The notes under the pieces: generated by a model | What the model was told of the DNA's origin: nothing | Databases searched by the model: none | Seen by the model: only the letters and a program-made list of their open reading frames with translations | Sequence record: MK250027.1 | DNA length: 64,000 bases | Reading direction: 5' to 3' (one strand) | Position numbers and translations under genes: made by a program | Shown: positions 1-64,000 of the stretch, one piece after another | Numbering within the stretch: the first letter of the stretch is position 1 | Layout of the letters: every line of letters begins with the position of its first letter

Positions 1-1
1 T

Positions 2-1987
2 TTTACAATTCAAAGTGGAACTGCAAAAACAATAATATATGCATCTGGTAGAACTGATACTCAAAATAATCTCGGTTCTGATACATATACAAATAAAAAT
101 TAGATTACGTTCTATTATTATGTAGAAGATAGCAATGAATGGGTACAAGTAACTGGCGATTATATAAATATTAATTCAAATCCATCTGGAAATAATATAA
201 GTAAACAATATGAAATAACTTTTAATTTATCACAAAATTATCATCAATATTGGCGATTTACATTAAATAATATAAATTAGTATTATTATTTTAGATGTAA
301 TTATTATGATAAACCAAAAGATAACACATCATTTATAAATATGACTATACATCATCTTTTTGTATCTGATGAGTCTTTAATATAGGGAATGATAGAATAT
401 CAATTAGGTATGAGAAACCAACAGGATAAATCTACAAATCAAATATCATTAAAATATGCAGTATATAATACAATTACTGATATTAGAAATGATAATGAAA
501 AACCTAATGATAAGTCATCATTATCAATTATAGAACATGCAATTAATAACGCTGAACAATAGAATGTTATTATATGTATTGATAAAATAATATACATAGA
601 ACCTATTGCTTTTAAATCAACAGAACGATATGTATCAGAAAAATTTTATGGAAATATATATAGTCCGTTCCATGTAGCATATGAAACAAAATCATTTGAT
701 GGTATCTCAGCGTTTAATATACAAAAACAAATATATGGATATAATTTTAATTCATGTGCATTATTTGATAAAACTTCAGACTCGCGTGTAAAAATAGAAA
801 AACTATATAAAAAAGAAAGTGTAAATGTATATTTAGCATTTGAACCTATTTATATAATTAATAATGGTAATACATTTAAAGACAATAATGCAAAAGATGA
901 AGATATTATAAATGAGTATTCTACTTATTTTAATACATGTTCAATAACAAATATAAAATTAAGCAATAATGGTACAGAACAAACTATTAACAAGAATTCT
1001 GGTAATTCAAACAATAATTTTATTAAAAGTATATTTTCTAAATCTGTATATATTGACGCAACATCAATATGTATAAGTGTTACAAGTAATAAAACAGAAC
1101 CAATTTCTTCACTTATATATGATACAACCGATGGTTTAATAAACACCTATTTGTTCGATTTTGATATAAAATATTACAAATATAAAAATAATACAGAGAA
1201 ATTTGAAGAAACAAATAGTGTAAATGTAACAAATAAAATATAGTTAATGTAGCTAAATAATACATTAAGAAATATATAGTTGAATGGTGATGAGTAGTAT
1301 TTAATAAATATTGTTCTTAAAAAATTCAAGGAAAGATTAAAACATTTTACTATAACTGTTGTATCTAATATGGATGGATTAGAAGGTGTATGTAAAATAA
1401 AAATTAACGATCTTCCACAAGATTATGAAGAAGACACATTAAAGAAGTTTGTTGATGACGCTGTTTATTATACAAATACATTACAAGTTCCAAAAGGAAC
1501 TAAAATAGAAATAGAAATTATGTATGATTGGGATAATTAGGATGTATTTACATATAATGGATTATCAATAAATAATAGTGAACAGCATGATAAAACAGAA
1601 AATAATATTATATATACAGTAACTGATACTACAATAATACGATTAAATATAAGTTATAAGAATAATCAATCAGGTGGTACAGGAAATCAAATAAATTTAA
1701 ACAATTATGCAATTTAGATAAATTTTTAGAAAAATGGAGATAATGTTAAACCTGTATTATCAATATCGCCTGCTAATTCAACTATAGATATATATTATGC
1801 TACATATACAGATAAAAATAATCCAATAACATCATTAAACGGTGAAAATTCAATACGTTATAATGCAAACTAGGGAATACGTGAATATTCTTCTAATATA
1901 GGTATTTCTGCTACATTATATTATAATGGTCATTTTAAAAGTGGTGATAGCAATGCAACATATCGTTTTTATGAGTTTTCTGAGTAA
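2..1987 (+). CDS. 5'-partial large hypothetical protein, N/T/Y-rich, probably virion structural (TAG=Gln)
   Basis: Frame 2 reads FTIQSGTAKTIIYASG... and is interrupted only by TAG where checked; ends TAA 1985-1987, followed by a hairpin terminator. Confidence 0.7.
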
Positions 1988-2000
1988 AATTAAATATATA

Positions 2001-2035
2001 AAAAATCCAAACAACTAGAAATTGTTTGGATTTTT
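2001..2035. terminator. Bidirectional intrinsic terminator
   Basis: AAAAATCCAAACAA / TTGTTTGGATTTTT inverted repeat between convergent genes. Confidence 0.8.
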
Positions 2036-2093
2036 ATATTATAAAAATAATTTATAAAGTTAACAGTGGAATATTTCTTATATTTAAAAACAT

Positions 2094-2570
2094 TTAATCA
2101 ATGCCTAATTTAATACGATTTGAAATGAGATTCCATACCGTATTGGTAATAAAGTTTTCCTTTAGTTTCTTACCAACTGCAGGTTCAATATCTGACTTAA
2201 ATGTTTCTACTACATATTTACCATTACCAGTTCTGAAAGCCTCGGTAATAGCTACAAGATTTTTCTTAGTTTGTTTCTCTATATAAAGACGAATATCTTC
2301 CTTAGTAGAGTTAGCACTAAGAGTAATCATATTTTCATTTAAAAGTTTGATGCCTGCCTTGTTAATACCTGTTTTAGGTGACCAGTATTCGAATACTTTC
2401 TTGGCCATTTCTTTTTTCTGATCAGCAGGAAGATCTGACATATTTCCAGTAATCATATATGTCTCCTTAAGTACGTTAATAACGGCTACTTTTTGAGATT
2501 CATATAATTTCTCACGAGCCTCAAGTACCTATTTTTTACTATTATTATATACTGTACTAAAACTTTTCAT
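2094..2570 (-). CDS. Hypothetical protein, 158 aa (TAG=Gln)
   Basis: Track ORF 2094..2456 extends through one TAG to ATG 2570 (MKSFSTVYNNSKKQVLEAREKLYES). Confidence 0.8.
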
Positions 2571-2603
2571 TTGCTTGATTTAAATGTTTTTATAATTATT
2601 ATT

Positions 2604-2614
2604 TTATTTATCTA
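2604..2614 (-). promoter_or_regulatory. TAGATAAATAA motif, putative phage (late-type) promoter
   Basis: Exact 11-mer about 35 nt upstream of ATG 2570; recurs at 8566, 8582, 15715 and 23869, each correctly oriented upstream of a start codon. Confidence 0.55.
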
Positions 2615-2629
2615 ACTTTTTGTAAAAAA

Positions 2630-3082
2630 TTATTTTCTGATATTCAGAACGAGCTTTGTATTTTTCGGTATTCGATTTAAAGCCCTTATTACTATTTTAT
2701 TATTATCACCATCCCACATATAATCACAATTAGGATCAGGATTTGATTTACTTATAACATCATAATATTGACAATAACCGAATGGAATAACATATTTCTC
2801 ATTAGGAATAACTTCAAATACAATATCTCTCATATCTTTAGTATAAAGAGATAATTTATCTATAGATTTTGTAGGACATATTTCTATAATATCTCCTGGA
2901 TAAAACTATGAGTTAGAATAAACAGATTTACCGTCAGAACAAATTTTACATTGATTTAAATTTGTCGGTATCATTGTTACTTTCTTTATGTTAATTTTAT
3001 CACGTGGTTCCTAACCATAAAATAATCCATACCATGATTTCTCATTTACAGATTTAAACTTTTTATTTGTTCTTTGTTTCAT
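2630..3082 (-). CDS. SET-domain-like protein with degenerate catalytic motifs, 150 aa (TAG=Gln)
   Basis: GKSVYSNSQFYPGDIIEICP...IPFGYCQYYD...DPNCDY...IVIRALNRIPKNTKL matches the small viral/bacterial SET layout; two TAGs read through. Confidence 0.6.
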
Positions 3083-3089
3083 AATTAAA

Positions 3090-3110
3090 NNNNNNNNNNN
3101 NNNNNNNNNN
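3090..3110. other. Assembly gap (21 N)
   Basis: Run of N. Confidence 1.
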
Positions 3111-3126
3111 TAATGTATTTTAAAAA

Positions 3127-4785
3127 TTAATTACGTTCTACAGCTTGTACGGCATTACTAGCTTTTTCTATTTCTGCTGGCATTCCTAAATTATTTTCAG
3201 ACGGTTTATCATTACCTTTAGTTTCGTCTTTATCGTTCTATATTTCTCCGTTATTATTTTTATATAATGAATCTGCTAAATCTTTTAATGTTGCGTCTGT
3301 ACCCATTTTCTTTTCTATATACTTATGTGCTTTATCTATTAAATTTTCTGTATTATTCTATTCATCTTCAAATAAGTATATATCATTATTTCTAAAATAT
3401 AAAACAGATTCTATTTTTATTTTACTTATAAAATACATTAAACTATAAAACATTGATAACCCATCATAAGGTTTATCATTTGAAATATAATCTAATATAG
3501 TTTTATATATATCAAATATATTTAACGAACCATCTATTACTTTAAACTATTTAAAAAATGATAAAATTTCTTTATTATCATTACTTAATAACAATTTAAA
3601 TGATTTAAAGAAACTATTATCTTTATTAATTATTTGAATTTTTAAACTATTTAAATTTATATTGAATAGATCTTGTAATTCATTAATAATATGTTCACCT
3701 ATACTTAGATTATCTTTCTCTCCATTTGTTGTATCATGACCATCTAACGTTTTTATATTTGTATAAAATAATTTAAATATTTCTTTACATAATATAGTTG
3801 TTGTCTACAATTTATTTGTTTTTTCATCTTTACCTATAACAACAGTTACTTTTGATGTATTTAATGTTTCCTTAATTTCATTTATACTATCTTCCAAATT
3901 TTCAGATTTTTCATTTAATGATAATAACGTATCTGATAATAATGTATTCCATTTTGTAAACTATTCATTAGTTATTACATCTAAATTCTATATATTTTCT
4001 AAGAATTTACTTACTGTTAATTTATCGGTTTTAAATACATCTTTATCCACATCAATCTGTTTTTTAAGGAATACATCTTTAATACCTTCTTTTATATCTA
4101 TATTTGAAATATTCTATTTGAAATAATCTATATATTCTTGTTCATCATCTTTTTTTAATAATTCTAATAATGTTGAATATATATCTTTATAACGCTATGT
4201 ATTTATATTATCCTATACATCTTTATTACCTAATGTATTATATATATTAATTGGAACTTCAAACTATGAAAATTTATCATCAATTAATTTATTATAATAT
4301 GAACTGAAATTATTAGAAAAAATAAATTGTAATATACTTATTAACGTTTTTTGAGAAATCATATTATTAAATGTATCAATAAACTATTTCATTTCATCAT
4401 CAGTTATTGGTTCAATATTATATAATTTATCTTTATCGATTTCTGTAGTTTCATTCTATATAATATATTTTATTATAGTTTTATATGATATATTTGAAAT
4501 ATCATTTTGACTTAACTATATATTATTTTTAAATATATCATTTTCTATAATTTGTGAAATTTTTTCATTTATTAAATTATTTGGTTCTAAGTAAATATTT
4601 AATGGCGTTATTCCACATTTTCTTAAAAACTAATTTAATTTAATTGCCTTATTTTTTATATCTGCATTTGTATTGTTATCATCATTTAATTCATTTATAA
4701 TATTACTAAATTCATTGAATAAATCAGTTGATAACATATTATGATACACCACATTATATATTATATTATCTATTTGCTATAACAT
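3127..4785 (-). CDS. Hypothetical protein, 552 aa (TAG=Gln)
   Basis: ATG 4785 (MLQQIDNIIYNVVYH) to TAA 3127; length divisible by 3; absent from the track because of frequent TAGs. Confidence 0.7.
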
Positions 4786-4798
4786 AACTTATATTCAT

Positions 4799-7435
4799 TT
4801 AATTTTGATTATTTTTTGAGTTATTCAATATATTTAATAACTACGCATATGTATATAATGTTTCTTGTTCTTCTTGTTGTTTTTTTAATTCATCTGAAGA
4901 TTCTTTTGTAATAGGATATTTATCAGTATATAGTTTTATAAGGTAGAATATCTGTTTATAATAAAGCATTACAGCTAACAAATTTGGATATTGGACTGTC
5001 AAAAATTCCTATATAGACTTATACATACAACTATTACCATTATCTCCTGTAATTGAACGAATACGTGATTCAATTCTATCATCTAAATCATCTGCATATC
5101 GTGTCCATATATTTTGAAGACTTGCTGCACGAACAGGATGTTTAGACAGTGCAGCTTTAAACTTATCACCTAATGTTGACGATGCAGACTATGATGTTCT
5201 GCATATTAATCCTATTTTTTCAGTAATTTCTTTATCTGCAGCTTCTTTTAATTTTTTCATTCGTTCACGAGCATTTTTAATTATATACCATTCTTCTGGA
5301 TTACCATAACTTGTAATAATTCCTGTAATTTCTCTTGTTAAATTGTCTTTAACAAACTTGTATGTTTGCTCATTTCCGTCTTCTAACTATTTAATAATTT
5401 CATCACTATTTTTAATTTGTTCATTTTCAAATAGAGAATTATATGCGTAACTATACTTATCATTATAAGTAAATACTGATACAGATTCATCCTTTAAGTT
5501 TAAAGAATATGCTACTTTCTGTAGCTCGTCATACTTACTATATGGTGTATATTTTGCAATTATAAGATCTAAATCTTTGTTACGTGAATCTGTATCTTGT
5601 ATTTTAGAAGTTACACGGTCTTTAAATTCTTTTAATTTTTTCTTATCTGTTATACCTAATTTCTATATAAACTTATCAGATGATGTCCATGATAGAATTT
5701 TGCTTGATCTTCTTGCAGTTTCACTAAATTCTCGCCAACCATTTAAATCCTTTTGATATTCATTATCCATAATTTGTTTTAATACTGCATCTTCTTTCTT
5801 CATATACTTATCCATGTTACCTTCTGATGCATTATTCATATCAGATACTTTCTAAGCGAAATTACTCATCTCTTTAGTACCATTATTACCACAAATTGAT
5901 TTCATTAATGTTGTTACAATAGATATACTACTACGAACATAATTATCTATTGCATCAATCAAATTACCATTAAATGCAGACACTTCATTCTCTACACGTT
6001 TCTTTGTTTCCTAATCTAACTCACTTCCTAATACAGAAGTTGGATCTAAATCACCTGTTAATGGTCCACTTAATGAAACACCTTTTGTTTTATCTAATCC
6101 TTCTTCATTCTCAACTTCAAATAATGATAATACTTTATTTAAAGATAACATATATGACTCATTCTTTAATGTTTCATATTTTACAATATCATCTAATTTC
6201 ACATGTTCTTTATTAAAGTATTTAAGACCTATATCAGATGCTTTATCCTATATAATCTCCTTAGTTGGCTTCATAAATAATGAACCATTTGGGTTTTCAT
6301 TTGCTTTAGTAGGATAATCAATATTAGACATTAACATTGCATAATTTGTTGGTAATGATGGTAACATTAATAAAGATTTATTAAAACGTTTTTCATTTAC
6401 CTTAATTGGTAATAGTTTTTTTGTACCTTCATTTATATAAGCATCTTCTCCTTCTGTAGAAACACCATTTACAATATCAAAAAATTGACCTAAACCTGAA
6501 TCATCTGATGGTTCATCACCAGAAGTTATACTATTAAAATTAGTTAATGATGGTGACAAGAAACCTAATCTGTGAATACATTGTGTATATAAACATGCCA
6601 TATTTCTTTCTGCAGTTTCCTGAATAGTTCTAAAACATGCTTTATTATAATCACCAGTATTTTGTTTATTCTTTCTACCAGGCAATAAGAATGAATACCA
6701 AGGACGTTTTTTATTTACACCTGAATCTGTTAACTCTACAAGTTTATTCATATATTGCTTAAGTTTCATCATCGCTAACCTGTCTTTTCCTTTCATAAAC
6801 AACCATGCAATAATACCTAATAAACCTGTTAACAAACCAGCACATAATTTCAAAATCCAAGAACAATCCATCCACCAATCAGCAGCATGACCTTCAGCTT
6901 CATTTAATGTATGAAGATCTGGATCATTCATAATATATTCAAAAATATTCTTTTTGATATTATTATATTCATCTAAACCAACTTCAGCAATAAGTTCCTT
7001 ATCAAATAATTCATCAAACTATGATTCGAATAACATCTCATCCATCATTTGTTTTATTTGACGCTTCTCTTCTTCACTATATTCATTAGAAAGTTTTATA
7101 TCCTGAATATCTTCATATGTTATTTCATCATCAGAATTATCAATAACATCTTCAGATTCTTTAAGATTAAACGGCATTGTACCATAATATGCATCGCAGT
7201 TACTGCATACATATATGGGTTCTCCTTGTATTTTTAAAACGACTTTACCTCCGCATTTTGGACATATATTTGGAACAATATTACCTTCATCATTATATAT
7301 ACGTTTCTTTTTCTTAGATTCTTGAAGCTGTTTCATTTCAGGACATAAACCGGAATGTTCGTATTCATATATTTTTCTATCTTCAGGACTAAGTAGACTT
7401 AAACGTTCTTTAGATAATTTTCTTGGAAATTTCAT
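4799..7435 (-). CDS. 878-aa protein with N-terminal zinc ribbon and one internal hydrophobic segment (TAG=Gln)
   Basis: Track ORFs 7019..7435, 6248..6931 and 6011..6202 share one frame joined by TAG; CPKCGG...CSNC; WILKLCAGLLTGLLGIIAWLF; ends TAA 4799. Confidence 0.8.
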
Positions 7436-7502
7436 TTAATTAAAAACTTTGTTTTCATATTTATTATTGAAAATAAATTATCTCGTTTTTTACAAATAAA
7501 AA

Positions 7503-7540
7503 ATAAGGAATTAGAATTTGTCAATATTCTAATTCCTTAT
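7503..7540 (-). terminator. Intrinsic terminator
   Basis: ATAAGGAATTAGAAT / ATTCTAATTCCTTAT 15-bp inverted repeat just downstream of the 7549 stop. Confidence 0.8.
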
Positions 7541-7548
7541 TATATTTT

Positions 7549-7839
7549 TTAATTCTCACAAATCATTCTATCAATCTTTCTGAAAATTGCATTTACTTCA
7601 TCATATGAAATATCACCATCATTCATCTAATCAACCATCTAACGAATCTCTGTTAACATCATATGAATATTATTAAGAACTTCATCTTTCAAATGTTCGT
7701 CACCTGCTTCATCAAGGCATGCATTGATATTATATGCATAATCTTCATAACTTTGATCTTCATTCAAACGTCTTTTAATAGTCTTTGATACACTTCTCAT
7801 GATATTCTCATAAAGTGCTTTCTTTTGTATTTTATTTAT
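7549..7839 (-). CDS. 96-aa protein with probable ATA start; N-terminus paralogous to the 8540 gene
   Basis: (ATA)NKIQKKALYENIMRSVSKTIKRRLNE aligns with MNKNQKRKLYESIMLSTSKVIKKKLNE; an in-frame TAA lies immediately upstream of the ATA; two internal TAGs. Confidence 0.6.
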
Positions 7840-7871
7840 TTATTATATATTATATTTTTTTTATTCATAAA

Positions 7872-8540
7872 TTAGTGATATATATCATTCATTGCGCTAT
7901 CAATAAGATTCTCTGCTTCAAAATGATCTCCAAATCCACCATAAATAATGTAACAAAATATTCCACTAATTTTATCGTCATCGAAGCTTTTATCCTCATA
8001 ATATTCAAGTAGTTTTTGAGTTTCTTCATTACTAATTCCAAATATATCAGACTAATTTTCAAAATATGGTATAATTTCTGCTAATATATATTTTAAAAAT
8101 TTAATAATACGATTCGTATTACGTTCACCCATAATACCTATTAGATAATCATCATCAGGATCACCTTCAAAATTACTAAGTGACAAATGTTTTTTAATAT
8201 ACTTATATATATACATTGTATCTTTTTTATTTAAGTGACCAGTTATCTCACCGTTTAATCTCTTAATCAAAATAGTTTTAAGACATTCCTAAACTGAATC
8301 ATACTGATTAGCTGTCGTAATAGAAGACATATCCCATGTTCTACTTAATGAACCTAATGCTTTTTTAATTTCTACTGATGATACATCATTTGATTCTGCA
8401 TAATCAATAATCATTCTTTTAAGGGCAGTTAATACATCTTTATTTGAACGTGTAGCCATTTCATTAAGTTTTTTCTTAATTACCTTTGAAGTAGAAAGCA
8501 TAATACTTTCATACAATTTTCTTTTCTGATTTTTATTCAT
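7872..8540 (-). CDS. Hypothetical protein, 222 aa (TAG=Gln)
   Basis: Track ORFs 8289..8540 and 8052..8270 are in one frame joined by TAG and continue to TAA 7872. Confidence 0.8.
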
Positions 8541-8565
8541 TTTTTATAGTTTTTTTTCTTATATG

Positions 8566-8592
8566 TTATTTATCTAACAAATTATTTATCTA
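8566..8592 (-). promoter_or_regulatory. Tandem TAGATAAATAA motifs
   Basis: Exact copies at 8566-8576 and 8582-8592 upstream of ATG 8540. Confidence 0.55.
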
Positions 8593-8655
8593 CAAAAAAC
8601 AAATAACATATTTTTTTATATAATTATGTGTATATAATAATATAACTATATTTTT

Positions 8656-9555
8656 ATGAATGCAAAACCAATTATTAAATGGGTAGGTGGAAAAACCCAA
8701 TTATTAAATACAATAAATGATAATCTTCCACAAAACATATCACATTTTAACACATATATGGAACCATTCATTGGTGGTGCTGCAGTATTATTTTATATTG
8801 TTCCAAAATTGCCTAATATAAAAAATGTGTTTATAAATGACTTAAATTATAAATTGACAAATTTATATACAGTTGTGAAAAATAAACATTTGAAATTAAT
8901 TAATCAATTAAAAACAATACAGGAAGAATATAGAAAATCAGAAGATCCGAAAATGTTTTATTATAATACACGTGATTCATTCAATATATATGATATGAAT
9001 ACAGAGCAGGATGCAGATGTATTACATGCAGCTGAATTTATATTTTTAAATAAGACTTGTTTTAACGGATTATACAGGGAGAATTCGAAAGGTGAATTTA
9101 ATGTACCATGGAATAAGAATGTAAATGTTTGTATATGTGATGAAGAAAATATTAAAGCTGTACATAATTTTTTCATTAAATACAATGTTCAAATATCTAC
9201 CGGTACATATGATGAGTTTTTCAAAGGTAAAGGAATGTATATGAAAAATGCATTTGTTTATATGGATCCGCCTTATAGACCTATTACTAAATCATCTGCA
9301 TTTACGTCATATACAAAATCAGGATTTAATGATGAGAGTCAAAAGAATTTAAAAGTATGGTTTGATGTATTGAATAGTGAATGTGCATATTGTATGTTAA
9401 GCAATTCAGATCCTAAAAATTCTGATGTGGATGATACATTTTTTGATGACTTATATTCAGATTATAACATAATTAGAATAAATGCTAAGAGATCTATCAA
9501 TTCAAAAGGAAACGGACGAGGTAATATAACAGAAATATTGGTAAAGAATTATTAA
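8656..9555 (+). CDS. dam: DNA adenine methyltransferase (Dam/D12 class)
   Basis: KWVGGK, EPFIGG and DPPY motifs; no TAG in frame. Confidence 0.93.
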   Translation: MNAKPIIKWVGGKTQLLNTINDNLPQNISHFNTYMEPFIGGAAVLFYIVPKLPNIKNVFINDLNYKLTNLYTVVKNKHLKLINQLKTIQEEYRKSEDPKMFYYNTRDSFNIYDMNTEQDADVLHAAEFIFLNKTCFNGLYRENSKGEFNVPWNKNVNVCICDEENIKAVHNFFIKYNVQISTGTYDEFFKGKGMYMKNAFVYMDPPYRPITKSSAFTSYTKSGFNDESQKNLKVWFDVLNSECAYCMLSNSDPKNSDVDDTFFDDLYSDYNIIRINAKRSINSKGNGRGNITEILVKNY

Positions 9556-9586
9556 TAAAATAAATACTTAAACATATATCTGATAT

Positions 9587-10579
9587 ATGAAATTTATACA
9601 TAACCTACATGAATAGAATAATATATTATCATATAACGAAATATTAAATACTATTAATAATATTAATGAAGAATATCATGAAGTAACAAATTTTGATAAT
9701 ATGATAAAAGATGTTGCTAAACAAATATATTATTCTAATTATACTGATTTTTATACAGGTTGGAATTGGTTTATTAATGAACAAACATGTTTAAAAGTTA
9801 ATACAGAATATAAATCTGATAATACTGTTTATAAAGATAATATAGGTTGTCCTATATATATTAAATTTGATGATTTAGAAAACAATACGTATTTTGCTGT
9901 ATAGATGAGAGATAATACATATAACATACCTATATATGTTAACAAACATTATAACTTATCTATATAGCAATATGCATATAAATTAAAACATGAAATTACA
10001 CATATACGTACAATGTATTCTAAAATAGATTCAAATCCTTTAGATTCATTAAAGAATAGATCATCAAGTATTGAATTGGATAATATAAAATTAATAAATA
10101 ATAAACAATTTCCATTTATATATAATGTTTGTTATTTATTATCACCAACTGAATAGCAAGCACGTATAAATGAATATATATTTTTTATAAAAGATTATTT
10201 AAAAGAAAATGATATAGATAATGTAAACAGTCATAAATTAATAAATGAATTAATTGAAAAAGGATATGAACATACATTATTAAAAGATTTCTTTGATATA
10301 TATGAAAAATTAGAATTTATGGTAAATGCTTAGATTTATATATAGGTAATATCATTAGGATATGTGTTATAGAAATATAATTTATTTAAATCTAATATAA
10401 CAGATGCAGATTTACTGAGATTAGAATCTGATAGAACAGGAATGATATATAAGTATATTAAATCAGATGAAGATAATTCATATAAAATATTAGAGTTTTT
10501 AAAATAGAATTTATCTGATTACTATACAAAATTAAAAAACGTAACATACAAAACATTAAAAGAAAATAACATAATTTAA
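9587..10579 (+). CDS. HExxH metallopeptidase-like protein, paralog 1, 330 aa (TAG=Gln)
   Basis: ATG 9587 to TAA 10577-10579 through several TAGs; LKHEITH...SPTEQQAR. Confidence 0.7.
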
Positions 10580-10585
10580 TTATAT

Positions 10586-11059
10586 ATGAAGACTAATTTA
10601 AATGGTGGTTGTTTATTGCCAAATGAAGAAATTATTGTAAAGGATGGACTTGTATTGATGTCTGAAATTAAAGTAGGTGATAAAGTTTTATCACATGATG
10701 GTGATTACCATGAAGTAGAACATATATGGAATTTTGAGAAACCTACATACTATGTATCACTTTCAAACGGTGATCATATCGAATGTTCAAATACACATAG
10801 ATTCTTGGTAAATAAGAATAAGATTGAGAAGGAATCATCATGGAAAACTGCAGAAGAACTTCATGATGGAGATGAGATTTTCCAAATGAATCTCATTAAT
10901 ATTGATCCAAATGAGAAGATTAAATTTAATAAGTTGAAGATTGCCCGAATTTTCAAATCAGGAATTAATAATCCTGTGGTTGACATTACAGTAAAAGATA
11001 CACATACATATATCTCTGCGAACGGTATTGTCAATCATAATTCAGGATCTAATTTCTAA
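10586..11059 (+). CDS. Free-standing mini-intein (Hint domain) with minimal exteins
   Basis: MKTNLNGG|CLLPNEEI (block A), CSNTHRFL (block B, TxxH), VVDITVKDTHTYISANGIVNHN|SGSNF (blocks F/G with His-Asn-Ser); no endonuclease domain. Confidence 0.9.
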   Translation: MKTNLNGGCLLPNEEIIVKDGLVLMSEIKVGDKVLSHDGDYHEVEHIWNFEKPTYYVSLSNGDHIECSNTHRFLVNKNKIEKESSWKTAEELHDGDEIFQMNLINIDPNEKIKFNKLKIARIFKSGINNPVVDITVKDTHTYISANGIVNHNSGSNF

Positions 11060-11463
11060 TGGATTATAAAAATACATATTTAAAACCAGAAATTGCTTTT
11101 CTTCTCAAAAAACATCATTATGATATTTCAAAAACTAGATATATGATTAACAGGGATGGTGTGATAATTGAGTCTACCCCTGATTTAGATAAACATTATA
11201 ATCATCTTGAACTTGCATATAATCCTAACGCAAATGAAGTAATTAATTATTTTAAATCAAAAGGAATAATTATTCATATAAATGAAATAAAAGAAAATAA
11301 ATGGGAATGGATTATAACATTCAATAATAATGATAAAGCAATATATTCTGGTGAAACAGCAAATGGAAATTTAGGGCATAATCTTCCGGAATCACGACAA
11401 TATTTCAATAATGAAATAGATGCATATAACGATTGCATAATTGAATTAATAATTATAATTTAA
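11059..11463 (+). CDS. Hypothetical phage protein, probable paralog of 13026..13421
   Basis: TAATG coupling to the intein gene; YLKPEIAFLLKK resembles LVTNEIFEWLLN, and the C-termini are similar. Confidence 0.7.
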   Translation: MDYKNTYLKPEIAFLLKKHHYDISKTRYMINRDGVIIESTPDLDKHYNHLELAYNPNANEVINYFKSKGIIIHINEIKENKWEWIITFNNNDKAIYSGETANGNLGHNLPESRQYFNNEIDAYNDCIIELIIII

Positions 11464-11471
11464 AACAATAT

Positions 11472-11504
11472 GAGACTATAGAAATAAACTATAGTCTCTT
11501 TTTT
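11472..11504 (+). terminator. Intrinsic terminator
   Basis: GAGACTATAG-loop-CTATAGTCTC followed by a T run. Confidence 0.85.
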
Positions 11505-11510
11505 ATTTAA

Positions 11511-11530
11511 AATAAAAATATGTATCTTTG
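11511..11530 (+). promoter_or_regulatory. Bacteroidota-type -7 promoter element (TAnnTTTG), early-type
   Basis: AATAAAAATATGTATCTTTG upstream of the cca gene; nearly identical motifs at 30013 and 35876. Confidence 0.65.
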
Positions 11531-11549
11531 AAAAATAAAAAGAATAATT

Positions 11550-12821
11550 ATGGATAATAAAACATATTTAGTAATAAAAGATTATCTACGTATCATAATT
11601 AAAGATACTGAATTTGAAGATAATTTATTTGCTGTTGGTGGATGTTGTAGAGATGAAATCCTCGGTAATGATATTAAAGATTTAGATCTTGTTGTATCAC
11701 TTAATAATGGCGGTATTAAATTTGCAGAATGGTTAGAGAAAAATCATTATACAAAAGGAACCATTGTAACATATCCTCGTTTTGGAACTGCAATGTTTAG
11801 ACTTAAAGATTTTCCAGATGAAGAATTAGAAGTTGTTCAAACAAGAACAGAAATTTATAATTCAGATTCAAGAAAACCAACTACAACATATGGAAGTCTT
11901 AAAGAAGACTGTATGCGTCGAGATTTAACTATCAATGCAATTTATTATGATATATCAAACAGTAAAATGATTGATGTATGTGGTAGGTCATTTGATGATA
12001 TTAAAAATAAAGTAATTGTTACTCCATGTGACCCTGATAAAACATATATTGATGATCCTCTTAGAATTATGAGGTGTATTAGGTTCTCATGTAAGTTAGG
12101 TTGGGATATTGATAAAAATGTATTTGAAAGTATGAAAAGAAATGTAGATAGATTATCTATTATTTCAAAAGAAAGAATTAAAGATGAAGTTATGAAAATC
12201 TTTAAGTCTAATAATACGTTAAAAGGATTATGTTATATTAGAGATATTAATGCGATGAAATATATATTTCCTAATATGAGTATGTATTGTGGACCTACAT
12301 GTATTGAAAATAATTTTAAAAATATTGATACATTAAAAGATCCATATGTAAAACTTACTGTATTTAATCATAGTAATCCTGATTTAGATAAACAATTATA
12401 TGAACTTAAATTTTCAACTAATGAAATAAGAATTATTCTTAATTATATAAAATTATTTAACTATTCTATACATTGTAATACATTAAGTGATATTAGAGAA
12501 ATTCTTTATCTTTGTAAATCAAAAGACGTATTTAACAATGTATATGATATGTATAAAGTTATAGGATTTCATAAAAGATATATTGAATATGCGCATAATA
12601 ATATAGATACAGATGAATCATTATCTATAATGTTTAAATATAAGTTTCCTTTAAATGGTAATGATATTATGAATATATTTGATATTCATCCAAGTCCTGA
12701 AGTTAAAGAACTTATAGATAAGATGCATGAGTTTGTATATGAGAATCCATATCTTACAAAAGATGAACTTATTGAAAAGTTAAAAATATATAAAGAAACA
12801 AAATCTGATGAACAATGGTAA
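11550..12821 (+). CDS. cca: CCA-adding tRNA nucleotidyltransferase (class II / PolyA_pol family)
   Basis: VGGCCRD..DLDL, RRDLTINA and DDPLRIMRCIRF motifs; TAG-free. Confidence 0.9.
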   Translation: MDNKTYLVIKDYLRIIIKDTEFEDNLFAVGGCCRDEILGNDIKDLDLVVSLNNGGIKFAEWLEKNHYTKGTIVTYPRFGTAMFRLKDFPDEELEVVQTRTEIYNSDSRKPTTTYGSLKEDCMRRDLTINAIYYDISNSKMIDVCGRSFDDIKNKVIVTPCDPDKTYIDDPLRIMRCIRFSCKLGWDIDKNVFESMKRNVDRLSIISKERIKDEVMKIFKSNNTLKGLCYIRDINAMKYIFPNMSMYCGPTCIENNFKNIDTLKDPYVKLTVFNHSNPDLDKQLYELKFSTNEIRIILNYIKLFNYSIHCNTLSDIREILYLCKSKDVFNNVYDMYKVIGFHKRYIEYAHNNIDTDESLSIMFKYKFPLNGNDIMNIFDIHPSPEVKELIDKMHEFVYENPYLTKDELIEKLKIYKETKSDEQW

Positions 12822-12870
12822 TATTTACCATTATAATAAAAAGAATTATTAACTAAAATATATAAGAATT

Positions 12871-13020
12871 ATGAATTTAAATATTTCTCAAAGAGAAGGA
12901 ATTAAGAAGTGCCTTTATCAAGATTTGAAAAAGATGTATGATGCATTTATTCAAACTGATAAGAATGAAGTGGAAAAAGTGTTTAATGAATTTATTGATA
13001 AATGTGAACGTTATATTTAA
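12871..13020 (+). CDS. Small hypothetical protein, 49 aa
   Basis: MNLNISQREGIKKCLYQDLKKMYDAF... fills the operon gap; below the track length cutoff. Confidence 0.55.
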   Translation: MNLNISQREGIKKCLYQDLKKMYDAFIQTDKNEVEKVFNEFIDKCERYI

Positions 13021-13025
13021 TAATT

Positions 13026-13421
13026 ATGACATATTTTCAAAATTTAGTTACAAACGAAATATTTGAATGGTTATTGAATAATAAATTTCCTGCTGTCATA
13101 TGTTTTTATAATCATGGAAAGGAACAACTTTATTATACATTACCATATACAGATCCAAATTGGCAAAATTGCGATGCTTATTATAAACCAACATATTTTG
13201 ATGTATTACATTGGTTATTTAAAGAATATAATTTATATATCAATATAAATTCATATAATAATAAATTTTCAGTTCAAATTGAATATTTAACTAATCATAA
13301 AAATAAGTATTTTGGTAATTGCTGGGAAATTGGAGCGAATTGTAAAACTATTGAAGATTGTATTAAATCTGCAATAGAATATATTATTAAATGTGATATT
13401 TTAAATAAAATTAAATCATGA
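13026..13421 (+). CDS. Hypothetical phage protein
   Basis: Track ORF in a co-oriented operon; ATGA overlap with the next gene. Confidence 0.7.
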   Translation: MTYFQNLVTNEIFEWLLNNKFPAVICFYNHGKEQLYYTLPYTDPNWQNCDAYYKPTYFDVLHWLFKEYNLYININSYNNKFSVQIEYLTNHKNKYFGNCWEIGANCKTIEDCIKSAIEYIIKCDILNKIKS

Positions 13422-13606
13422 AATATATTAGGAAAGGACATATAGTAATATGTGACAATTGCGGTGCACATGTTCTCATTGAAAGTAAAAAGAAAGATAC
13501 TCATATGGACCATAATTGGAATCATACAAAGTATCTTCGTTATTTTACTTGTCCATGTTGTGGTGATGAAGTATATGCAGAATATCCTGAAGATGATCAA
13601 AATTAA
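13418..13606 (+). CDS. Small zinc-ribbon protein
   Basis: CDNCG...CPCCG; ATGA coupling. Confidence 0.7.
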   Translation: MKYIRKGHIVICDNCGAHVLIESKKKDTHMDHNWNHTKYLRYFTCPCCGDEVYAEYPEDDQN

Positions 13607-14145
13607 GTTAATGGTGAAAATAATTCTTTTTGCTCATTAATATATTTTTTAGCTTCTGGTAAATTATCAAATAATATATCATTCTCATCAGGTTGACAAT
13701 ATACCATATTGCCATTATCTTCTATTATATAGATTACACCAAATGGGTCTACCATCTGGGATGGTTCAATAGGTTTACTAAATATTATTTTCCTGATAGA
13801 ATTATCAACGATAACATAATATACATTTGCATTTGCGTCTATATTATCAGACCATTTACCTATGTAATTTATTTTATCATCATATGATGAAAGATTATTA
13901 TCCATTATATTATCGCCAAAAAATGATGCAAGATAATTATTATTTTGATTTACCTTATCTTGATTATCTCTTATTAGAAATTCAGATGTTAAATTAATTG
14001 ACGACTTATGATCATCTGGTATAAATATACCACCTATTACAATATCATCAAACTCATCTGAATCTTCTGTAGGATTTAACATCATATCACCTATATTTTT
14101 TAATTTTGGAATATATTTATGTTGAAGTTTGTAAGTATATTTCAT
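13603..14145 (-). CDS. Hypothetical protein, inverted relative to its neighbours
   Basis: 180-aa ORF with acidic, protein-like composition; its stop shares TTAA with the convergent gene. Confidence 0.7.
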   Translation of the reverse strand: MKYTYKLQHKYIPKLKNIGDMMLNPTEDSDEFDDIVIGGIFIPDDHKSSINLTSEFLIRDNQDKVNQNNNYLASFFGDNIMDNNLSSYDDKINYIGKWSDNIDANANVYYVIVDNSIRKIIFSKPIEPSQMVDPFGVIYIIEDNGNMVYCQPDENDILFDNLPEAKKYINEQKELFSPLT

Positions 14146-14181
14146 TTAATTTTAATTAATAATCTTTAAATATTTATTATA

Positions 14182-14478
14182 ATGACAATAACATATACAG
14201 CGTTCGATGGTAAAATCTTCGATAATAAAGAAGATTGCGAAAATTATGAAGATAAATTGAAATTACTTAGTGGCACTTATGATATACTTGATAAAATATT
14301 AAATAAACTTTATGGATATAAAGGTACTCTTTGGATTTGTGAAGAAAAAAATGAAATTGAACCACATTGTGGACAAGAATTACCAGGTCCAGGTGATATA
14401 TTATGTACAATTAATAATGAAGATTTAAATACATTATTTGTTATAAAGGGCTTACTTGAAAAATATAAAATTAAGTAA
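14182..14478 (+). CDS. Hypothetical phage protein
   Basis: MTITYTAFDGKIFDNKEDCENYE N-terminus typical of small phage proteins. Confidence 0.7.
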   Translation: MTITYTAFDGKIFDNKEDCENYEDKLKLLSGTYDILDKILNKLYGYKGTLWICEEKNEIEPHCGQELPGPGDILCTINNEDLNTLFVIKGLLEKYKIK

Positions 14479-14480
14479 TA

Positions 14481-14963
14481 ATGGAAACAGCAAGGCAAGT
14501 TATAGATAAAATTAAAAATCTATATATACAATGGTATAAAACGACATTATTTGATTCTACATCTCAAATGGGAATAAATGAACATAATGAATTACTGGAG
14601 TATTCAAAACAACATGTTCATAATTTTAGTATAGCAATGATGGAATTACTTGAACATCCAGATGATATGAATTATCATATTCCTGTAATTTGTTGTTATA
14701 TACTTCAAGAAGATTTTATTAAATTATATGAAAATAAAAAAGATAAATTACCATTAGATGATGATTATTGTTGGGATGAATGTAATTTATGGTTAAATTA
14801 TTTCAAATTAACAAAAAATATTGATTATTATAAAAAGTTTAAAGAATATAAAAAATATATTATATTACAGAGAACTTTAAACTATTTAATCCATTTACAG
14901 ATAAAGATCCAAATATTACATATGAAGAATATCTTAAGAAATGCGAAGATATTGATTCAGTAA
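14481..14963 (+). CDS. Hypothetical protein with a probable frameshift near 14850
   Basis: The -1 frame from 14852 to TGA 15028 (ITENFKLFNPFTDKDPNITYEEYLKKC) looks more protein-like than the annotated tail. Confidence 0.6.
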   Translation: METARQVIDKIKNLYIQWYKTTLFDSTSQMGINEHNELLEYSKQHVHNFSIAMMELLEHPDDMNYHIPVICCYILQEDFIKLYENKKDKLPLDDDYCWDECNLWLNYFKLTKNIDYYKKFKEYKKYIILQRTLNYLIHLQIKIQILHMKNILRNAKILIQ

Positions 14964-15011
14964 ATAAGTTTACAACTAAATTACGTAAAGATAATAATAC
15001 AAAATTAGTAT

Positions 15012-15362
15012 ATGAATACAAGAAATGAATTAAAAAAAATAATGAATGATTCTTTAAAACAAAATAATATCATTGATAAACAAGAGATACCAAATGTAAC
15101 AATACTTCCAGATTTATCAGATCCATCAGAATATAAACGATGGTTTAATATGGGTCCTAAAGAAGCATTGGTAAATCTTCAAAAATATGTGGATTTGAAC
15201 AAGAAAGATAATATTGATTTTATTAAAGATTTCAATTATCTTTATACAAATGGTGGTATTTCTGGTTGGAGTAAAATACCATATAAAACATTCTATAACA
15301 TTATTTATGGTAAACAAAGAGTAGATTTCAATGGTAATTTAACAGGTGATGAAAATAGTTAA
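15012..15362 (+). CDS. Hypothetical protein
   Basis: Track ORF within an operon. Confidence 0.65.
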   Translation: MNTRNELKKIMNDSLKQNNIIDKQEIPNVTILPDLSDPSEYKRWFNMGPKEALVNLQKYVDLNKKDNIDFIKDFNYLYTNGGISGWSKIPYKTFYNIIYGKQRVDFNGNLTGDENS

Positions 15363-15687
15363 ACATATTACTGAAGAACCTGAATATACTGCAGTTAAAT
15401 TAATAACAACTGATTGTTTAGGAATTATCCAATATAGTTTTAATGATAAAGATAATTATGTTTATATTTATAGTTTTTCAGTAGAGAACCATAATAGAGG
15501 TAAACATATAGGAACAGAATTATTTGAATATTGTTTAAATGAAATAAATTCATTAGATAAGAAAGAGATTCATTTAACAGTTAATAAGAATAATATTCAA
15601 TTAATTAATTTTTATAAACGATATGGATTTATAGTAGTTAATGATAATTATGAAGAATATTATGTTTATATGAAGTTAAATCTCTAA
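15349..15687 (+). CDS. GNAT-family acetyltransferase
   Basis: FSVENHNRGKHIGTELF (acetyl-CoA motif A), LTVNKNN and FYKRYGF motifs. Confidence 0.85.
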   Translation: MKIVKHITEEPEYTAVKLITTDCLGIIQYSFNDKDNYVYIYSFSVENHNRGKHIGTELFEYCLNEINSLDKKEIHLTVNKNNIQLINFYKRYGFIVVNDNYEEYYVYMKLNL

Positions 15688-15714
15688 TTCATTTAATTAT
15701 TTTTGAAATTAATT

Positions 15715-15725
15715 TAGATAAATAA
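15715..15725 (+). promoter_or_regulatory. TAGATAAATAA motif upstream of tnpB copy 1
   Basis: Exact 11-mer shared with four other upstream sites. Confidence 0.5.
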
Positions 15726-15747
15726 TATAAGAAATATGTTTAAGAAT

Positions 15748-15875
15748 TTGGCGATTGGTTTAAACTATTTTTATAATTTAGAATATAATATATAATTAAA
15801 GATATTTATAAATCGTTTATATTAATAATTTGTATCAATCGCCAATTTTTATACAAATTAAAATATAAACGATTT
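15748..15875 (+). repeat. Two interleaved inverted repeats (A-B-A'-B') in the tnpB leader
   Basis: TTGGCGATTG 15748-15757 / CAATCGCCAA 15836-15845; AAATCGTTTATATT 15810-15823 / AATATAAACGATTT 15862-15875. Confidence 0.8.
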
Positions 15876-15883
15876 TTTATTAT

Positions 15884-17014
15884 ATGATAAAGTCTATTAA
15901 AATACGAATATATCCTGATACTGTTTAGAAAGAATTCATTTCTAAATAGTTAGGTTGTTGTCGATTTATATATAATAAATTATTGTATTATAAGAAAACT
16001 TAGTATGAACAAAATAAGCAACAGATTTCTTGGAAAGAGTTAGGTAAATATTTGACTAATCTAAAGAAACAAGAAGAATATTTATTTCTAAATGGAGTAT
16101 ATAATGTATGTTTATAGCAATCTATAATGGATATGATTAAAGCATATGATAATTTCTTTAAATTACATAAAGGTTATCCTAAATTCAAATCTAAAAAAGA
16201 TACTAAGCAAAGTTGTAGATTTACAAATCAAATATTTAAAAAATCTAATAAAATAAATGGTAATAGGATAACATTAATAAAGCAGTTAAAGAATATATTA
16301 TTTAAATGCTCAAGAAAAGATGAGATATATTTAAATCATAATCAAGATAAAATTCATTCTGTTACTCTTATTAAAACATCTACAAACAAATATTATCTAT
16401 CAATATGTATTGATTATGATATTGTTTAGAAAAAGAAACTAAATAGTGTAATAGGATTAGATTTAGGAATAAAAGATTTTATTGTTGATTCAAATGGTAA
16501 TAGATATGAGAATAAACATTTTTATAAGAGTCAAGAAAAGAAATTAAAAAAATTATAGAAGTAGTTAAGCAAGAAATAGAAAGGAAGTAATAATAGGAAT
16601 AAAGTTAGAATTAAAATTGCAAAAGTTCATGAGAAGATAACAAATCAACGTAATGCGTATTTACATCAAATCACTTCAAAATTAGTTAATGAGAACCAAG
16701 TTATCTGTATTGAAGATTTAAATGTAAATGGAATGATGTCTAATCATAAACTTGCTAAATCTATTCAAGAGTTATCTTTATTTGAATTTAGACGACAACT
16801 TGAATATAAATGTAAATTGTATGGTAGAGATTTAGTTATAATAGATAGATTCTATCCTTCATCTAAAACATGTCATAATTGTGGATATATTTATAAAAAT
16901 TTAAAATTAAGTGAACGTGAATGGATATGTCCACAATGTGGTAAAGTTATAGATAGAGATTATAATGCTTCTTTAAATATTTTAGATGGTGGATTAAAAC
17001 AAATAAATTTATAA
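15884..17014 (+). CDS. tnpB: TnpB RNA-guided endonuclease (IS200/IS605 OrfB type), 376 aa, 8 TAG=Gln
   Basis: MIKSIKIRIYP HTH, VIGLDLGIK (RuvC-I), ICIEDLNV (RuvC-II), CHNCG/CPQCG zinc finger, DRDYNASLNI (RuvC-III); TAGs fall at conserved Gln sites (CLQQS, KLQKQLSKKQKGS). Confidence 0.95.
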
Positions 17015-17040
17015 TTATTTTAATATTTTAAATATAAATA

Positions 17041-17150
17041 GGGAAGAGCTCGTCCGAATTTACGCTTGTGGAGATACCAACTATGGATGACTAAATTGCA
17101 TTTTATGTAATTATACTAAAAAGTAGTGTGTCTATGAAACAAGAAACACA
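17041..17150 (+). ncRNA. Putative TnpB omegaRNA scaffold / element right end
   Basis: GC-richer island GGGAAGAGCTCGTCCGAATTTACGCTTGTGGAG...CTAAAAAGTAGTG...TGAAACAAGAA resembling tnpB 3' ends; boundaries approximate. Confidence 0.65.
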
Positions 17151-17182
17151 GGTTTTTAAAAATATAATTTAAAACTAAAACT

Positions 17183-17329
17183 ATGAACATTGAAAAAGCG
17201 TTAAGAAATTTAAAGAAAGTAAAAAATGAAATGGAAATAGAATGTTTATATAAAACTAATGTTGAATATAAAGCACGTCCATGGATGGAACTTATTGGTG
17301 ATGCTATTTCTTTTCTTGATGGTGATTAA
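17183..17329 (+). CDS. Small hypothetical protein, 48 aa
   Basis: MNIEKALRNLKKVKNEMEIECF... ATG to TAA, below the track cutoff. Confidence 0.55.
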   Translation: MNIEKALRNLKKVKNEMEIECLYKTNVEYKARPWMELIGDAISFLDGD

Positions 17330-17359
17330 AAATAATTAATAAAAATTAATAGAAATTAA

Positions 17360-17683
17360 ATGATAGATCCAAGTTATACATTATATCCGGAAGTTGCAGA
17401 TGCTACAAATTTATATTTTCATGATGAGCCTTATGCTTATTGGGTTGAAAATATGAATTATAATTTTTGTAATTGGGTTTTATATAAAGAATATAATAAT
17501 TATAGTTCTGTATGTAACCCTAATGATTGCATTGCAGGCATAAGCTATGAGGAAGTAATAGATGAGTTAAAAAATTCATGGTCATATAGAGATCAAGATA
17601 GAGAAATGTTAATTCGTACATTTAGACAACGTTCATTAGGTGATACTGAATATAATTTTGAAGACTTTATAGATGAAGATTAA
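17360..17683 (+). CDS. Hypothetical protein
   Basis: Track ORF followed by a terminator. Confidence 0.7.
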   Translation: MIDPSYTLYPEVADATNLYFHDEPYAYWVENMNYNFCNWVLYKEYNNYSSVCNPNDCIAGISYEEVIDELKNSWSYRDQDREMLIRTFRQRSLGDTEYNFEDFIDED

Positions 17684-17715
17684 TTTAATTACAGTACATC
17701 CCTACTGGAAATAAA

Positions 17716-17772
17716 AATAACGTGAAAATTCTTAAGTTTTTCTTAAAAATTCTTAAGTTTTTCACGTTATTT
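17716..17772. terminator. Bidirectional terminator with an internal tandem duplication
   Basis: AATAACGTGAAAA...TTTTCACGTTATT arms enclosing two copies of AAAATTCTTAAGTTTTTC. Confidence 0.7.
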
Positions 17773-17791
17773 TTATATATTTTTATATGTT

Positions 17792-19708
17792 TTATGAATT
17801 GTTTACTATTTTCTCAACTTCTTCTCGCTTCTTATTTGAAACTATCCATCCAGGAGTCTTAACACCATTGATATTCAAGAATTTATTATATTTACAACCT
17901 ATTTCTTTTAACTGATCTTTAATAGGTGCAATATCTTTATAATCTCCATATATAGCAATAGCTCTATCTGAATAATCATAAATATGAACATTACTATTAT
18001 TAACTGGTTTTTCTTCAACAGGTTCTGAAGCAACTTTCTTTGGTCTTCCCCTACGTTTCTTTATTGCAGAATCAATAGAAGTTGTTTCATCATCTTTTAC
18101 GACTCTTACTTTTTTCTTTTCTTCTTTTTGTTTTGCTTTAAGTTCTGCTTTTAATCGTTTAGCTTCTTCCTTTCGCTCTTCAATTATCTTTGCTCTACGT
18201 TCTTCTACCGGTTTAACAATAGTATCACGCATTGTAACAGTTCCACCTTTTTCCATCTTGAATGATGTATGGTCTAACCATTTACAAAATGCAGAATACG
18301 TCTTATATTCATCTTTAATACTTAATCTCTTCATAATAGTATAAGAGATAAATTTATCACCAAGAGATTTAATATATATAGTCCAATTATTTCCAAAATA
18401 TGTTTGTTTTTCTTTAAGATATTTCAAACAATTCTGTTTCATCAATTCATCATCCTCTGCTTTATCTGATGCTTTAAGATTAACCTTATCTATATTTGAT
18501 TTATTTCTAATTAATTCATTTGAAGATGTTTCATTTGATGGTTCCACATATTCATGATGTGGTCCTTTCTTTTCATAATAGCAATCTAAAAACCAATCTT
18601 TAGATGTTAATATGGTTTTCCATTGTGGCTTAGTAGGTTTCCATCTTCTACAATTAGCTGCGAATTTATATGGTCCTAATTGAATCCATATACCAGCACC
18701 TTTACCAGGAAATCCACCAGCAACAAAATCTAATTTAGGTAATATATCCATTGACAAGCCTTCAAATGACATATAAGGTAAAACTCTCCAAGGCCATATT
18801 TCGGTTCTAAACCATATTTTATCACATTTCGGTAAACCAACAAAATTTATTTTCTTACCTATATTATCTAATTCCTGATATGGTTCTTGCTTTGAACGCT
18901 CATCTCGTAACTCCATTTGAATATCATAATTTCCATCGGGTAATCCTATAAAATTATATGTTTTTGGTAAACCTTGATATGTATAAGTATTATTTCTGAA
19001 TGTATCATTTACTTTTTTTATAAATGAATAATCATTCATATTAAAACATTCTTGTAATCCAATACCATCAGCGGATATAATCTCTACAGAATCATCTATC
19101 CAACATCTCAATAAGTCTACTGAAACTTTTGGTTTCGTGTTAGCATACCATGTATTTGAATTATATACAGTTTCAAATAATTTCTTTTCTTTTATTTTAT
19201 CACCATCAATACGAAGGTTCTTTGGATAAATTCCTTTTAATCCAATACTGTCAAAATTTATATTCTTTAAATCCAATACATTTGATTTAGCTTCATCTGA
19301 TTTTGTATCACCAAATCTACCTATTTCTACATTAAATCTCATCAAAACGTTATTAATGCTATATTCTTCTAATTCATCAATAAATTTTTGTGCGCATTCC
19401 AATGTATTAAATGAAACATATGTAAGATAATATTTTGGATTGTCTTTTTCACTTGTATTATAATAAAATGCAACTGTATCATTATCAACGTCAGCATATA
19501 CATGTTTATCATTTTCAACACATCTTGTATATAAGCCTCGTCTTGCACTAAATGTTTGATCAGTTAAATATTGTTCAATCCATTTAAGCATATTTTTACT
19601 CATATTATTAAGCATGTTAGATGTTTCATTATCATCTGTTGTACCAATTACATCTTCAAAATCATCATCGAACAAACTTTCTACCAAACGTTTAATTCCT
19701 TTATTCAT
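17792..19708 (-). CDS. 638-aa hypothetical protein with a K/E-rich linker and a small C-terminal domain; TAG-free
   Basis: Intact track ORF; C-terminal IYDYSDRAIAIYGD...IKDQLKEIGCKYN...PGWIV module. Confidence 0.85.
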   Translation of the reverse strand: MNKGIKRLVESLFDDDFEDVIGTTDDNETSNMLNNMSKNMLKWIEQYLTDQTFSARRGLYTRCVENDKHVYADVDNDTVAFYYNTSEKDNPKYYLTYVSFNTLECAQKFIDELEEYSINNVLMRFNVEIGRFGDTKSDEAKSNVLDLKNINFDSIGLKGIYPKNLRIDGDKIKEKKLFETVYNSNTWYANTKPKVSVDLLRCWIDDSVEIISADGIGLQECFNMNDYSFIKKVNDTFRNNTYTYQGLPKTYNFIGLPDGNYDIQMELRDERSKQEPYQELDNIGKKINFVGLPKCDKIWFRTEIWPWRVLPYMSFEGLSMDILPKLDFVAGGFPGKGAGIWIQLGPYKFAANCRRWKPTKPQWKTILTSKDWFLDCYYEKKGPHHEYVEPSNETSSNELIRNKSNIDKVNLKASDKAEDDELMKQNCLKYLKEKQTYFGNNWTIYIKSLGDKFISYTIMKRLSIKDEYKTYSAFCKWLDHTSFKMEKGGTVTMRDTIVKPVEERRAKIIEERKEEAKRLKAELKAKQKEEKKKVRVVKDDETTSIDSAIKKRRGRPKKVASEPVEEKPVNNSNVHIYDYSDRAIAIYGDYKDIAPIKDQLKEIGCKYNKFLNINGVKTPGWIVSNKKREEVEKIVNNS

Positions 19709-19770
19709 AATTTAAATTATAATTAAAAATTCACATTTTATTATTTATTAAAAAAGGGTAACAATTAGTT

Positions 19771-20955
19771 TTATCTAACTGTACCCTTACCAAATGTTTT
19801 ATTAATTTCTCGTTTAATATCTGTAATCGTATTCTTTATATAATCCTTATCATATTGTAAAATGTAATCTTTAAATCTATTTCCATTATACTTATATCCT
19901 TTAAGTTCATGAAATAGTTGCAAAACTTCATTTAATATATATGTATAATTCTCATCATTATAAAATTTCAATACATCATAAATCTTTTGTCTAATATCAT
20001 TAAACTATTTTTTCAATATATAAAAATCACCTTCTGTATTATGAATCATTCTATTAATTCCTTTTGTAGTATAGCCATTTGATATAAGTAATGCTCTATC
20101 AGTTAATGTATTATACTTATTATATGGTGTTCTAATTTTTAAATTTAAAACTGTATTGAAATTTGTATCTGATTTTTGTCCTAATTTCTTAAATGTTCCA
20201 TCATTATTAAATTCACAATCAATAGCTATAGGTGCTGGCATTACATATGTTTTAAAGTATTCAGCTTCACCTGTTTCTGCATTACAGAAATAAAAGAAAA
20301 ATACAGTAGTAATATTTCTAAGATTTGTTTGACATTTATTTTCTTTTACTTCCAACTATCGCATATCATTAAGAATCTAATCAATACCTTTCATTGCATT
20401 GTTAACTTTACCTTTAAATGTATTATCATCGAAGAAACTACATAAAACAGATTTAACCTCTATATATGTTTCATCTCCATTAGGCTAAGTTAACTTAATA
20501 TCTGGACATTCATTTCTTCCATTTGGTTCATGCTCAATTTTATATCCAATGTTTTCAGGAAATATACAGTGCATTATATGTTCAGAAGCAGAATGACATA
20601 AATTCATAAGTAACGAATCTGTATATACAACCTTATTATCTTTGGACATAAACTATGTTAATGTTCCTCTGAAAGTTATCTTATTTGAATCTTTATTAGT
20701 AACAGTAAAAATAGGATCTTCTAAACCAAATGTCATATAATTATCATCTGTATATTCATGAATATCATTATATAACATATAGAACTATCGTATATACTCA
20801 TCATCTGCAGAGTATTCCAACCACTACTTAATACTGTCTTCCAAATCATTAGCGACAAAAATACTATCATCCAATGATGATAGAAACTATCGTCTTTCTT
20901 CAGGATTATTAATACATTTCAGAATACGCTACGGACTTTTTGATTTGTTACTCAT
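19771..20955 (-). CDS. PD-(D/E)xK nuclease-like protein, 394 aa (TAG=Gln)
   Basis: ATG 20955 to TAA 19771 joins track ORFs 20005..20355 and 19771..19971; ECPDIKLTQPNGDETYIEVKSV motif. Confidence 0.6.
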
Positions 20956-21002
20956 TTATAAATTTTGATTAATTTTATTATGATTATTATAAATCAAATC
21001 TT

Positions 21003-22436
21003 TTAAAAAGTTTTATTAAAATTAATCAAATTCTCTGTTATATTAATATATGTTTCTCCTTTATGGATTGAATCGTTAAATCCATATTCATCTCTTAATT
21101 GTTTACCGAATTTATCTTGTAAATATAATTTAACATTCAAATTCAATACATCGTCATTATCATCAGAAGTTAATACATATACTTCATTAAATTTCAATAC
21201 AATAGGAATCTCTATATGGTCTTCTCCTATAACTATATTAAATTTTGTTAACTAATATTTCTTTATATTATTCTTTATTCGTATAACAAAATTATTATTA
21301 TAAGACTATTCTTTCTATGTATTATTTAGACAATTTTTAAATAACGTAATCAAATTCATTTTTTAACTTAACTATCAATTTATAAAAAATATTTATTTCT
21401 AATTAATTAAATAATTAATAATATGTTTAAAATATAGTTTATCTAATTTCTTAATTAAATATGATAATAGTTCATTATAATCTTTTACTTTTATTTTATA
21501 CATATTATTAAATATCTTTAAATAATATTCATTAAACATACTTTTCTACTATTCAGATAAATCTAAACAGAAATTTAATCTCATATATAACCAATAATAT
21601 TCATTATAAATCTCAGAATATTTACATAAATCACTACGTTTATGTAATTCTATTTCATCTTCTATTTTATTAAACTATCCTATTGTATTTTCTATTCTTG
21701 CTTGAACTTCAGATTTATTTAGTAAATATGCATTACTTATAAGATATTTAAATACATCTCCAACTAATACATGTTTCATCTAAAACTATTTCTGTGGATC
21801 TATATTATTTAATATTAATTTTTTATTATTTGTATTTACTACCGAATCATATCTCTAACTATATAAAATATCTGAATTTAAATCAGCTTCTGATATTTTC
21901 GTTATATACATATCATATATATGTTTTAACTCATGTAATATAACATAATATATGTCAAAATTATTATCATTTAAATCAACACAATTAATATATATTGAAA
22001 CATTATTAACTTTATCATTTTTTATTGTAAACGGACACGAATATACATTTATGTTATTTGTATCAATAACATAACTATTATACTTATTTCTTGATATTAT
22101 ACATGAATCATTCTAATTTTCAAATATATCAGAAACATATATAGTAATATCATTAATCCATTTTGTACATTTACTTAAATCTATATAATAACGTTTAAAA
22201 TATAATTCACCATCTAATCTTGTATCATAATCTAATCCAGATTTTAAATCTTTTATTATTTCATCCGATACTTCCTTTATAATATTTTCATATTCTTTAT
22301 TACCAAATTCTATTTTACCATATGATTCTCTTAATACATATAAATCATGTAAAGATATATTTTTTATTTTCTATGGTGTAAATCTTTCACTTATTAACCC
22401 TAAATATATTTGTTTTGATGATTCTATAAAATACAT
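21003..22436 (-). CDS. HExxH metallopeptidase-like protein, paralog 2, 477 aa (TAG=Gln)
   Basis: ILHELKHIYD...NKSEVQAR; ATG 22436 to TAA 21003. Confidence 0.7.
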
Positions 22437-22481
22437 AATAATTTAAATAGTTTACTTATTTAAATAATTCACTTATTCTGT

Positions 22482-23837
22482 TCAAAAATATGAACAACAT
22501 ATATATGATTTGTGTGAAGTGAATCTAGAAAACTATAGATTAAACTAATCTATAGAAAGTCGATATTTAATTTTCGACTTTTTGAAGAAGTAATATAGTT
22601 CAATTAAATCCTTATATGTAGGTTGTAACTTAAATTCTTCCAACGACTTAAGATACAACTTATTAAACATACTTAAACTAGGTCTCACTATATTCTTTTT
22701 AATATCTTTGGTTTTACTTATATATTGATTATAAAACTCATATCCTCTACGACCTATCTCTATTGACGCTAATACCATATCAGGTAAATTTAATGACCGA
22801 TATAAGAAATTACCAATAAAACTTGAATATTCAGGTTTAACCTTTAATAACTTTATATTGAAGATATTACAACGTTTAGTTAAATTATTAATTAACGTAT
22901 TCCTACACCATGAATTATTCACCAACTTATTATATCGCTTACCTTTATCTAAATCTTTTGATTTAATATTTAAATCTTCAATAGAAATAATCTGACATTT
23001 ATAATATATTGCTTTATTAATTAAATTCTTTACTATCTATATTGTCTCAAAATTCCTTTTATTACTTATATATTTTCTTTCATTAGATTCAGAACTATAC
23101 CCTTTATTCTTTAAATTAAAATCTTTATCATTTAACTTTTTAATAGAATAAATACCAGATTTAACTACATCAAATTCTGATTCTGATTTCCAATTAACAA
23201 TACTCCATCCTATATAATTAGGATTCAAATCCAATGAGAGAACTCTATTCTTTATGAATTTAGTTTCATAATTATAAATATCAGTTTCTTCAAATATTAT
23301 ATAAATATAGTCTAAATCTAATTTATACGCAATCTTTATTTCTTTCCTTTCTTGTTTCTAATATAATTTAGATAGTATTTGTTTACGTTTATTTAGTCCT
23401 ATAAGTTGTAAATTTATTTTAGTAGATTTATTAGGTTTAAAAGTAATATTTTCTAAATCTTGTTCTATATGAAATTTCCTATTTGCCTTAATACCTTTAT
23501 TAACCACTTCACCTATTGAATATATAGATGATAATCTTTTCTATTTAAACTATTTATTAGATATTTTACTTTTTAATCTATCAAAATAATTTTTCTTTCC
23601 ACCAAATATTACCTTATCTTTCTTTGGTATATCATAAAAACTACATTGAATAAACCAACTATCTAATAAATCTACATTATTTAACTATTTAAGTTGCTAT
23701 TTTATATCTTTCTATAATTTACCTTCCTATATTCTATTATATACAAAATGCTATACAGAACTATATTGTCTCATATAATCCTGTATAATATCTAATGACT
23801 AATCATCTGTTTGATATTTAATCTTCAATACTTGCAT
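22482..23837 (-). CDS. tnpB: Divergent TnpB/Cas12f-like RuvC nuclease lacking the zinc finger, 451 aa, 12 TAG=Gln
   Basis: MQVLKIKY N-terminus, VLSLDLNPNYIGW (RuvC-I), ISIEDLN (RuvC-II), KPEYSSFIGN, LPDMVLASIEIGRRG (RuvC-III); ends TGA 22482. Confidence 0.85.
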
Positions 23838-23868
23838 TATTAATTGTATATAATATTATAACTTTTTA

Positions 23869-23879
23869 TTATTTATCTA
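23869..23879 (-). promoter_or_regulatory. TAGATAAATAA motif upstream of tnpB copy 2
   Basis: Exact 11-mer about 30 nt upstream of ATG 23837. Confidence 0.55.
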
Positions 23880-24020
23880 TTTTATTTTTATAAAATACCT
23901 AATTTTATAAAATTTTTATGAAAGTTATTTAAATATTATATTCTAAATTATAAGGTTATTCTTTATATGTCATGTCTTATTTAGTCATTTGCTAAATAAT
24001 GTAATCAAATTCATTAAAAA

Positions 24021-24053
24021 TGGGATTATTACAAGCCATATGTAATAATCCCA
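24021..24053 (-). terminator. Intrinsic terminator of 24065..24622
   Basis: TGGGATTATTACA / TGTAATAATCCCA stem followed by a T run on the minus strand. Confidence 0.8.
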
Positions 24054-24064
24054 ATATCTTTTAT

Positions 24065-24622
24065 TTAGTCTTCATAATTATTAACCATATAATTAAATAC
24101 CTAATCAAATGTTGAGTCAATATTCCAAAAACTTTTTATATCATTTAAGTTTTCATTCGCTAATATCACAGTAGTATCATAAAATTGATTATCATATTCT
24201 TCTATATAATCTTTCATTTCATTACTTAATATACAAACAGTATTATTTGTTTGAAATTCTCTTGACATCTTCAAATCCTTATCATTATATTCTAAATCAT
24301 AAGGGTATTCTTTATAAATGTCAATGGTAGGATTTATAGCTATCAAATTACCATCATAAAACGACTATAACCAGAAATACGCAGATGGTCCATCGGTTAT
24401 TACACATGCGTAATTATCTATATATGCATATATAGTTTCCGAATCAATTTCCATCTATATATTATCAGGTACATAATTATATTGTTTCTAAATATTATCA
24501 AACAATTTAAAGACTATATCATAATTATCACCATAACAAAGATTTATCTGTTCTCTCAACATATCATATTTCTTCTTTGTTTTATAATCATGATCCAGAA
24601 TAATTAAGATTTTTTGTTTCAT
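24065..24622 (-). CDS. Hypothetical protein, possibly a degenerate YqiA-like alpha/beta hydrolase fold, 185 aa (TAG=Gln)
   Basis: CVITDGPSAYFWLQSF...LIAINPT recalls LIGSSLGG...AVLINPA but lacks GxSxG. Confidence 0.55.
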
Positions 24623-24761
24623 AATTAAAAACTTCATTTAATTTTAACTATGTTCATTCGTTTATTCAAATTATTATTCATTAATCTTAATTATTGCTAA
24701 AATATATCCTATAATATTTATTAAACTAAACAATTGTAAAAAATACACTAATATATATTAT

Positions 24762-25652
24762 ATGAAAATAATAGATTTAACACAATATAAAAATTACTAT
24801 TTCATTGGTGATCCACATGGAATAGATATAATTTATAACATATTAAATTCATATATAAATGAAAATAATATGTTAGATAATTCTATTTTATTTTTCTGTG
24901 GTGACAATGGAATAGGATTTGATACTACAGAAGAAACACATAAGAAATTAGAGTTATGTAATGATATTGCAATTAAGCATAATCTCCATTTAATATTAGT
25001 TCGTGGTAATCATGATAATCCATACTTTTATAATGAATCAAATATATTAAATAAAAGTAATATCACATTAGTAGAAGATTATACTATAGTGAAAACATAT
25101 GATAACAATGTATTATGTATAGGCGGATCAATATCTGTTGACAGAACTAATAGGATATTAAATAAAACATGGTGGAAGAAAGAAGAAATAATTCCTATCA
25201 ATGATGAAATAGAAAATGAATTAAGTAATTTAAATTTCAATATTGATATTGTTTGTTCACATAATTGTCCGACTTATGAAAAACCGGAGAATATAGACAA
25301 ATACAATCAAGGAGAAATAGTCGATAATTGGTCCGTATGGGACTCAAAACTTTTAGATGATAACTTTATAGACCGTAGTAAAATGAACGCGATACACGAG
25401 GTTTTACAAGCTAAATTGAAGAATAATCTAAAGTATTGGATATACGGTCACTATCATAATCATTATGAATCTATAAGAACACATCCGAAATTCATTTGTC
25501 TTGATATGTATTATAAAAATATTGTTATAGTAAAAAAAGTAACAACAAAAACATATAAAACAAATGGTTATTTTTATAAAGCAGGTCCTGATATTTTAGA
25601 TATACATGATGAATCTAAATTCAGTAATATAAAATTTATAGAAACAAAATAA
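24762..25652 (+). CDS. Calcineurin-like metallophosphoesterase
   Basis: GDPHG, CGDNG, RGNHD, SHNCP and YGHYH motifs; TAG-free. Confidence 0.9.
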   Translation: MKIIDLTQYKNYYFIGDPHGIDIIYNILNSYINENNMLDNSILFFCGDNGIGFDTTEETHKKLELCNDIAIKHNLHLILVRGNHDNPYFYNESNILNKSNITLVEDYTIVKTYDNNVLCIGGSISVDRTNRILNKTWWKKEEIIPINDEIENELSNLNFNIDIVCSHNCPTYEKPENIDKYNQGEIVDNWSVWDSKLLDDNFIDRSKMNAIHEVLQAKLKNNLKYWIYGHYHNHYESIRTHPKFICLDMYYKNIVIVKKVTTKTYKTNGYFYKAGPDILDIHDESKFSNIKFIETK

Positions 25653-25655
25653 ATT

Positions 25656-26003
25656 ATGAATATAATAATTTGGTTAATAGGATTTATACTATCATTGTTA
25701 TTCAGTATATATTTTACATGGTTCAGTAATAATTATATATATGAATATGATTATTGTATGAGAGGTTTATATGGAAATAAACAATATAAAATAAAATTAC
25801 CAAGATACATTTATCTATTATATGGAATAGGAATGTTTTTATATATAATCAATTTATTTATGGTATTTGGATGTATATTATTTTTCTGTATTGCAACAAC
25901 AGATAATTGGACTAAATATCATTATATAGGAAAGAATAAATTTATATTAAAATATATAGATATAAAAAATAAAATAAAAATGTATCTTACATTAAAAGTA
26001 TAA
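25656..26003 (+). CDS. Membrane protein with two hydrophobic segments
   Basis: Track ORF with hydrophobic N-terminal and central stretches. Confidence 0.65.
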   Translation: MNIIIWLIGFILSLLFSIYFTWFSNNYIYEYDYCMRGLYGNKQYKIKLPRYIYLLYGIGMFLYIINLFMVFGCILFFCIATTDNWTKYHYIGKNKFILKYIDIKNKIKMYLTLKV

Positions 26004-26098
26004 TTTATATATAAAGTAAAATTAATTTACATTTTTCGAAGACTTACCTTAGTAAATTACTAAATTCTTCAATAATATAAGATAAATTAATAATTAAA

Positions 26099-26201
26099 NN
26101 NNNNNNNNNNNNNNNNNNNNNNNNNNNNNNNNNNNNNNNNNNNNNNNNNNNNNNNNNNNNNNNNNNNNNNNNNNNNNNNNNNNNNNNNNNNNNNNNNNNN
26201 N
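26099..26201. other. Assembly gap (103 N)
   Basis: Run of N. Confidence 1.
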
Positions 26202-26247
26202 ATAAAAATTAAAAATAGTTTATAACTTATTAATAATCAATAAAATA

Positions 26248-26279
26248 AAAGAGTGAATAATTTAAATTATTCACTCTTT
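26248..26279 (-). terminator. Intrinsic terminator
   Basis: AAAGAGTGAATAATTT / AAATTATTCACTCTTT palindrome downstream of the 26297 stop. Confidence 0.75.
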
Positions 26280-26296
26280 CTTTATATTTTTTAAAT

Positions 26297-27205
26297 CTAT
26301 TCTACTTTACTTCCACAATATGGACAAAACTTAAACTTTGTATTCAATTTTCTCCCACAATTAGTACAATAAACTTTATTCAAATCATTCACATTATAAG
26401 GTTTTCTACTCATAGGTAAAATCTTTATATACTCTGACTTATAAGGATAATTATCAAAATCGTTATAAACAGATTCGAACTTCTGATTTGAATAACTTCC
26501 TTTCTCTATTCTACCTGTTTCAAATAATTTATTTATACTATCAGATGAAATTGATTTACTAAAAGATTTTATTGAACTTGCATTTAATGTTGATGCTGAT
26601 GTTTCAATTCCACTTGTATTAATAGCAGTATCTTTTAATAAAGATGTAGAACATAATCTTGTATCATTCATAATTTGATTCTTATCATCCATTATAGAAC
26701 TTGTGTTATTAACACATGTTGTTTTATAAACAAATGGTGAAATAGAGGGATTACTCAATGGATTATTTAATGGTTTACTAATAAGTGGTTCATTCAAATT
26801 ATGATTTAACCAATAATTACCATCATCTATTAATTTATAGATTTTATCATTTCTTTCTCTATAAAACTTTACTGTAATATTACCATTATTTCTAATAGCA
26901 TTTTTTACTTGTTCATTATTATCATCTACTTCATAAGTAGAAAACTTAAATTTCTTATTATCATTTAAGTAACGTTCCAACCAACATCTTTGTCCAGGTT
27001 TAAGAACCAGCATTCCATCTAACTTATTTTCATTAATATAAATTTCTATACCAATATTATAAGTCTCTGGATTAAATAACATAATTTCAAATTCTGTGTT
27101 ATCATTCATATAAACAACACGTGAATCTTCATTAGTCTAATACTCTTTCAATAGAGATTTGTTGACAGCTATCTTTGCCATCTTGTTTTCTTCTGTAATA
27201 ATCAT
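26297..27205 (-). CDS. Phage protein with a C-terminal double-CxxC zinc ribbon (TAG=Gln; start uncertain)
   Basis: Track ORF extends through one TAG to MIITEENKMAKIAVNKSLLKEYQ; ends CTNCG...CPYCG. Confidence 0.75.
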
Positions 27206-27269
27206 AAGTCTTAATTTATATTTTATTTTAAACTTATCTATTAAACAATCGATTCTCTATATAAAAATC

Positions 27270-27797
27270 TCAAAAGAACTTTGTTTCATTCTCTGTCTAA
27301 TAGAATATCATTATCTATATTTTTCNNNNNNNNNNNNNNNNNNNNNNNNNNNNNNNNNNNNNNNNNNNNNNNNNNNNNNNNNNNNNNNNNNNNNNNNNNN
27401 NNNNNNNNNNNNNNNNNNNNNNNNNNNNNNNNNNNNNNNNNNNNNNNNNNNNNNNNNNNNNNNNNNNNNNNNNNNNNNNNNNNNNNNNNNNNNNNNNNNN
27501 NNNNNNNNNNNNNNNNNNNNNNNNNNNNNNNNNNNNNNNNNNNNNNNNNNNNNNNNNNNNNNNNNNNNNNNNNNNNNNNNNNNNNNNNNNNNNNNNNNNN
27601 NNNNNNNNNNNNNNNNNNNNNNNNNNNNNNNNNNNNNNNNNNNNNNNNNNNNNNNNNNNNNNNNNNNNNNNNNNNNNNNNNNNNNNNNNNNNNNNNNNNN
27701 NNNNNNNNNNNNNNNNNNNNNNNNNNNNNNNNNNNNNNNNNNNNNNNNNNNNNNNNNNNNNNNNNNNNNNNNNNNNNNNNNCGAAAAAAGTCTACAT
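27270..27797 (-). CDS. Hypothetical gene spanning the N gap (about 175 aa)
   Basis: ATG TAG ACT TTT TTC (MQTFF) right of the gap is in frame with EKIQIMIFYQTENETKFF-TGA left of the gap. Confidence 0.45.
27326..27781. other. Assembly gap (456 N)
   Basis: Run of N. Confidence 1.
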
Positions 27798-27892
27798 ATT
27801 TTTAATAATTTTTTCTAATAAAAATTAAACTTTATATTAATATATTAGTATAATATATGTTAATAAAACATAAAATCAGATTAAAATACAAG

Positions 27893-29908
27893 ATGCAATA
27901 TACAAATTATAGAAATATTAAGAAACTGGGGTTACTTATTATTGCATTTGAAGGTACAGAACATCTATATAATATCATTTCCGAACTTAGAGAATCTGTT
28001 GATTATGTTTCTATTGGATTGTAGAGATTATCTTATCATGGCGATAAGATTTCTGAAATTGATTTACAAGAGATTTTACGATTACGTGACGAAGATAAAC
28101 TTGTAGATAATATCGTGGAGATTGAACTTGACACAACAAAACCTGCGAGAGAGCAAGAGACTGACAAGAGAAACATGTTAATTCAAGACGCGGAAGATCA
28201 TGGATGTACACATGCAATAGTTATAGATTCCGATGAATATTATACAAAGAAAGCATTTGAGAATGCATGCAAAATGATTGATGATAATGATTATCCAATT
28301 ACATATTGTCAATATATAAATTATTATCATGACTACAGACATTTCTTAGTTTATCCATTTAAGGATGGAATGTATGTTCCTTTTGTGACGAGAGTTCAAT
28401 ATAGACATTCATTTGAATGCACAGATTTCCTTTTGCCATCAGATCCTACACGAAGATTTGTAAGACCATATTCAGGAGTTGAAAAAGTTGTTGGTAAAGA
28501 TGGAAAAGTTCATAAGATTAAGAATTATACAGTAGATTATCATGTATTCAAATGGAATGAGGTGAAGATGCATCATTTGAGTTGGTTACGCGCGGACATC
28601 AGAAAGAAACTCGAAATGTGGTCTTCAAAGAAATGCTTTGATAATTATGATGATTTGATTGATAGAGCTGTTGATTCATTTAATAAGTTTGATGAAAATT
28701 GTACACAAGCTAAAGCATTGATGTTGTTTAACACTCCTGGTAATTCTGTAGATGTTAAAGCATTTCCAAAACAATATATACATCCAAAAGTTGATTATCG
28801 TACAAGGTTAAGAAAAGTTAGAAATCCTAAAAAACTTTTAGTATTATCAATGTGTAGTACAGTTGATCCAATTTATAATAAGTTAGAGGAAACATGTGTA
28901 AAGACATGGAAAAATACATATCTTAATAATGAGAACACATTATTAAATGAATCGAATTGGAATCAATATCATAGTAGTAATGAACCTTATATTGATATTG
29001 ATTTTTGGGTTTATACAGATGCTGAAGAAGGAGAAGATACTCACGTAGATGAAGCTAATAAAATAATTTATATTAAGAGAGAATATAAAGATAAAGATGA
29101 TGCATTATATCATACATATTCAAAGACAATTTTTGCGTTAAGAGAAATTAAGAAGTTAGAACTTAAATATGATTATTTAATCAGAACAAATAATTCTACA
29201 TGGATTAATCTCCCTTTATTGAATGAGTTCCTTGCATATCAAGAAGATGATTCACAATTATTCACCGGAAGAATATATGGAAGTTTTTGGTCCGCATTTA
29301 ATATTTACGCAGGTGGTGAACTTATGGTATTCTCAAGAAGAAATGTTGATATTCTTGATAAGTTATCAGGAGATGATCCTATTAAATTTGAGAAAGCAAT
29401 ATTGGGGTGTGACGATAATTTGATATTCGGTTTATGGAATAAACGTTTGATGAAATTAGGATTAAGAGAATCTGATTATATCCATTCATTTGAAGATGAT
29501 TTATTCATTTCACCTGAAAATCATAAAGATTATGATTTTGCACATATAGCAATTCAGACTAGGACATACTTTGATAAAGAAAATAATCAAAGAGACAATA
29601 AATCTGATATTTTAAAGGAATATTCTCATTTAGAAAACAGAGAGTATTATGATATTGAAAAGATGAAAGATATTCAAAAAGCATGGAATAATAATAATGA
29701 ATCTCTGAAGACATTATATAATCGTATGATGGAAAAATATTACGATAAATTTATTCATCCGATTAAATATAGTAAACAAGATTGGTTTAAACTTGATGAT
29801 AAAGCAAAAACATATTGTAAGTTTGAAACAACAATGGATAGAGAAGAAGGACTTGAATATTTAAGGAAGAGACAAAAAGAATGTGGTTATGTAACAACAT
29901 TAATTTAA
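27893..29908 (+). CDS. Two-domain glycosyltransferase-like protein, 671 aa (one TAG=Gln)
   Basis: N-domain HAIVIDSDEYY (GT-A DxD); C-domain KYDYLIRTNNSTWINL...YAGGELM...DDNLIFG resembling GT31/Fringe-like folds; ATG 27893 in frame. Confidence 0.65.
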
Positions 29909-29918
29909 TTAATAATAT

Positions 29919-29958
29919 AAAGGAATAGAGTATTTTTTATAAATCTCTATTCCTTTTT
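29919..29958 (+). terminator. Intrinsic terminator
   Basis: AAGGAATAGAG / CTCTATTCCTT followed by a T run. Confidence 0.75.
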
Positions 29959-30012
29959 CTGTTAAATGATGTTAACTAAATAAACTTTTATCATTAATCA
30001 TTTTCTTTTTTG

Positions 30013-30032
30013 AAAATAATGATGTATCTTTG
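30013..30032 (+). promoter_or_regulatory. Bacteroidota-type TAnnTTTG promoter
   Basis: AAAATAATGATGTATCTTTG upstream of ATG 30063. Confidence 0.65.
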
Positions 30033-30062
30033 TATCGTTAAATTAAAATACATAGATTATAT

Positions 30063-31130
30063 ATGCAACATTTATATCAATTCTTGCAGAGTAAGAGATT
30101 ACCTGTTAGAGAAATATTGAGTTGTAATTGTCAGATAACAACAAAAGTTGACGGCTCTGCATTTCAATATTATAAACATCAAGGAAATGTGTATTATTCG
30201 AAGAGACCTAATGCACCGTATATTCCTGGAAAGAATATCATTGATGAGTTTGACCTTATCATGAATAATATGTATAATAATGCATATAATATTCTTGAAA
30301 GTAATAAGAATAAAATTCCTGATGATATAGAGATATTAAATTTTGAAGTTTTTGATAGAAATAAAGATAATCATATTATTAAATATAATGGTGAATATAA
30401 GAATGATATTGTTCTTTTATCTGGTTATGATATGTTAGGAAATATTGTTCCTTTTGAAACATTGAAGAGTATAGCAGATGATTTAGATATTAGCTGTATA
30501 AATCTCCTGTATGACGATTATTTTTCTCAAGAGTATATTTCTTTACTGATGGAAAATAAATGCGATACAGAGAAGATATGGTATCAAATTTCGAGTCTTA
30601 TAAAAGATAAGATAGATATTGAAAATATAGAAGGCTTTGTATTGACGTTTAATGAACATACGGACATAGAAAATATCAATAGAATATTGAAGATTCAATC
30701 TCCGAAATTTCATGAAAATATTATGAAACATTTGGAAGATGAAAAGAAATCAAAACAAGATGTTAATCTTGAATGGATTTATGATATGTTTATTGAATCT
30801 GGTAAATATTTTGAAAATATTGATGAACATCCTATTACAAAATTATGTCAAATGTATATGGCAACAGAGATCACAAATGAAGACTTTTCGAACATCGAAA
30901 ATACTTTGAAAAAAGTTGAGATTTTGAGAAATCAAGAAATAAATATATCACTAATATCCAGATATTACTATATGTTTCCTAATAGTATGGATGATATAGA
31001 ATATCCTACAATATTGAAATTCCTGTTTCTTGTATTCAGGAACAAACGAGTAAAGACACCATTATGGTGTTCATTAGAATATCAGTTAAATAAAGTTAAT
31101 CATTTTATAGATAATTATATATTTAATTGA
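30063..31130 (+). CDS. RNA ligase-like covalent nucleotidyltransferase
   Basis: TTKVDGSAF (motif I KxDG), NFEVF (III), IEGFVL (IV), LKIQSPKF (V); TAG-free. Confidence 0.7.
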   Translation: MQHLYQFLQSKRLPVREILSCNCQITTKVDGSAFQYYKHQGNVYYSKRPNAPYIPGKNIIDEFDLIMNNMYNNAYNILESNKNKIPDDIEILNFEVFDRNKDNHIIKYNGEYKNDIVLLSGYDMLGNIVPFETLKSIADDLDISCINLLYDDYFSQEYISLLMENKCDTEKIWYQISSLIKDKIDIENIEGFVLTFNEHTDIENINRILKIQSPKFHENIMKHLEDEKKSKQDVNLEWIYDMFIESGKYFENIDEHPITKLCQMYMATEITNEDFSNIENTLKKVEILRNQEINISLISRYYYMFPNSMDDIEYPTILKFLFLVFRNKRVKTPLWCSLEYQLNKVNHFIDNYIFN

Positions 31131-31177
31131 TAATATAGACAATTTAATTAATAACGCATATAAAAAATAATTTAGAT

Positions 31178-32113
31178 ATGGTAATCGCAATGCAAAATCA
31201 GTTTAGTGAGGATTATATGAACAATAATTACGGTATTGATTCAGTTGATGACGACAAGAATTATGTTATCGACGACACAATGAATGTTGATGTAAATCTT
31301 GAAGCTTTAAAGCGTGAGGGAATTACAGAAGACGAAATTGACGAAATGTTTAATCTTGATGATGAAGCAATTAATAGTTCTATTAATGCTTTGGATTCTA
31401 AGAAGATTAATAAGTTGAAGAAACAAACATCAAAAGCAAAGAAGAAGCTTGAAGATGATATTATTCTTGTAAAGAAGTTTGTAGATAATCCTACACATGA
31501 TAATTTCAATAAGTTGTGGGAGAGATTTTATTTCGGAGTAAAAGGACATGCATTTAAGTTTATGCATGACTGGGACCTTGCAGATGATATGACACTACAG
31601 ACATTTACTCGTGCATGGGAGTTCCGTGATAAGTATGATATTGAGAAGGCAAAGTTCTCTACATGGTTGTATACAATTTGTCGTAACTTGTGTCTTGGGG
31701 AAATCAATAAGAGAAATAAGGAAAACATTGTTGGTAATGATATTTCTGATATGTTTGATTCTGCTATGTTGACTTCAAGTTCAGCAATGTCTACAAATTC
31801 TACACAGTATACAGTAGAGAATGGTGATTTAGTTGCGAATTCAGCAGATGATCTTGTGTTGAAGATGTATGATACTTCTCTTAATGAGATTGAGAAACTC
31901 GGCGGCACTTATGCAAAGGTTCTTCGTATGAAACTTGTTGATGACATGAAGATTAGAGAGATTGCAAATCAACTTAATATGAATGAATCAACAGTTAAGA
32001 ATTATCTATATAAAGGAAAAGAAACACTTGAGTCTATTATGAAGACAAAGCATAAGGGACTTTATGAAATGTATCTTGAATCTGCAGGAGATGAAGCCGC
32101 AAAAATGATGTAA
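31178..32113 (+). CDS. ECF-type sigma-70 factor with an acidic N-terminal extension
   Basis: ADDMTLQTFTRAWE...KFSTWLYTICRN (region 2) and KIREIANQLNMNESTVKNYLYKGK (region 4); TAG-free. Confidence 0.9.
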   Translation: MVIAMQNQFSEDYMNNNYGIDSVDDDKNYVIDDTMNVDVNLEALKREGITEDEIDEMFNLDDEAINSSINALDSKKINKLKKQTSKAKKKLEDDIILVKKFVDNPTHDNFNKLWERFYFGVKGHAFKFMHDWDLADDMTLQTFTRAWEFRDKYDIEKAKFSTWLYTICRNLCLGEINKRNKENIVGNDISDMFDSAMLTSSSAMSTNSTQYTVENGDLVANSADDLVLKMYDTSLNEIEKLGGTYAKVLRMKLVDDMKIREIANQLNMNESTVKNYLYKGKETLESIMKTKHKGLYEMYLESAGDEAAKMM

Positions 32114-32123
32114 GAATCAAAGG

Positions 32124-32627
32124 ATGAAACTAATTGATAATATAAAAGATTGGTGGTATTCATTTAAAGATGACTACCATCAATTTTCAAAAGATAAAAT
32201 GATTAAGAAAGCATTTCATAAATTAATTCAGAGTGAATCTAATGATCGTGAAAGTTTTTTTAATCAAAGTAATTTACGAGCGACAAATGATTTTTATGAA
32301 GTCGTTCAGGTTATTGATATTCCAGAAGAGTATCAAATAAAGGGACAGCAATGGCAAATAATGGATAAGTTAAATGAAAATTCATTTTTTGTCACAAGAT
32401 ATTTAAGAGATGAACTTCAATTAGGTGATAATGTTTCTATTCCTGAATATTATCACATAGAAGACCCATCAAGTGGGAAACCATTTAGTTGCAGGTATCT
32501 TGCTGTTTGGAATTATCAACCTGTATTGAAATCAAAAAAGAAAATTTATATTGTTAATACAATAATCGGAACTATTGGAACAACAGTAGTGTCAGGATTA
32601 ACATGGTTAGCAATAATTTTACTATAA
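32124..32627 (+). CDS. Hypothetical protein with a C-terminal membrane anchor
   Basis: Track ORF; hydrophobic C-terminus. Confidence 0.75.
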   Translation: MKLIDNIKDWWYSFKDDYHQFSKDKMIKKAFHKLIQSESNDRESFFNQSNLRATNDFYEVVQVIDIPEEYQIKGQQWQIMDKLNENSFFVTRYLRDELQLGDNVSIPEYYHIEDPSSGKPFSCRYLAVWNYQPVLKSKKKIYIVNTIIGTIGTTVVSGLTWLAIILL

Positions 32628-32836
32628 TGAAGAAATACAGAAACATTTATTTTTTGAAAAGTATGTGGGCATAGGGTCATGGTTCACGTGATATAGAATA
32701 TTATGGTACAATGTATAGTTTTTCTAAATAGATAAAAGATTTTGATAAGAAGTTTGATAGAAATCAAGATCTTATTATAAACTGTACAGAATGTATGAAA
32801 AATAAAATAGGTAAATTTATTAAAGTGAAGAAATAA
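32627..32836 (+). CDS. Small hypothetical protein, 69 aa (TAG=Gln)
   Basis: TAATG coupling; two internal TAGs; ends TAA. Confidence 0.55.
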
Positions 32837-32871
32837 TCTAAATATTTCTTCACTTTTTACATTATATGTTA

Positions 32872-32898
32872 AACTATTTTAGTAATATATAGTATAAT
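32872..32898 (+). promoter_or_regulatory. AACTAT-N15-TATAAT putative promoter
   Basis: The same spacing is seen at 15763-15789 and 27828-27854. Confidence 0.4.
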
Positions 32899-32925
32899 AT
32901 AAAAATAAATTTACGTAAATTTATA

Positions 32926-33759
32926 ATGACAAAGAAAAAGATTACAGTTGAAGAAGGAGCAAAACTTGATGAGCTTAAAGAAAAGAAGAATCTACCTTCT
33001 ACTACAGATAAGAAAGAAGATGAACTTACAAAAGCAGGAGTTCCTGAGTTAACTGAAGAACAGAAAGAGTATGCACGTGTAACAGTTCGTAATGAGTTTA
33101 ATAAGAAGTTTTCAAAATGGGCTGAGATTGATCCTGTAAATGCAACAGATGATGATATTGCACAAGCAAAGAAAGATTTCGAAGATTGTTTGAATGCAAA
33201 TAAAAATAAGAAGTATATGCTTGCTACACATGATGATGGACTTGCATTGACAACTGCTAAATTCCTTAAAGATTGGAATGCAAAGTTTAATACATGGGAG
33301 AAAGGATCATGGCGTGGACTTATTCAGTTTGATAAAGTAATTACAAAAATTATTACAGAACTTGAAGGTGATAAAAATAAGGATTTTGAGATTGATTATT
33401 CTACATTGATTTTCTTGTATCAGAGTATGGGAGACCCTAAGGGAACAGGACTTGATACTGCCAGAGAAATGGCGAAGTTTGAAAATTATAATGAGGAAAC
33501 AGGAAAGGTATTTGAAGAAGATATTCCTGTAACTTATAGTGGTATTCTTGAGAAAGTAAATCTTGAAGTTAAGAATCTTTCTAATATTGATAAGAAGTTG
33601 ACAATTCTTAAGGAGAGAGTAAACCTTGCTTATGCAGGTTTGAAGATGAATTTAAAGATTTCTGATATTGAGGAATTTATTGAGTTTCATGAGGCAATTA
33701 CCGCATCTGCTGCAGATGATGATCCAGAGGTAAAGAAAGCACTTGGTGAAAAGAAATAA
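32926..33759 (+). CDS. Hypothetical acidic helical protein; TAG-free
   Basis: Intact 277-aa ORF with GC-richer codon usage. Confidence 0.85.
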   Translation: MTKKKITVEEGAKLDELKEKKNLPSTTDKKEDELTKAGVPELTEEQKEYARVTVRNEFNKKFSKWAEIDPVNATDDDIAQAKKDFEDCLNANKNKKYMLATHDDGLALTTAKFLKDWNAKFNTWEKGSWRGLIQFDKVITKIITELEGDKNKDFEIDYSTLIFLYQSMGDPKGTGLDTAREMAKFENYNEETGKVFEEDIPVTYSGILEKVNLEVKNLSNIDKKLTILKERVNLAYAGLKMNLKISDIEEFIEFHEAITASAADDDPEVKKALGEKK

Positions 33760-33912
33760 TTATCATTTATTTTAATATATACATAAAGTATTTTTATTAT
33801 TTTTATAGGGATTTGATACATGTGAATGTGTTGAATCCCTAATTTGTTTTAACTATGTAATATAAGATATGGTATAGAATATTTCTGTATACATACAAAA
33901 AATATTTGAAAT

Positions 33913-34809
33913 ATGAGTACTTTTAAAGAATGTACATATAATACTATAAAAAATACAGGTGAATTAATTAATGGAAGATTATTATATTCATGGTTATTAG
34001 GTGGGAATATATCACAACCTGTATATTTTGGATTAAAAGATACAGATAATAATTGGAACGGAAATTTAGTATCAAAAGGGACCTCATCATTTTATTTAAC
34101 ATCTGATACAAATGGTTGTACAGCAGAAGTTAAAGATTCTACATATACACCAACTACAGCAGATGCGAATACAGCAAGAGAAATATGGTTAAATATTCCT
34201 AAATCAACTGCTTCAAGAACTATAAAATTTAGTTATAATGGAACAACTGTACTTACAGTTATTTAGAATGTAAGAACAACATATAACTTATATATTGTAG
34301 AACCATATATATATAATAATATATCAGAAAATGATATATCATCTCCTGTATATTATTTAAGTATGGATAATGAGTATAATGAAGAATATATAGCAAGGTC
34401 AGAAGCAAATAATATTAATGTTCAGATGAGTAATTTTAAAGAATATTTGATTTGTATATTGGACGCTGATATGAATACAATAATATCAAGTGATAATTTA
34501 TTAAGTGGCACATTTAAACTTAGTAATCTTATAAATGATTATAATTTAACACATATACAAGGAGATGTATTTCCTGATACTAGTTATAAAGATTATATTG
34601 CATCATTCGCAAGAGGTATGTATGATTCGGAACAAAATTATTATATTAATAATTTATATTAGACAACGGAATATAATGGTTCAACAATATATATATGGAA
34701 TCCTGCAAATTTAATTATACATGATAATACATTTATATGTGTTGGCGAGTTTTCATTAACTGGTAGTTCATCAAATTATAGACTTGGTAAATATACAATA
34801 GAATTATAA
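33913..34809 (+). CDS. Hypothetical beta-rich protein, 298 aa (TAG=Gln)
   Basis: Track ORFs 33913..34266 and 34363..34662 are joined by TAG and continue to TAA 34809. Confidence 0.75.
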
Positions 34810-34876
34810 TAAGACATTTTATGTTTTTTATAGTATAAAAATTAAATAAGAAAGATTTATTTAATTTTATTGTATA

Positions 34877-35863
34877 ATGGAAAATACATCAACGAATACA
34901 AGTAATAATACTCAACATGTAACGCAGAAATTGTTTACAGAAATGTTGAGACCACAAACATTGGATCAAGCAATTATAGTTCCGAGAATTAGAGAGGTTC
35001 TTCAACACGGGTTGACAACTAATATTTTACTTTCCGGTTCCGCTGGTGCTGGTAAAACTTCCCTAACCCGCATCTTAACTCGCGGATACCAAGTTCTTGA
35101 AATTAATGCATCTCTTGAAAATGGTATTGATACCATTAGAGATAAAGTTATTGCATTTGCATCTCAGTCATCTCTTTTTGATGGTGAGGAAAAACTTAAG
35201 GTTGTTGTTCTTGAAGAGTGCGATGGTCTTTCTCTTGAAGCTTGGAAAGCTCTTCGTGCAACAATTGAAAAATATCATAAAACTGTTAGGTTTATTGCAA
35301 ACTGTAATTATATCGATAAGGTACCAGAACCTATTCAATCAAGATTTAATGTTATTATAATTGATCCACTTACAAAAGAAGAAGAAGATTATCTATTTAA
35401 CGGTTATCTTGAGAGAATTAAATATATTCTTACAAAATTTAGAATTCAATTTACAGAAGAAACAGTAACATCATTTGTAAGAAGTTCATTCCCTGATATG
35501 CGTTCACTTCTTAATAAGATCCAAAATCTTTATACAAGAGGATTAAAAGAATTATCAGTTGATATGCTTGCATCTTCTTATGATTGTTCAGAGTTGTTTA
35601 AGCTTATAATTGATAAACCGGATCCTGTAAACAATTATAAGAAACTTGTTGCAGATTGGTCAACACGCTCAGATGATGCAGTTCTTGCAATAGGTAAGGA
35701 TTTTCCTGATTTCATATTGACAACATGTCCACAATATGGTTCAAAACTTCCACTTATTCTTATAGCAACAGCAGAATATAATTCTATGCTTGCAACATCA
35801 ATAGATAAGTTTGTGACATTGCTTGGACTTGTATTTAAATTGCAGTTAATTATACATCAATAA
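34877..35863 (+). CDS. Sliding-clamp loader ATPase subunit (T4 gp44 / RFC small subunit-like)
   Basis: GSAGAGKTS Walker A, VVVLEECD Walker B, FIANCN, PIQSRF (SRC motif). Confidence 0.9.
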   Translation: MENTSTNTSNNTQHVTQKLFTEMLRPQTLDQAIIVPRIREVLQHGLTTNILLSGSAGAGKTSLTRILTRGYQVLEINASLENGIDTIRDKVIAFASQSSLFDGEEKLKVVVLEECDGLSLEAWKALRATIEKYHKTVRFIANCNYIDKVPEPIQSRFNVIIIDPLTKEEEDYLFNGYLERIKYILTKFRIQFTEETVTSFVRSSFPDMRSLLNKIQNLYTRGLKELSVDMLASSYDCSELFKLIIDKPDPVNNYKKLVADWSTRSDDAVLAIGKDFPDFILTTCPQYGSKLPLILIATAEYNSMLATSIDKFVTLLGLVFKLQLIIHQ

Positions 35864-35875
35864 TTTTTAGAATAT

Positions 35876-35895
35876 AAAATAAAAATGTATCTTTG
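35876..35895 (+). promoter_or_regulatory. Bacteroidota-type TAnnTTTG promoter
   Basis: AAAATAAAAATGTATCTTTG upstream of ATG 35940. Confidence 0.65.
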
Positions 35896-35939
35896 TATTA
35901 TTAGTTTTATATGAAGATACATTTTTAATTTATAAATAT

Positions 35940-36140
35940 ATGGCAACAAATAGTAGTGAAATTCTTACATTTCCTTTTAAGGTAAAGAAGAAATCAGGTA
36001 AACCATTTAAATCAATGTTAAAAATAAATACAGCAGTAGGAACAGTTAAAAATGAAAATGATCCTAATAAAAAAGATGCATTTATTTTTAAAGAAGATAA
36101 TTCTGTTGTGAATGTAGATATGTGTGAAATTATTATGTAA
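35940..36140 (+). CDS. Small hypothetical protein
   Basis: Track ORF downstream of a promoter motif. Confidence 0.7.
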   Translation: MATNSSEILTFPFKVKKKSGKPFKSMLKINTAVGTVKNENDPNKKDAFIFKEDNSVVNVDMCEIIM

Positions 36141-36253
36141 TAATAAATTATTAAAAAGTAGACTAACTATTAATATATAAGTATAATATATAAATTATAG
36201 TGAATATTTCATTATAAATAAATCATAAAACAAAAATTTAATTTAGAAAAAAG

Positions 36254-36433
36254 ATGAACGATATTTTGACAAGTATTAATGAGGCATTCGCTGGTTTCCA
36301 GGCAGATGCAACCGCTCAGGTAGAGAAGGGTAATAAGGCTGCAGGTCAGCGTGCACGTAAGGCATCTCTTGCAATTGAGAAGTTGCTTAAGACATTCCGT
36401 AAGGAGTCTATCGAGGCTGCTAAGACAAAGTGA
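36254..36433 (+). CDS. Bacteroidota histone H1-like (Hc1-like) nucleoid protein, 59 aa
   Basis: MNDILTSINEAFAGFQADATAQVEKGNKAAGQRARKASLAIEKLLKTFRKESIEAAK, matching the recognisable GNKAAGxRARK family; missed by the track. Confidence 0.85.
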   Translation: MNDILTSINEAFAGFQADATAQVEKGNKAAGQRARKASLAIEKLLKTFRKESIEAAKTK

Positions 36434-36508
36434 TAATTAACATTGTTTAACTTAATAAAGAATTATCTTTACATTATTTAATTAGAAGTAAAGATAATTT
36501 TATTATAT

Positions 36509-36580
36509 GCATGATTAGCTAAGTGGTACAGCAGGAAACTTTAAACTTCCAGATCACGGGTTCGATCCCTGTATCATGCA
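36509..36580 (+). tRNA. tRNA with anticodon UUA (ochre suppressor-type), no encoded CCA
   Basis: Acceptor GCATGAT/ATCATGC, D arm with GG, anticodon stem GGAAA/CTTCC, loop CT-TTA-AA (TTA at 36541-36543), T arm ACGGG-TTCGATC-CCTGT, discriminator A. Confidence 0.9.
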
Positions 36581-36610
36581 CATCTAAATTTAAAATAAAA
36601 GTATAAAACT

Positions 36611-36631
36611 ATGAAACTTCAACATTGGTAA
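36611..36631 (+). other. Possible minigene MKLQHW*
   Basis: AAAACT-ATG context as in real genes here; 6 codons then TAA; lies just after the UUA tRNA. Confidence 0.3.
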
Positions 36632-36726
36632 GTTACATGTGATCGTGGACCTTAATTTTTGTATATTTTAATTTTATATATTAATCATAAAACTATTATT
36701 AAACAAAATTAAAACTATACAAAATT

Positions 36727-37110
36727 ATGAAAACACAAAAAGAAAATGTAATAAGATTTAAGAATTATCTTAAGAAAAGAATATCAGAAAGAAAACAACT
36801 TAAATTAATTGCAAATAAATCATCAAAAGATAAAGATTATAATTGGATTAAATCTAGTCATGCTAAATCAGAATTAGAAGAAACATTAGAAGATATACAT
36901 GCATTGTATATTGCATATTATATTGTAAAACATGATTTAATTAGTCAAGAAAAAGAACTTGATTATATGATAGAATGTTCAAAGATATTTAAGAAACATT
37001 ATACTGTATATACAACGAAACAATGTTTTTTATCACAATATGGATATGTAAACAAGAAAATAAATGAATATCTAAATAAGTTTGGTTATGAAAGTGAATT
37101 TATTAAGTAA
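36727..37110 (+). CDS. Hypothetical phage protein
   Basis: Track ORF overlapping the next gene. Confidence 0.75.
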   Translation: MKTQKENVIRFKNYLKKRISERKQLKLIANKSSKDKDYNWIKSSHAKSELEETLEDIHALYIAYYIVKHDLISQEKELDYMIECSKIFKKHYTVYTTKQCFLSQYGYVNKKINEYLNKFGYESEFIK

Positions 37111-37465
37111 GTTAAAAATATTTACTAATAAACATAAAGTTATTAATTCTACGTTAGAAACAAATAATAAGCTTTATATATTAGTAAGTAATCACTTGAA
37201 TCCTATATATGGTGCAGTTCAAGGAGGTCATGCAATAGCGCAGTTTTTAATTGAACATCCTGATTCTGAATGGAAAAATAATACAGTTGTTTATCTTTCA
37301 TGTGATATAGATAATTTCTTAAATAGACAAAAGAAACGTCATCAATTATTAAAAGATGAATTACATAGTGTATTCAAGGAACCAGATTTAGATAATCAAA
37401 TAACTGCAATAGCATGTTATAAGATCCCTCAAAAATATGTAAAGAATTTGAAGTTGTTGAGATAA
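37088..37465 (+). CDS. Peptidyl-tRNA hydrolase PTH2-like protein
   Basis: LYILVSNHL..YGAVQGGHAIAQF...NNTVVYL...FKEPDLDNQITAIA matches phage PTH2-like motifs. Confidence 0.7.
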   Translation: MKVNLLSKLKIFTNKHKVINSTLETNNKLYILVSNHLNPIYGAVQGGHAIAQFLIEHPDSEWKNNTVVYLSCDIDNFLNRQKKRHQLLKDELHSVFKEPDLDNQITAIACYKIPQKYVKNLKLLR

Positions 37466-37564
37466 TAAACAATATATAGAGATAATAGATAAGTAAAAAT
37501 ATTCTATTATCTCTTTTTATTTAAATAGAAATAAATAATTAAACTATTAATAGTATTTTTAATT

Positions 37565-38662
37565 ATGAAATTAGTTAACGAGAAAATAGGATATGTGGAT
37601 GAAAAGCAGTTTAAACTTTCAACTGTAGTGAATGCGATGGTTGAATTTTTAACATCTCCTGATATTCATTGGGATTCTAATTATGAAGTTAAAGGAAAAC
37701 CTAATGTAAAGGATATAGATGGATTTGGTTATCATACTTTTACATTTGATTTAGATAATGATAAATTAGGATTTATAAAAATTATTATTGTTAATATAGA
37801 CAAAGATAAAGTAAAGTCTACATATAAATTCCAAGGATTTTTAGACGATGAAGAAACCGCTTTTTATTCACCTGTTGATTCTACTGTAGATAAGAAGAAA
37901 AATAATTGTGGATATATCTATATTAATTATGATATATTTAAAGAATATATTTCAGATAAACAGAAATTAACAGATGAATTAAAGGAATATACATATCATG
38001 AATTAAGACATTATTATGATAATATAATGGGCGTATTCGGTGGACCATTGAAAGAACTTATACATATTACATTGATAGCTGATGAATTTGATATTAATAA
38101 ACAAACATTCAAGGAGAAGAATAAAGAAGCATTAACTAAACATGATACAACATATAAGTCATTGCAGAATCTTCTTTATGTTTCACAACCAACTGAATTA
38201 AATGCTTGGTATCATTCATTCGTTCAACATATGATGGTATATCAGAAGAAGAATCCAAATGCAACAAAAGATGATATTATAAATTATATTACAAAACCTG
38301 AATTAAACGGTAATGATTATGCATGTTTCATTTACAGTTATGCTATTGTATATAAGACATTCGGTAATTATGCTAAAGCTATAAACGGTTTGTGTTCACA
38401 AGATCCTGTTAAGTTGTATTATTATATAATTAATACATTGAATGAATGTCAACCATCTGATAAGACTATTAAACAGATGAATGATTTATTTGAGAAGAAT
38501 TATATTGATTATTTCACAGATACTGTTGATTATAAAACATTCGGTATAAAGTTAAGTGCATTCATTAATGATTATTACATGCATTATGTGTATAAGAAAA
38601 TTGCGCCTAAGTATTTACATACATATAAGAATATGCAGAAGTTTATTTCTACACTTGTTTAA
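37565..38662 (+). CDS. HExxH metallopeptidase-like protein, paralog 3; TAG-free
   Basis: YHELRHYYD...QPTELNAW. Confidence 0.7.
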   Translation: MKLVNEKIGYVDEKQFKLSTVVNAMVEFLTSPDIHWDSNYEVKGKPNVKDIDGFGYHTFTFDLDNDKLGFIKIIIVNIDKDKVKSTYKFQGFLDDEETAFYSPVDSTVDKKKNNCGYIYINYDIFKEYISDKQKLTDELKEYTYHELRHYYDNIMGVFGGPLKELIHITLIADEFDINKQTFKEKNKEALTKHDTTYKSLQNLLYVSQPTELNAWYHSFVQHMMVYQKKNPNATKDDIINYITKPELNGNDYACFIYSYAIVYKTFGNYAKAINGLCSQDPVKLYYYIINTLNECQPSDKTIKQMNDLFEKNYIDYFTDTVDYKTFGIKLSAFINDYYMHYVYKKIAPKYLHTYKNMQKFISTLV

Positions 38663-38683
38663 AAATAATTTATATTTAGAAAA

Positions 38684-39394
38684 ATGAAAGCAAAAGATAT
38701 AGCAAGTTAGTTAGGAAGTTTGGCAGCTGCAGCTTCGTCACAACCAGGAAATTACGATGCTAATGATATAGATACAGATATTCCTGACGAACTTCAAGAG
38801 CCGGATCCGATATTCGTTGTTGAGCATGAAGAGGTAATGTCTACAGATACAGCAAAAGCATTAAAATCCGTTAAGTAGATTGTTAATACCATTGTACCTG
38901 AAGCATATCAAAATAACCCTATTATAAAAGATAAAATATTACAGGATGCAGATTAGTTAGGACAACTTTATTATCAATAGAGTATGAACAATGTTATGAT
39001 AAAGGTAATTATGGATACTATATCTAAAGGAGATACATCCGCAAAATTATTTGATTCATACACCAAGTTAATGTCTATCGCGAAGGATTTCAATAAGTAG
39101 ATTAATGAGATGCAGAATCAATTCAGAAAATACTATATTGATACTTATCTTGATCTTCAACATAAAGAAGATGAAGATCTTATCGCAGAAGATAATGGAG
39201 TCAATAGGAAGTCCGTAACGACTTCAAAAGAAGAGCCATAGCAAGTTACATATGAAGAAGTAAAAGAAACTCATACAGGAGACAATATGGACTTACGAGA
39301 GACTTCTACACGTGATACAACAATAAAGGTATAGGATTGGAAAAAAGAAATATATAAAAAGAGATTTGAAGAAAGTAAAAAAGCAGAAGAATAA
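38684..39394 (+). CDS. Hypothetical helical acidic protein, 236 aa (TAG=Gln)
   Basis: ATG 38684 to TAA 39394, read through several TAGs; absent from the track. Confidence 0.8.
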
Positions 39395-39418
39395 TTGGAT
39401 ATTCTTCTGCTTTAATTT

Positions 39419-42400
39419 TTATAATTGATATATTGTACTCATACCTATAGTTGTTATTTCATCTTTAATCCCATGAACATAGAACTATACAACTAATTGT
39501 AATATACCTATTTCTTTCCTACCAGAATTATTTTCTGATATATAATCTGTTATTATACCTCGTTGATTATGTAATATCTTGAAGTCTTTTATTTTTAACA
39601 TTGAATCTTCAAATTTTTCCGATGATATTTCTTCTATTTCCCCACCAGATCTTTCCAATGTATATCTTATATTATGAATATAATCTCTAATAACATACTC
39701 TTCAATACTATCTAATCCTTCTTTAGGTAAATCTTTAACATCAAACATTAAGTTATATATATTAGTTGTAACAGAAGTACCATATTGTTTAATAGATAAT
39801 GAATGAATCTACTCATGTTGTATAAGGTCTCTATCAGATTTCTTGTCAATTGTCAACATACATTGTAATTCACCAATTTTTGATTTATGTGATTCTGTTG
39901 CTTCCTTTGCAGTAAATTTAACTTTATTTGTTTTTGAAACATTACCTTTCTATGTCAGAAGATTACATGTACATCCTTCTTGTTCGACAATGGTTCCGTC
40001 ACTATAATAAATTTTATACTTAACAGAAACATTATTAGAGTTATCAGTAGATGCACCAGTTTCATTCATATTATAAATAACAGTTTCACCGTAAGTTGAT
40101 AATGTATTTAATGGTGAGAACTATGATTCAAATCCCACAATAAATACATCTTTATAATATATGTCACGAGTACCTGTTTCAAATTTACCTACGGTATCTT
40201 CTCCTTTATCTACATAAACAAAACCATCTGCTTCATTTATAACTCTATTACCATATACGTCACAACAAATCATATTAGGCGATTGTGAACCTAATAATTC
40301 TGGTTTAATAGTTAATATCTTATTTGCAGATTTAAACACAACTTGCTTATCTATTAATCCTTGTTCTGTTTGCCATGTTTCCTAATCTTCTATTATATAT
40401 GATTTCCAATCCCAATGAACTCTTAACGGAATATCTTTATCATTAAATTTCTATGATAATATATTCTATGAAGAATCTGGTTTTAATATAATATTTCTAC
40501 CCTTTGATATTGTAACAGGTTTATCTTTGAATACATAAAGATTTTCATTTGTATATTGAAGACTTGCGTCTATCCATATATTCTGTAAAAGTTTAGGATC
40601 ATAATCAAATACCTAGGCGGAATATGTAGTATCGAGATAACTGTCAAATAACAATGGTTTTGGTTCATATGTCACAGAAGTTCTCTATACGACACCTTTA
40701 TTATATCTTGATGTAAATTCTTCTCCATAACTATTAACACGCAATATATACTATGCTGCACGTAAATGTGCAGGACACATCTTTAATTTATATGGATTAA
40801 GTGTCGTTAATTTACCACCGGCATTTAATGTACGTTCTGCTTTATTATGATATAACTTATTATTGAATTTCTATAAATCAACTACACCATTTAATGTATA
40901 TGTAAATGTATTATCTTCATTCTATGATATATTAATAATTCTATATGCTGTTTCATTATCTATCGCATTATTTGTATAATCATTATGAATTTCTGTTTCA
41001 TCAGTATAACAAATTTTAACAACTTGATTCTCCATGAATCTTTGTTTGGTATCATTTGTAATATGAACATAAGATAAATTATTGGATGTATCAACTGTTA
41101 ATTCTTTATCTATTGTACTATTACCTTTGGAATCTTCAAACACATATTCATTTGCTGTATATACATATGCGTTCATGGAATTAATGAAGAATGCAGATGA
41201 GTTAATAGATGAGTTAACATTTTTATCAATAGATTTCTAATATATATCATCAAATGCTTTTTCATTTAACATGTTTGACTTTTTCTTTACTGTTATGTAA
41301 GAATTATTTAAGTCAAACCTATAATAAGATGAATCTATAATGGATGAATCATGCGTATAGAATTTTTCTACCTCAAATGGATATATATCAACTAATATAT
41401 CTTTTTGAATGCAATCATATATACATAAGCCAACATATGATGAATTTGCTAATATTTCTCTATTTGGACTTTCATCAACCAATATGAATTTATATATATC
41501 ATTAGTTTTCTATATACTTAAAACCTATTCAGTGAAGTTATTGAATACTATGAAATTACCAGGTTTTGGAGTATCAATAGCATATGATATATTATCATAT
41601 TCTATAGTGTTAGGTGAATCAACCAAAGGATCAATATCATATATTCTATATGTCTAAGGGTAAATAGGATAATTACCAAACTTGTCTATATCTTTAAATA
41701 ACTATTCTTGCTCTGTATTTTTTAATTTATCACCTAATGAATTTCTATTATAAAAATCTTTATTATTTACAACTTCTTGTTGATTAAGAATAATATCAAG
41801 ACTTATAGGCTTTGTAGTAACTGTAGTAGTATCATCACTGTTATTCACGAATATATTATTATAATAATCATATGCGTTTACAGAAACAGTATAATTACCT
41901 AATCTGTTTACAGACACATCTACATATCTGTTAGTAGAAACACATTTATCTATTTCCGCATTTGATGTTGCAGTTTTTAATTTTGAACTATCAACAGTAT
42001 AAATAGGAACTCTATCAGATAAGTAAGTATAATTTACAGTTATTGGTTGTTCACTACTTTCTAATTCTTCTCCGAATACTAATTCACATCCGCATGCCTT
42101 ACCATTATTAATATTTAAATCTGATTGCTTATTCCTAAATAATATTCTTCCTTCTATAATCTCAAGAATGTAATCACCTGGTAGTAACTCGTCATTATTA
42201 CCGCATTTATAATTACGGATAATTATCTAAGGTACATTCCATTTATTCTATGATGTATATATGAATTCTGAATCTAAACCATTATAAGTTTTTGAACTTA
42301 TGTTCTTATTTGTTTTCTATGCCCAATATAATTTATACTTATCATAATTTCTTTCATTTTCCATAGGATATAAGAAAACTTTCTAGAAGTCTTTATATAC

Positions 42401-44905
42401 AGGTTCATCAGTTTCCTACTCATATAAAGCATAATATTCTTTACCAGTTTTCTGATCGCTCACAACATTAATTGAATATGCAATATTAGTTTTCCAGTCA
42501 CCGTGACAATACCTTAAATTACCTTGAGTTATTTCAATTATAGGCAATTCAGATTTATCGATTTTAGAAAAATTCTATGTATCATCATAAAATAATATTT
42601 CATTATCCTATATAAGAATAGGGTTCTATATATAAGAAGAATCTGTAAATTCCGCTAATGTACCAGATGAAACATCTTTATTTGTTAATACAAACTAATA
42701 TTCCTATACAGGTACTAATGTTTCTAATGGAGCAGAAACATATATTGACGAATTCAATGTTTCATTATATACTTCATTTATGATAAAATCTTCTATTTCA
42801 AAATCATCATAATCTCCTATTGTTAAAGAATCAAATTCATTTAATGAGCATTTCAACATTGCTGACGAATCTCTAAATAAAATATCATTTATACACATAT
42901 CATCAACAGATGTATCTAAATGTGAAAGAGATGCATCTAATGTATCATTATGATATTCATTATTAGATGAATCTGTTGTTACATTTATATATGGATTATT
43001 ATGAACAATCTTAGGTGTTACTTTAGCAATAGTTGTAATATCCTACAAATGATGCTATGTAACATATGCCTAATTTTTCATTCTCTCAATGATTATTCCT
43101 TCACCACATATATCAGATATATAACAGTTGACACCCAATATATATTTTTCTAACCATTGTTTTACAGAGAATAATTTTGCGAGAATTTCATCCGTTCTGT
43201 ATTCATATATAGGTTTAGTTATAGGAAGTTGAAAAAATACATCTTGTTTTTCAGTAAATCCAGTGCTCAAATCTTGGTGATGTGTATCTTTATTATATGA
43301 TGATTTATATAAACCAGATTCAGGTGAAGTTGTTGGATTATCTTTTGCTGGATTATCCAAACGTCTTGTATACATGGTGATTTTTTCACCTGTTTCATCA
43401 TCTATTTCATTAAGGTGATATATCATGGATAATCTGTTTATCTTCTTATAACGTTCGAACTCACCATATGTAACACCTATTTTCTTTAACTTAGTATTTA
43501 ACGATTCACCTTTCTATAAATCATATGTCTGTAAAGTTACATATCTATCTTTGTTATTCTAATCCTTTATTTTATACCATTCCTTAAATATTAAGTCACC
43601 ATATCCTAAAAATTTGATAGCACCCATCAATGCTTTATATGTACCAACATAAGGGAATATCTGATCATAATTAATCATAAGTTCTTTAGACTTTGTATTA
43701 ATTAATGTCCAGTCAACACCCTATTCATCAACATCTTGTTCCTTAAATATATTAGGATATTTAACAGGATCAGGAATTCCAAAATTTCCTAATAATGCTC
43801 TAAACCTTTCATCTTCCCCTTCAACTTCAGTTAAGAATGTAAACAAACCTAAAATATACTTTTTCTTTGTTTGTGTATTAACAAGATACATTGCCATTAT
43901 ATTTTGATAACATCCTTCAACCTCTGTTTGAAATCCAACAGAGAAATATATTGGTGTATTTTCAGGTGTTTGATTAAATTGATCATAAAAATTTAATTTA
44001 GTATTAACCTCATATGAATCTTCCCATATAATGTTTGCAACAGAATCAGATGATATGAATCTCATTTCAGAATCTTTTTGAAATTCAAATCTCAATGTAT
44101 AATCAGTGTTTGAATTATCGAAAGTAGGTCTACAATTTCCATCGTTAGTATTAGTAATAATAATAAATGTACTGGCAGCTACAAATTCTGTTGAAACTTT
44201 ATCCTATTGAATCTATCCAGTATATCTCACACAAGGAAATAAATCATCATAATTAAAATTATTAACAATAAGATAATTAACAAATGTTCTCTAACCTAAC
44301 ATTTTATTATCTTTCTATGTCTCATCATCAAATTCTGCAATAGTTATTAAGTTATCTATTTTATAATATATTGTCTTTCCATCTTCATCTTTAATTTCCT
44401 CTGTATTTACATTATCAAATATATAATTAATTGGATAATCCTATGTAATAGTTTCAGATAAAGTATGAAAAGTTAATCTTACCGTATTATATACATAATC
44501 TGTTTGTTCTTCAAATTTTTCTTCCCATCTATGCTCATTTCTATTATATATAGTACCAGTGGATTTTGAATAATCAACTTTTTTATTAAATAATATTAAT
44601 TCTTTAATATTATTTAATTCCTTTGTAATTATAGTTTGTCCTGTTTTATGATTTACAATACTGGTATTTACTGTTATTCCAGCGTTAAATAAGAATAAAC
44701 CATGTTTATCTATTACTGTTGTTAATGTATGATTACTATCTGCAATATCATACATGAAATGTCCTGATGGTGTTTCAATAAAATACTGCTCTAACTATGC
44801 ATGCGGAATTATTTCCCATTGAATACTGTATACTTTTTCAACAGGAATTTCATATCCTTTTTCTGTAAAGAAAATTAATTTATCTCTTTCATCTATATTG
44901 TTCAT
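39419..44905 (-). CDS. Very large baseplate/tail structural protein (gp7 / tail-protein-I-like), about 1828 aa (TAG=Gln)
   Basis: Nine track ORFs share one frame from ATG 44905 to TAA 39419; YVGTYKALMGAIKFLGY motif; lies next to gp6/gp25-like genes. Confidence 0.7.
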
Positions 44906-44915
44906 CTTTCAATTA

Positions 44916-45170
44916 TCAATTTAAATTTGTAGCATTTTTAGGATATGTATATGCGTATGCCAACTTTATCTGTTTAACCTAATCTATCAAGAATTCAAAT
45001 AATCTTTCTATTTGTCTGAATATTGTATCATTCATAGGGTTAGCGAATAATTCAGGTGAAATAACATTCTTCAATATATGATGTTTATAATCATAACCTA
45101 AATTTTTATAATCATCATACATGTGGTCTTCCTATTCGGTAAATGAATTAATATACTTAAAACGTGGCAT
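44916..45170 (-). CDS. Small baseplate-region protein, 84 aa (TAG=Gln)
   Basis: MPRFKYINSFTEQEDHMY... to TGA 44916. Confidence 0.65.
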
Positions 45171-45259
45171 ATAATAAATATTCCTTTTATTTCATTATTT
45201 ATTATGAAAAAAGAGAATAACTCATTTCTGAATTACTCTCTTTTAATATTTTATATTTA

Positions 45260-45634
45260 TTATTGTTGGTTTACAATAATACCTAAACATTTCTTTTCAT
45301 TTATACTAATATCTATCAATGCATATTCATATGGATCATCTGCATTCTTACCAAACATTACATCAATAGATAATTCCCATTTATTACTGTCATAATAAAC
45401 ATACTCTATAATTTCCTATCTGATTGCAGTTAATATTTCTTCTTTATTTAGATTCATTCTAAATAAGTATTTTTCAAGATCACAACCAAACATAGGTGTT
45501 CCTAATACTTCTCCAGGTTTTGTACCCAAAACAACTCTTATCTATTGGAGTAATTGAAATACTTCATCCTATGTTTCTACTTTTGGTTCATAATCAAGGT
45601 CAGTAGGAAGTTTACAATATAATTCTCTTGTCAT
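45260..45634 (-). CDS. Baseplate wedge subunit, gp25-like, 124 aa (TAG=Gln)
   Basis: LQQIRVVLGTKPGEVLGTPMFGCDLEKYLF matches the gp25 TxxGExxxxPxFG motif. Confidence 0.85.
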
Positions 45635-45639
45635 AATTA

Positions 45640-47556
45640 TTATGTAATAGTCTTAAAGTTTTCCAATGTTAATTTGTTATTCTATGTATATCCTATCAAC
45701 TACATGTTAAATGCAGATAATGATTCATAAGATTGAACGTCTGAATATTCTACACCATCTGGAGATGTAAATCCACCTCTAATCAATGGTAATATATCTC
45801 TGACTTCTTTTGAATTACCATTATAATCTGCATATGTCCGTGTTAATATAATATCACCATAAGAATCAATACCGTAAAATCCTCGCTCACAATATATATT
45901 CTCATTTTCTACATCTGCGTCAAACCAAACTTTAACAGAATCAATTCCGTCTATTGCTTCGAATAATGCAGTAATGTCAGATAATGGAATAATATCCTTA
46001 CGTGTGAAATTAATAAGATAATTTGATAAAGCAGTCAAACATGCAGAATATACACTCTATATATTATATCCTTCCCAAATCTTCACCTGTGTATTAACTG
46101 CAAATCTTGGTGTCTTTGGTTCAAGAATCTTATTTTCAACTGTAATGATTTTCTACCCTGAATTATCAATTAAGTTAATGATATTATTCTGTTCATCTGT
46201 TGATAATGTAAATACAGATTCATCTACAGTGAAATAATTAGAAGATGATGAAATCCGTTTACTTAAATCAGGAATCAATAAAAGATATACAGTATTATCC
46301 GCGAGATCAGTATCCTCAATTTGCTATTGCGCGAAATTTCGTTTACTTAAAATATCCTGAAGATTATTATATAATTCCTTCGCTTGATCTGATTGTTCAC
46401 CATATACAGAAACTGCATCTTGCCAGTCACTGAATGTATTTTTATACATCGTATTATATACATCGTAATTAAGCTATGCCATGTAATTAGCTTGTTTCTA
46501 TGTATAGCCTTTAATTATTTCTATTGTGGAGAACATATTCATTCTCTTAAAGAAATATCTATAATTAATTTCATTCGCTAATACAAATGATCTAGATGTA
46601 TGAGGCGCAATTAACTAAGTTAACATTATATCCTCTGATGCCGAACCAAATATAACGTCTGTATCACATTGAACTCTGAAATTATCAGCTAATGAAATTT
46701 CAGAACCATCTGTTGCATATCCAACACCTTGTATCTCAAAATATTGATCTTGATCTAGTATTTGTTTTGGTAAGTTTCCACCTGCACCATCTGTTACTAC
46801 ATATTCTACATAAATAGTTGAGCCTTGTGAAGGTGTTTTTCCCATTGCACCATTACCGAATATAACATCAATTCCACCGTTAATACCGGTTTTAACCATA
46901 CATGCTTTCTAATCAAATCCTGCATCTATAAGAGAATCAACCATATCCCATAATTCACCGTTTACATAAACATTAATAAAATATTCATCAATATCTGCAT
47001 AATTTCTTTCTGTGAAATTATAAGATTGCCATTTACCACCTGATGCAGTAGCTGCTTGATATTTAACTGTTCCTTGTATAATTGTTGCAGTTATATAATT
47101 ACCTGCTGTCATTGTGATCTAAGCAGAATCTGCGCCAAATAGAATAGTATAAGTTGCTCCATTAATTGCGCAAAGAAGTTTTGTTCTATTAGGTATGAAA
47201 CAAACTGTTCCATTCAAATCTTGATTACCGGTGTCATAATAAACTATCTTAACAGCACCACGAGCTGCAATAGCTCTACCAGCATTATGTCCCGCTAATC
47301 TTGCCAATCCTCTAATCTAATCAGGTCTATATGCTGTTTTTATATTTAAACCTGTTATAGAATCTTCTATATAATAGAAAATCATTCTACCGAGATGAAG
47401 AATTACAGAAAGTAACTATGCGAAAGGTGAAGCCATTGTAAATTGCTACCCTGTAACATTATATGTTTTCTTCACCCATGCAACAGCATCATTCCATAAT
47501 TGTTCATATTTAAGACGGTTCAGCTTGAATATTTTTATATCATAAATTGATGCCAT
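45640..47556 (-). CDS. Baseplate wedge protein, T4 gp6-like, 638 aa (TAG=Gln)
   Basis: Joins track ORFs 47119, 46909, 46615 and 45700; TAYRPDQIRGLARLAGHN, VIFGNGAMGKTP...IYVEYVVTDGAGGN. Confidence 0.8.
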
Positions 47557-47558
47557 TT

Positions 47559-48776
47559 TTATTTAATTTTCTCTAATTTTTCTAGTCTTTTTTCGAATTT
47601 TTCTAATGTTTTTCTTAAATCCTTATTTTCGGACTCAAGTTTAGAAATTCTCTATTCATGTATTTTCTTCGTCTTTTGAAGATCACCTAATACAAGTGAA
47701 ATAGCGGCTGAATAGTTAACACGCCAATGATTAAGATCATCCTTATCCATCAAATAAGATAAACCGTGTTTTTCAAGATCCTACGCGATAAATCCATATG
47801 AAAGTTCAGAAGTATCAAGCCATCGGAATTGAATAACATCCGGTATATAAGTAGATGTATCTATTTCCTAAACATCCGTTTTCAATTCAATATCAGAAGA
47901 AGCGTAAAAAGCATTTGCGTAAACATTCTTTCTTGAAACATAAACATTAGTCTCTATATTACCGTCATCCGCGATATATTTTGTTTCGCCAATATCACGT
48001 CCATTATAAGATTCCTCTGTAATACCGAGAATATAATATTTCTTATAATCAGCAGTTGTATATGAAAGTGAACCCGCGTTATATGTTTTCCACATTAATT
48101 GGTTATTCGCATAATTAAATACAGGGACTTTACCATTTTCCTAAATAGTAGGTTTTAACCATGTAATACCTGGTGTATTTGCACCATATTCATTAGACAG
48201 TGAACCCCAAAAAGATATATATCCTGTAGAAGGACATGAGAATACAAGATTATTACCATTATAACCTATACCAGGAAGATCTTGTATTTTTTCAGTTCCT
48301 CCTTTCATTCCAAATACAATACCTCCTGACATTTTTCCACCAATTAAAGGGAGATATGTAGATGTATTATAATCTTGAAAACTATCAATTTTCGTATTTA
48401 CTTTATCTATTGAACTGTTAAGCGAATCTAAATTATCGTTTATAGTTGTCTTAATCTCATCTATAACTTCAGTCGCACGAACTGCTGTATCAATCGCATA
48501 AAGTGAAACATCCAGGCGATAAAGTCCTGATGCAGTATCAGATTCTATCTTTGTTATATAATAAAATGGAAGTTGTGCTTTATTTAATGCTTCTGATATA
48601 TTTGTCTTTGAAACTGAATTTAACTTATTTCCTACTACCAATAATCTGTTATTAAGAGATGTTCGGTAAACCTGTCCATTATAAGTCTGCTCAAAATATA
48701 GAGTCTCTATACATGTCGCCAATGAAATAGGGTTACCATCTCTTGTATATTGTTGTCTAACCTAAGCTGTCTACAT
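47559..48776 (-). CDS. Tail fibre/spike with a C-terminal Peptidase_S74 intramolecular chaperone, 405 aa (TAG=Gln)
   Basis: SSDIELKTDV...FRW...YGFIAQDLE...VNYS followed by a coiled coil. Confidence 0.8.
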
Positions 48777-48834
48777 TCAAATTATTTTCATTTAACTTAT
48801 TTATTCATGAAAATATTAATATGTGATTATTATA

Positions 48835-49716
48835 TTATGAAATAAAATAAAAATATGGGATAGTATTATCTAGAGATGGTACCCAAGTTGCAATGTGTTC
48901 ATATAAATAATACTTGCCTATCATAGAAGACTCATGTGCTGTATGGTCACAATAAAATAAACTAATAGCTTTATTTCTTGGTGTATGAGTTGTTTCACTG
49001 CGAACTTTATAAATACTATATTGTTCATACGTCCTATTATCATCATAATAAATATTATAATTTTCTCCATATACTATAGTATGTTGATCATATGTTTCAA
49101 TTCTGTTGTCGTCAGGTACTTTACTAATAATCTCACCCAAATTTATTGCGTGTTGAAGTACCATACCATTTATTATAACATCCTCGCTATATGAATTACA
49201 TGATATACAAATTAACGCTGATAAATCTACCATTTCTGGATATAACGGTTTTAATGGATTTGTTATATCTTCTTCTGTTACTAATGATATAAAATCTTCT
49301 TGCTTCTCATTAAATATAAAATAATTAGATGTATAACCACTTAATTCTACTGCATACATATACAATTCATTAGTATATTCAATACTAGCTGTTTGATTTA
49401 TTTTAAATAATGGTGTATTTTTATACGTATATGTAATTATTCTTGAACTCTAACTATCATTTTTAGTTATATTACATACTATTAGTAACGCTGTTCCTTC
49501 TGTACTTCCCTATTCATTTATTGTATATGCAGAACAACCATCATAATTAGAACTTATATCATATCTTGTTTGCTTTAAATTACCTTCATAATTTTCATCT
49601 TGATCTTCTAATCCAAAATAAAGAGAACTGTCTTGATAAGATAATGTTATATTGGTTTGCTCAGTTTCATCCTTAATTATTGTTATAACATCATTTAATT
49701 TTTTATATTTTGACAT
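48835..49716 (-). CDS. Hypothetical structural-region protein, 293 aa (TAG=Gln)
   Basis: Track ORFs 49510..49716 and 48835..49365 are in one frame. Confidence 0.75.
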
Positions 49717-49871
49717 ATTTTAATTTTTATTTTCTGTATCTATAAGTATATCTAAAATACCATATATTATTATACATAACTATTTTATTTAAACATAATT
49801 AACAAATTTTTGTATAATATATGTGTTGTTATATTCAAATAATAAATAACAAAAATATTATTTTTAATTTA

Positions 49872-50534
49872 ATGGATAAAGTTTTAATAGGATTTGATTT
49901 TTCAATGAATAAACCTGCAGCTACAATATATTTTAAAGGTTAGTATTATCATTATTTCTGGCCATTGAAAGTTACCAATAAAGTATAGAAAATGTATGAA
50001 GATGCAAATGTTCATATAATTAACAGAAATATGTCTTCAGTTGATACAAAGAAAGTAGAAAATTCATAGTTGGTTTTGATTCATACTATAAGGTCTACAG
50101 ATTTAGCAAATCTTATAATTTCTGATATAGATGATTTAATAGAAAATACATTTAATCTTTCAGAATATGAATTATATGTATGTTCAGAAGGTTTATCATA
50201 TGCATCAAAAGGTGACGCGACACTTAATCTCGCAACATATAAAGGTGTTCTTCTTTCAAAAATATATGAACATTATGGTGATCATCTGTCAAGACTTTAT
50301 ACATATTCACCTATTACTTTAAAGGCAACAGCCGGATGTTCATCAAAAGAGGATCGCGCTGATAAAACAAAGATGATTAAAAAATATATTGCATAGAATA
50401 ATAATATTAAGTTACGCCTTTGTTTAGTAAATGGTTATATGAAAGCGAAAACAAATTATATTCCCGGTATTGATGATTTGGTCGATTCATATTGGGCATT
50501 GAAAACCATGATGTTAAAAGAAAATATATCTTAA
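49872..50534 (+). CDS. RuvC-like Holliday junction resolvase, 220 aa (TAG=Gln)
   Basis: IGFDFSMNKPA, CSEGLSY, SPITLKATAG and DDLVDSY acidic triad. Confidence 0.75.
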
Positions 50535-50541
50535 TTTAATT

Positions 50542-53202
50542 ATGTCCGCAATATTAAATATGACAATCAATAATTCATATGATATGTTTGCTAATTAGAA
50601 AGTATCATCAGGAACTGTTGTAACAGAAGAAATGAAATCTGGACAACATAAAACTACAACAGAAATGGTAGATATTAATGCGTATGATTATGGTATCATT
50701 GATGTTGGTATGACTTAGTTTGATGATACATTAAATTATACAGATAAAGTTAAACAAGCATAGATAAGAATTGAATTATATAAACAACAACTTCAAGAAG
50801 CAAAAAGTTGGATAGAACCTTTATAGACAGAAATAAACAAAGTATAGTCTGAATATGATGATTATAAATCACAATATGATACGGCAAAGAAAGAAAATAC
50901 AAACGAAGCATTAATAAGTAATCTTAAAAATATTGTATCTAATTATAAAAAACAATTAAAAGATTTATAGTCTTAGTTTGATAAGAATAAAAAAATTACA
51001 TAGACTCATCCGAAACTTATTACTAATTATACAAATTTCTATAATGATTTGATAAAGTATGGTAGTAAGAAAGCAATAACAAAAATAGATGAGTTTGGTA
51101 ATGTTGAGCAAGCATAGCAAGTTGATTTAGATAATCTCGACATAAATCAAGCACCTGGTATGTCTATATCAGGAACCATAACAGACGCAGTTACACAATA
51201 TCTGGAAGTTACCGTATAGTCTTTAATTGCTGGTGGTGCTAGTAATATAATGAGTAGTTTAGGTATTAATTAGGAAACATTAGGTATGGCTAAAACTATA
51301 CTTAACCTTATGGATTCTGCATTATTCAATATTGTTGGCATTATTAAAATGGTGCCAACAAATATACATATGGTGCCAAGTGCTAAAGTAGCTATGAATA
51401 GTATATGTACATCTTTAAAAGATATGTATCAAGCTATATATATTGATTTGGAAAATTAGTATTATGAAACTATTAATGATGCAATTACTAATTTGCCTAC
51501 AATGTAGGAAATGTTAAAAGAAGCATAGGAAGTTCTCATTAATTCTATATGGTCAATGATAGATATGCAATGTGTTAAATACACAGGGCATACATTCGCT
51601 GAACTTTATTTCATGTGCTCAGATTATATTCATTTATATAAGGCATGGAAAGAAGCACGCAAGGAACGTAAACGTTAGAAAAAAGAAAAAGAGGAAGCAG
51701 AAAAAGAATCTGGTATATAGCATACATCTGGTGGTACTATACATAAAAAGATAACAGTTGAAACCGATCCAGATCTTATTAAAGAATCTTTAATGGAACA
51801 ATTAGCACAAGCTTCAGACCTAATATATAATTCATTTATTATTATATAGATAAAAGATGCTATAGATGATATAAAGATGTTAATAAGTTAGTTTAATAAT
51901 GTTGATTTAGATGTATTATCAGAAGGAATAGATTCATTTGAAGATTTAATGGATATGTTAGTTGAAATGGGTTTGGATAATGATGGTGCTGTTATAACAT
52001 TAGAGAAAGCAATACAAGAAGGTATAAATCAATTCTCCAGTAATCTAACAAGTTTATAGAATTAGATAACAGCGCAAGCAATCTCATCTGGACTTACTAT
52101 CGCGTCCACTGTCGCGTCCAGTACATCAATTAGTACAAGTATTAAGGATGAACATTTATACGACTTTACGAACGATTTAAACACATTTACGATGACTCTT
52201 AATATTTACAGTGATCCTACAACAAAGAAAGCAAAAAAAGAATTAACAAAAGTTTTATCAAATGCGCATCAAAAAGATGGAACAAAGATCTTTGAAGCAT
52301 CTGATGTATTGTCTATTATCAATGCTATAGATGAAGGATATGTAATGCAAAAAGATTAGACTTTAAATTTAGTTAATTTTACATTTAAGATTCATTTCGA
52401 AATAAAAGGATTTAACAAAACATTAAACGAAACAATAGATGCCGTTAAAATCGCTAATGAAATTGCATAGGAAACTGCAAAGGAGAAAAAGAAAAATGAT
52501 GCTATTGCATAGTTTGAATTAGGTATAGTTGAAGAAGAATATACAGGAGATCCAACTAAAGCAACGTAGAGACCTACATTCCAATTAGTTCATGAATTAT
52601 TCTCAATATTAAATGAGATATTTCCATAGTTAAAAATAATAATGAAACTTATAAGGAACTATAAGATTAATAAAGCAAAAGTTGAAGCAAATGCATCTGG
52701 TAATCTGCTCGGTATGGTAAAAGTATTAGCCGCAATTAATAAATTATTTAAAAAAGCTAATAAGAATAAAACGAATTTCTATACTGTAAGATCATTAAAA
52801 TTATATAATTACATAACAAAAAGTATTGTTTATATAGGTTCTGATATAGAAGTTAATATAGATATACCAAATACAAGAAAACTTTATCTTTATTTAAAAA
52901 ATGCTAATTTAAATTATGATGTAATTAAATAGGATTTACCTACCATTCTTTATATAGATTAGGAGTCTATAAAGGAACAGATGGATGCAATGAAAAAAGA
53001 TTTAGATAAAGCAAGTAATTATTTTGATGATGCATCTTTATTTGTTCAATATCCTGATTCGAAATATCCAGATGGAACATTATTAGGTTTAGATAAAGTT
53101 GAAGATGCAGATCCTGAAATTTATTATAGTGATTCATCATTACCTTTATATGGAAGTTAGATTTTAAGATGTTACGGTAAAGATTACGATATATATGAGT
53201 AA
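50542..53202 (+). CDS. Large hypothetical (likely virion) protein with coiled coils, 886 aa (TAG=Gln)
   Basis: ATG 50542 to TAA 53202; very TAG-rich; includes track ORF 52642. Confidence 0.75.
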
Positions 53203-53224
53203 AATATATTTAGATTATGATTAA

Positions 53225-56110
53225 ATGACAAAAGAAGAAAAAATATATTTGGATGATTTAATAACAAAAGCAATGACGGTCGATACAGATGAGATAGAAG
53301 GTTAGCAGACAATAAATCTTAATGATATAAATTTATGTGCTGTTGATTATTCAAAATCTGATATTACATCTGATTATGATGATTTCATGAATATAGACGG
53401 AATAACCGATTAGTCTATATTATAGAAAATGTATGACGACAAGGATTTATGGAAATTAATCATAACACCACCAGAAGAAGTACCTGATATATTATCTGAT
53501 ATTGATACAAGTACAAGAGTTATAATTGAATTTTCAGACGCTACTGTTAAAGATCCAAATCCTGTTGAATATTCTCTTAATATAAAACCAGGAGATACAA
53601 TAGACAACAATACTATAATAGGGTCTGTTATGTAGGAAGGAAAGATGAAACCAATTAAATCCATATTTGAAAAAGGACATGTAATGAGTAAGAATGATGA
53701 CACTGAGTTTTTTAGATTATATCCTTCTAAATGTGACAGACATATAGTATTGGATAATACATTAATAGGATTGAATGAAGATTATAATGTTGTTAATGAT
53801 GTTTCAGAAATAAATGCTGAATTTTCAAAGGAAGGTTCATTATATGCTCTTATAACTAATAATTTATGTTAGTCCCTTTTGCCATGCGTATTAGCAAGGA
53901 GATATAGAGGGACATATACAAGAACAAAAACCAGAGTATATACAACAGATAGTTTAGGACATTGGGAATATGGAAATTGGTATTTAAATTCTTCTGACGC
54001 AAGTTATGATACATTAGGGTTAGATACATCATTAATAGTTGATAGCAGTTTATATAAAGAATATAAAGATAACGCAAAATATGATACATCTTTATTTGTT
54101 TTTGATATAACTAATGAGAAATTAAATACTGGTGTTACAATATATGATACGTCCATTATGATGAATCTTCATGAATCACAAGATGTATTTGGTTCATCTA
54201 TTATCGCAGAGGATGTTACAAAAGCTGACATGAAATCCTGGAGAAAACGTGCAAAGAAAAAACGTAAAAGAAAGAAAGTAAAAAAAGAAATAAAAGATAA
54301 AGCATACAGGTAGACAAACAGAATTAAAAATTCTGATAATCCATATGAAGCAATATAGAAAGAAGGGAAACGTTTATTAGATGCAAGAACCAAATATGTT
54401 GATGATATTATAAAATTATATAAATCATTAGATACATTGCCATTATGTAAATATGATCCTAATTATACAGATTGTAAATTCCTAGTAAACAACAATATAG
54501 ACGGTAAAACATATACTGAAGCGAATAGATATGATGATGAATTCTCTTATATACCTATCGGAGATTCGGACCATTATTAGAATTATTATTATAGTTTACT
54601 TGGAAATATTAATTTATTATCAGGATCAACAGATACTTATTCATAGGAATATTATAACTTAATAACAGATATTATCAACAAAAGATTAGTAATAGAATCA
54701 AGACATAGTGAAGATCTTATGTATGATTTTATGAATTTATTTAATAATAATGTTAAATAGTTATTCAATATATATGTAAAGAACTTAACAAATGATATTA
54801 TAAAAAGAGAATTTAATAAGCTAAAACCGTTAATTGCTACTTATGTATAGAATGAAAATAAATCATATAAGGAGTCTATAAGGAAATAGTTCACTGTTGA
54901 TAATAAAGAGAAATATGGATAGGAATTAGATGAAGAAGCAATTCAAAATGCAGGTGAAAAATATACAGGAGATAATGAATATAAACAAATATATGATTAT
55001 ATTTCTTCTTTATATTCATATGATTCAGATGAAGACACTGACACACCTAATGAGATTTGTTCATAGTTAGCAACAATGTATACTTATATAAAATCATATG
55101 GTGATGGAAGTTCTAATCCGTATAAGGATATTAAAGATAAAAATGAACCTTATATATATTTAAAATTAATATAGGAAGAATCAAAGAAAATAAGAGAATT
55201 TTGGGATAAAGTTCTAAAAGAATATGAAGATTGTTCATATGATAAATGTTATAATTCACTTATAAATTTATCTGAAAAAATGGATGAATATGCATAGTGG
55301 CCAACGCCTTAGGATATAACAATAGATAACATATATTATCAACATTATTTGTTTGAGAACATATATCCAAGTGATTTAGATAGTTCAATTAATGACATAA
55401 GTATAGGCGATTATAATTTTCCTGATGAAGTTGATTTCCCTGAAATACCAGATGATGTTTCAGTTGATGAAAATTGGGCTATTGATGAAATGAATAAACA
55501 TGAATAGTTACCACCTGATGACATAAACGCGATAACTTTTAAAGACTTTCCATATTGGAAAAAATATTTCGCATTAGCTACACTTATATGTATTGTTCCG
55601 ACATTCTGGAATTGTGGTCTTGATATATTTCCATTTATATAGTGTATACCTTTACCATGTATATTCATTGCTATTAAATCAATATATATACCGATGTTCA
55701 ATATGATAATGGTATTTGGAATTGCTATACGAGGAATGTACCCATGGCCAATTATTTTATATGTTAACACAAGTGATCAACCTATATCTATATTAACGCC
55801 GTTAATTGCTATATTAGATAGATTAAAAAATGTATTTTATGGGAAATTAGATAAGATAGAACAAGTTCCTATATAGTCTTTAGCTAATGCGTATATAGCT
55901 AAATTAAATAAGGAAATTAATGATTTGAAAAAAGAAAATATTAAATTAGATAATTTTAAAACAGTTATAAAATCATTGAATGTTCCAAAAGCAGAAAGTA
56001 TAAAGAGATAGTTTGCGTCTATAGTAGATCCATCAATCGATATGAGACAAAGACTTACAAGATTAGAAACATTATCAAGAAAATCAAAAGCTAATTACAT
56101 GGCTAAATAA
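53225..56110 (+). CDS. Large hypothetical (likely virion) protein with a hydrophobic Pro/Cys-rich C-terminal region, 961 aa (TAG=Gln)
   Basis: Joins track ORFs 53429, 53645, 53879 and 55694; ends TAA 56110. Confidence 0.75.
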
Positions 56111-56115
56111 TTATC

Positions 56116-56814
56116 ATGGCATATACAAAAGATAAATTTTTAACAGATATTAAAAAGATGAATAAAATAAATGACAAATATGAAGATAAGGCATACGAGT
56201 CTATTGTAGAAAATCTGTTTTTATTAAATAAAAGAGGTAAATGGAAAGCAATGGGGTTAGATGAATATGATTCAGAATCTAATTCTAAATTAACTTTAAT
56301 TCCTGGACATATCTATATGTTTAAATATATTACCGATACAGCAACTAAATATAATGACGGACATATTAAGTTTGAATATTATGACACATTGCCATTGGTA
56401 TTATGTACGGGGAATAATAAGAATATTATATCGGGTATTAATCTTAATTTATGTAGTTATGAATTAAGAACATTAATATTGAATGATGTATATAATTTAG
56501 ATCCTGATTTCTTTAATACTAAAGCATCGGAGCAAGCACATCAAGGTTAGTTGCCAATATCATAGAATATAAATAAATTCTTCATAAATGATGATGGTTA
56601 GACAAAGTTATTAAATTATATTAAAAAGAAATATAACTTATAGAATACAGGATTTATATTCAGGACATATAATATTAAGAAAATAAAGGACATAAGATTT
56701 ATAGAACCATGGCAATGGCAATATATTCCATTCTTAAAATATAAACAATCTGTTAAAGAATCAATATTAAATATGATATAGAATATAACAGGGATTAGTA
56801 AAATTAAAATATAA
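56116..56814 (+). CDS. DNA end protector protein, T4 gp2-like, 232 aa (TAG=Gln)
   Basis: GHIYMFKY...YYDTLPLVL...GINLN motif; extends through TAGs to TAA 56814. Confidence 0.75.
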
Positions 56815-56822
56815 AATTAAAT

Positions 56823-57200
56823 ATGATTTATTTTATTTCAGGACATAGAGATATAACAAGAGAAGAATTTAAGAAATATTATGAACCTAAAATTCAAAAA
56901 GTTCTTAAATACGATAAGGATGCTAAATTTGTGGTTGGTGATTATCAAGGTGTAGATATAATGGCTCAAGAATATATTGTATCTTTGGGTTTTTTAAATA
57001 GAATAACTGTATATCATATGTTTGATAAACCTAGAAATTTGGCAGATCCATATATACAACGTTCTGGTGGATACAAAGATGATATTGATAGAGATTCTGC
57101 GATGACACGTGCCAGTGATTTTGATATTGCTTTTGTTCGTGAAGGTAAAGTAAATTCAGGAACAGAACAAAATATAATGAGAAGAGTTAAATTTAGTTAA
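56823..57200 (+). CDS. SLOG-superfamily (YspA/DUF2493-like) protein; TAG-free
   Basis: FISGHRD, VVGDYQGVD, RDSAM...DFDIAF, SGTEQNI motifs. Confidence 0.7.
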   Translation: MIYFISGHRDITREEFKKYYEPKIQKVLKYDKDAKFVVGDYQGVDIMAQEYIVSLGFLNRITVYHMFDKPRNLADPYIQRSGGYKDDIDRDSAMTRASDFDIAFVREGKVNSGTEQNIMRRVKFS

Positions 57201-57206
57201 ATAAGA

Positions 57207-57244
57207 AAAGGATGATTAACTTTATATATGGTTAATCATCCTTT
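57207..57244. terminator. Bidirectional terminator
   Basis: AAAGGATGATTAAC / GTTAATCATCCTTT between convergent genes. Confidence 0.85.
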
Positions 57245-57248
57245 ATTT

Positions 57249-60200
57249 TTAATTTAATGGATACAAATATTTGTTTATGCTATTTAATTGTATATTTGAT
57301 AAATCATTACTATTACTATAAAAACCAATATCTTTTGGTGTTAATTTATACTATCCTTCTTTTACAATAGATGGACGTCTTAACATTAAAACAACATTAT
57401 ATTGCTCTTCATCATTAAACATCATACGAGGATATATATTATAACATAAATTATATGGCATTTTATCAACATTATTTTTGCCATTAATAACTGATGCAAA
57501 ATCAAAATCCAATTGTTTAATATATTGTTTATTCTATACAGGATATTTTGTATTATTAGTATTATCTTTTTCGTTACCATTATTTGTGGTATAATAAGGA
57601 TAGCACCAAGATAATTGATATAATAATGATCTAAATAATAATGATGGTGTATAAGAATCTGTTTTATCAGGTTTATTTACATTATATGTTTTGACTTTGT
57701 TTTTACCTAAATCAAAAAACTATAATTCATTCTATGTTTTTACATCGTTTAATGATAATATATCATTTAATGAATACTAACCATTATCTGATGTTTTCGG
57801 TAAATATTGATAACCATTACCATATGTTTCAAAATGTCCGTTAAATGGATTATCTGTATCATAATGATAATCTTTTTCATATATATTATTCCATTTCATC
57901 ATGGATTTCAGTAATTGTTCCGAACGTAATTGTATATCATTATATTGATGTACATATACAGCAGAATTATTACTTAATTGACTATACTGTGACGCCAATA
58001 ACCTTTTATTATTAAATATAATACTATATTGATCGTTTATTAAACGTGGTAATAATATATTGGAATTATATATAAATCTTAAATAATTTTCTGAAATATC
58101 ATCTTTATCTTCACATAACCATTTTTTACTATACAATTTATCAGGGATTAAATTATATATATTATTTATGTTCTATGTAAATATTGACATCTTCTATATA
58201 TTATCCTATAAATATCTACACTTAAATGCAATAGAATTCCAATTTGGTATTCTACCTATATTTTCTTTTGTTCTATTAATTGTTTTCTCCTAAGATATTT
58301 CATCATATTTATAAGGTAGAATAGCGATATTAGTAATATCAGAATTTCCAAACCATTTTCTTAATCGTAAATCTTGTTGTAATATTCTATTAGATAATGT
58401 ACTTTGCTATGCGTATGATGCAATATATGAAATAGGTGCAATAGAACATTTTAATATATTAGATGTATATAAATAAGACTTATTTACATTTGTATTTTCT
58501 AATGGTAATATATGTTCATCAGAAACTATTTCAATTTTATCAATATATTCCTATAACGTAAATGAATACGGTTCAGGATTTTCAGATTCCATGTAAAATC
58601 TCAAATGCCATATTCCAGAATTAGCTTCATCTATAGTAAACTCATAATAATCATTTATGATTTCTTTAATATTATTTTTATCTAATAAGTCTTTAGCAGA
58701 TATATTGAAAATGTCTATACCTGGTTTTATTAAAGTAAATGATATTTTATCTTTAGTCCATTTATATCCTGTTTCATTAGCTTCACTTATAGTAGATGAA
58801 CCGTCTTTACTATCAATAAAATTATGATTCAAATATAAACGTATTTTTAGATTAGTGTAATATTTCTTATAAAATCCCCAATTATCATCATTAAAATTAT
58901 CAATCTATATTGAAGTAAATGTTTGAAATTGATTACATAATATACCATTATCATAATTATTAAGTCTCTCTAATGACTCCAAATCATTATATATATGTAA
59001 CTTTATATCAGGAATAGTTCGTTTTTCTTGATAACCTGAGATAATTCTATTATATGTTACAATATTACTATATACTACATTTTTTTGAGATTCACTTAAA
59101 TCTGCTGTTTCATCATCAATAGTATTATATTTAAATGTGTATAATACTTGATTAATAGGAATTTCGATAACACTTGAATTATATAAATCTGTTAAAAATT
59201 TATTATCAGATATTTTATTAATAACATCTGTAGTTATATCCTATTTTGATGTAATAATACCAGTTATTTTATAAATGCTTGTATCATTATTTAACGTTAT
59301 CTTGGTATCATTTATTAATGTATCATTTTCATATACACTGAAATTACATACATATGTTAATTTATCTTTTAATTCAACATACATATTATTATCTTCAATA
59401 TTTATGTTAAATATATCTGTATAATCATATGTTCTTGTTTTATTAACAGCATTAATATTAACAAATGAAGAATTAATATCAAACTCAGATGTATAGTAAT
59501 TAAAATCGGCTCTTGTAACATTACTAAAATATTTCATACCGGATTTATCACCTACAAATTGATATATTAAATGATGTCTATACCTCTATGAATTTAAATC
59601 TGATTTATCTAGCGATATTGTCATTACGGATGAATCATTATAATTATATTGCTTATATTCATATCCTGAATAAAAACTTGTATCAAATAAATTAGAAAAT
59701 TTATTTTCCTCTTTTGTTTTATCAACGGGACTATTATTATAATTATATACTATTATATCATTATTTGCCGTATGATATTTTTTATAATAAAACTTTGTTT
59801 CTGGTAACTATACCTTATCATATGTTAAATATTGTTCAACATCTTCTGTTATTATAATACCTTTTATATTTGTATTAATACAATACTAGTTTAATAAATC
59901 TTTATTAACACTTGTATTTAATAATTTATTTGACACATCATTAAGAGTTTGATAATCATATGTATTAATTAATAATTGTTTTATATTTGTATCTTTAATT
60001 TCTTTATAATATAAATTATCATAATTTCTTATATAGTTACCTGTAAGGTCTAATGATGGTATTTTAAGTGTTGAAGGATTTTCATCTACAAAAGTACCTC
60101 TTATATAATTAGGACCATATTGGTAATGTACACTTGAATCTAAATTATTCATATCATTATAATTCCAATACATATGTGTATATCCATATACATAATTTTC

Positions 60201-61148
60201 TTTAGATACATCTATATTATTAAAGAAATCATCTACATTCATTATGAATGATAGAGTGCTTGAATCATAATTATCTTCTGTTAACGTATAGCAATTTCCA
60301 TGTTCATTTAATTTTAAATCTTTATTATATAAAACATTTGAAGCCTCTATGTTACCAATGTTATCTGTTTTTATATATAAATTATCAATATATAATTTCT
60401 AATTTGTTTTAAATCCTATATAATTTGTTCCATTTGATATAACATCTAATGAATTTCCTGATGTTTTTAAACTTAATAATTCTTTATTGCCAGCTATATT
60501 ATGTGTATATTTATGAATATCCTTGCCATTATTTAAATATGTATATGTGGTATCATTTTTTATATTACATTTAATAGGTATTTCAGAATTTTCATCTATT
60601 ACAACTATATCTTCATTATAGTTATTAATATCCATTACAGATGGCTTATTCTTATTAATATCTGTTATTCTTGTTATAGTCACAGGATAATCATTATATA
60701 ATTCATTAGCAATAAACATTCCATTCTTTAATTCTCGTGTTGAACCAGAACCAACAATATTTAATTTATGATGTTTGTTTTCATCAACCATAAATGGATG
60801 AGTATATGAAATATGCTCTAATAACTATGTGGATGTACATGTTGTTAATTCATCTGTTACTTCTATTATATAATCTATAGATGAATCAACAGAATCTTTA
60901 TGTCGAATATACAATAAATCTCCAACATTATATTTTGGATTTAATCTTAATTCATCTTTAGCATATGTTATATCATACTCTTTATCATCATAATCAATAG
61001 AACTATTTTTTAATGTACTTGTATCAAGATATGTGAAGAATGATTCTAATGTTCCAAAATATATAGAATTTCCAGACTTACCTTGCTTACCTTGCTATCC
61101 TGTAACACCTATACCAGGTAATCCATGTTTATATATATAATTTTCCAT
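57249..61148 (-). CDS. Large tail-fibre-like protein with a short collagen-like N-terminus, about 1299 aa (TAG=Gln)
   Basis: Five track ORFs in one frame; PGIGVTGQQGKQGKSGNSIYFG at the N-terminus. Confidence 0.7.
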
Positions 61149-61153
61149 TTTCA

Positions 61154-62308
61154 TCAATTATTCTTTTTTAATCCTGATATTGTTCGGTCTTTAATATTTA
61201 CATATGATTCCAATCCATTAATCAAAGACACGGTAACATTAGGTAAATCATTATATTTAACTTTATTGATTAAGTCATTTAATTTTACATAATCATAATT
61301 CTATACAATATTATAATCATATATTTTATCATAACATAATCGGAAATCCTAAAATTCTTTATTCTAAAAATGCAATATAGTATTATTTGTTTTATCTTCC
61401 AGAATTTTATTAAAACTATTTAGTGAATCCTAATTTTTATAATTCTATGGTACAGATATTTTATATACAACACCATAATATATTACAGATGAATCATTAT
61501 GTGTATAATTATATATTGATGCGTCTATATTACATGCAACGTTTTTACACGTACTTATAAAATCTGTAATATTTTTATTATTAGTTTGTTCTACTGTATA
61601 TACAGGCGAATAATCATTAGTCTTTACTGTATTTGTATTATTATATTTTGTATAAACATTTGCATCAAGATATATTGGATAATTTGAACTTAACATAAAT
61701 CCGTTATATTTTTTACTAAACTTTATATCAAGATTCATATCATGTTCGCCACTATACATTGATTTCATACTAATATAATTAACATCCTTATTACCTATAT
61801 CATCTTTCTGTATTATTGATAATAAACCATTTCCTGTTGTATTATCATTTTGGTCACATATAGTAAGTTTATTTGATCTTAATGAACCATTCGCATCACC
61901 AAATAATACTTCTTTAATTACCTTACCTTTCTCATCTGTAATATTTTTATTTTCAAACGTACCTATTTGTGTAATTATTTTTTCTATATCCTAATTGGTT
62001 ACACTTGTACCGTTTTTTATTACTCTTATTAATTCATTTATATCTTGTAACATAAATACTTTTCCTTCAGGATCAAAGAACTAATCATTATTAACAAATT
62101 TTCTGTTTAATAAAATATCTTTTGTCTTTAATGGTAATAATCTTGAAGTAATTTTCTATGCAAATCCAGTGAACTCACCAGGAAGTGTGTATTCACTGAA
62201 GAATAAACTACTTCCTGGTGTTCCCTGTTCACCGTCTTTACCTTGTATACCATAAGTGGCAATACCTGGTGCATATGTATCATTATGAAATCTCTAAGAA
62301 ATCTGCAT
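61154..62308 (-). CDS. Tail-associated protein with a short collagen-like N-terminus, 384 aa (TAG=Gln)
   Basis: PGIATYGIQGKDGEQGTPGSSLFF; ends TGA 61154. Confidence 0.7.
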
Positions 62309-62313
62309 ACTTT

Positions 62314-63999
62314 TTATCGCTTATAAATTTTAACTGTTGGATATATATTCTTACCAGTTGTTTCATTAATCACAATAGTTAGAGTATTTAAATTTTCTTT
62401 TGTTTCTATATTTGTAGAATAATTTTCATACTTATAATATGTGTTTAAATTAGCTGGTTTTTCAGTTACTATATTTATATTTGAATTTGGTTCTGTGTCT
62501 TTTGCATAAAGTTCAACTTCAATATTTGACTATGCATTATAATATACTGATAATGTATGATTTATATAATTTTTCTAACCTGTATATTGAGAATCTTTAA
62601 AATAATTCCAATTTTCATTAAATGATTCATTATTTATAAAATGATTAAATATTGCGGATGTTAAATTTATAGTTATAACTGTATTACCTTGATTAATATC
62701 AGAAATATTATATGAAGAATCTGAATAATTAACAGATAATATGTCATTCGCAGTAGGATAAACAAATTTATTAATTAATATATAATCATTATGAATAACC
62801 ATACAGTGTGAACCTAAGAATGATTTATCATCAATTCCTGTTTTATGTCCATCAATACTTATATAATCATTTTCATTAAGATATTTACGATAATAATTAT
62901 TATCCCATGTCGCGCTTAATAATGAACGATTATCTACTAAATAATAATTTTTATTTAATCTCTATAAATTAGTGTCTTCAAATACTTTATTACCTGGATA
63001 ATTCTGTATTCTATTAATATTTTTTATTTTTGTATTAGATTGCAATAAATCAACATTAAGAATATCTCGTAATTCATCATCTATATAAAAATCAACCATA
63101 TTATTCGTATTAGGTGTAAACCATCCGTAATTAAATTTAATCTAATTAGGTATTGATAATGTAAATATTAATGGATTATATTCTTCTGTATTATGTATTA
63201 ATTTAACCTCTGCTTTTTCTGGGATAATATATATATCAATATCATTAGTAAATGTATCAACATATCGTTTTAACTTATCCTTCGGTGTTTCTAATGATAT
63301 TAATTTTGATATATACTTCTTAAAATGTGTTAAATTAGTTCCTGTTATCAATTTCGTGTTAGTTAATAAGTTTGTTTTATCATTTTTATATGATATAATA
63401 AACTAATCACTATTAAGAATATTTGATAATTTTATATTGTTAACATTATTTACATTATTTTGTTTCTTTATAGTTAATCCTAATTTATTTTCATTTAATG
63501 TTATTAATTTCGGATTTAATACATTTGTTATATTTAAATGCTAACTTATATTTTTTCCTATAGTTGTAGTACGTCTTATAACATTTTCAAGGATCTATTT
63601 AGCTGTATGATTATATTCACCATCTGCCTTTGTAATAATATACGCATGACTATTACTTGATATTGAATTTACATGAGTTAATGTACCTGGATAATCAATA
63701 TACTCATAATTTGTTAATACACCAATATCATTATAATTATTAACAGAAACATATTCATTACAATCAACTGAATTTTCCATATTAAATGAAACAAACTATG
63801 GTGAATTAGTTGATAATGTTGTATTTACTATCGGTACATCATACTATGTAAATAATGAAGACCATAAATTATGTTCATCTATTAATGACATTAATTGTTT
63901 ATGAAAATTATTCTTCTTATGAGCATGAATACCATTATTCATACAGTTAAGTGTCCTGAAATCAATATCATATGGTGCGTTAAGAACTGCATAATCAGC
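62314..63999 (-). CDS. 5'-partial large structural-region protein (TAG=Gln)
   Basis: Track ORFs 63595, 63142 and 62575 appear to be pieces of one frame ending at TAA 62314. Confidence 0.65.
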
Positions 64000-64000
64000 A

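What the first reader, a model, noticed from the sequence alone, without database searches (positions are those of the whole stretch)
1..64000. TAG-Gln use is partitioned by gene class and tracks promoter type
Seen: dam, cca, intein, phosphoesterase, RNA ligase, sigma, clamp loader, Hc1, PTH2-like and SLOG genes have no in-frame TAG, while structural genes, the resolvase and both TnpBs are full of them. The genes directly after the three ATGTATCTTTG (host-type) promoters are all TAG-free. The genes after TAGATAAATAA (2570, 8540, both tnpB) all contain TAG. Known: recoded phages enrich recoded codons in late genes. Inference: a two-layer timer in which transcription class and code switch are coupled.
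Basis: partly seen in the sequence, partly recalled or inferred. Interest (0 to 1): 0.65.

Follow-up and report, generated by a model that had tools for sequence, protein, structure and literature searches.

The report
Promoter type predicts TAG-codon use
In this giant gut phage (Lak-B8), genes behind host-style promoters never use the recoded stop codon TAG, while genes behind T4-style late promoters use it for about a third of their glutamines. The uneven spread of TAG was already known for Lak phages. The promoter link, and a late sigma factor that itself needs TAG read-through, are new and testable.

Summary
The window is Prevotella phage Lak-B8 (MK250027.1, bases 310001-374000), a known TAG-to-Gln megaphage.

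**Observation: confirmed.** 25 of 57 complete genes are TAG-free, against 6.3 expected.

**Whole genome (window plus the rest of the record, gaps not looked up):**
- Host-type motif, TGTATCTTTG (matches the Bacteroidota -7 box TAnnTTTG): it sits 19-53 nt before 45 starts, and 43 of those genes are TAG-free. In both exceptions the TAG lies 1 or 4 codons before the end.
It sits about 27 nt before 115 starts; 86 of those genes contain TAG, and TAG makes up 36% of their Gln codons.
- Strength: Fisher p = 3e-17. The link survives controls for GC, gene length, Gln count and circular shifts, and it repeats in Lak-C1 (p = 6e-16).

**Extra findings:**
- TAG acts as a stop in at least one early gene.
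- TAG codons cluster towards the 5' ends of genes.
- The genome's gp55-like late sigma carries three conserved in-frame TAGs.

**Limits.** The partition itself was published (Devoto 2019; Borges 2021); the promoter coupling was not found in those papers. Timing is inferred: there is no expression data.

The parts
11520..11530 (+). E-type (host sigma-A-like) promoter motif ATGTATCTTTG, 19 nt before the CCA-adding enzyme gene 11550-12821 (0 TAG)
   Evidence: The motif is conserved before the Lak-C1 ortholog.
30022..30032 (+). E-type promoter motif before RNA ligase 30063-31130, sigma factor 31178-32113 and ORF 32124-32627 (all 0 TAG)
   Evidence: Conserved before the Lak-C1 ortholog.
35885..35895 (+). 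E-type promoter motif before the 66-aa ORF 35940-36140 (0 TAG). Hc1 and tRNA(UUA) follow on the same strand.
2604..2614 (-).
8566..8592 (-). Two tandem L-type motifs (TAGATAAATAA at 8566 and 8582) before gene 7872-8540 (2 TAG)
9560..9566 (+). L-type core ATAAATA. It lies between TAG-free dam and the 330-aa gene 9587-10579 (8 TAG), which sits inside an otherwise TAG-free same-strand run.
15715..15725 (+). TAGATAAATAA 158 nt before tnpB 15884-17014 (8 TAG). An inverted repeat (15745-15776 / 15817-15848) lies between them, so its role as the tnpB promoter is uncertain.
23869..23879 (-). L-type motif 31 nt before the 451-aa gene 22482-23837 (12 TAG). It heads the minus-strand TAG-rich run 19771-23837.
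48798..48804 (-). L-type core heading the structural unit: tail-fibre-like 47559-48776 (6 TAG), baseplate wedge 45640-47556 (13 TAG), gp25-like 45260-45634 (3 TAG)
45196..45202 (-). L-type core before 44916-45170 (2 TAG) and the 1828-aa gene 39419-44905 (39 TAG)
7458..7464 (-). L-type core before the 878-aa gene 4799-7435 (9 TAG).
19742..19748 (-). L-type core before the 638-aa gene 17792-19708, which is TAG-free despite 14 Gln codons. This is an exception showing that L does not force TAG use. Other L-flagged TAG-free genes have cores at 14171-14177(-), 36214-36220(+) and 37531-37537(+).
10586..15687 (+). TAG-free block (11 ORFs, one on the minus strand): Hint/intein, CCA enzyme, GNAT and small ORFs
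   Evidence: The Lak-C1 orthologs are also TAG-free.
30063..32627 (+). TAG-free block: RNA ligase, sigma factor (r2 + r4 domains) and a 167-aa ORF
34877..38662 (+). TAG-free block: AAA clamp-loader-like, 66-aa ORF, Hc1, tRNA(UUA), two 125-127-aa ORFs (one is PHROG 'hydrolase') and a 365-aa ORF
38684..56814 (.). TAG-rich structural / late block on both strands (2 to 39 TAG per gene), including the RuvC-like resolvase 49821-50534 and the DNA-end-protector-like gene 56116-56814
36509..36581 (+). tRNA with anticodon UUA (ochre-suppressor type), in the TAG-free E-headed unit
   Evidence: Conserved in Lak-C1.
27326..27781 (.). Assembly gap (456 N). The other gaps are 3090-3110 and 26099-26201. None was filled or looked up.

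Best explanation
Lak-B8 appears to run a T4-like temporal programme in which promoter class and the meaning of TAG go together.

**Shown**
1. Two separate upstream motif classes exist.
   - E: a T-rich block followed by ATGTATCTTTG, 19-53 nt before the start.
   - L: WATAAATA followed by N4-AA, about 27 nt before the start. It is orientation-specific and has no conserved -35 element.
2. E-headed genes and the same-strand genes after them avoid TAG almost completely. L-headed genes use TAG for about a third of their Gln codons.
3. TAG means Gln in L genes, by its ortholog substitution pattern. In at least one E gene it ends the protein.
4. TAG avoidance in the TAG-free genes is conserved between lineages about 80% identical in DNA.
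5. TAG codons lie nearer the 5' end than CAA/CAG in the same genes.
6. The genome holds a class-I release factor (RF2 in Devoto 2019), a tRNA(CUA), a TAG-free sigma as second gene of an E unit, and a gp55-like late sigma with three conserved in-frame TAGs.

**Inferred**
- Host RNA polymerase with sigma-A reads E promoters straight after infection, and host ribosomes translate these genes under the standard code. They include sigma, RNA-repair enzymes, tRNAs and the release factor.
- Once tRNA(CUA), helped by the phage release factor, makes TAG readable, the amber-locked gp55-like sigma can be made. It then directs the polymerase to WATAAATA promoters.
- The late mRNAs carry 5'-biased TAGs, so any leaky early transcript gives only short peptides.
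- The result is a serial plus parallel (AND-type) gate on late genes and on selfish genes (TnpB, GIY-YIG).
For: **Identity and code.** The window is Lak-B8. TAG as sense gives 93% against 55% coverage.

**E class.**
- 37 exact ATGTATCTTTG sites genome-wide. 33 are intergenic, and every next gene is TAG-free.
- 56 copies of the 10-mer share a flanking consensus.
- The motif matches the Bacteroidota -7 TAnnTTTG (PMC7366714).

**L class.**
- Unbiased k-mer contrast: ATAAATA is upstream of 71/104 TAG-rich genes against 28/151 TAG-free ones; TGTATCTT is 0/104 against 36/151.
- The position peaks 20-30 nt before the ATG, and there is no -35 signal.
- Forward orientation 67/103, reverse complement 6/103, same-composition 7-mers about 22/103.
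- It matches the T4-like late consensus, A or T at -13 followed by ATAAATA (PMC1524935).

**Association.**
- E 43/45 TAG-free against L 86/115 with TAG, Fisher p = 3e-17.
- Same-strand runs: 155/166 TAG-free after E against 98/252 after L.
- Circular shifts: observed 129, maximum 91.
- Log-odds 3.9 after GC and length, holding in all GC strata.
- Replicated in Lak-C1: E 40/42 TAG-free, L 80/107 with TAG, p = 6e-16.

**Meaning of TAG.**
- Gln: 39 of 78 changed TAG sites are CAA or CAG in Lak-C1.
- Conserved avoidance: 0 of 117 Gln codons of TAG-free B8 genes are TAG in C1, against 20 of about 150 in the late block.
- Stop in E genes: all four E exceptions have the TAG 1-23 codons before the end, and the C1 RNA-ligase TAG falls 2 codons after the B8 stop.
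- 5' bias: p = 0.004 and p < 0.001 in gene sets with well-supported starts.

**Machinery.**
- gp55-like sigma: PHROG 234 'late sigma transcription factor' E = 4e-11. The only PDB match at E up to 1 is T4 gp55, 7D7C_F.
- Its TAGs are at codons 20, 33 and 46 and are identical in Lak-C1.
- Release factor, TAG-free. tRNA(CUA).

**Link to late function.** Structural genes (baseplate, gp25-like, tail fibre) sit in L-headed units.
Against: - There is no transcript-level evidence. 'Early' and 'late' therefore rest on motif similarity and gene function.
- About three quarters of TAG-free genes with an upstream gap have neither motif, so at least one class is undefined.
- The promoter class of tRNA(CUA), the key switch component, could not be assigned.
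- The ATAAATA before the gp55-like gene lies inside a terminator-like hairpin, so it is unknown how that gene is first transcribed.
- 29 of 115 L-flagged genes are TAG-free against 11 expected. ATAAATA before TAG-free genes is no commoner than control 7-mers, so some L calls are chance hits.
- The E motif is far more uniform than a typical host promoter set: 35 of 40 TAnnTTTG hits are TATCTTTG. That would also fit a dedicated phage factor.
- The 5' bias of TAG is modest.
- Gene calls come from a simple ORF rule, not a trained gene finder.
Confidence: 0.65

Rival explanations
1. **Permissive model.** The same promoter classes exist, but TAG has no timing function. TAG is simply another Gln codon wherever the suppressor is already present (late genes), and it is purged only from genes that must be translated before that. 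The association is then a by-product of selection on early genes, not a second 'timer layer'.
For: - The rule is one-sided: E is strictly TAG-free, while L genes range from 0 to many TAGs.
- TAG and CAA/CAG interchange freely between orthologs in late genes.
- CAA+CAG density is the same in E and L genes, 2.26 against 2.20 per 100 codons.
Against: - TAG is shifted towards 5' ends relative to CAA/CAG within the same genes. Neutral synonymous use does not predict this.
- Three TAGs are conserved in the first 46 codons of the late sigma.
- Selfish genes inside TAG-free neighbourhoods are TAG-rich: three TnpB copies with 8-12 TAGs and a GIY-YIG gene with 8.
Confidence: 0.22
2. **The E motif is read by a phage-encoded sigma, not by host sigma-A.** A candidate is the r2+r4 sigma at 31178-32113. 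The two classes would then be two phage-controlled classes (for example middle and late), and true immediate-early promoters would lie among the unclassified genes.
For: - The motif is extremely uniform: the 10-mer occurs 56 times with conserved flanks.
- Generic TAnnTTTG other than TATCTTTG is not enriched.
- The genome encodes at least three sigma-like proteins.
Against: - The core fits the host -7 consensus exactly.
- The window's sigma is itself the second gene of an E-headed unit. That would need self-priming.
- E sites also precede the tRNA array, which fits immediate use of host polymerase.
Confidence: 0.1
3. **Mosaic origin or artefact.** TAG-free genes are recent imports from standard-code genomes that brought their own promoters, or the pattern comes from ORF calling with TAG read through.
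For: Hc1 (36254-36433) has 46% GC against about 24% locally, and all its Gln codons are CAG. It looks host-derived.
Against: - TAG-free genes have phage-like GC (E class mean 0.28, L class 0.265).
- Their E promoters are near-identical copies, not diverse imports.
- TAG-free status and the E motifs are conserved in Lak-C1 orthologs at 50-94% protein identity.
- The motif counts do not depend on gene calls (control patterns 0 and 3).
Confidence: 0.03

Closest known systems
Stop-codon recoding (TAG to Gln, code 15) concentrated in structural and lysis genes of Lak and crAss-like phages (Devoto et al. 2019, PMC6784885; Borges et al. 2021 preprint, 10.1101/2021.08.26.457843)
   Same: - It is the same phage clade: the window is Lak-B8.
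- Large TAG-free regions, with TAG in the structural regions.
- tRNA(CUA) and release factor 2 encoded by the phage.
- A model in which early genes use the host code and recoding delays late proteins.
   Different: - Those papers define classes by gene function and genome maps. The word 'promoter' does not occur in either, nor in the 2021 Lak survey. 'Sigma' does not occur in the recoding preprint.
- New here: two explicit motif classes that predict TAG use, the strict one-sided rule, ortholog evidence for TAG as a stop in an early gene, the 5' bias of TAG, and in-frame TAGs in the late sigma gene.
Bacteriophage T4 late transcription: TATAAATA promoters read by gp55, with gp33 and the sliding clamp gp45 (PMC1524935; PDB 7D7C)
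   Same: - An 8-base A/T motif with A or T at the first position.
- No -35 element.
- It lies just upstream of late and structural genes.
- The genome has a gp55-like small sigma.
   Different: - The host is a Bacteroidota member.
- gp33-like and gp45-like partners were not sought.
- The late sigma gene needs stop-codon suppression to be made, which T4 does not require.
- No TSS data.
Bacteroidota primary sigma (sigma-ABfr) promoters: -7 TAnnTTTG and -33 TTTG (PMC7366714)
   Same: The E core TATCTTTG fits TAnnTTTG and lies at a plausible distance from start codons.
   Different: - The phage version is almost invariant over 10-11 bases.
- It has a T-rich block instead of a clear -33 TTTG.
- About a third of copies are followed by a shared leader sequence.
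Recoded homing endonucleases in alternatively coded phages (Borges et al. 2021: a group I intron endonuclease in an early gene of an Agate phage)
   Same: Selfish nuclease genes sit in otherwise stop-free surroundings and carry many recoded stops. Here these are a GIY-YIG gene with 8 TAGs beside tRNA(CUA), and TnpB copies with 8-12 TAGs.
   Different: Here it concerns TnpB (IS200/IS605-type) as well as GIY-YIG, in a TAG-recoded phage rather than a TGA-recoded one.

Membership tests
Code-15 (TAG = Gln) recoded phage | Coding density rises sharply when TAG is read as sense | tested here: met
   55% to 93% ORF coverage. No gain from TGA.
Code-15 (TAG = Gln) recoded phage | TAG aligns with Gln codons in orthologs | tested here: met
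   Of 147 aligned TAG sites compared with Lak-C1, 69 stay TAG and 39 are CAA or CAG. The next most common are GAA (7) and AAA (7).
Code-15 (TAG = Gln) recoded phage | Suppressor tRNA(CUA) and a release factor that spares TAG | tested here: met
   tRNA(CUA) at genome 415017-415089. A class-I release factor with PCRF and RF-1 domains at 291973-293109. Both lie outside the window. RF2 specificity is taken from Devoto 2019 and was not tested here.
Bacteroidota sigma-A promoter (E class) | -7 box TAnnTTTG | tested here: met
   TATCTTTG is present in all E sites.
Bacteroidota sigma-A promoter (E class) | -33 TTTG element | tested here: inconclusive
   The consensus upstream is a T-rich block (ATTTTTTtaTTTnAAA). 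TTTG is present in only some copies.
Bacteroidota sigma-A promoter (E class) | Transcription starts about 7 nt downstream and depends on the host holoenzyme | not testable with these tools
T4-type late promoter (L class) | WATAAATA core without a -35 element, directly upstream of late genes | tested here: met
   Structural units are headed by it.
T4-type late promoter (L class) | A gp55-family sigma encoded by the phage | tested here: met
   PHROG 234 E = 4e-11. T4 gp55 (7D7C_F) is the only PDB match, E = 0.014. The Pfam Sigma70_r2 score is below the cut-off at 20.7 bits.
T4-type late promoter (L class) | gp33-like co-activator and sliding-clamp dependence | not tested
   Only a clamp-loader-like AAA protein was seen in the window.
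TnpB (IS200/IS605 OrfB) | OrfB_IS605, Cas12f1-like TNB and HTH domains - gene 15884-17014 | tested here: met
   Pfam E = 3e-27, 1.5e-24 and 1.2e-16. Two paralogs lie elsewhere in the genome.
   No Pfam, PHROG or PDB match. There is only a 35-residue local similarity around an IEDLN motif, pairwise E = 0.001.

The most novel reading that the evidence does not exclude
The code switch sits upstream of late transcription. The gp55-like late sigma of Lak phages can only be made after TAG becomes readable, because it has three conserved TAGs in its first 46 codons. So suppressor tRNA and release-factor activity license the WATAAATA promoter class, whose mRNAs are in turn amber-locked near their 5' ends. 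Within one genome TAG would then have two meanings, decided by promoter class: stop in host-promoter genes and Gln in late-promoter genes.
Probability: 0.4. Interest if true: 0.7.

Novelty: new variant of a known kind. Interest (0 to 1): 0.55.

Why it matters
Lak megaphages are uncultured, so their infection programme can only be read from sequence.

- **Expression class from DNA.** Two simple motifs that sort genes into TAG-free and TAG-using sets give a sequence-only way to assign hundreds of unknown genes to an expression class. They also tell gene callers where TAG should be read as stop and where as Gln.
- **A bench test without culturing.** The amber-locked late sigma turns the general idea that recoding delays late genes into a concrete circuit. 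It can be tested with purified Bacteroidota polymerase, the phage sigma factors and a suppressor tRNA.
- **Selfish genes.** The pattern suggests that TnpB and homing endonucleases inside the phage are kept silent early by the same lock.

Tried and rejected
- **Expression data.** The run search found only contigs holding small shares of the stretch. The L core at 7833-7839 is reported by coordinates only.
- **Whole genome file.** None is held for this window. I joined the record's other parts to the window instead. I did not fetch the record's copy of the window, so the N gaps were not looked up. In Lak-C1 I left out the stretches I estimated to be orthologous to the three gaps.
- **A third promoter class for the many TAG-free genes with neither motif.**
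  - AGACTTT is enriched, but it is mostly the 3' arm of terminator hairpins (AAAGTCT...AGACTTT).
  - AGACT-N17-TAnAnn is no commoner than control patterns (76 against 50-100). Rejected.
- **TAG as a frequent stop in TAG-free genes.** Single TAGs are not enriched near 3' ends overall (8 observed against 8.4 expected). Only the few E-class cases fit that reading.
- **TAA recoding, suggested by the tRNA(UUA).** ORF coverage gives no support.
- **Shared IS ends behind the two 'tnpB' motifs.** The shared pieces are not collinear.
- **Gene names.**
  - PTH2-like and SLOG are unconfirmed.
- **A tmRNA or tRNA before the release-factor gene.** Rfam found nothing.
- **A mistyped reference.** One search returned an error because of it.

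Full report
**What the window is.** Bases 39400-64000 match Prevotella phage Lak-B8 (MK250027.1) at 100% identity, which places the window at record bases 310001-374000. Lak-B8 is a 551,627-bp circular metagenome-assembled megaphage genome from baboon faeces. The window has about 24% GC. Reading TAG as a sense codon raises non-overlapping ORF coverage from 55% to 93%; reading TGA as sense gives no gain. The record carries no annotation.

**Gaps first.** The three N runs are at 3090-3110, 26099-26201 and 27326-27781.
- Gap 1 lies between two minus-strand genes. The stop of 3127-4785 is outside it, but the frame of the SET-like gene 2630-3082 is open for the two codons up to the gap, so its start, its TAG count (2) and its promoter are uncertain.
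- Gap 2 lies between two convergent stops, 95 and 89 nt away, and touches no called gene.
- Gap 3 lies between two divergent starts, and both frames are closed by stops before the gap. The ORF 27270-27797 is made of N and is an artefact.
- No site named in the finding depends on continuity across a gap.

**The observation in the window.**
- Verified TAG-free genes: Dam methylase, a free-standing Hint/intein domain, a CCA-adding enzyme, a GNAT, a metallophosphoesterase, an RNA-ligase-like protein, a sigma factor with regions 2 and 4, an AAA clamp-loader-like protein and Hc1.
- Verified TAG-containing genes: TnpB (8), a RuvC-like resolvase (4), a gp25-like protein (3), a baseplate wedge protein (13), a tail-fibre-like protein with an S74 chaperone domain (6) and a DNA-end-protector-like protein (5).
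- Most large TAG-rich ORFs have no family match.
- 25 of 57 complete genes are TAG-free against 6.3 expected from uniform use. The 132 Gln codons of those genes are all CAA or CAG, whereas TAG makes 46% of Gln codons in the other genes.
- The names PTH2-like and SLOG could not be confirmed.
- The second 'tnpB' (22482-23837) is unverified.

**Genome-wide test of the first motif.** With only three and four cases, the motif link in the window is weak on its own (p about 0.008). I therefore joined the rest of the record to the window and called 614 ORF-genes with TAG as sense.
- 382 genes are TAG-free against 151 expected, and TAG-free and TAG-containing genes are clustered (runs test z = -6.8).
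- ATGTATCTTTG occurs 37 times. 33 sites are intergenic, mostly 19-58 nt before an ATG and pointing at it, and every downstream gene is TAG-free, including genes of 300-550 aa.
- The sites share a long consensus: a T-rich block, about 10 bases, then ATGTATCTTTG. About a third also share a leader sequence.
- The core TATCTTTG fits the Bacteroidota primary-sigma -7 box TAnnTTTG, so 'host-type' is a fair label.

**Genome-wide test of the second motif.** TAGATAAATAA has 13 sites. All are intergenic, but two of the eleven next genes are TAG-free, five have a single TAG, several sites are 96-773 nt from the next gene, and one precedes a tRNA. An unbiased k-mer contrast of upstream regions gave the real class.
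- ATAAATA precedes 71 of 104 TAG-rich genes against 28 of 151 TAG-free ones. TGTATCTT precedes 36 of 151 TAG-free genes and none of the TAG-rich ones.
- ATAAATA peaks 20-30 nt before the start. It is usually preceded by A or T, is followed four bases later by AA, and has no conserved upstream element.
- It is orientation-specific: 67/103 forward, 6/103 reverse complement, about 22/103 for 7-mers of the same composition.
- This is the late-promoter consensus of T4-like phages, A or T followed by ATAAATA. In the window it heads the baseplate and tail-fibre unit.

**Strength of the association.** I defined class E as one mismatch or fewer to TGTATCTTTG with TTTG kept, 10-75 nt before the start. 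Class L is ATAAATA 12-45 nt before the start.

| Measure | E class | L class |
|---|---|---|
| Genes headed by the motif | 45 | 115 |
| TAG-free genes | 43 | 29 |
| TAG share of Gln codons | 1% | 36% |
| Same-strand runs, TAG-free / total | 155 / 166 | 98 / 252 |
| Lak-C1 replicate, TAG-free / total | 40 / 42 | 27 / 107 |

- Fisher p = 3e-17 in Lak-B8 and 6e-16 in Lak-C1. Lak-C1 comes from a human host and is about 80% identical in DNA; it carries 30 exact E 11-mers against 0 and 3 for control patterns.
- Circular shifts of gene order never approach the observed agreement (129 of 160; shifted mean 71, maximum 91). Length-matched expectations give p = 1e-6 for E and 6e-18 for L.
- A codon-level logistic model gives a class effect of 3.9 log-odds after GC and length (bootstrap 2.9-5.4), and the contrast holds in each GC stratum.

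**What TAG means in each class.**
- In the late block, half of the TAG sites that differ between Lak-B8 and Lak-C1 or Lak-A1 are CAA or CAG, far ahead of any other codon. TAG is therefore Gln there.
- In TAG-free genes, none of 117 Gln codons is TAG in Lak-C1, against about 13% in the late block. The orthologs, at 50-94% identity, are themselves TAG-free with two single exceptions. Avoidance is thus maintained by selection.
- The four E-class genes with a TAG (two per genome) have it 1-23 codons before the next stop. In the Lak-C1 RNA ligase the TAG falls two codons after the point where the Lak-B8 protein ends. In host-promoter genes TAG therefore seems to act as a stop, though early genes mostly avoid it altogether.
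- E motifs are conserved before the Lak-C1 orthologs of the CCA enzyme and the RNA ligase, while the flanks differ.

**Signs of a lock rather than mere tolerance.**
- Within TAG-containing genes the first TAG lies earlier than expected if TAG were dealt at random among that gene's Gln sites.
- This holds in two gene sets with well-supported starts: L genes with the motif 18-35 nt upstream (p = 0.004), and operon-internal genes with gaps of 12 nt or less (p < 0.001).
- All three TnpB copies carry 8-12 TAGs. A GIY-YIG endonuclease with 8 TAGs sits 24 nt before tRNA(CUA), inside a TAG-free run.

**The switch machinery.** The genome has 33 tRNAs, including tRNA(CUA) at 415017 and tRNA(UUA) in the window. 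It also has a TAG-free class-I release factor. Three sigma-like genes were found:
- the window's sigma, TAG-free and second gene of an E unit;
- a second large sigma at 199564-200577, with one TAG eight codons before its end;
- a 128-aa protein at 405195-405581 that matches PHROG 234 'late sigma transcription factor' (E = 4e-11). Its only PDB match is T4 gp55.

That gp55-like gene has TAG at codons 20, 33 and 46, inside the aligned region; one falls in a YV-NKEL motif shared with gp55. All three are identical in Lak-C1. A working late sigma therefore needs TAG read-through. This links the two layers directly.

**Most likely mechanism.**
- *Shown:* the two motif classes, their near-exclusive link with TAG use, conservation across lineages, the two meanings of TAG, the 5' bias and the TAG-bearing late sigma.
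- *Inferred:* E promoters are read by host sigma-A polymerase at once and translated by the host code. The suppressor tRNA and release factor then make TAG readable. The late sigma is then made and turns on WATAAATA promoters, whose messages are also TAG-locked.
- *Not resolved:*
  - the promoter of tRNA(CUA);
  - how the late sigma gene is first transcribed, since its ATAAATA lies in a hairpin;
  - the targets of the other two sigmas;
  - the promoters of most TAG-free genes.

**What is already known.** Devoto et al. 2019 reported that TAG is unused in large parts of Lak genomes and used in structural regions. They also reported the CUA tRNA, several suppressor types and release factor 2. Borges et al. 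2021 proposed that recoding delays late and lysis proteins, and they noted a recoded homing endonuclease. Neither paper, nor the 2021 Lak survey, contains the word 'promoter', and 'sigma' is absent from the recoding preprint. The promoter coupling and the amber-locked late sigma therefore appear new within the literature I could search. They extend a known model rather than found a new one.

**Verdict.** Novelty: a new variant of a known kind. Interest 0.55.

Noticed in passing
window 36509-36581 (+): A well-formed tRNA with anticodon UUA (Rfam tRNA, 59.5 bits) sits in the TAG-free E-headed unit and is conserved at the same place in Lak-C1. Yet TAA ends 533 of 614 genes, and ORF statistics give no sign of TAA recoding. 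It might read UAG by wobble, or it may be kept in check by both release factors acting at UAA. Its amino-acid identity is unclear: it is about 66% identical to several tRNAs.
   Followed up: partly
genome 405195-405581 (outside the window; L008:31195-31581): A gp55-like late sigma gene with three in-frame TAGs at codons 20, 33 and 46, conserved in Lak-C1. The ATAAATA upstream of it lies inside a terminator-like hairpin.
   Followed up: yes
downstream of E motifs, e.g. genome 149114, 198140, 258314, 427038: About a third of the E promoters (16 of 56) are followed by a shared leader: TATTGTTAATAAA, then a variable stretch, then AACAATTAAAAATATAAAG just before the ATG. The TTGTT and AACAA parts could pair. 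The window's three E sites carry only the first part, or a weak version of it.
   Followed up: no
window 36254-36433 (+): The Hc1 histone-like gene has 46% GC in a 24% GC genome, and all three of its Gln codons are CAG. It looks like a recent gain from a bacterium. An ATAAATA lies 33 nt upstream.
   Followed up: no
window 15884-17014; genome 92921-94054 and 218578-219711: Three TnpB paralogs carry 8, 12 and 9 TAG codons. A GIY-YIG endonuclease with 8 TAGs lies 24 nt before tRNA(CUA), at genome 414232-414993. Selfish nuclease genes are TAG-rich even inside TAG-free neighbourhoods.
   Followed up: partly
window 17792-19708 (-): A 638-aa gene with 14 Gln codons and no TAG lies at the end of a TAG-rich minus-strand run and has a canonical AATAAATA motif 33 nt upstream. 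Its Lak-C1 ortholog (65% identity) is also TAG-free. Pfam and PHROGs give no match.
   Followed up: partly
window 9587-10579 (+): A 330-aa gene with 8 TAGs and only 19% GC, with its own L core, is wedged between TAG-free dam and the TAG-free Hint domain. It is 99% identical in Lak-C1, far more conserved than its neighbours.
   Followed up: no
many intergenic sites, e.g. genome 291890-291950; window about 27782-27800: Terminator hairpins often use the same stem ends (AAAGTCT ... AGACTTT followed by a T run). This made AGACTTT look like a third upstream motif.
   Followed up: yes
genome about 291860-291900 (outside the window; L006): A tRNA-like 3' end (T-arm-like GGTTCGAATCC followed by an acceptor-like end) lies just before the release-factor gene, in a 650-nt stretch with no convincing ORF. 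ARAGORN and Rfam call nothing there. The release factor has SPY where RF2 usually has SPF.
   Followed up: partly
window 15771-15799 and 23925-23953: A 29-nt inverted repeat (93% complementary) lies near both TAGATAAATAA sites, but in a different order relative to the motif. These are therefore not shared IS ends.
   Followed up: partly
Nothing from it was sent to search tools afterwards.
   Followed up: no
window 10586-11059 (+): A free-standing 157-aa Hint/intein splicing domain with no visible host protein around it, directly followed by a 134-aa ORF that overlaps it by one base.
   Followed up: no

Follow-up and report, generated by a model that had tools for sequence, protein, structure and literature searches.

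Inteins are regarded as purely selfish elements that are conserved because a failed splice ruins the essential host protein in which they reside. In yeast, the HO endonuclease and the WHO elements are domesticated, extein-less inteins of the VDE type (PMC7282813). In the huge gut phages named Jug, stand-alone Intein_splicing ORFs lie between the fragments of interrupted genes, for example nrdD and the DNA polymerase gene, and are therefore pieces of fractured genes (PMC12880540), a term used here as Dassa et al. 2009 defined it (PMC2677866). No description of an orphan or extein-less intein family of the kind reported below was found in the searchable literature; a survey of actinobacteriophage inteins and the paper on the Jug phages deal with different architectures.

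The gene analysed here lies in a window of 64,000 nucleotides (the whole stretch of DNA that was analysed, from record MK250027.1), which contains runs of N at 3090-3110, 26099-26201 and 27326-27781. A first-pass annotation had described it as a free-standing mini-intein preceded by a di-glycine 8-mer, and had proposed that it generates a self-activating peptide tag or acts as a peptide ligase, that it makes a signalling peptide, or that it is an orphaned intein. The comparisons below relate the gene to an intein of the UvsX recombinase and point to selection on the intein domain itself.

Architecture of the stand-alone intein gene

The in-frame TAA codons previously noted at 10577 and 11057 were confirmed as the bounds of the gene (Table 1), as were the flanks MKTNLNGG and SGSNF between them. 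The ORF contains no TAG codon, and the earlier statement that TAG readthrough does not extend it holds for this TAA-bounded frame. Downstream of the closing TAA, the frame is shut again after seven codons. The G+C content of the genome is ~24%, and TAG is clearly recoded as a sense codon: when TAG is allowed as sense, the summed length of the ORFs of at least 100 aa rises from 13,142 to 22,491 aa, and the ORFs become fewer and longer. TAA is a true stop, because it closes 45 of 49 genes, TAG-rich and TAG-poor alike.

A tRNA at 36509..36581 (+; Rfam RF00005, 59.5 bits) has the anticodon loop CUUUAAA with the anticodon UUA. It is predicted to be an ochre (TAA) suppressor and may read TAG by wobble. 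This suppressor-type tRNA coexists with TAG recoding and with TAA termination in 45 of the 49 genes.

Table 1. Coordinates of the features discussed (window positions unless another contig or record is named)
Feature	Location	Strand	Remarks
Stand-alone intein gene	10586..11059	+	ATG at 10586, 157 codons + TAA
In-frame TAA	10577..10579	+	ends upstream gene 9587..10579; ATG 6 nt further on
N-flank MKTNLNGG	10586..10609	+	UvsX N-extein relic; cf. ..VPTNVLAGG| in L001 (tblastn)
Intein (HINT) domain	10610..11041	+	Cys9 to Asn152, 144 aa, endonuclease insert absent
Cys1 codon (Cys9 of the ORF)	10610..10612	+	invariant family-wide in the alignment
Block B	10787..10798	+	S68-N69-T70-H71; His invariant
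Block F	10982..11005	+	D133 to H140, VDITVKDTH; Asp nearly invariant
Block G	11036..11041	+	H151-N152; terminal Asn missing in P0011-P0014
C-flank SGSNF + TAA	11042..11059	+	UvsX C-extein relic; cf. SGIIY.. / SGIVY..
P0003 gene	11059..11463	+	134 aa, unknown fold; start overlaps the intein stop (TAATG)
P0032, P0028	L027 3949..4533; L026 300..875		second kind of extein-less intein
Fractured UvsX of Lak-B4 (L038)	MK250023 527281..530577		outside the window

As first annotated, a complete Hint domain makes up the whole gene, with Cys1, the block F Asp, the terminal His-Asn and the +1 Ser (S153) all present. The TxxH motif ascribed to block B stands as regards its histidine, His71, but the T position is occupied by Ser (SNTH), likewise in gp41-1. 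Comparison with the NCBIfam models gave 24.7 bits for the intein C-terminal region (TIGR01443, cut-off 15.6) and 24.0 bits for the N-terminal region (TIGR01445), slightly below the cut-off of 24.5 (E 5.9e-5). Sequence matches in the PDB are the gp41-1 and Pho RadA inteins, and the BIL domain 2lwy matches only weakly (E 0.17). The AlphaFold2 model (pLDDT 81.6) shows a bare HINT fold. For this model, Foldseek ranks the gp41-1, NpuDnaB, Ssp DnaB and Mtu RecA inteins highest (E 2e-8 to 1e-5), and BIL2 is also among the fold matches. Judged by motifs and predicted fold, the protein is a class-1 mini-intein, far beyond chance. A homing endonuclease (LAGLIDADG) domain is absent from the 144 aa between the intein ends, and the contiguous ORF differs from a split-intein or fractured-gene arrangement.

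Relationship to the inteins of UvsX

An exhaustive profile search showed that, after the stand-alone family itself, the best matches are inteins inserted at GG|SG in UvsX-like proteins (the bar marks the splice junction). The inteins at this site are contiguous in P0027 and P0030 and split in P0029 and P0026. One short hit, the RecA-like protein P0021 of contig L001, terminates with the N-terminal portion of a homologous intein. In this contig, the gene of a UvsX-like recombinase (phrog_97) is fractured into two ORFs by a split intein; the first terminates in ..YVPTNVLAGG|CLIPTEE...NIYILE and a stop codon, and the second opens with MQYRKLKIVKK...IINHN|SGIIYNSS.. The N part of this split intein is 58% identical to the window protein, and the alignment extends into the flanks, (Y)MKTN-LNGG|C and HN|SGSNF aligning with YVPTNVLAGG|C and HN|SGIIY of the intein-bearing UvsX. 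Thus, the di-glycine 8-mer and SGSNF are remnants of the recombinase.

A tree of 74 inteins, obtained by a quick IQ-TREE search, unites the 14 stand-alone proteins in a single clade (SH-aLRT 98). The sister of this clade is the UvsX intein of L001 (support 94), and both lie within the clade of UvsX-site inteins. The nearest relatives of the window protein and its nesting in the tree place it with these inteins rather than with the BIL domains of type A or B. The reading as an orphaned intein, the last of those offered by the first-pass annotation, gains support from the flank alignment, the UvsX-site matches and the tree. These comparisons show, at the level of sequence, that the orphan derives from the intein by which the UvsX/RecA-like recombinase is interrupted at GG|SG in Lak-like megaphages.

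Other unusual arrangements occur among the relatives. The metagenomic proteins P0023 and P0025 are 'middle pieces' from UvsX-like genes with two inteins, which lie 14 residues apart (..SHN|CVGAYVPTNIQSGG|C..), and their ORFs consist of IntC, the 14-aa extein and IntN. P0028 and P0032 are extein-less too and lie elsewhere in the UvsX-site clade. They are composed of a degenerate IntC remnant, a linker and a complete intein that ends in HN|SL and a stop codon; P0032 adjoins a DNA polymerase B gene, and UvsX is absent nearby. Since P0028 and P0032 branch apart from the stand-alone clade, orphaning has occurred more than once.

No UvsX extein was found beside any of the stand-alone copies. Rather than forming an in-frame insertion in a host protein that splicing restores, the window domain is flanked by 8 + 5 residues only, an arrangement that recurs in the 14 homologues and the 15 Lak genomes. 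The complete Lak genomes carry one UvsX-like gene, ~200 kb from the orphan intein. The UvsX of Lak-A1 is intact, with 431 aa and an empty site (..NIQAMG|SGIVYNAS..). In Lak-B4, the first piece of UvsX is a 324-aa ORF terminating in ..NIQAMG|CLRPDEK...EIYAISE and a stop codon, and the last piece reads MMKYRKLKIVKK...IINHN|SGIVYNAS.. Between the intein halves lies a 463-aa ORF of repeated short helical modules, for which no PHROG family was matched. Judged from these genomes, Lak phages are polymorphic for the intein in UvsX. The orphan shares 63% DNA identity with the UvsX IntN of its own genome type, and no long identical tracts that would mark gene conversion between the free and the UvsX copy were found in the Lak-B4 type. 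Thus, the two are old paralogues rather than recent gene-conversion partners.

Contig L016 has an intein-less UvsX (..VSGG|SGIQYNSS..) 630 bp upstream of its stand-alone copy, and homologues of ribosomal protein S21 and translation initiation factor IF1 are encoded between the two (3396..3845). A tblastn search for UvsX in the window returned nothing except the intein itself, and no phrog_97 match was found in the fragmentary relatives G001-G003 (16-76% complete). These absences are misleading, because the complete Lak genomes carry UvsX.

Distribution, conserved residues and selection

Among 5.8 billion proteins searched, at least 14 diverged, full-length homologues likewise stand alone; they measure 149-160 aa and have 57-85% identity. 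The gene is present in 15 of the 15 Prevotella phage Lak genomes in GenBank (A1, A2, B1-B9 and C1; 540-552 kb) with 88.5-100% identity, and the protein is identical (100%) in Lak-B4/B7/B8, the genome type of the window, from baboon faeces. Copies with 89-94% identity occur in IMG/VR on contigs of 314-448 kb. This distribution shows that the intein was already a separate gene before the Lak A/B/C lineages parted, and is so beyond those lineages. The first-pass annotation had allowed for a unique truncation with drifting flanks, derived from homologues inside long genes. The nearest outgroup homologues do lie in long genes, and the flanks do drift; however, by these comparisons the window copy is one of a family rather than a unique truncation, and the family is under purifying selection.

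The window is a recombinant of two lineages. As far as ~10700 it matches the L006 lineage with 99-100% identity, and from ~10900 onwards, at least to the end of the nucleotidyltransferase gene, its identity with the L008 lineage is 100%. The crossover (~10750..10900) falls inside the intein ORF, near the split position of the related UvsX intein.

Alignment of 15 sequences showed that Cys9 and H71 are invariant and that S68 is replaced by Ala in two; the block-F Asp (F:4) is retained (nearly) throughout the family. Residues whose invariance is specific to the clade include the N76-K77-x-K79 loop. The subclade P0011-P0014 no longer has the terminal Asn or the block-F His, and its block-F sequence is changed from DTHTY to DSLTY, DSCTY or GSNTY. 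Another homologue, P0010, carries a frameshift. The two junctions to which the first-pass annotation attached weight are unevenly conserved: HN|S is present in the window copy but lacks its Asn in P0011-P0014, and GG|C is not kept family-wide. The N-flank drifts, with 3-11 residues and no conserved sequence across the 14 stand-alone homologues, of which 11 have Gly and 3 have Asn at position -1. Gly-Gly precedes Cys1 in 7 of the 15 aligned sequences, close relatives only, and the N-flanks of other homologues end in AG, YG, FG, SN, YN or FN. A conserved Gly-Gly cargo, ubiquitin-like or of the BUBL type, was not found upstream of the HINT domain.

Pairwise Nei-Gojobori comparisons of nine stand-alone genes gave dN/dS ratios of 0.09-0.39, those of the deepest pairs being rough because dS is saturated in distant pairs. 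The ratio between L002 and L020, both of the Asn-less subclade, is 0.17. These values show that the stand-alone gene is under purifying selection as a protein. The intein is also the best conserved protein of its neighbourhood in the comparisons made. Against L021, it is 79% identical, compared with 56% for the Dam-type methyltransferase, 50% for the nucleotidyltransferase, 52% for an 878-aa ORF and 27% for P0003; the intein and the methyltransferase are 74% and 53% identical against L003, and 59% and 52% against L002. The intein adjoins the methyltransferase gene in most lineages, which indicates that the divergence happened in the orphan state. The constraint on the Asn-less subclade and the drift of the N-flank indicate that selection needs no complete splicing and ignores the flank peptide. 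We infer that the targets of selection are probably the HINT domain and the residues of the first, thioester-forming step. The conservation of the catalytic residues could be partly inherited, inteins being constrained folds.

Gene neighbourhood and expression

In the window, and likewise in L006-L010, L022-L025, L002 and L021, the intein is followed by a P0003 homologue, and four of these intein-P0003 loci were found independently via P0003 itself. In L003-L005 and L016-L019, P0003 does not follow the intein; this neighbour is missing in three lineages. The P0003 model (pLDDT 91) showed no match to PDB folds, and its matches in the ESM Atlas are phage hypothetical proteins only, plus one HNH_3-fused family (TM 0.53). 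A predicted complex of the intein with P0003 scored 0.00, which counts neither way. No PHROG families were found for P0002 and P0003. A paralogue of P0003 lies at 13026..13421 (+), ~2 kb downstream of it (HMM E 2e-30). No conjugation or recognition partner was found in the conserved neighbourhood.

From 10586 to 15687, the window has a run of consecutive TAG-free genes, including the intein gene, P0003, the nucleotidyltransferase gene and others, and the genes flanking this block have 8 TAG codons each. The block fits a separation of temporal gene classes by TAG recoding. The intein ORF is covered by contigs of two metatranscriptome libraries, an observation that documents presence only, since DNA carry-over is possible.

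Possible roles of the orphan intein

The gene encodes an extein-less, orphan class-1 mini-intein of UvsX descent that is under selection, and we consider it probable that it has been exapted for a phage function. The 157-aa product would fold as a HINT domain and make an N-S acyl shift at Gly8-Cys9, where thioester formation is plausible chemistry. No splicing residue is missing from the window copy, so that it is probably able to release the two vestigial flanks, which correspond to ~9 and ~5 residues of the UvsX recombinase. Their release would leave a HINT domain of 144 aa that starts with Cys, plus a trivial 13-mer. The selected entity would then be the HINT domain itself, through its Cys1 and block-B chemistry or through a binding surface, rather than the flanking peptide or complete splicing. 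The domain may be exapted for a phage function and expressed within the block of TAG-free genes. Its universal presence in the sequenced Lak megaphages, under purifying selection, suggests that it has its own job. Tentatively, the protein might be a domesticated bare HINT domain kept by the virus for its own benefit, which would direct thioester chemistry or an exposed Cys at other targets, or act on the split-intein/endonuclease element of UvsX.

Selection on the splicing residues could also arise elsewhere, if the gene were a parked reservoir of the UvsX intein that occasionally re-invades an intein-less UvsX and is selected for splicing there. The window copy retains all splicing residues, and at positions -1, +1 and +2 it still matches the UvsX site (Gly, Ser and Gly); that site is empty in Lak-A1 and occupied in Lak-B4, an intein-less UvsX lies close to the stand-alone copy in L016, and recombination does occur within the intein gene. 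However, the stand-alone copies form one well-supported clade that is not interleaved with the embedded ones, and the free and the UvsX copy of one genome type have diverged to 63% DNA identity without conversion tracts. The homology in the flanks spans only ~25 nt and 15 nt and is drifting, an endonuclease is encoded neither within the gene nor adjoining it, and the subclade that lacks the Asn and the block-F His is still constrained. We therefore regard such a reservoir as unlikely. Lower still we place the proposal that headed the first-pass annotation, in which the 8-mer becomes a Gly-Gly thioester and is joined to targets, either in the manner of a ubiquitin-like tag or through peptide ligation, or a signalling peptide is released. 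The invariant Cys1 and block-B His would suit this chemistry, the Asn-less subclade would stall at the thioester or at N-cleavage, and cargo-transferring HINT domains do exist in Hedgehog and BIL/BUBL proteins, BIL2 being among the fold matches. However, the putative tag is too short for a ubiquitin-like fold, is accounted for as a decaying UvsX extein, varies in length and sequence across the 14 homologues with Gly-Gly in close relatives only, and has no conjugation or recognition partner in the conserved neighbourhood. The spliced-peptide variant fails, as splicing is impossible for four cluster representatives in which the terminal Asn is absent.

A neutral relic, that is, a dead intein left by a rearrangement and heading for loss, would explain why there are no exteins to rescue, why the flanks drift, why some copies lack the terminal Asn and why P0010 is frameshifted. 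It is very improbable given that the ORF is intact in each lineage down to 57% identity in a genome of 24% GC, that the dN/dS ratios are low (0.09-0.39), that the protein is conserved above the adjacent methyltransferase and nucleotidyltransferase, and that all 15 Lak genomes carry it. We give least credence to the notion that the gene is not stand-alone at all and that read-through of the TAA at 10577 by the UUA tRNA fuses the intein to the upstream protein. In the window, the upstream gene (9587..10579, +), which is TAG-rich and encodes a protein of 330 aa without a known family, shares the reading frame of the intein, and only the TAA and two codons separate them. However, the relative frame differs in L008, the gene is an indel between the Dam-type methyltransferase gene and the intein that is absent in L023, L002, L003 and L020, and contigs of runs X15 and X17 skip it by joining 9602 to 10513 or 9584 to 10537. 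The shared frame is thus an accident, since it differs in L008 and the gene is missing in many relatives. The frame also closes soon after the intein, and TAA is the usual terminator of the genome. The comparative frames and the absence of the ORF in relatives lead us to reject the read-through fusion. Exaptation of an orphan UvsX intein is the explanation that we retain.

Comparison with known systems

The locus presents a complete mini-intein without a host protein that is universal in a clade of gut megaphages of 540-552 kb and retains its N-terminal catalytic residues. If exapted, it would be a natural case of HINT chemistry in a new role without cargo or endonuclease, and, if the domesticated-HINT reading is true, the first mini-intein that a virus retains for its own benefit. 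The same genome group also offers a single intein lineage for comparison in three forms, namely embedded, split and orphan. The family consists of compact natural mini-inteins that tolerate minimal flanks, and may be of use to protein engineers.

The closest relative by sequence, and the sister in the tree, is the fractured UvsX intein of the Lak-B type (L001; Lak-B4 MK250023 ~527.2-529.8 kb). It shares the -1 Gly, the +1 Ser, the +2 Gly, the block motifs and the phage group with the orphan, and in Lak-B4 both lie in one genome. However, the UvsX intein is split and resides in a full-length recombinase, with the 463-aa ORF between its halves in Lak-B4, whereas the orphan is contiguous, has no host protein and lies ~200 kb away. 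The gp41-1, NpuDnaB and Pho RadA inteins have the fold, the size and the catalytic residues in common with the orphan; they reside within essential proteins and are conserved via selection for splicing, whereas the orphan would join just 13 residues. The ORFs of the Jug phages resemble it in belonging to huge gut phages and in being called as separate intein-domain ORFs, but the Lak gene has no adjoining host-gene fragments. The BIL, BUBL and Hedgehog HINT domains perform N-terminal thioester chemistry without splicing, to which the Asn-less subclade is similar on paper. However, they carry a real N-terminal cargo domain, whereas the 'cargo' of the orphan family is 3-11 unconserved residues, and by descent the orphan belongs to the UvsX clade of inteins rather than to the BIL or Hog domains. 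The nearest precedent for a selected, extein-less gene derived from an intein is yeast HO (PMC7282813). HO and the WHO elements resemble the orphan in that an intein-derived protein is encoded by its own extein-less gene and maintained by selection. However, HO acts via its LAGLIDADG endonuclease and zinc-finger parts, whereas in the Lak phages the protein is no more than a HINT domain of 144 aa, which lacks an endonuclease and has its splicing residues complete.

What the first reader, a model, noticed from the sequence alone, without database searches (positions are those of the whole stretch)
15715..17175. TnpB copy 1 looks domesticated: recoded, under a phage promoter motif, omegaRNA uncoupled from the CDS
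Seen: intact D/E/D RuvC residues and zinc finger; 8 in-frame TAG-Gln codons; no tnpA nearby; TAGATAAATAA upstream. The usual C-terminal tail (IGKSSSEFTLVEIPTMDD, encoded at about 17038-17091) is cut off from the ORF by a short AT-rich stretch with the stop at 17012-17014, and TATAAATA directly precedes the scaffold. Known: TnpB uses an omegaRNA from its 3' end plus flanking guide sequence. Inference: the protein cannot be made under host code 11, so it is confined to the recoded stage of infection and may have been co-opted as a phage RNA-guided nuclease against host DNA or competing phages.
Basis: partly seen in the sequence, partly recalled or inferred. Interest (0 to 1): 0.72.

Follow-up and report, generated by a model that had tools for sequence, protein, structure and literature searches.

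The report
Amber-recoded TnpB insertion element in megaphage
The gene is an intact RNA-guided nuclease (TnpB) with its guide-RNA gene, one copy of a selfish element family that has multiplied inside Lak megaphages of Prevotella and can only be translated under the phage's own genetic code, so it looks like a phage-adapted mobile element and not a nuclease the phage has tamed.

Summary
The window is Prevotella phage Lak-B8 (MK250027.1, bases 310001-374000). ORF 15884-17014 encodes a 376-aa TnpB with 8 in-frame TAG (Gln) codons, RuvC D193/E277/D359 and two CxxC pairs. Neither complete Lak genome searched has an IS200-type TnpA. A conserved guide-RNA scaffold starts 20 nt after the stop codon.

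"Domesticated" is not supported. The locus is one member of a large TnpB-only family that is endemic to Lak phages:
- Lak-B8 has three full copies plus one guide-RNA-only module, and at least 13 distinct insertion sites were found across Lak genomes.
- Two copies are present or absent between 98-99% identical Lak-B genomes.
- dN/dS between lineages is 0.11-0.25. TAG alternates with CAA/CAG, and one TAG is shared by all lineages, so recoding is old.
- The right end lies at 17182. The guide is therefore the start of the next phage gene (17183 onward), not 17150-17175.

Best reading: a selfish homing-type OMEGA element confined to code-15 phages.

Unexplained extras are a 5' leader with two covarying, crossing helices, variable left ends, and 44-73 nt target duplications at 5 of 15 sites. 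IS200/IS605 chemistry does not produce such duplications.

The parts
15346..15687 (+). Upstream neighbour: a 113-aa GNAT-like acetyltransferase gene with no TAG. It is Lak-B specific and is absent, together with the TnpB element, at the orthologous site of all non-B Lak genomes examined.
   Evidence: PHROG acetyltransferase 8.8e-13
15688..15713 (+). AT-rich stretch before the conserved left end. It is partly shared with other copies (TATTTTTGAAAATAAT-like). The exact left boundary is uncertain: it falls about 30 nt upstream of TTAGAT in most copies and 0-3 nt upstream in L219.
15714..15883 (+). Left end / 5' leader. It has a conserved box TTAGATAAATAATATAAGAAATA (15714-15736) followed by two crossing helices. 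It is conserved in 9 LE-bearing lineages.
15749..15846 (+). Leader helix 1: 15749-15759 pairs with 15834-15846 (GGCGATTGGT / ATCAATCGCC). The stem sequence differs between lineages but stays complementary.
   Evidence: 6 of 13 pairs changed on both sides; for coordinates
15812..15873 (+). Leader helix 2: 15812-15823 pairs with 15862-15873. It crosses helix 1, and its 3' arm is followed by a T-run and then the ATG.
   Evidence: 6 of 12 pairs changed on both sides, 99% of cells paired
15884..17014 (+). tnpB CDS: 376 aa, 8 TAG=Gln, RuvC D193/E277/D359, zinc finger C330/C333/C349/C352, stop TAA.
17015..17033 (+). AT-rich spacer between the stop codon and the scaffold. Its length varies between copies.
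17034..17158 (+). Guide-RNA (omegaRNA) scaffold. It includes the vestigial tail-coding stretch 17038-17091, a variable covarying hairpin (about 17094-17113) and the GAAACAAGAAA block (17136-17146, the 'MKQE' of relatives' tails).
17151..17182 (+). Terminal hairpin (GGTTTT ... AAAACT) plus a short tail, forming the right end of the element. The hairpin is kept in every copy by compensatory changes. The 24 nt after GGTTTTT are near-identical (one substitution) in two copies at different loci.
17183..17202 (+). Most likely guide: the first 16-20 nt of the flank, which is the start of the next phage ORF (17183-17329, 48 aa).
   Evidence: inference from the right-end boundary; unique in Lak-B8
36509..36581 (+). 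tRNA with anticodon TTA (a suppressor type). It is not part of the element. The TAG-reading tRNA(CTA) lies outside the window at Lak-B8 415017-415089.

Best explanation
Window 15714-17182 is an intact copy of a TnpB-only (IS1341-type) OMEGA insertion element of the IS200/IS605 kind. The element belongs to a family that has lived and multiplied in Lak megaphage genomes long enough to take up the phage's code 15.

Parts, in order:
- a left end with a promoter-like box and a structured leader;
- tnpB;
- a short spacer;
- a roughly 150-nt guide-RNA scaffold that ends in a hairpin at 17182.

The transcript would run on into the flank, so the guide is the start of the next phage gene.

TnpB can only be translated once the phage's tRNA(CTA) reads TAG as Gln, so the nuclease acts only inside infected cells in the recoded phase. 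There it most likely behaves as a selfish RNA-guided homing nuclease. It cuts copies of the Lak genome, or co-infecting Lak relatives, that lack the element at that site, and recombination with an element-bearing genome restores or spreads it.

Shown: the identity and intactness of the parts, family membership, multi-copy and polymorphic state, purifying selection, and age of recoding. Inferred: expression timing, guide position, cleavage and homing.
For: - **Identity:**
- **Source genome:** Lak-B8, 100% match.
- **Family size:** more than 120 distinct 90%-identity clusters at 83-100% identity, all 375-380 aa, many on 540-556 kb contigs. The nearest other relatives are at most 54% identical.
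- **Copies in Lak-B8:** 3 full copies plus 1 scaffold-only module. Lak-A1 and Lak-C1 copies sit at other loci. Further sites are L095, L096, L108, L109, L112 and L219.
- **Presence/absence between near-identical genomes:** Lak-B1/B3/B4 have a copy at about 230.5 kb and Lak-B4 has one at about 515 kb; both are absent in Lak-B8 with clean empty sites.
- **Selection:** dN/dS is 0.11-0.25 at dS 0.5-1.3.
- **Recoding:** TAG alternates with CAA/CAG, and codon 15 is TAG in all 11 lineages.
- **Ends:** left end, scaffold and right end are conserved, with compensatory changes.
- **Gene conversion between copies:**
- **Concept:** TnpA-independent homing between co-infecting phages is discussed in PMC13565253.
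Against: - No RNA data exist, so neither the guide RNA nor its ends are shown.
- No TAM could be derived from the filled/empty pairs.
- Copy 1 is fixed in the Lak-B genomes examined, and no genome with an empty copy-1 site next to the GNAT-like gene was found. All non-B genomes lack both, so homing at this site is not demonstrated.
- How new sites are colonised without TnpA is unknown.
- Long target duplications and variable left ends do not fit simple homing or IS200/IS605 transposition.
- Recurrent loss of the left end with retention of an intact gene (B8_92k, B8_218k, B4_515k, L216) could mean that some copies are kept for a phage function.
Confidence: 0.62

Rival explanations
1. One reading: copy 1 has been exapted by the phage as an RNA-guided nuclease used in the recoded (late) phase against host DNA or competing phages.
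For: - It is fixed at one site in the Lak-B genomes examined.
- The catalytic site is intact and under purifying selection.
- No TnpA is present.
- TAG codons tie expression to the phage.
- Several paralogues have lost the left end but keep the gene and scaffold.
- A scaffold-only module could supply a second guide in trans.
Against: - All the supposed signs of domestication are shared with polymorphic, mobile copies.
- Copy 1 keeps the full left end.
- The flank that would serve as guide is the phage's own next gene and is unique in Lak-B8.
- There is no array or extra guides nearby.
- Known exapted TnpBs are mostly nuclease-dead (PMC10691335).
- Guide matches to host genomes were not tested.
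Confidence: 0.13
2. It is an ordinary non-autonomous IS200/IS605 element moved by peel-and-paste, with a Y1 TnpA supplied in trans by IS elements of the Prevotella host. TnpB serves only to restore excised copies.
For: - It scores as IS200/IS605-type TnpB.
- There are AT-rich palindromes near both ends and a subterminal right-end hairpin kept by compensation.
- Most LE-bearing copies show no significant target duplication.
- The host genus carries related TnpB genes (Segatella sinensis, 42% identity).
Against: - No TnpA is found in two complete Lak genomes.
- The Segatella relative is also TnpB-only.
- 44-73 nt direct duplications flank 5 of 15 insertions, including one full-length copy, whereas the family makes no target duplications (PMC13565253).
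- Left ends are variable while the right end is constant.
- No consistent TAM lies 5' of the left end.
Confidence: 0.17
3. It is a decaying relic: an old insertion with no present activity, kept by chance.
For: One polymorphic copy (Lak-B1, 230 kb) has an in-frame TAA at codon 219. The B8_218k scaffold has lost its variable hairpin.
Against: The ORFs are intact in nearly all of 30 or more copies. dN/dS is 0.11-0.25. Catalytic and zinc residues are invariant. The scaffold and leader keep their pairing through compensatory changes.
Confidence: 0.05

Closest known systems
ISDra2 TnpB with its omegaRNA (IS200/IS605, Deinococcus radiodurans; PDB 8bf8, 8exa, 8h1j)
   Same: The domain order is the same, with RuvC D/E/D and a zinc finger, and the proteins align end to end (E 1.7e-62). 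The guide RNA is encoded at the 3' end of the element and reads out into the flank.
   Different: - ISDra2 has a TnpA partner, and its ORF overlaps the scaffold and carries a 39-aa tail.
- The Lak gene stops 9 residues after the NIL motif of RuvC-III, and its scaffold starts 20 nt later.
- It has 8 TAG sense codons.
- It has a structured 170-nt leader.
IS1341-type (TnpB-only) members of IS200/IS605
   Same: They carry only tnpB plus ends, are non-autonomous, and occur in several copies per genome.
   Different: The Lak family is resident in a phage that uses code 15, and no TnpA is found in two complete genomes. Long target duplications and variable left ends occur at several sites, which this family is not known to make.
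Free-standing homing endonuclease genes of T4-like phages (Seg, Mob), i.e. intronless homing
   Same: It is a small nuclease gene wedged between conserved phage genes, present or absent between close relatives, and expected to spread by cutting the element-free allele during co-infection (PMC13565253).
   Different: Target recognition would be by RNA guide and not by protein. The element carries its own ends and guide-RNA gene and is multi-copy.
Exapted TnpB derivatives (for example nuclease-dead regulators and type V Cas12 effectors)
   Same: It is a TnpB without a transposase partner, and some Lak copies have lost the left end.
   Different: The catalytic residues are intact, there is no CRISPR array, no conserved partner gene was seen beside the copies whose neighbours were read, and the family is still polymorphic.

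Membership tests
TnpB (OMEGA RNA-guided endonuclease) | Profile match above the curated cut-off | tested here: met
   NF040570 scores 353.5 bits against a cut-off of 100. The stricter NF038281 model scores 384 against 425, which is below its cut-off. PHROG 506 matches at 6.9e-126.
TnpB (OMEGA RNA-guided endonuclease) | RuvC D/E/D triad and CxxC...CxxC zinc finger | tested here: met
   D193, E277, D359, C330, C333, C349 and C352 align to ISDra2 TnpB and are invariant in 12 relatives.
TnpB (OMEGA RNA-guided endonuclease) | Guide-RNA scaffold at the 3' end of the element | tested here: met
   17034-17182 is conserved across 11 lineages, with conserved long-range stems and some compensatory pairs. 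It is homologous to the tail-coding scaffold of relatives. The RNA itself has not been observed.
TnpB (OMEGA RNA-guided endonuclease) | TAM-dependent RNA-guided DNA cleavage | not testable with these tools
   This needs biochemistry. No TAM could be derived from the junctions.
IS200/IS605 autonomous element (IS605 type) | Y1 HUH transposase TnpA in the element or genome | tested here: not met
   NF033573 has no match in Lak-B8 (551,627 bp) or Lak-A1 (541,664 bp), while the control matched in 5 of 14 genomes. Serine-recombinase TnpA was not tested.
IS200/IS605 autonomous element (IS605 type) | Insertion without target-site duplication | tested here: inconclusive
   Five of 15 sites have 44-73 nt flanking direct repeats far above a mismatched-pair null. 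The other 10, including the window copy, have none above chance.
IS200/IS605 autonomous element (IS605 type) | Subterminal hairpins at both ends and a fixed TAM 5' of the left end | tested here: inconclusive
   The right-end hairpin is kept by compensation in all copies. Left-end AT palindromes are weak, the left boundary is variable, and there is no consistent TAM.
IS1341-type non-autonomous TnpB element | tnpB as the only gene between conserved ends, in several copies | tested here: met
Exapted / domesticated TnpB | Immobile, single conserved locus across diverged genomes, often with a dead nuclease or a fixed partner gene | tested here: not met
   Copy 1 is found in Lak-B only. The family is multi-copy and polymorphic, the triad is intact, and no shared neighbour was seen among the loci whose neighbouring genes were listed.
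Type V CRISPR-Cas effector | Adjacent CRISPR array | tested here: not met
   There is no array within 12000-21000, and the Cas12f2 and C2c8 models score far below their cut-offs.

The most novel reading that the evidence does not exclude
The Lak TnpB family spreads to new sites without any TnpA, by a copying process anchored at the guide-RNA (right) end. The right end is constant and abuts the flank. The left end is variable: full, cut at the promoter box, cut near the ATG, or scaffold only. Several insertions are flanked by 44-73 nt duplications of the target. This would be a new, TnpB-centred mode of mobility, for example break-induced or template-switch copying started at a TnpB cut. Its element family is sealed inside code-15 phages by its own TAG codons.
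Probability: 0.2. Interest if true: 0.85.

Novelty: new variant of a known kind. Interest (0 to 1): 0.6.

Why it matters
- TnpB elements are the ancestors of Cas12 and are among the most abundant genes known. Here a whole family has adapted to a phage's alternative genetic code, so it can be expressed only where TAG is read as Gln. That is a natural genetic-code barrier around a mobile element, and it gives a built-in timing switch for an RNA-guided nuclease.
- Neither of the two main Lak papers mentions a transposase or transposon in its main text (one of them was also checked for TnpB), and no paper in the held library combines TnpB with recoded phages.
- The family offers many natural guide/flank pairs, a compact 376-aa nuclease with an AT-rich scaffold, and a test case for TnpA-independent spread (homing) in phage populations.
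- The odd insertion signatures, if real, bear on how TnpB-only elements move, which is an open question.

Tried and rejected
1. **Short 14-22 nt 'target duplications'.** I first read these at the Lak-A1 473 kb, A1 169 kb and Lak-B1 230 kb sites. They do not exceed a null of mismatched left/right flanks, so I dropped them as general evidence.
2. **Guide-similarity-driven choice of new sites.** Right flanks beyond the ATG are no more alike than random Lak gene starts (p = 0.87).
3. **Promoter/leader motifs as genome-wide repeats.** AAAACTAAAACTATG (15 hits with up to 2 mismatches, against 12 in a shuffle) and TAGATAAATAA (13 against 9) are hardly enriched. Only about 10 sites share the longer box upstream of genes.
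4. **Second copy in the window.** None was found, and five other ORFs tested are not TnpB.
5. **Rfam.** No family matches 15600-17300 even at E of 1.
6. **Sigma-70 promoter and terminator scans.** These were below shuffle expectation.
7. **RNA runs.** None hold the locus.
8. **P0007 (92% identical).** I used it hoping for a recent transposition pair. It proved to be the 92 kb site with a converted CDS.
9. **Host TnpA via the Segatella relative.** Its neighbour is a polysaccharide deacetylase, not a transposase.
10. **Own assembly.** It is not held, and the nearest IMG/VR record has no TnpB match.

Full report
**Source and code**

Window 14500-18500 is 100% identical to Prevotella phage Lak-B8 (MK250027.1, 324500-328500), a 551,627-bp megaphage from baboon faeces. 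The window is record 310001-374000.

Lak phages are published as using code 15, TAG=Gln, with a tRNA(CTA) and RF2 (PMC6784885). The genome shows this independently:
- Reading TAG as sense raises ORF coverage of the window from 39.6 to 67.7 kb.
- Lak-B8 carries a tRNA(CTA) at 415017-415089 and a tRNA(TTA) at window 36509-36581.
- In aligned TnpB paralogues, TAG alternates almost only with CAA/CAG.

**The observation**

Under TAG=Q, 15884-17014 is a 376-aa ORF with 8 TAG codons, the first at codon 15.

It is a TnpB. NCBIfam guided_TnpB scores 353 bits (cut-off 100) and PHROG 506 matches at 6.9e-126. It aligns over residues 3-367 with the solved ISDra2 TnpB at E 1.7e-62.

D193, E277, D359 and the two CxxC pairs are present and invariant among relatives.

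More distant TnpBs carry just such tails in frame: IGKSSPEFKPVE, SSQEFTPVE..VDCPTVDD....MKQE... However, about a third of the relatives I read by eye also stop soon after RuvC-III, and all Lak copies have the stop.

**It is one of a family**

Lak-B8 holds three full copies: 325884-327011 (+, this one), 219705-218581 (-) and 94054-92927 (-). It also holds a scaffold-only module at about 186.82-186.97 kb.

Lak-A1, A2 and C1 carry copies 81-85% identical in DNA at quite different places, and the match to the window covers only about 15687-17158. IMG/VR and ENA Lak contigs add further sites: L095/L216, L096, L108, L109, L112 and L219/L220.

The protein database holds more than 120 distinct 90%-identity clusters at 83-100% identity, all 375-380 aa, many on 540-556 kb contigs. 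The next relatives are at most 54% identical.

Nearly all copies are intact, with 0-17 TAG codons.

**Mobility**

Among Lak-B genomes whose flanks at these sites are 98-99.8% identical to Lak-B8, B1, B3 and B4 have an extra full copy at about 230.5 kb, and B4 has another at about 515.4 kb. Lak-B8 has clean empty sites at both places.

The sites filled in Lak-A1 are empty in Lak-B8.

One ENA genome has, at the 92-kb site, a CDS 91.6% like the window copy where Lak-B8 has 85%. This indicates gene conversion between paralogues.

Copy 1 itself is at the same site in the six Lak-B genomes searched in full (B1, B3, B4, B8) or covered by three IMG/VR contigs, and the remaining Lak-B records match the window stretch at 99% or more. 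In every non-B genome examined, window ~15355 joins directly to ~17165. Both the GNAT-like gene (15346-15687) and the element are therefore Lak-B additions.

**Selection and age**

Pairwise dN/dS between lineages is 0.11-0.25 at dS 0.5-1.3. Codon 15 is TAG in all 11 lineages, and other TAG positions come and go against CAA/CAG.

The family therefore diversified inside code-15 genomes under protein-level constraint.

In the window, the gene is one of only two TAG-bearing genes in the otherwise TAG-free block 8656-19708.

**Anatomy of the left end**

The left end is conserved from TTAGATAAATAATATAAGAAATA (15714 onward) to the ATG in nine lineages.

Two helices, 15749-15759/15834-15846 and 15812-15823/15862-15873, cross each other:
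- 92% of cells pair, against about 40% when the partner is slid.
- 12 of 25 pairs show changes on both sides.
- None of 500 shuffles reaches the observed values.

Helix 2 is followed by a T-run just before the ATG. No Rfam family matches.

**Anatomy of the right end**

The scaffold (17034-17158) has conserved long-range stems, a variable hairpin that stays complementary in each lineage, and the GAAACAAGAAA block.

A terminal hairpin follows (GGTTTT...AAAACT). It is retained in every copy through compensatory changes: TGTTTTT/AAAAACA, TGTTTTA/TAAAACA, TGTTTATATA/TATATAAACA, GTTTTTAT/ATAAAAAC. A Campylobacterales relative has the same layout, with a hairpin after GAAACAGGAAG.

L112 and L219 share all but one of the 24 nt after GGTTTTT at different loci, so that stretch belongs to the element.

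In the window the right end is therefore 17182, and the flank begins with the ATG at 17183. In 7 of 14 sites the flank begins with the start codon of the next gene.

The 16-nt flank is unique in Lak-B8.

**The promoter motif**

Exact TAGATAAATAA is barely enriched, with 13 copies against 9 in a shuffle. A longer box does recur 32-65 nt upstream of about ten other Lak genes and one tRNA. The exact 17-mer TTTAGATAAATAATATA occurs at only one other place, upstream of a 378-aa gene.

It is plausible as a Lak promoter, but it is a family-wide part of the element's left end.

**What does not fit the textbook**

No IS200-type TnpA is present in two complete Lak genomes.

Five of 15 sites (B8_92k, B8_218k, B4_515k, L095/L216 and the scaffold-only module) are flanked by 44-73 nt direct repeats of target sequence. 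Their scores are 28.5-65.5, against a null maximum of 27 from mismatched flanks. IS200/IS605 elements make no target duplications (PMC13565253).

The left boundary varies:
- about 30 nt before the box in most copies;
- at the box in L219;
- an internal left-end deletion in L216, at the same site as the full-length L095;
- 19 and 8 nt before the ATG in B8_218k and B8_92k;
- exactly at the scaffold start in the solo module.

The right end is constant. I cannot explain the duplications. The L216 case shows that at least some left-end loss happened after insertion.

**Verdict**

The sequence observation is right. 'Confined to the recoded stage' is a sound inference. 'Domesticated' is not supported.

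The best reading is a phage-adapted, selfish TnpB/guide-RNA element that persists and spreads by RNA-guided homing among Lak genomes. An unresolved, possibly new, way of reaching new sites remains open.

**Handling of masked sequence**

To search for paralogues I fetched the Lak-B8 record in pieces. I re-masked the three stretches that are N in the window (3090-3110, 26099-26201, 27326-27781) before any analysis. I did not read or use those letters. One weak motif hit that overlapped the first stretch was left unexamined.

Noticed in passing
Lak-B8 186.82-186.97 kb (-), locus L009 (outside the window): A guide-RNA scaffold with no tnpB and no left end. It starts exactly at the scaffold 5' end (AATAGGG), is intact, and is flanked by a 46-nt direct repeat of the upstream gene's 3' end. 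It is also present in Lak-B1, B3 and B4.
   Followed up: partly
window 36509-36581 (+): A tRNA with anticodon TTA (it would read TAA), in addition to the tRNA(CTA) elsewhere in Lak-B8. The polymorphic Lak-B1 230-kb TnpB copy has an in-frame TAA at codon 219. Whether TAA is ever read through was not examined.
   Followed up: no
window 9587-10579 (+): A 330-aa ORF with 8 TAG codons (TAG/Gln 0.62), standing alone with TnpB in the TAG-free block 8656-19708. It has no NCBIfam or PHROG match and may be another inserted gene.
   Followed up: partly
window 15346-15687 (+): A small GNAT-like acetyltransferase gene, overlapping the end of the upstream gene. It was found only in Lak-B genomes and is absent, together with the TnpB element, from Lak-A1 and three IMG/VR Lak relatives.
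   Followed up: partly
L004 reverse strand 850-960; Lak-B8 for example 230817-230896, 290502-290599, 198088-198177, 125948-126005: A repeat of roughly 90 nt with about 30 copies (77-96% identity) scattered over Lak-B8. It is unrelated to the TnpB element.
   Followed up: no
Lak-A1 292.6-293.5 kb (L008); Lak-C1 210.4-211.4 kb (L079) and 256.5-257.4 kb (L084): Two further TnpB lineages, about 52% identical to the window protein, with only 0-1 TAG codons (377 and 420 aa). They are possibly more recent arrivals from standard-code genomes.
   Followed up: partly
L214 (ENA contig, 385,609 bp), 2000-3244: At the 92-kb insertion site this genome has a CDS 91.6% identical to the window copy, while its ends match the 92-kb copy. 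This indicates gene conversion between paralogous elements.
   Followed up: partly
Lak-B8 530988-532124 (-) and its upstream region (outside the window): A 378-aa gene with 1 TAG, preceded by the exact 17-mer TTTAGATAAATAATATA and then a hairpin, about 190 nt upstream of its ATG. This is the same layout as the TnpB leader, but the protein is unrelated.
   Followed up: partly
window 3090-3110, 26099-26201, 27326-27781: Masked N stretches. A weak match of the left-end box (record 313085-313133) overlaps the first one and was deliberately not examined.
   Followed up: no

Follow-up and report, generated by a model that had tools for sequence, protein, structure and literature searches.

The locus lies in a 64-kb window, the whole stretch of DNA that was analyzed, in which position x corresponds to 310000+x of Prevotella phage Lak-B8 (MK250027), as set by motif coordinates. 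Over the 4.5 kb compared, 20900-25400, the two sequences are 100% identical. At 22482..23837 on the minus strand, the window holds a 451-aa ORF, here called tnpB, which ends in a TGA stop, is open only when TAG counts as sense and falls into pieces under the standard code. With TAG translated as Q, its 12 in-frame TAGs fall at residues 13, 29, 37, 42, 47, 51, 96, 99, 160, 267, 431 and 435, so that nine precede D203. This bears out the protein length, the TAG count and the nine TAGs ahead of RuvC-I given in an earlier reading of the same DNA made from its letters (the sequence-only reading). The same reading described the gene as heavily TAG-recoded, where the 12 TAGs are indeed present but their density of 2.7% is no higher than in other TAG-using genes of the window (2.0-3.2%), many window genes having no TAG at all. 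Since 2.7% is typical of the TAG-using genes, tnpB is not exceptionally recoded. TAG use across the window is bimodal, with none in 17792..19708 (638 aa), 39 in 39419..44905, and 2-3% in the genes that use the codon. Standard-code homologues mostly carry E, Q or K at the tnpB TAG positions, which are variable positions, and these aligned residues are compatible with TAG being read as Q, without being decisive alone; Q is also the published assignment for the Lak phage code (PMC6784885). A tRNA at 36509-36581 (+) is of the suppressor type with anticodon TTA, which reads UAA, although this genome recodes TAG; suppressors of several types are mentioned in the Lak paper.

The gene is framed by several recognizable features. 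The upstream gene, 24065..24637, is closed by an intrinsic terminator at 24016..24053 on the minus strand, with a 13-bp hairpin and T-run at 24053-24021, which abuts the left end of the insertion described below and confirms the strong terminator that had been seen before tnpB. A promoter-like motif, TAGATAAATAA, sits at 23869..23879 on the minus strand, 31 nt before the tnpB ATG, as had also been noticed. On the other side, the gene 21393..22436 (-) begins with an ATG at 22436, leaving 22437-22459 between it and the right end of the insertion; because that end lies only 23 nt before the ATG, the gene is probably transcribed by read-through from the element. No CRISPR-like arrayed repeats were found within 4 kb to either side (19000-27500) and no cas domains in the neighboring genes, and no TnpA is encoded by this copy or anywhere in the 64-kb window. 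The earlier remark that both transposase and CRISPR array are missing thus holds for the 64-kb window in the case of TnpA and for ±4 kb in the case of the array.

Inspection of an alignment of 60 diverse family members reveals that D203 (LSLDLNP), E287 (IEDL), D353 (LPDM), R363 and R364 of the window protein are invariant, so the catalytic D/E/D recognized previously is retained across all 60. The same alignment contains no conserved Cys or Cys pair: YSSFIGN leads straight into the RuvC-III helix, with only ~8 residues separating it from D353. No C4 zinc finger (TNB domain) separates RuvC-II from RuvC-III, and PF07282 is unmatched, which agrees with the proposal that YSSFIGN takes the place of the CxxC finger. 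Loss of the zinc finger is ancestral to the family and common to all of it. Comparison of tnpB with its paralogues, one of the checks proposed beforehand, gives dN/dS values of 0.10-0.30, indicating purifying selection.

Profile searches and structure comparison place this protein differently. Pfam (including OrfB_IS605) and PHROGs scans of the window TnpB returned no hits, and when all 60 family members were scanned against Pfam, only scattered sub-threshold matches appeared. With NCBIfam models, the protein has TnpB-related hits that all stay below cut-off, the best being TIGR01766 at 20.8 bits against 32, and NF040570, NF038280 and NF038281 are not passed. In contrast to these failures of the curated TnpB models, a profile built from the family matches Cas12f structures in its RuvC-II block, and the AlphaFold (AF2) model (pLDDT 92, pTM 0.85) has Cas12f, TnpB, Cas12k and Fanzor2 as its top Foldseek matches in the PDB, with probability 1.0. 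VIA-align of the model gives Z 17.8 to Cas12f and 16.6 to ISDra2 TnpB (residues 1-370). In the suggested HMM check, Pfam gave nothing and NCBIfam only sub-threshold hits, and the family profile and fold place the protein with TnpB and Cas12f; the proposed identity as a TnpB/Cas12f-like RuvC nuclease is upheld by the fold matches (Z 16-18) and the intact triad. Family membership rests on these two, fold and catalytic triad. The window protein is thus a genuine, divergent TnpB, and its entire family lacks the zinc-finger insertion.

An exhaustive homologue search recovered 1024 clusters at 50% identity, nearly all of full length (430-470 aa) and mostly from huge phages. Because the family is large, found mostly in huge phages and invisible to the Pfam and NCBIfam TnpB models, it is likely under-annotated. 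According to a TnpB/Cas12 census, the C4 finger has been lost from certain large branches of TnpB, a part of which is virus-enriched (PMC10691335). Membership in one such clade, RIIIr-4, was considered and rejected: RIIIr-4 is described with a His at the RuvC-III position (PMC10691335), whereas D353 is invariant here, so that the window family probably represents another branch.

The gene lies within a segment of ~1.55 kb that is missing from the otherwise near-identical Lak-B4, whose flanks are 99.7-100% identical. At the empty Lak-B4 site, window sequence up to 22469 is joined to sequence from 24013 onward with a 3-nt overlap. We place the inserted segment at 22460..24015 on the minus strand, with a well-defined right end at 22460 and a left end that carries a margin of ~75-125 nt. 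Homology between copies ends after TTATTTAA, at window position 22460, and a contig from one sequencing run (X1) breaks at exactly this base. The span common to other copies extends from 22418/22460 to about 23890-23941; the leftmost ~75-125 nt of the insert is not common to them and contains two short duplicates of nearby sequence. One of these, 23972-24015, has an 86% match at 21317-21360, where the 118-aa gene 21003..21359 starts, both copies beginning AATGAATTTGATTAC; the other pairs 23935-23967 with 24284-24316 (94% match), the latter within the upstream gene 24065..24637. The duplicates possibly originate as a solo left end, as filler DNA or as a regulatory repeat.

Two further pairs of occupied and empty sites were found, Lak-C1 at 47 kb compared with Lak-A1/A2 and Lak-B8 at 517 kb compared with Lak-B4, and the Lak-C1 insertion, too, follows directly on a terminator hairpin and T-run. 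Relative to the occupied alleles, each of the three empty ones has 6 to ~36 additional nt, and no target duplication is seen. TAA closes the left flank of the window copy and of five of six copies in a standard-code phage, and it stands (as TATAA or TGTAA) ahead of the right flank at every one of the three empty sites. We looked for the GG ends, GG insertion sites and G-rich target motif of IS607 and found AA/TAA ends and AT-rich flanks in their place. The left end and the crossover dinucleotide were sought in the three occupied/empty pairs and the six standard-code-phage copies; an AA core preceded by T fits most junctions, but seamless joints result from no model.

The 3' end of the element carries a second conserved feature. 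The last ~220-245 nt retain 75-80% nucleotide identity in copies whose proteins are ~54% identical, and synonymous divergence in this stretch is roughly halved in six of eight comparisons. Folding gives a z-score of -3.25 relative to shuffled sequence. The consensus structure from 27 copies contains 44 pairs, half of which (22) show compensatory double changes, and pairing reaches 95.4% at the true partners compared with 28-48% at partners shifted by 1-3 columns and 86.1 ± 0.5% in column shuffles. Two adjacent hairpins are conserved within 22533..22578 (-), at 22560-22578 and 22533-22555, where among copies compensatory changes replace G-C by U-A and A-U by G-C. A terminal long-range stem of 8 bp at 22467..22524 (-), formed by a 5' arm at 22524-22517 and a 3' arm at 22474-22467, is separated from the right end by UAUUUAA; its sequence differs in almost every lineage and remains complementary in ~22 of the 27 copies. 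On this covariation, the 3'-terminal ~220 nt is expected to be an omegaRNA scaffold. The predicted scaffold occupies 22460..22705 on the minus strand, with its 5' limit within 22677-22705, overlaps the last ~75 codons of tnpB and runs to the right end. The earlier suggestion that a guide RNA might overlap the 3' end of the gene is thereby substantiated, with a covarying structure that extends to the right end. An Rfam scan of the element matched no family, RAGATH-18 included; a 15.6-bit RAGATH-12 match, on the wrong strand only, is noise.

From the architecture of TnpB/omegaRNA systems, the candidate guide would be the ~16-20 nt of flank past the right end, that is, 22440..22459 on the minus strand, which overlaps the 5' leader of the gene with its ATG at 22436. 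The 20-mer at 22440-22459 stands directly after TATAA in the empty Lak-B4 site and after TATTTAA in the occupied genome. Solo scaffold copies of ~200 nt were found in Lak-A1, B4, B8 and C1. Standalone relatives without tnpB lie at 336027-336225, 384290-384497, 68759-68950 and 173661-173855 in Lak-C1, at 177418-177635 in Lak-A1, and at 78883, 127393 and 189389 in Lak-B8. In the two solo scaffolds that were examined, at 336 kb in Lak-C1 and 177 kb in Lak-A1, the terminal stem differs in sequence and keeps its pairing. It is possible that these standalone scaffolds serve as solo guide RNAs. Standalone omegaRNAs are known for other OMEGA systems, and standalone omegaRNAs and solo TnpBs are mobile (PMC10691335).

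To characterize the distribution of the element, copies were compared across Lak genomes, which contain from zero to at least five at differing sites. By tblastn, each Lak record has one to five places at different coordinates (one to three in the other Lak-B genomes), Lak-B4 has no full-length copy, and DNA matches agree. A copy at the same site is kept in eight of nine Lak-B genomes. Several huge-phage contigs hold three to six family copies each. In Lak-B8 at 517-519 kb, outside the 64-kb window, lies an intact tnpA plus tnpB that is absent from Lak-B4 (locus L013, 917-1522 and 1572-2921), where a 201-aa ORF with five TAGs stands upstream of a 449-aa TnpB with 11 TAGs. The TnpA of this copy scores 171.7 bits on NF033518, 'IS607 family transposase' (cut-off 110), and also matches Pfam Resolvase. 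In viral and genome collections, a serine recombinase likewise stands directly upstream of tnpB at approximately 19 further loci of the family; the genome-contig scan, which used one narrow peptide pattern and matched mostly MAG contigs, is not a gauge of how frequent the family is in bacteria. In a maximum-likelihood tree, the window TnpB is sister, with support of 99/95, to two TnpA-linked copies, one of which is situated elsewhere in Lak-B8, beyond the 64-kb window. Since TnpA is missing here and these sister copies carry it, the window copy can be described as a non-autonomous derivative. Mobile behavior rests on the multi-copy state, on presence and absence at given sites, and on the TnpA linkage of the sister copies.

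Sequencing runs, one of them an RNA run, were analyzed as assembled contigs. In pig-gut runs, contigs cover the element and not its flanks, and many database homologues lie on contigs of 1.5-2.5 kb; both patterns are of the kind that a repeated element yields. Depth across runs peaks at 22596-22682. One pig-gut run (X3) joins 22677 to 23853 at high depth, skipping 1175 nt of tnpB and fusing the promoter region to the scaffold region in a miniature derivative. A further viral contig (L054, IMGVR_UViG_3300013901_000216) is composite: its left flank, tnpA and the 5' part of tnpB are those of the 517 kb copy, while its tnpB 3' part and right flank are those of the window copy. This contig represents either an inversion through recombination between two oppositely oriented copies or an assembly chimera.

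In the promoter-like motif, the sequence-only reading had seen a promoter shared by two TnpBs and selected for stage-specific expression. The other TnpB of the window, at 15884-17014 (+), is canonical, with 376 aa, eight TAGs, HTH, OrfB_IS605 and zinc-ribbon domains, and it passes NF040570; TAGATAAATAA stands 160 nt upstream of it, at 15715-15725. The sole BLASTP match between the two proteins is local, covering 35 residues with E 0.001. The earlier description of tnpB as a second, unrelated zinc-finger-less TnpB therefore stands in that the two are unrelated at the sequence level, with the qualification that the one at 15884-17014 has a zinc ribbon. Exact matches to TAGATAAATAA number five in the window, where 0.85 are expected, and 13 in Lak-B8, where a control pattern gives two. 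The motif is conserved before tnpB, and before tnpA, both among Lak copies and among those of a standard-code phage, which has at least five; in Lak-B8, it also precedes tail-sheath, HNH-like, SSB-like and small unknown genes as well as a tRNA. The claim of a TnpB-specific promoter is contradicted by these occurrences at unrelated genes and a tRNA and by the passage of the motif with the element in unrelated phages, and TAGATAAATAA resembles a general phage promoter carried along within the element. Two copies at 8566-8576 and 8582-8592 (-), 16 nt apart, lie upstream of 7872..8540, and a tandem TAGATAAATAA-like pair occurs at 57200 and 57212 in Lak-B8.

Taken as a whole, we consider it probable, at about 85%, that tnpB encodes the TnpB of a non-autonomous IS607-family TnpB/omegaRNA element resident in Lak megaphage genomes. 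This assignment has its own difficulties, in that no TnpA is present here, the protein passes none of the curated TnpB HMMs, AA/TAA takes the place of GG at the ends, the left junctions are non-seamless by 6 to ~36 nt, and the outermost left portion is not common to other copies. The sequence-only reading had proposed instead a domesticated, immobile RNA-guided nuclease, expressed at a defined stage from a promoter common to two TnpB lineages and used, for example, to attack host or competitor DNA. An intact triad under purifying selection, the missing TnpA, the same 11-mer upstream of both TnpBs and the retention of the site in eight of nine Lak-B genomes would all suit such a nuclease. We nevertheless regard it as very improbable, for the Lak-B4 site is empty, copy number and sites vary, sister copies carry TnpA, the guide position is set by the flank as in transposon-borne TnpBs, and the 11-mer accompanies the element in unrelated phages and precedes tail-sheath, SSB-like and HNH-like genes and a tRNA. 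Both comparisons that the sequence-only reading had proposed speak to this point: in phylogeny, the TnpB clusters with mobile IS607 TnpBs (ISCaje4 and the TnpA-linked sister copies), and in synteny, insertion sites vary between and within Lak genomes. Because of this clustering, these variable sites and the one empty site in a close relative, the outcome is the one that the sequence-only reading had itself named as refuting its proposal, and a domesticated, non-mobile phage nuclease is contradicted by the mobile IS607 relatives, the varying sites and the empty Lak-B4 site.

Decay offers another explanation, with the locus as a relic of an old insertion that has no present function. Although the lack of tnpA, the lost zinc finger and an atypical left end could be taken as signs of erosion, this is barely credible for a full-length ORF that is kept in many genomes with dN/dS of 0.10-0.30 and an invariant triad, whose finger was already lost in the ancestor of a family with over 1000 clusters and whose RNA structure is maintained by compensatory changes. 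A free-standing homing cassette, for which TnpB-omegaRNA would cut element-free co-infecting Lak genomes and repair would copy the cassette in with little role for TnpA, is a rather unlikely possibility that nonetheless accounts for several observations. In each of the three occupied/empty comparisons, a short intergenic stretch has been replaced, as opposed to a seamless insertion; two insertions lie immediately after terminators between conserved genes; the 20-nt guide match in Lak-B4 comes directly after TATAA where the occupied site has TATTTAA; and this mode has been discussed for OMEGA systems (PMC13565253). However, copies are found at unrelated loci, which requires a transposition step, an intact IS607 transposase is encoded in the same genome, and the imprecision of the junctions could reflect fast evolution of AT-rich spacers. 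The window copy may have arrived through TnpA action, through RNA-guided homing between co-infecting phages, or through both.

For the IS607-family element, the following mode of action can be proposed, in which we infer RNA-guided cleavage, the guide, an AT-rich target motif, mobilization in trans and homing by analogy. In order, the element would comprise a short left end, a promoter-like motif of its own, tnpB and an omegaRNA scaffold that ends at the right end. Its transcript would read ~16-20 nt into the flank, and, as in studied TnpBs, these flank bases would act as the guide. The TnpB-RNA complex could then cut alleles that have the flank sequence after a suitable motif and lack the element, whether an excised donor site or a co-infecting phage without the insertion, after which the break would be repaired by recombination and the element copied in again. 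To reach new sites, the element would need TnpA, the serine recombinase encoded by the full-length Lak-B8 copy. Since tnpA and tnpB both hold in-frame TAGs, their products would be made only while the phage reads TAG as sense. A bolder version, in which a huge-phage IS607 lineage with a compact, zinc-finger-less TnpB and an AT-rich target motif (roughly T-A/T-T-A-A) is locked to the TAG switch and spreads among co-infecting megaphages as an RNA-guided gene drive, drawing extra guides from solo omegaRNAs and promoter-omegaRNA mini-elements, is speculative and we consider it unlikely in full.

The IS607 assignment corrects the reading of this locus, which would hold a selfish mobile element and not a phage-domesticated nuclease. 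In Lak megaphages, even near-identical genomes differ in their IS607 elements, which look active and may cause rearrangements, and the two main descriptive papers on these phages (PMC6784885, PMC8346664) contain no word beginning 'transpos'. The TAG-recoded tnpA and tnpB make this a naturally occurring case of a transposon tied to an alternative genetic code. Features of biochemical interest include a zinc-finger-less TnpB of ~450 aa, a well-defined scaffold of ~220 nt and a probable AT-rich target motif.

Comparison with known systems shows how far the element departs from its relatives. The closest named one is ISCaje4 of Campylobacter phage CP220 (NC_027997), named in ISfinder and annotated as IS200/IS605, whose TnpB is 44% identical over 96% of the window protein, falls in the same size class and has the same YSS...D layout. 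ISCaje4 likewise resides in a large phage and has a truncated serine-recombinase (resolvase-like) ORF directly upstream; it uses the standard code, whereas Lak copies have 9-15 in-frame TAGs, and the window copy is without any tnpA remnant. Canonical IS607 elements and their TnpB-omegaRNA (such as ISXfa1 and the RAGATH-18 RNA; PMC13565253) have TnpA followed by TnpB, an omegaRNA that extends from the 3' end of tnpB to the right end, and solo and mini derivatives, as here, and the two also agree in that no inverted repeats or target duplications are seen. In contrast, canonical IS607 has GG ends and the G-rich target motifs AGGAG and GAGGG (PMC13565253), while the present element has AA/TAA ends, AT-rich flanks, no Rfam match including RAGATH-18 and no zinc ribbon, and it fails NF038280 and NF040570. 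With ISDra2 TnpB and Cas12f (8exa, 8h1j, 7wju, 8j3r), the window protein shares a WED-REC-RuvC fold (residues 1-~390, with 284-317 of them aligned at Z 16-18), the D-E-D triad and a guide at the RNA 3' end, a point predicted for the present element. It differs from them in its identity of only 13-14%, in the missing zinc-finger (TNB) insertion between RuvC-II and RuvC-III, in a conserved C-terminal extension of ~60-80 residues that no match covers, and in having no CRISPR array. Cas12f and other type V CRISPR effectors stand beside CRISPR arrays or adaptation genes, which are not found adjacent to tnpB. Domesticated TnpBs of the TldR type are nuclease-dead and occupy a fixed locus, in contrast to the invariant triad and polymorphic locus described above. 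The zinc-finger-less TnpB branches of the census (PMC10691335) have finger loss in common with the window family, with RIIIr-4 set apart by its His in place of D353. The details of the element, namely the lack of a zinc finger, AT-rich ends, TAG-recoded transposase and nuclease, and bias toward huge phages, are unusual, not unprecedented.

Follow-up and report, generated by a model that had tools for sequence, protein, structure and literature searches.

A tRNA gene whose anticodon, UUA, is cognate to the main stop codon of the genome that carries it raises the question of which codon this tRNA reads, which amino acid it inserts and to what end. The gene lies in a stretch of 64,000 nucleotides of sequence record MK250027.1 (here called the window), which is DNA of Lak-B, a giant gut phage of Prevotella (genome of ~550 kb; 24.9% G+C in the window). 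Lak phages are megaphages of roughly 550 kb known for reading TAG as glutamine. The ORFs of the window become much longer once TAG is taken as sense; that at 39419-44905 (minus strand) encodes 1,828 aa with 39 in-frame TAGs, and other genes of the window have none. There are three runs of N (3090-3110, 26099-26201 and 27326-27781), and the tRNA region is 100% identical to that of Prevotella phages Lak-B4, B7 and B8.

The existence of the tRNA is not new. It is listed as 'Sup TTA' at Lak-B4 346243-346314, which is the same gene as window 36509-36580 (Devoto 2019, Supplementary Table 2), and a TAA-type suppressor has been reported in 51 of 51 Lak genomes with no sign of TAA recoding, next to a TAG suppressor in 38 of the 51 (Crisci 2021, Table S5). 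Since the gene was listed in the first of these papers and its universality stated in the second, an ochre-type Lak tRNA is a known observation, as the first-pass annotation of this DNA had suspected. Those papers contain no analysis of its identity, evolution or function; what is added here is the Lys-type character of the body, the compensatory changes in the acceptor stem, the finding that the CUA cassette is accessory, a series of genome-wide negative tests and a standard-code relative with a UUA tRNA of its own. The matter is of more than local interest. Phages that recode a stop codon must convert a standard-code cell within minutes, and Lak is an extreme case: all its genomes retain a tRNA that matches the stop codon they use most, and TAG codons persist even where the expected CUA tRNA has gone. 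The residue that the UUA tRNA inserts, and the site at which it does so, would show either true UAG decoding or a deliberate loosening of UAA termination; both outcomes would matter for the annotation of phage genes, for models of genetic code change and for the supply of natural suppressor tRNAs to code engineering.

The features that concern the tRNA itself are the following.

36509..36580, plus strand: tRNA with an ochre-type UUA anticodon, 72 nt up to the discriminator A73 (ARAGORN, Rfam, cloverleaf)
36541..36543, plus strand: the anticodon T34-T35-A36, within the invariant loop U33-UUA-A37-A38, position 32 being C or U
11550..12821, plus strand: CCA-adding tRNA nucleotidyltransferase (NCBIfam and PHROG matches)

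The UUA tRNA is the sole tRNA that ARAGORN calls in the window (36509-36581, plus strand, 'tRNA-Stop', anticodon tta), and it matches Rfam RF00005 over 36509-36580 with 59.5 bits (gathering score 29; E = 2.4e-10); a score above the gathering threshold, together with the ARAGORN cloverleaf, places it in that family. The acceptor stem consists of seven base pairs, all Watson-Crick, which start with G1-C72 and C2-G71 and end in the discriminator A73. U8-A9 precede the D-arm, formed by a three-pair stem with an A13.C22 mismatch and a short loop with G18-G19. The anticodon stem has four pairs and an A31.C39 mismatch, and its seven-nucleotide loop, C32-U33-U34-U35-A36-A37-A38, combines U33 with 5'-UUA-3' at positions 34-36, an anticodon of the ochre type; the variable loop has 5 nt and the T-arm is canonical. 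CCA is not encoded, and C-A-T follows A73. The CCA-adding enzyme, which matches NCBIfam NF009814 (E 4e-45; 154 bits, below the curated cut-off of 290) and the PHROG tRNA nucleotidyltransferase (E 5.5e-49), can finish the 3' ends of this and the other phage tRNAs. The first-pass annotation had described the same cloverleaf, right in every point according to ARAGORN, Rfam and the fold; the absence of CCA and the enzyme at 11550 are likewise as it had read them, and the ARAGORN run that it had proposed does return a tRNA with anticodon tta.

All 15 GenBank Lak genomes (Lak-A1, A2, C1 and B4 among them) and 7 IMG/VR contigs have TTA as the anticodon, and it is unchanged in contigs of four runs from four studies; no UUU or CUA version was seen in these relatives and independent runs, where the first-pass annotation had proposed to look. 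In the same four runs the only change within the tRNA is C32>T, in one run, against 12-17 substitutions plus indels in 428 flanking bases. Between Lak-B and Lak-A/C three adjacent acceptor pairs have changed, each on both sides (A3-U70 to U3-A70, U4-A69 to C4-G69, G5-C68 to U5-A68), and G1-C72, C2-G71, A73, both mismatches and U33-UUA-A37-A38 are fixed. All 19 stem pairs are intact in each of the 4 variants (76 of 76 cells paired), a result equalled by 6 of 500 shuffles; these compensatory statistics are modest, because there are only four distinct UUA tRNA sequences. We can thus all but dismiss an artefact, be it an error of assembly, a Lys(UUU) or CUA tRNA with a private mutation, or a pseudogene in decay: the anticodon is identical in each Lak genome, in the IMG/VR contigs and across four studies, the tRNA is far more conserved than its flanks, and the stems remain paired in all variants through changes that are all compensatory. 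Assembly error and private mutation are ruled out by the invariance of the anticodon in these three sets. The UUA tRNA is a real, selectively maintained gene. Three matches of the first pattern scan (L001, L003 and L006) proved to be chance matches within coding sequence and not tRNAs, and the fragments of more divergent Lak relatives found via the clamp loader (L081-L083) carry no tRNAs.

The lineage of the tRNA body can be approached by comparison with the other tRNAs of the phage. Lak-B4 has about 34 tRNA genes, including Gln(UUG), Gln(CUG), CUA, two Lys(UUU) and one Lys(CUU). The Gln(UUG), Gln(CUG) and CUA tRNAs have in common U1-A72/G2-C71/G3-C70, A73 and the D-arm; the CUA tRNA aligns best with Gln(CUG), and it is of the Gln type because its acceptor, A73 and D-arm match the phage Gln tRNAs. 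The criteria for a Gln-type tRNA were derived from these phage tRNAs, and the host identity rules were in turn deduced from them; by these criteria the UUA tRNA is not Gln-like, with G1-C72, C2-G71, A3-U70 (or U3-A70) and a different D-arm. That it lacks Gln identity had been claimed in the first-pass annotation, and this part of the claim stands as regards U1-A72/G2-C71/G3-C70; the second marker invoked there, G73, is of no use as a Gln criterion here, because the phage Gln tRNAs have A73.

The UUA tRNA has no close paralogue in the phage, and its top alignment score among the phage tRNAs is with Lys(UUU). Bacterial and archaeal genomes were scanned with a pattern that fixed its unusual D-arm and T-loop and put no constraint on the anticodon arm. 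Of the six typed tRNAs recovered, four are Lys(CUU) genes in tRNA arrays and two are Cys genes of candidate-phyla bacteria. The Lys genes also resemble the UUA tRNA in features that were not part of the search pattern, namely the variable loop (identical in one), U8-A9 and A73. When the UUA tRNA was compared by BLAST with annotated phages, tRNA-Lys was the main match outside Lak, both in a Rhodococcus phage and in many of the 36 mycobacteriophage records, with tRNA-Asn next. Aligned with Lys(CUU) of the Rhodococcus phage Francesca, it has in common G1-C72/C2-G71, the type of D-arm, A26, A73, most of the anticodon stem and a near-identical T-arm; against E. coli there were zero matches at E<=10. 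The body is therefore probably, by these likenesses, of the Lys lineage, and not certainly so, because tRNA-Asn and tRNA-Cys are also among the matches. The kinship with Lys that the first-pass annotation had noticed in the anticodon loop thus extends to the nearest annotated relatives, which are tRNA-Lys genes.

The identity set of E. coli LysRS comprises U35, A73 and U36. By E. coli rules, from which those of Prevotella may differ, the UUA tRNA presents U34, U35 and A73, with A instead of U at position 36. Since U35 and A73 favour LysRS under these rules, and lysine-inserting UUA suppressors derived from tRNA-Lys exist, lysine would be the most likely charge. Searches for a phage-encoded LysRS, GlnRS or RF1 found none, and Lak has no synthetase set (Devoto 2019, supplement), so charging must depend on a host enzyme.

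A tRNA cognate to UAA could mean that TAA is itself recoded. This was evaluated with a gene set of 537 ORFs from Lak-B4 and the window, minus the B4 copy of the window, which reaches 87% coding with TAG as sense. TAA ends 475 of these genes (88.5%) and TGA the other 62, so that UAA is indeed the main stop codon, as had been read from the window; the TGA share is 11.5% in TAG-free and in TAG-containing genes alike. After TAA, the next in-frame stop comes at a median of 6 codons. A stop follows TAA directly in frame in 14.1% of cases; the two other frames give 9.3% and 12.0%, with no clear enrichment of tandem stops in the 537 genes. With the equal TGA shares, this leaves no trace of UAA readthrough in tandem stops or in a greater use of TGA by TAG-containing genes. 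Behind TAA, long ORFs are least frequent in the same frame (22, against 30 and 56 in the others), a pattern also seen in genes that end in TGA; start-less extensions of at least 40 codons number 13 in frame 0 against 27 and 32 in the controls, and their translations are junk-like. Only 16 gaps of at least 700 nt are left, and most of them are tRNA arrays or lie at contig edges. Late genes show no shift to TGA, no extension past TAA is conserved and, genome-wide, no TAA-split gene was found.

Taken together, ORF content, gaps, same-frame ORFs and start-less extensions give no indication of a reassignment of TAA to sense. These four genome-wide tests, which agree with the published Lak survey (Crisci 2021) and with a survey that found no TAA recoding in 10,754 jumbo phages (PMC13037316), rule out TAA as a sense codon. 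Nor do they lend support to programmed readthrough that would yield functional extensions, and the regulated UAA readthrough proposed in the first-pass annotation has left no genomic signature in stop usage, extensions or same-frame ORFs. A narrower version, in which TAA is partly recoded or read through by design at particular genes, has in its favour the presence of the cognate tRNA and a conserved, UAA-ended mini-ORF 30 nt 3' of the tRNA, which carries an in-frame indel in another population and may be one of the genes concerned. However, the stretch past the mini-ORF is not conserved, the genome already reaches 87% coding with TAG as sense and has 16 gaps of 700 nt or more, same-frame ORFs (22 against 30 and 56) and start-less extensions (13 against 27 and 32) are at their rarest in frame, and TAA recoding has been seen neither in Lak (Crisci 2021) nor among the 10,754 jumbo phages (PMC13037316). 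We consider this version very improbable, and long TAA-readthrough extensions are largely refuted. The UUA tRNA neither defines the genetic code of the phage nor signals recoding of TAA.

The other codon that the tRNA might read is UAG, by wobble at U34. The first-pass annotation took it as known that TAG recoding needs a CUA tRNA-Gln, and named the UUA tRNA as a possible second decoder. The premise does not hold in this clade. By BLAST, the Gln-type CUA tRNA is present in 11 of 15 complete Lak genomes and missing in B1, B3, B6 and B9, that is, in four of the nine complete Lak-B genomes, all of which keep their TAG codons. The polymorphism concerns a cassette of 877 nt in B2, B4, B5, B7 and B8 (Lak-B4 413967-414843, L047:1468-2344), which in B4 consists of a 253-aa gene with eight TAGs and the CUA tRNA, against an unrelated segment of 406 nt in B1, B3, B6 and B9 (in Lak-B1 L111:1769-2174). 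The genomes are complete and otherwise roughly 99% identical; the left flank of the cassette is only 97.6% identical, which suggests recombination. In Lak-B1 a CUA anticodon is absent from all 33 tRNA matches that were typed, intron-bearing ones included. A suppressor hidden in the replacement segment was also considered and is ruled out, as the 406 nt contain nothing tRNA-like above noise.

Over 133,639 aligned codons, B1 has 1,082 TAGs and B4 has 1,085. With the Lak-A/C-type genome G006 as outgroup, each lineage has lost three TAGs, and B1 has gained two and B4 three, all from CAG; TAG codons change less between B1 and B4 (1.1%) than AAG (2.2%), CAG (2.7%) or GAG (3.5%). Since B1, which lacks the CUA tRNA, keeps and even gains TAG codons, UAG must be adequately decoded without it. 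The CUA tRNA is a dispensable, accessory cassette, and in the four genomes that lack it the UUA tRNA is the only phage tRNA able to pair with UAG. A CUA suppressor is seen in only about 40% of TAG-recoded phage genomes (Borges preprint). The loss of CUA without loss of TAG in such close and complete genomes sharpens the question of what the UUA tRNA does.

These facts give rise to the main rival of the reading that we prefer, which is that the UUA tRNA is the universal decoder of UAG by wobble of a probably modified U34 with G, RF2 shielding UAA from it and the CUA tRNA serving as an accessory booster. Its distribution is what such a decoder would need (51 of 51 Lak genomes against 38 of 51 for CUA in Crisci 2021; 15 of 15 against 11 of 15 in GenBank), and the persistence of 1,082 TAGs in B1 against 1,085 in B4, their gains from CAG and their slow change would be accounted for. 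The UUA tRNA and RF2 both lie in standard-code blocks, and the UUA and CUA tRNAs have the CU-NUA-AA loop in common. On the other hand, the body is of the Lys type, without any acceptor feature of the three phage Gln-type tRNAs, although a decoder of UAG would have to insert Gln, and an unmodified UUA anticodon barely reads UAG (PMC3592851). UUA tRNAs are also present in standard-code phages, and the genomes without CUA could rely on near-cognate reading by the phage tRNA-Gln(CUG).

The meaning of TAG itself bears on this rival. Lak-B proteins with TAG masked as X were aligned to those of G005, a standard-code genome described below; at the 104 sites compared, Q is the commonest partner and gives the best likelihood, 17.6 log units above K. 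In 350 orthologue pairs between Lak-B4 and G006, Lys is the partner at 6.0% of TAG sites and 6.2% of Gln codons (OR 0.91, p = 0.49), and Glu at 4.6% and 4.7%. An early hint in a 26-kb sample that UAG might be partly Lys (OR 2.36, p = 0.054) disappeared genome-wide (OR 0.91, p = 0.49) and was rejected. Over evolutionary time TAG has meant Gln, with no sign of Lys tolerance at these sites. Because TAG sites evolve like Gln codons, with Q as the best-fitting meaning, insertion of Lys at about 1,100 of them is implausible. A second UAG decoder, as the first-pass annotation had it, fits poorly with a Lys-type body and Gln-like TAG sites, and of the two readings that we take seriously UAG decoding is the less likely.

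Other properties of TAG were observed in passing. In the Lak-B4 gene set plus the window TAG occurs at 8.6 per 1000 codons, more often than CAG (4.7), and TAG-bearing and TAG-free genes are clustered along the genome (159 runs, about 259 being expected at random). Exchange with Ser is commoner at TAG sites than at Gln codons (OR 1.79), an excess that probably comes from one-step mutations between TAG and TCR.

UUA tRNAs in phages that do not recode TAG were sought in IMG/VR by a degenerate pattern scan. G005, a contig of 676 kb (98% complete, 26-29% G+C) with a solitary UUA tRNA, is a distant relative of Lak: when one third of it was sampled, 23 Lak-B proteins had matches there, at about 27-45% identity. 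Its code is the standard one, as taking TAG as sense adds nothing and its stops are TAA (209), TGA (46) and TAG (18). No CUA is found among its 40 tRNAs, and a search found neither RF1 nor RF2. Sup-UUA tRNAs have also been reported in the standard-code phage G and Klebsiella phage phiKp24. All of these are, like Lak, very large tRNA-rich phages with a solitary UUA tRNA and genes mostly ended by TAA; they differ in that Lak recodes TAG and they do not. The tRNAs also differ. That of G005 is a barely altered bacterial tRNA-Lys, with a core 91% identical to E. coli tRNA-Lys and G73, whereas the Lak tRNA is highly diverged and has A73; that of phiKp24 is reported to have arginine identity, whereas the Lak body is Lys-like. 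Orthology of the G005 and Lak genes was considered and is unproven because their immediate neighbours differ, with only a loose linkage to the clamp loader in its favour; since tRNA body and neighbours both differ from Lak, the G005 tRNA may have arisen independently, in which case it would say nothing of an ancestral role. Two further IMG/VR contigs, unrelated and apparently of standard code (L086, 16.7-kb, 34% GC; L087, 65-kb, 44% GC), carry UUA tRNAs with the same CUUUAAA loop as Lak, one of them with an encoded CCA.

The reading that we prefer, tentatively and with somewhat less than even confidence, is that the UUA tRNA is a host-charged, probably lysine-accepting ochre suppressor that acts at UAA, independently of TAG recoding. 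It would be transcribed from a standard-code gene block, its 3' end would be completed by the CCA-adding enzyme, and a host synthetase, most likely LysRS through recognition of U35 and A73, would charge it. The charged tRNA would then compete with release factors at its cognate UAA and cause low-level readthrough, a cost that we propose is tolerable with another in-frame stop at a median distance of 6 codons and an RF2 supplied by the phage itself. The phage would most likely benefit either because termination is weakened on the mRNAs of its host or of rivals, or because ochre mutations are rescued at a low level; this benefit is a conjecture, as the genome shows no adaptation to UAA readthrough. 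A search for the locus among RNA runs found it in none. A UUA anticodon does suppress UAA in bacteria and, unmodified, reads UAG poorly (PMC3592851), and the Lys body, the UUA tRNAs of standard-code megaphages and the Gln-like evolution of TAG would all point to UAA as the codon read. Reading of UAA leaves unexplained, however, how the Lak-B genomes without CUA decode their roughly 1,100 TAG codons, which wobble reading of UAG by the UUA tRNA does explain.

A Lys-like body with an altered anticodon would also suit a tRNA that does not decode at all: it might remain uncharged and, as a decoy (a role put forward in the first-pass annotation) or competitor, occupy host anticodon nucleases aimed at tRNA-Lys, or it might have another non-translational role. 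That Lak encodes an RNA ligase 2, a Thg1-like enzyme and the CCA-adding enzyme suggests that tRNA damage matters to it. Yet a loop with U33 and A37-A38 is what is expected for reading codons that start with U, and the strict conservation of U33, anticodon and A37-A38, with an intact acceptor stem and A73, fits decoding on the ribosome. Nor could the UUA tRNA stand in for a tRNA-Lys that had been cleaved, since it is able to read neither AAA nor AAG. We know of no precedent for such an anticodon-nuclease decoy, and a non-decoding role seems improbable.

A further idea, which we consider doubtful, joins several of these elements: the UUA tRNA, and not CUA, would be the constant core of the Lak code switch, reading UAG by wobble with a frameshift-free RF2 guarding UAA, and would descend from an ochre suppressor of standard-code ancestors. 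If the suppressor had been inherited from standard-code megaphage ancestors, then the reassignment of a stop codon would have been made possible by a suppressor that already existed.

The RF2 in question is encoded in Lak-B4 at 293304-294377 (L073:1477-2600), in a TAG-free run of genes. It forms a single uninterrupted frame, without the +1 autoregulatory frameshift common in bacterial prfB; the GGQ motif is intact, the stop-recognition tripeptide is SPY where SPF is usual, and about 1 kb upstream is free of ORFs.

Known systems offer three points of comparison with ochre suppression by the Lak tRNA. The E. coli suppressors supG and supL are lysine-inserting ochre suppressors, forms of tRNA-Lys with anticodon UUA, and have in common with the Lak tRNA the Lys-type body, UUA and A73. 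Their suppression of UAA is inefficient, that of UAG is weak, and in both cases release factors compete with them. They are, however, laboratory mutants of a host gene, whereas the Lak tRNA is encoded by a natural phage gene that all Lak genomes retain; its body has diverged strongly, and its A31.C39 mismatch is conserved. The Gln-type CUA tRNA of Lak and other code-15 phages is likewise phage-encoded, with the CU-NUA-AA loop, no CCA and charging by the host (presumed in the case of UUA); it differs in its CUA anticodon, its Gln acceptor and D-arm and its accessory nature, being missing in four of 15 genomes, whereas the UUA tRNA is universal and of the Lys type. In ciliate code 6, finally, a tRNA-Gln(UUA)/tRNA-Gln(CUA) pair makes both UAA and UAG sense. 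Lak resembles it in having UUA and CUA beside UUG and CUG Gln tRNAs, but both ciliate tRNAs are Gln tRNAs, whereas in Lak TAA is a stop and the UUA tRNA is not Gln-like.

The surroundings of the tRNA contain the following features.

34877..38662, plus strand: TAG-free (standard-code) gene run around the tRNA, four called genes (ORF list, family matches)
34877-35863, plus strand: clamp loader, first gene of the run (family matches)
36254..36433, plus strand: gene for a basic protein of 59 aa, histone-H1-like by eye (ORF and translation; conserved in Lak-A/C)
36459..36501, plus strand: AT-rich 14-bp hairpin with a U-run, a predicted fold that ends about 9 nt 5' of the tRNA
36611..36638, plus strand: conserved block of 28 nt with the mini-ORF MKLQHW-TAA, near-invariant between Lak-B and Lak-A/C in a divergent spacer

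An ECF-type sigma factor is encoded upstream of the run, and after the UUA tRNA three ORFs, all TAG-free, extend to 38662. The 59-aa gene possibly forms one transcription unit with the tRNA; it is closed by two successive stops (36254-36436 with both included), which read TGA-TAA in Lak-B and TAA-TAA in Lak-A/C. The hairpin between them shows two compensatory changes between Lak-B and Lak-A/C and was not called in a GC-based terminator scan; its predicted fold would suit a terminator-like or processing element. The best sigma70-like site lies at 36159-36187, and none scores above shuffles in a model that does not cover Bacteroidota-type and phage-sigma promoters.

The 28-nt block has an in-frame insertion of 6 nt in one population and a synonymous CAT>CAC change in another. 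It may encode a leader peptide or act as an RNA element, and a part in the function of the tRNA is uncertain; a repeated promoter motif is ruled out, as the block is unique in the genome. Lak-A/C types (Lak-A1, L013:2186-2288; A2; C1; IMG/VR L002) have an insertion of 103 nt directly 3' of the UUA tRNA, which Lak-B does not have.

Some minor observations concern other tRNAs. Tracts in two MAG contigs, of Oscillospiraceae and Clostridiales (L105:4590-4675 and L107:3565-3650), are tRNA-like, with the D-arm and T-arm of the Lak UUA tRNA and odd anticodon arms, and ARAGORN does not call them. The main tRNA array of the phage (also L045:6402-6477) is not the same in the near-identical genomes B4 and B1: Phe(GAA) is not called by ARAGORN in B1, and one position holds AAT (Ile) in B4 (L045:2874-2949) and ATT (Asn) in B1 (L112:1318-1393). 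Lak-B1 has, at 201405-201478 (L113:905-979, minus strand), a solitary tRNA-Lys(UUU) with an extra T, which gives an 8-nt loop and the ARAGORN anticodon 'tttt', against a normal 7-nt loop in its Lak-B4 counterpart; it is either a homopolymer length variant or a tRNA resembling a frameshift suppressor.
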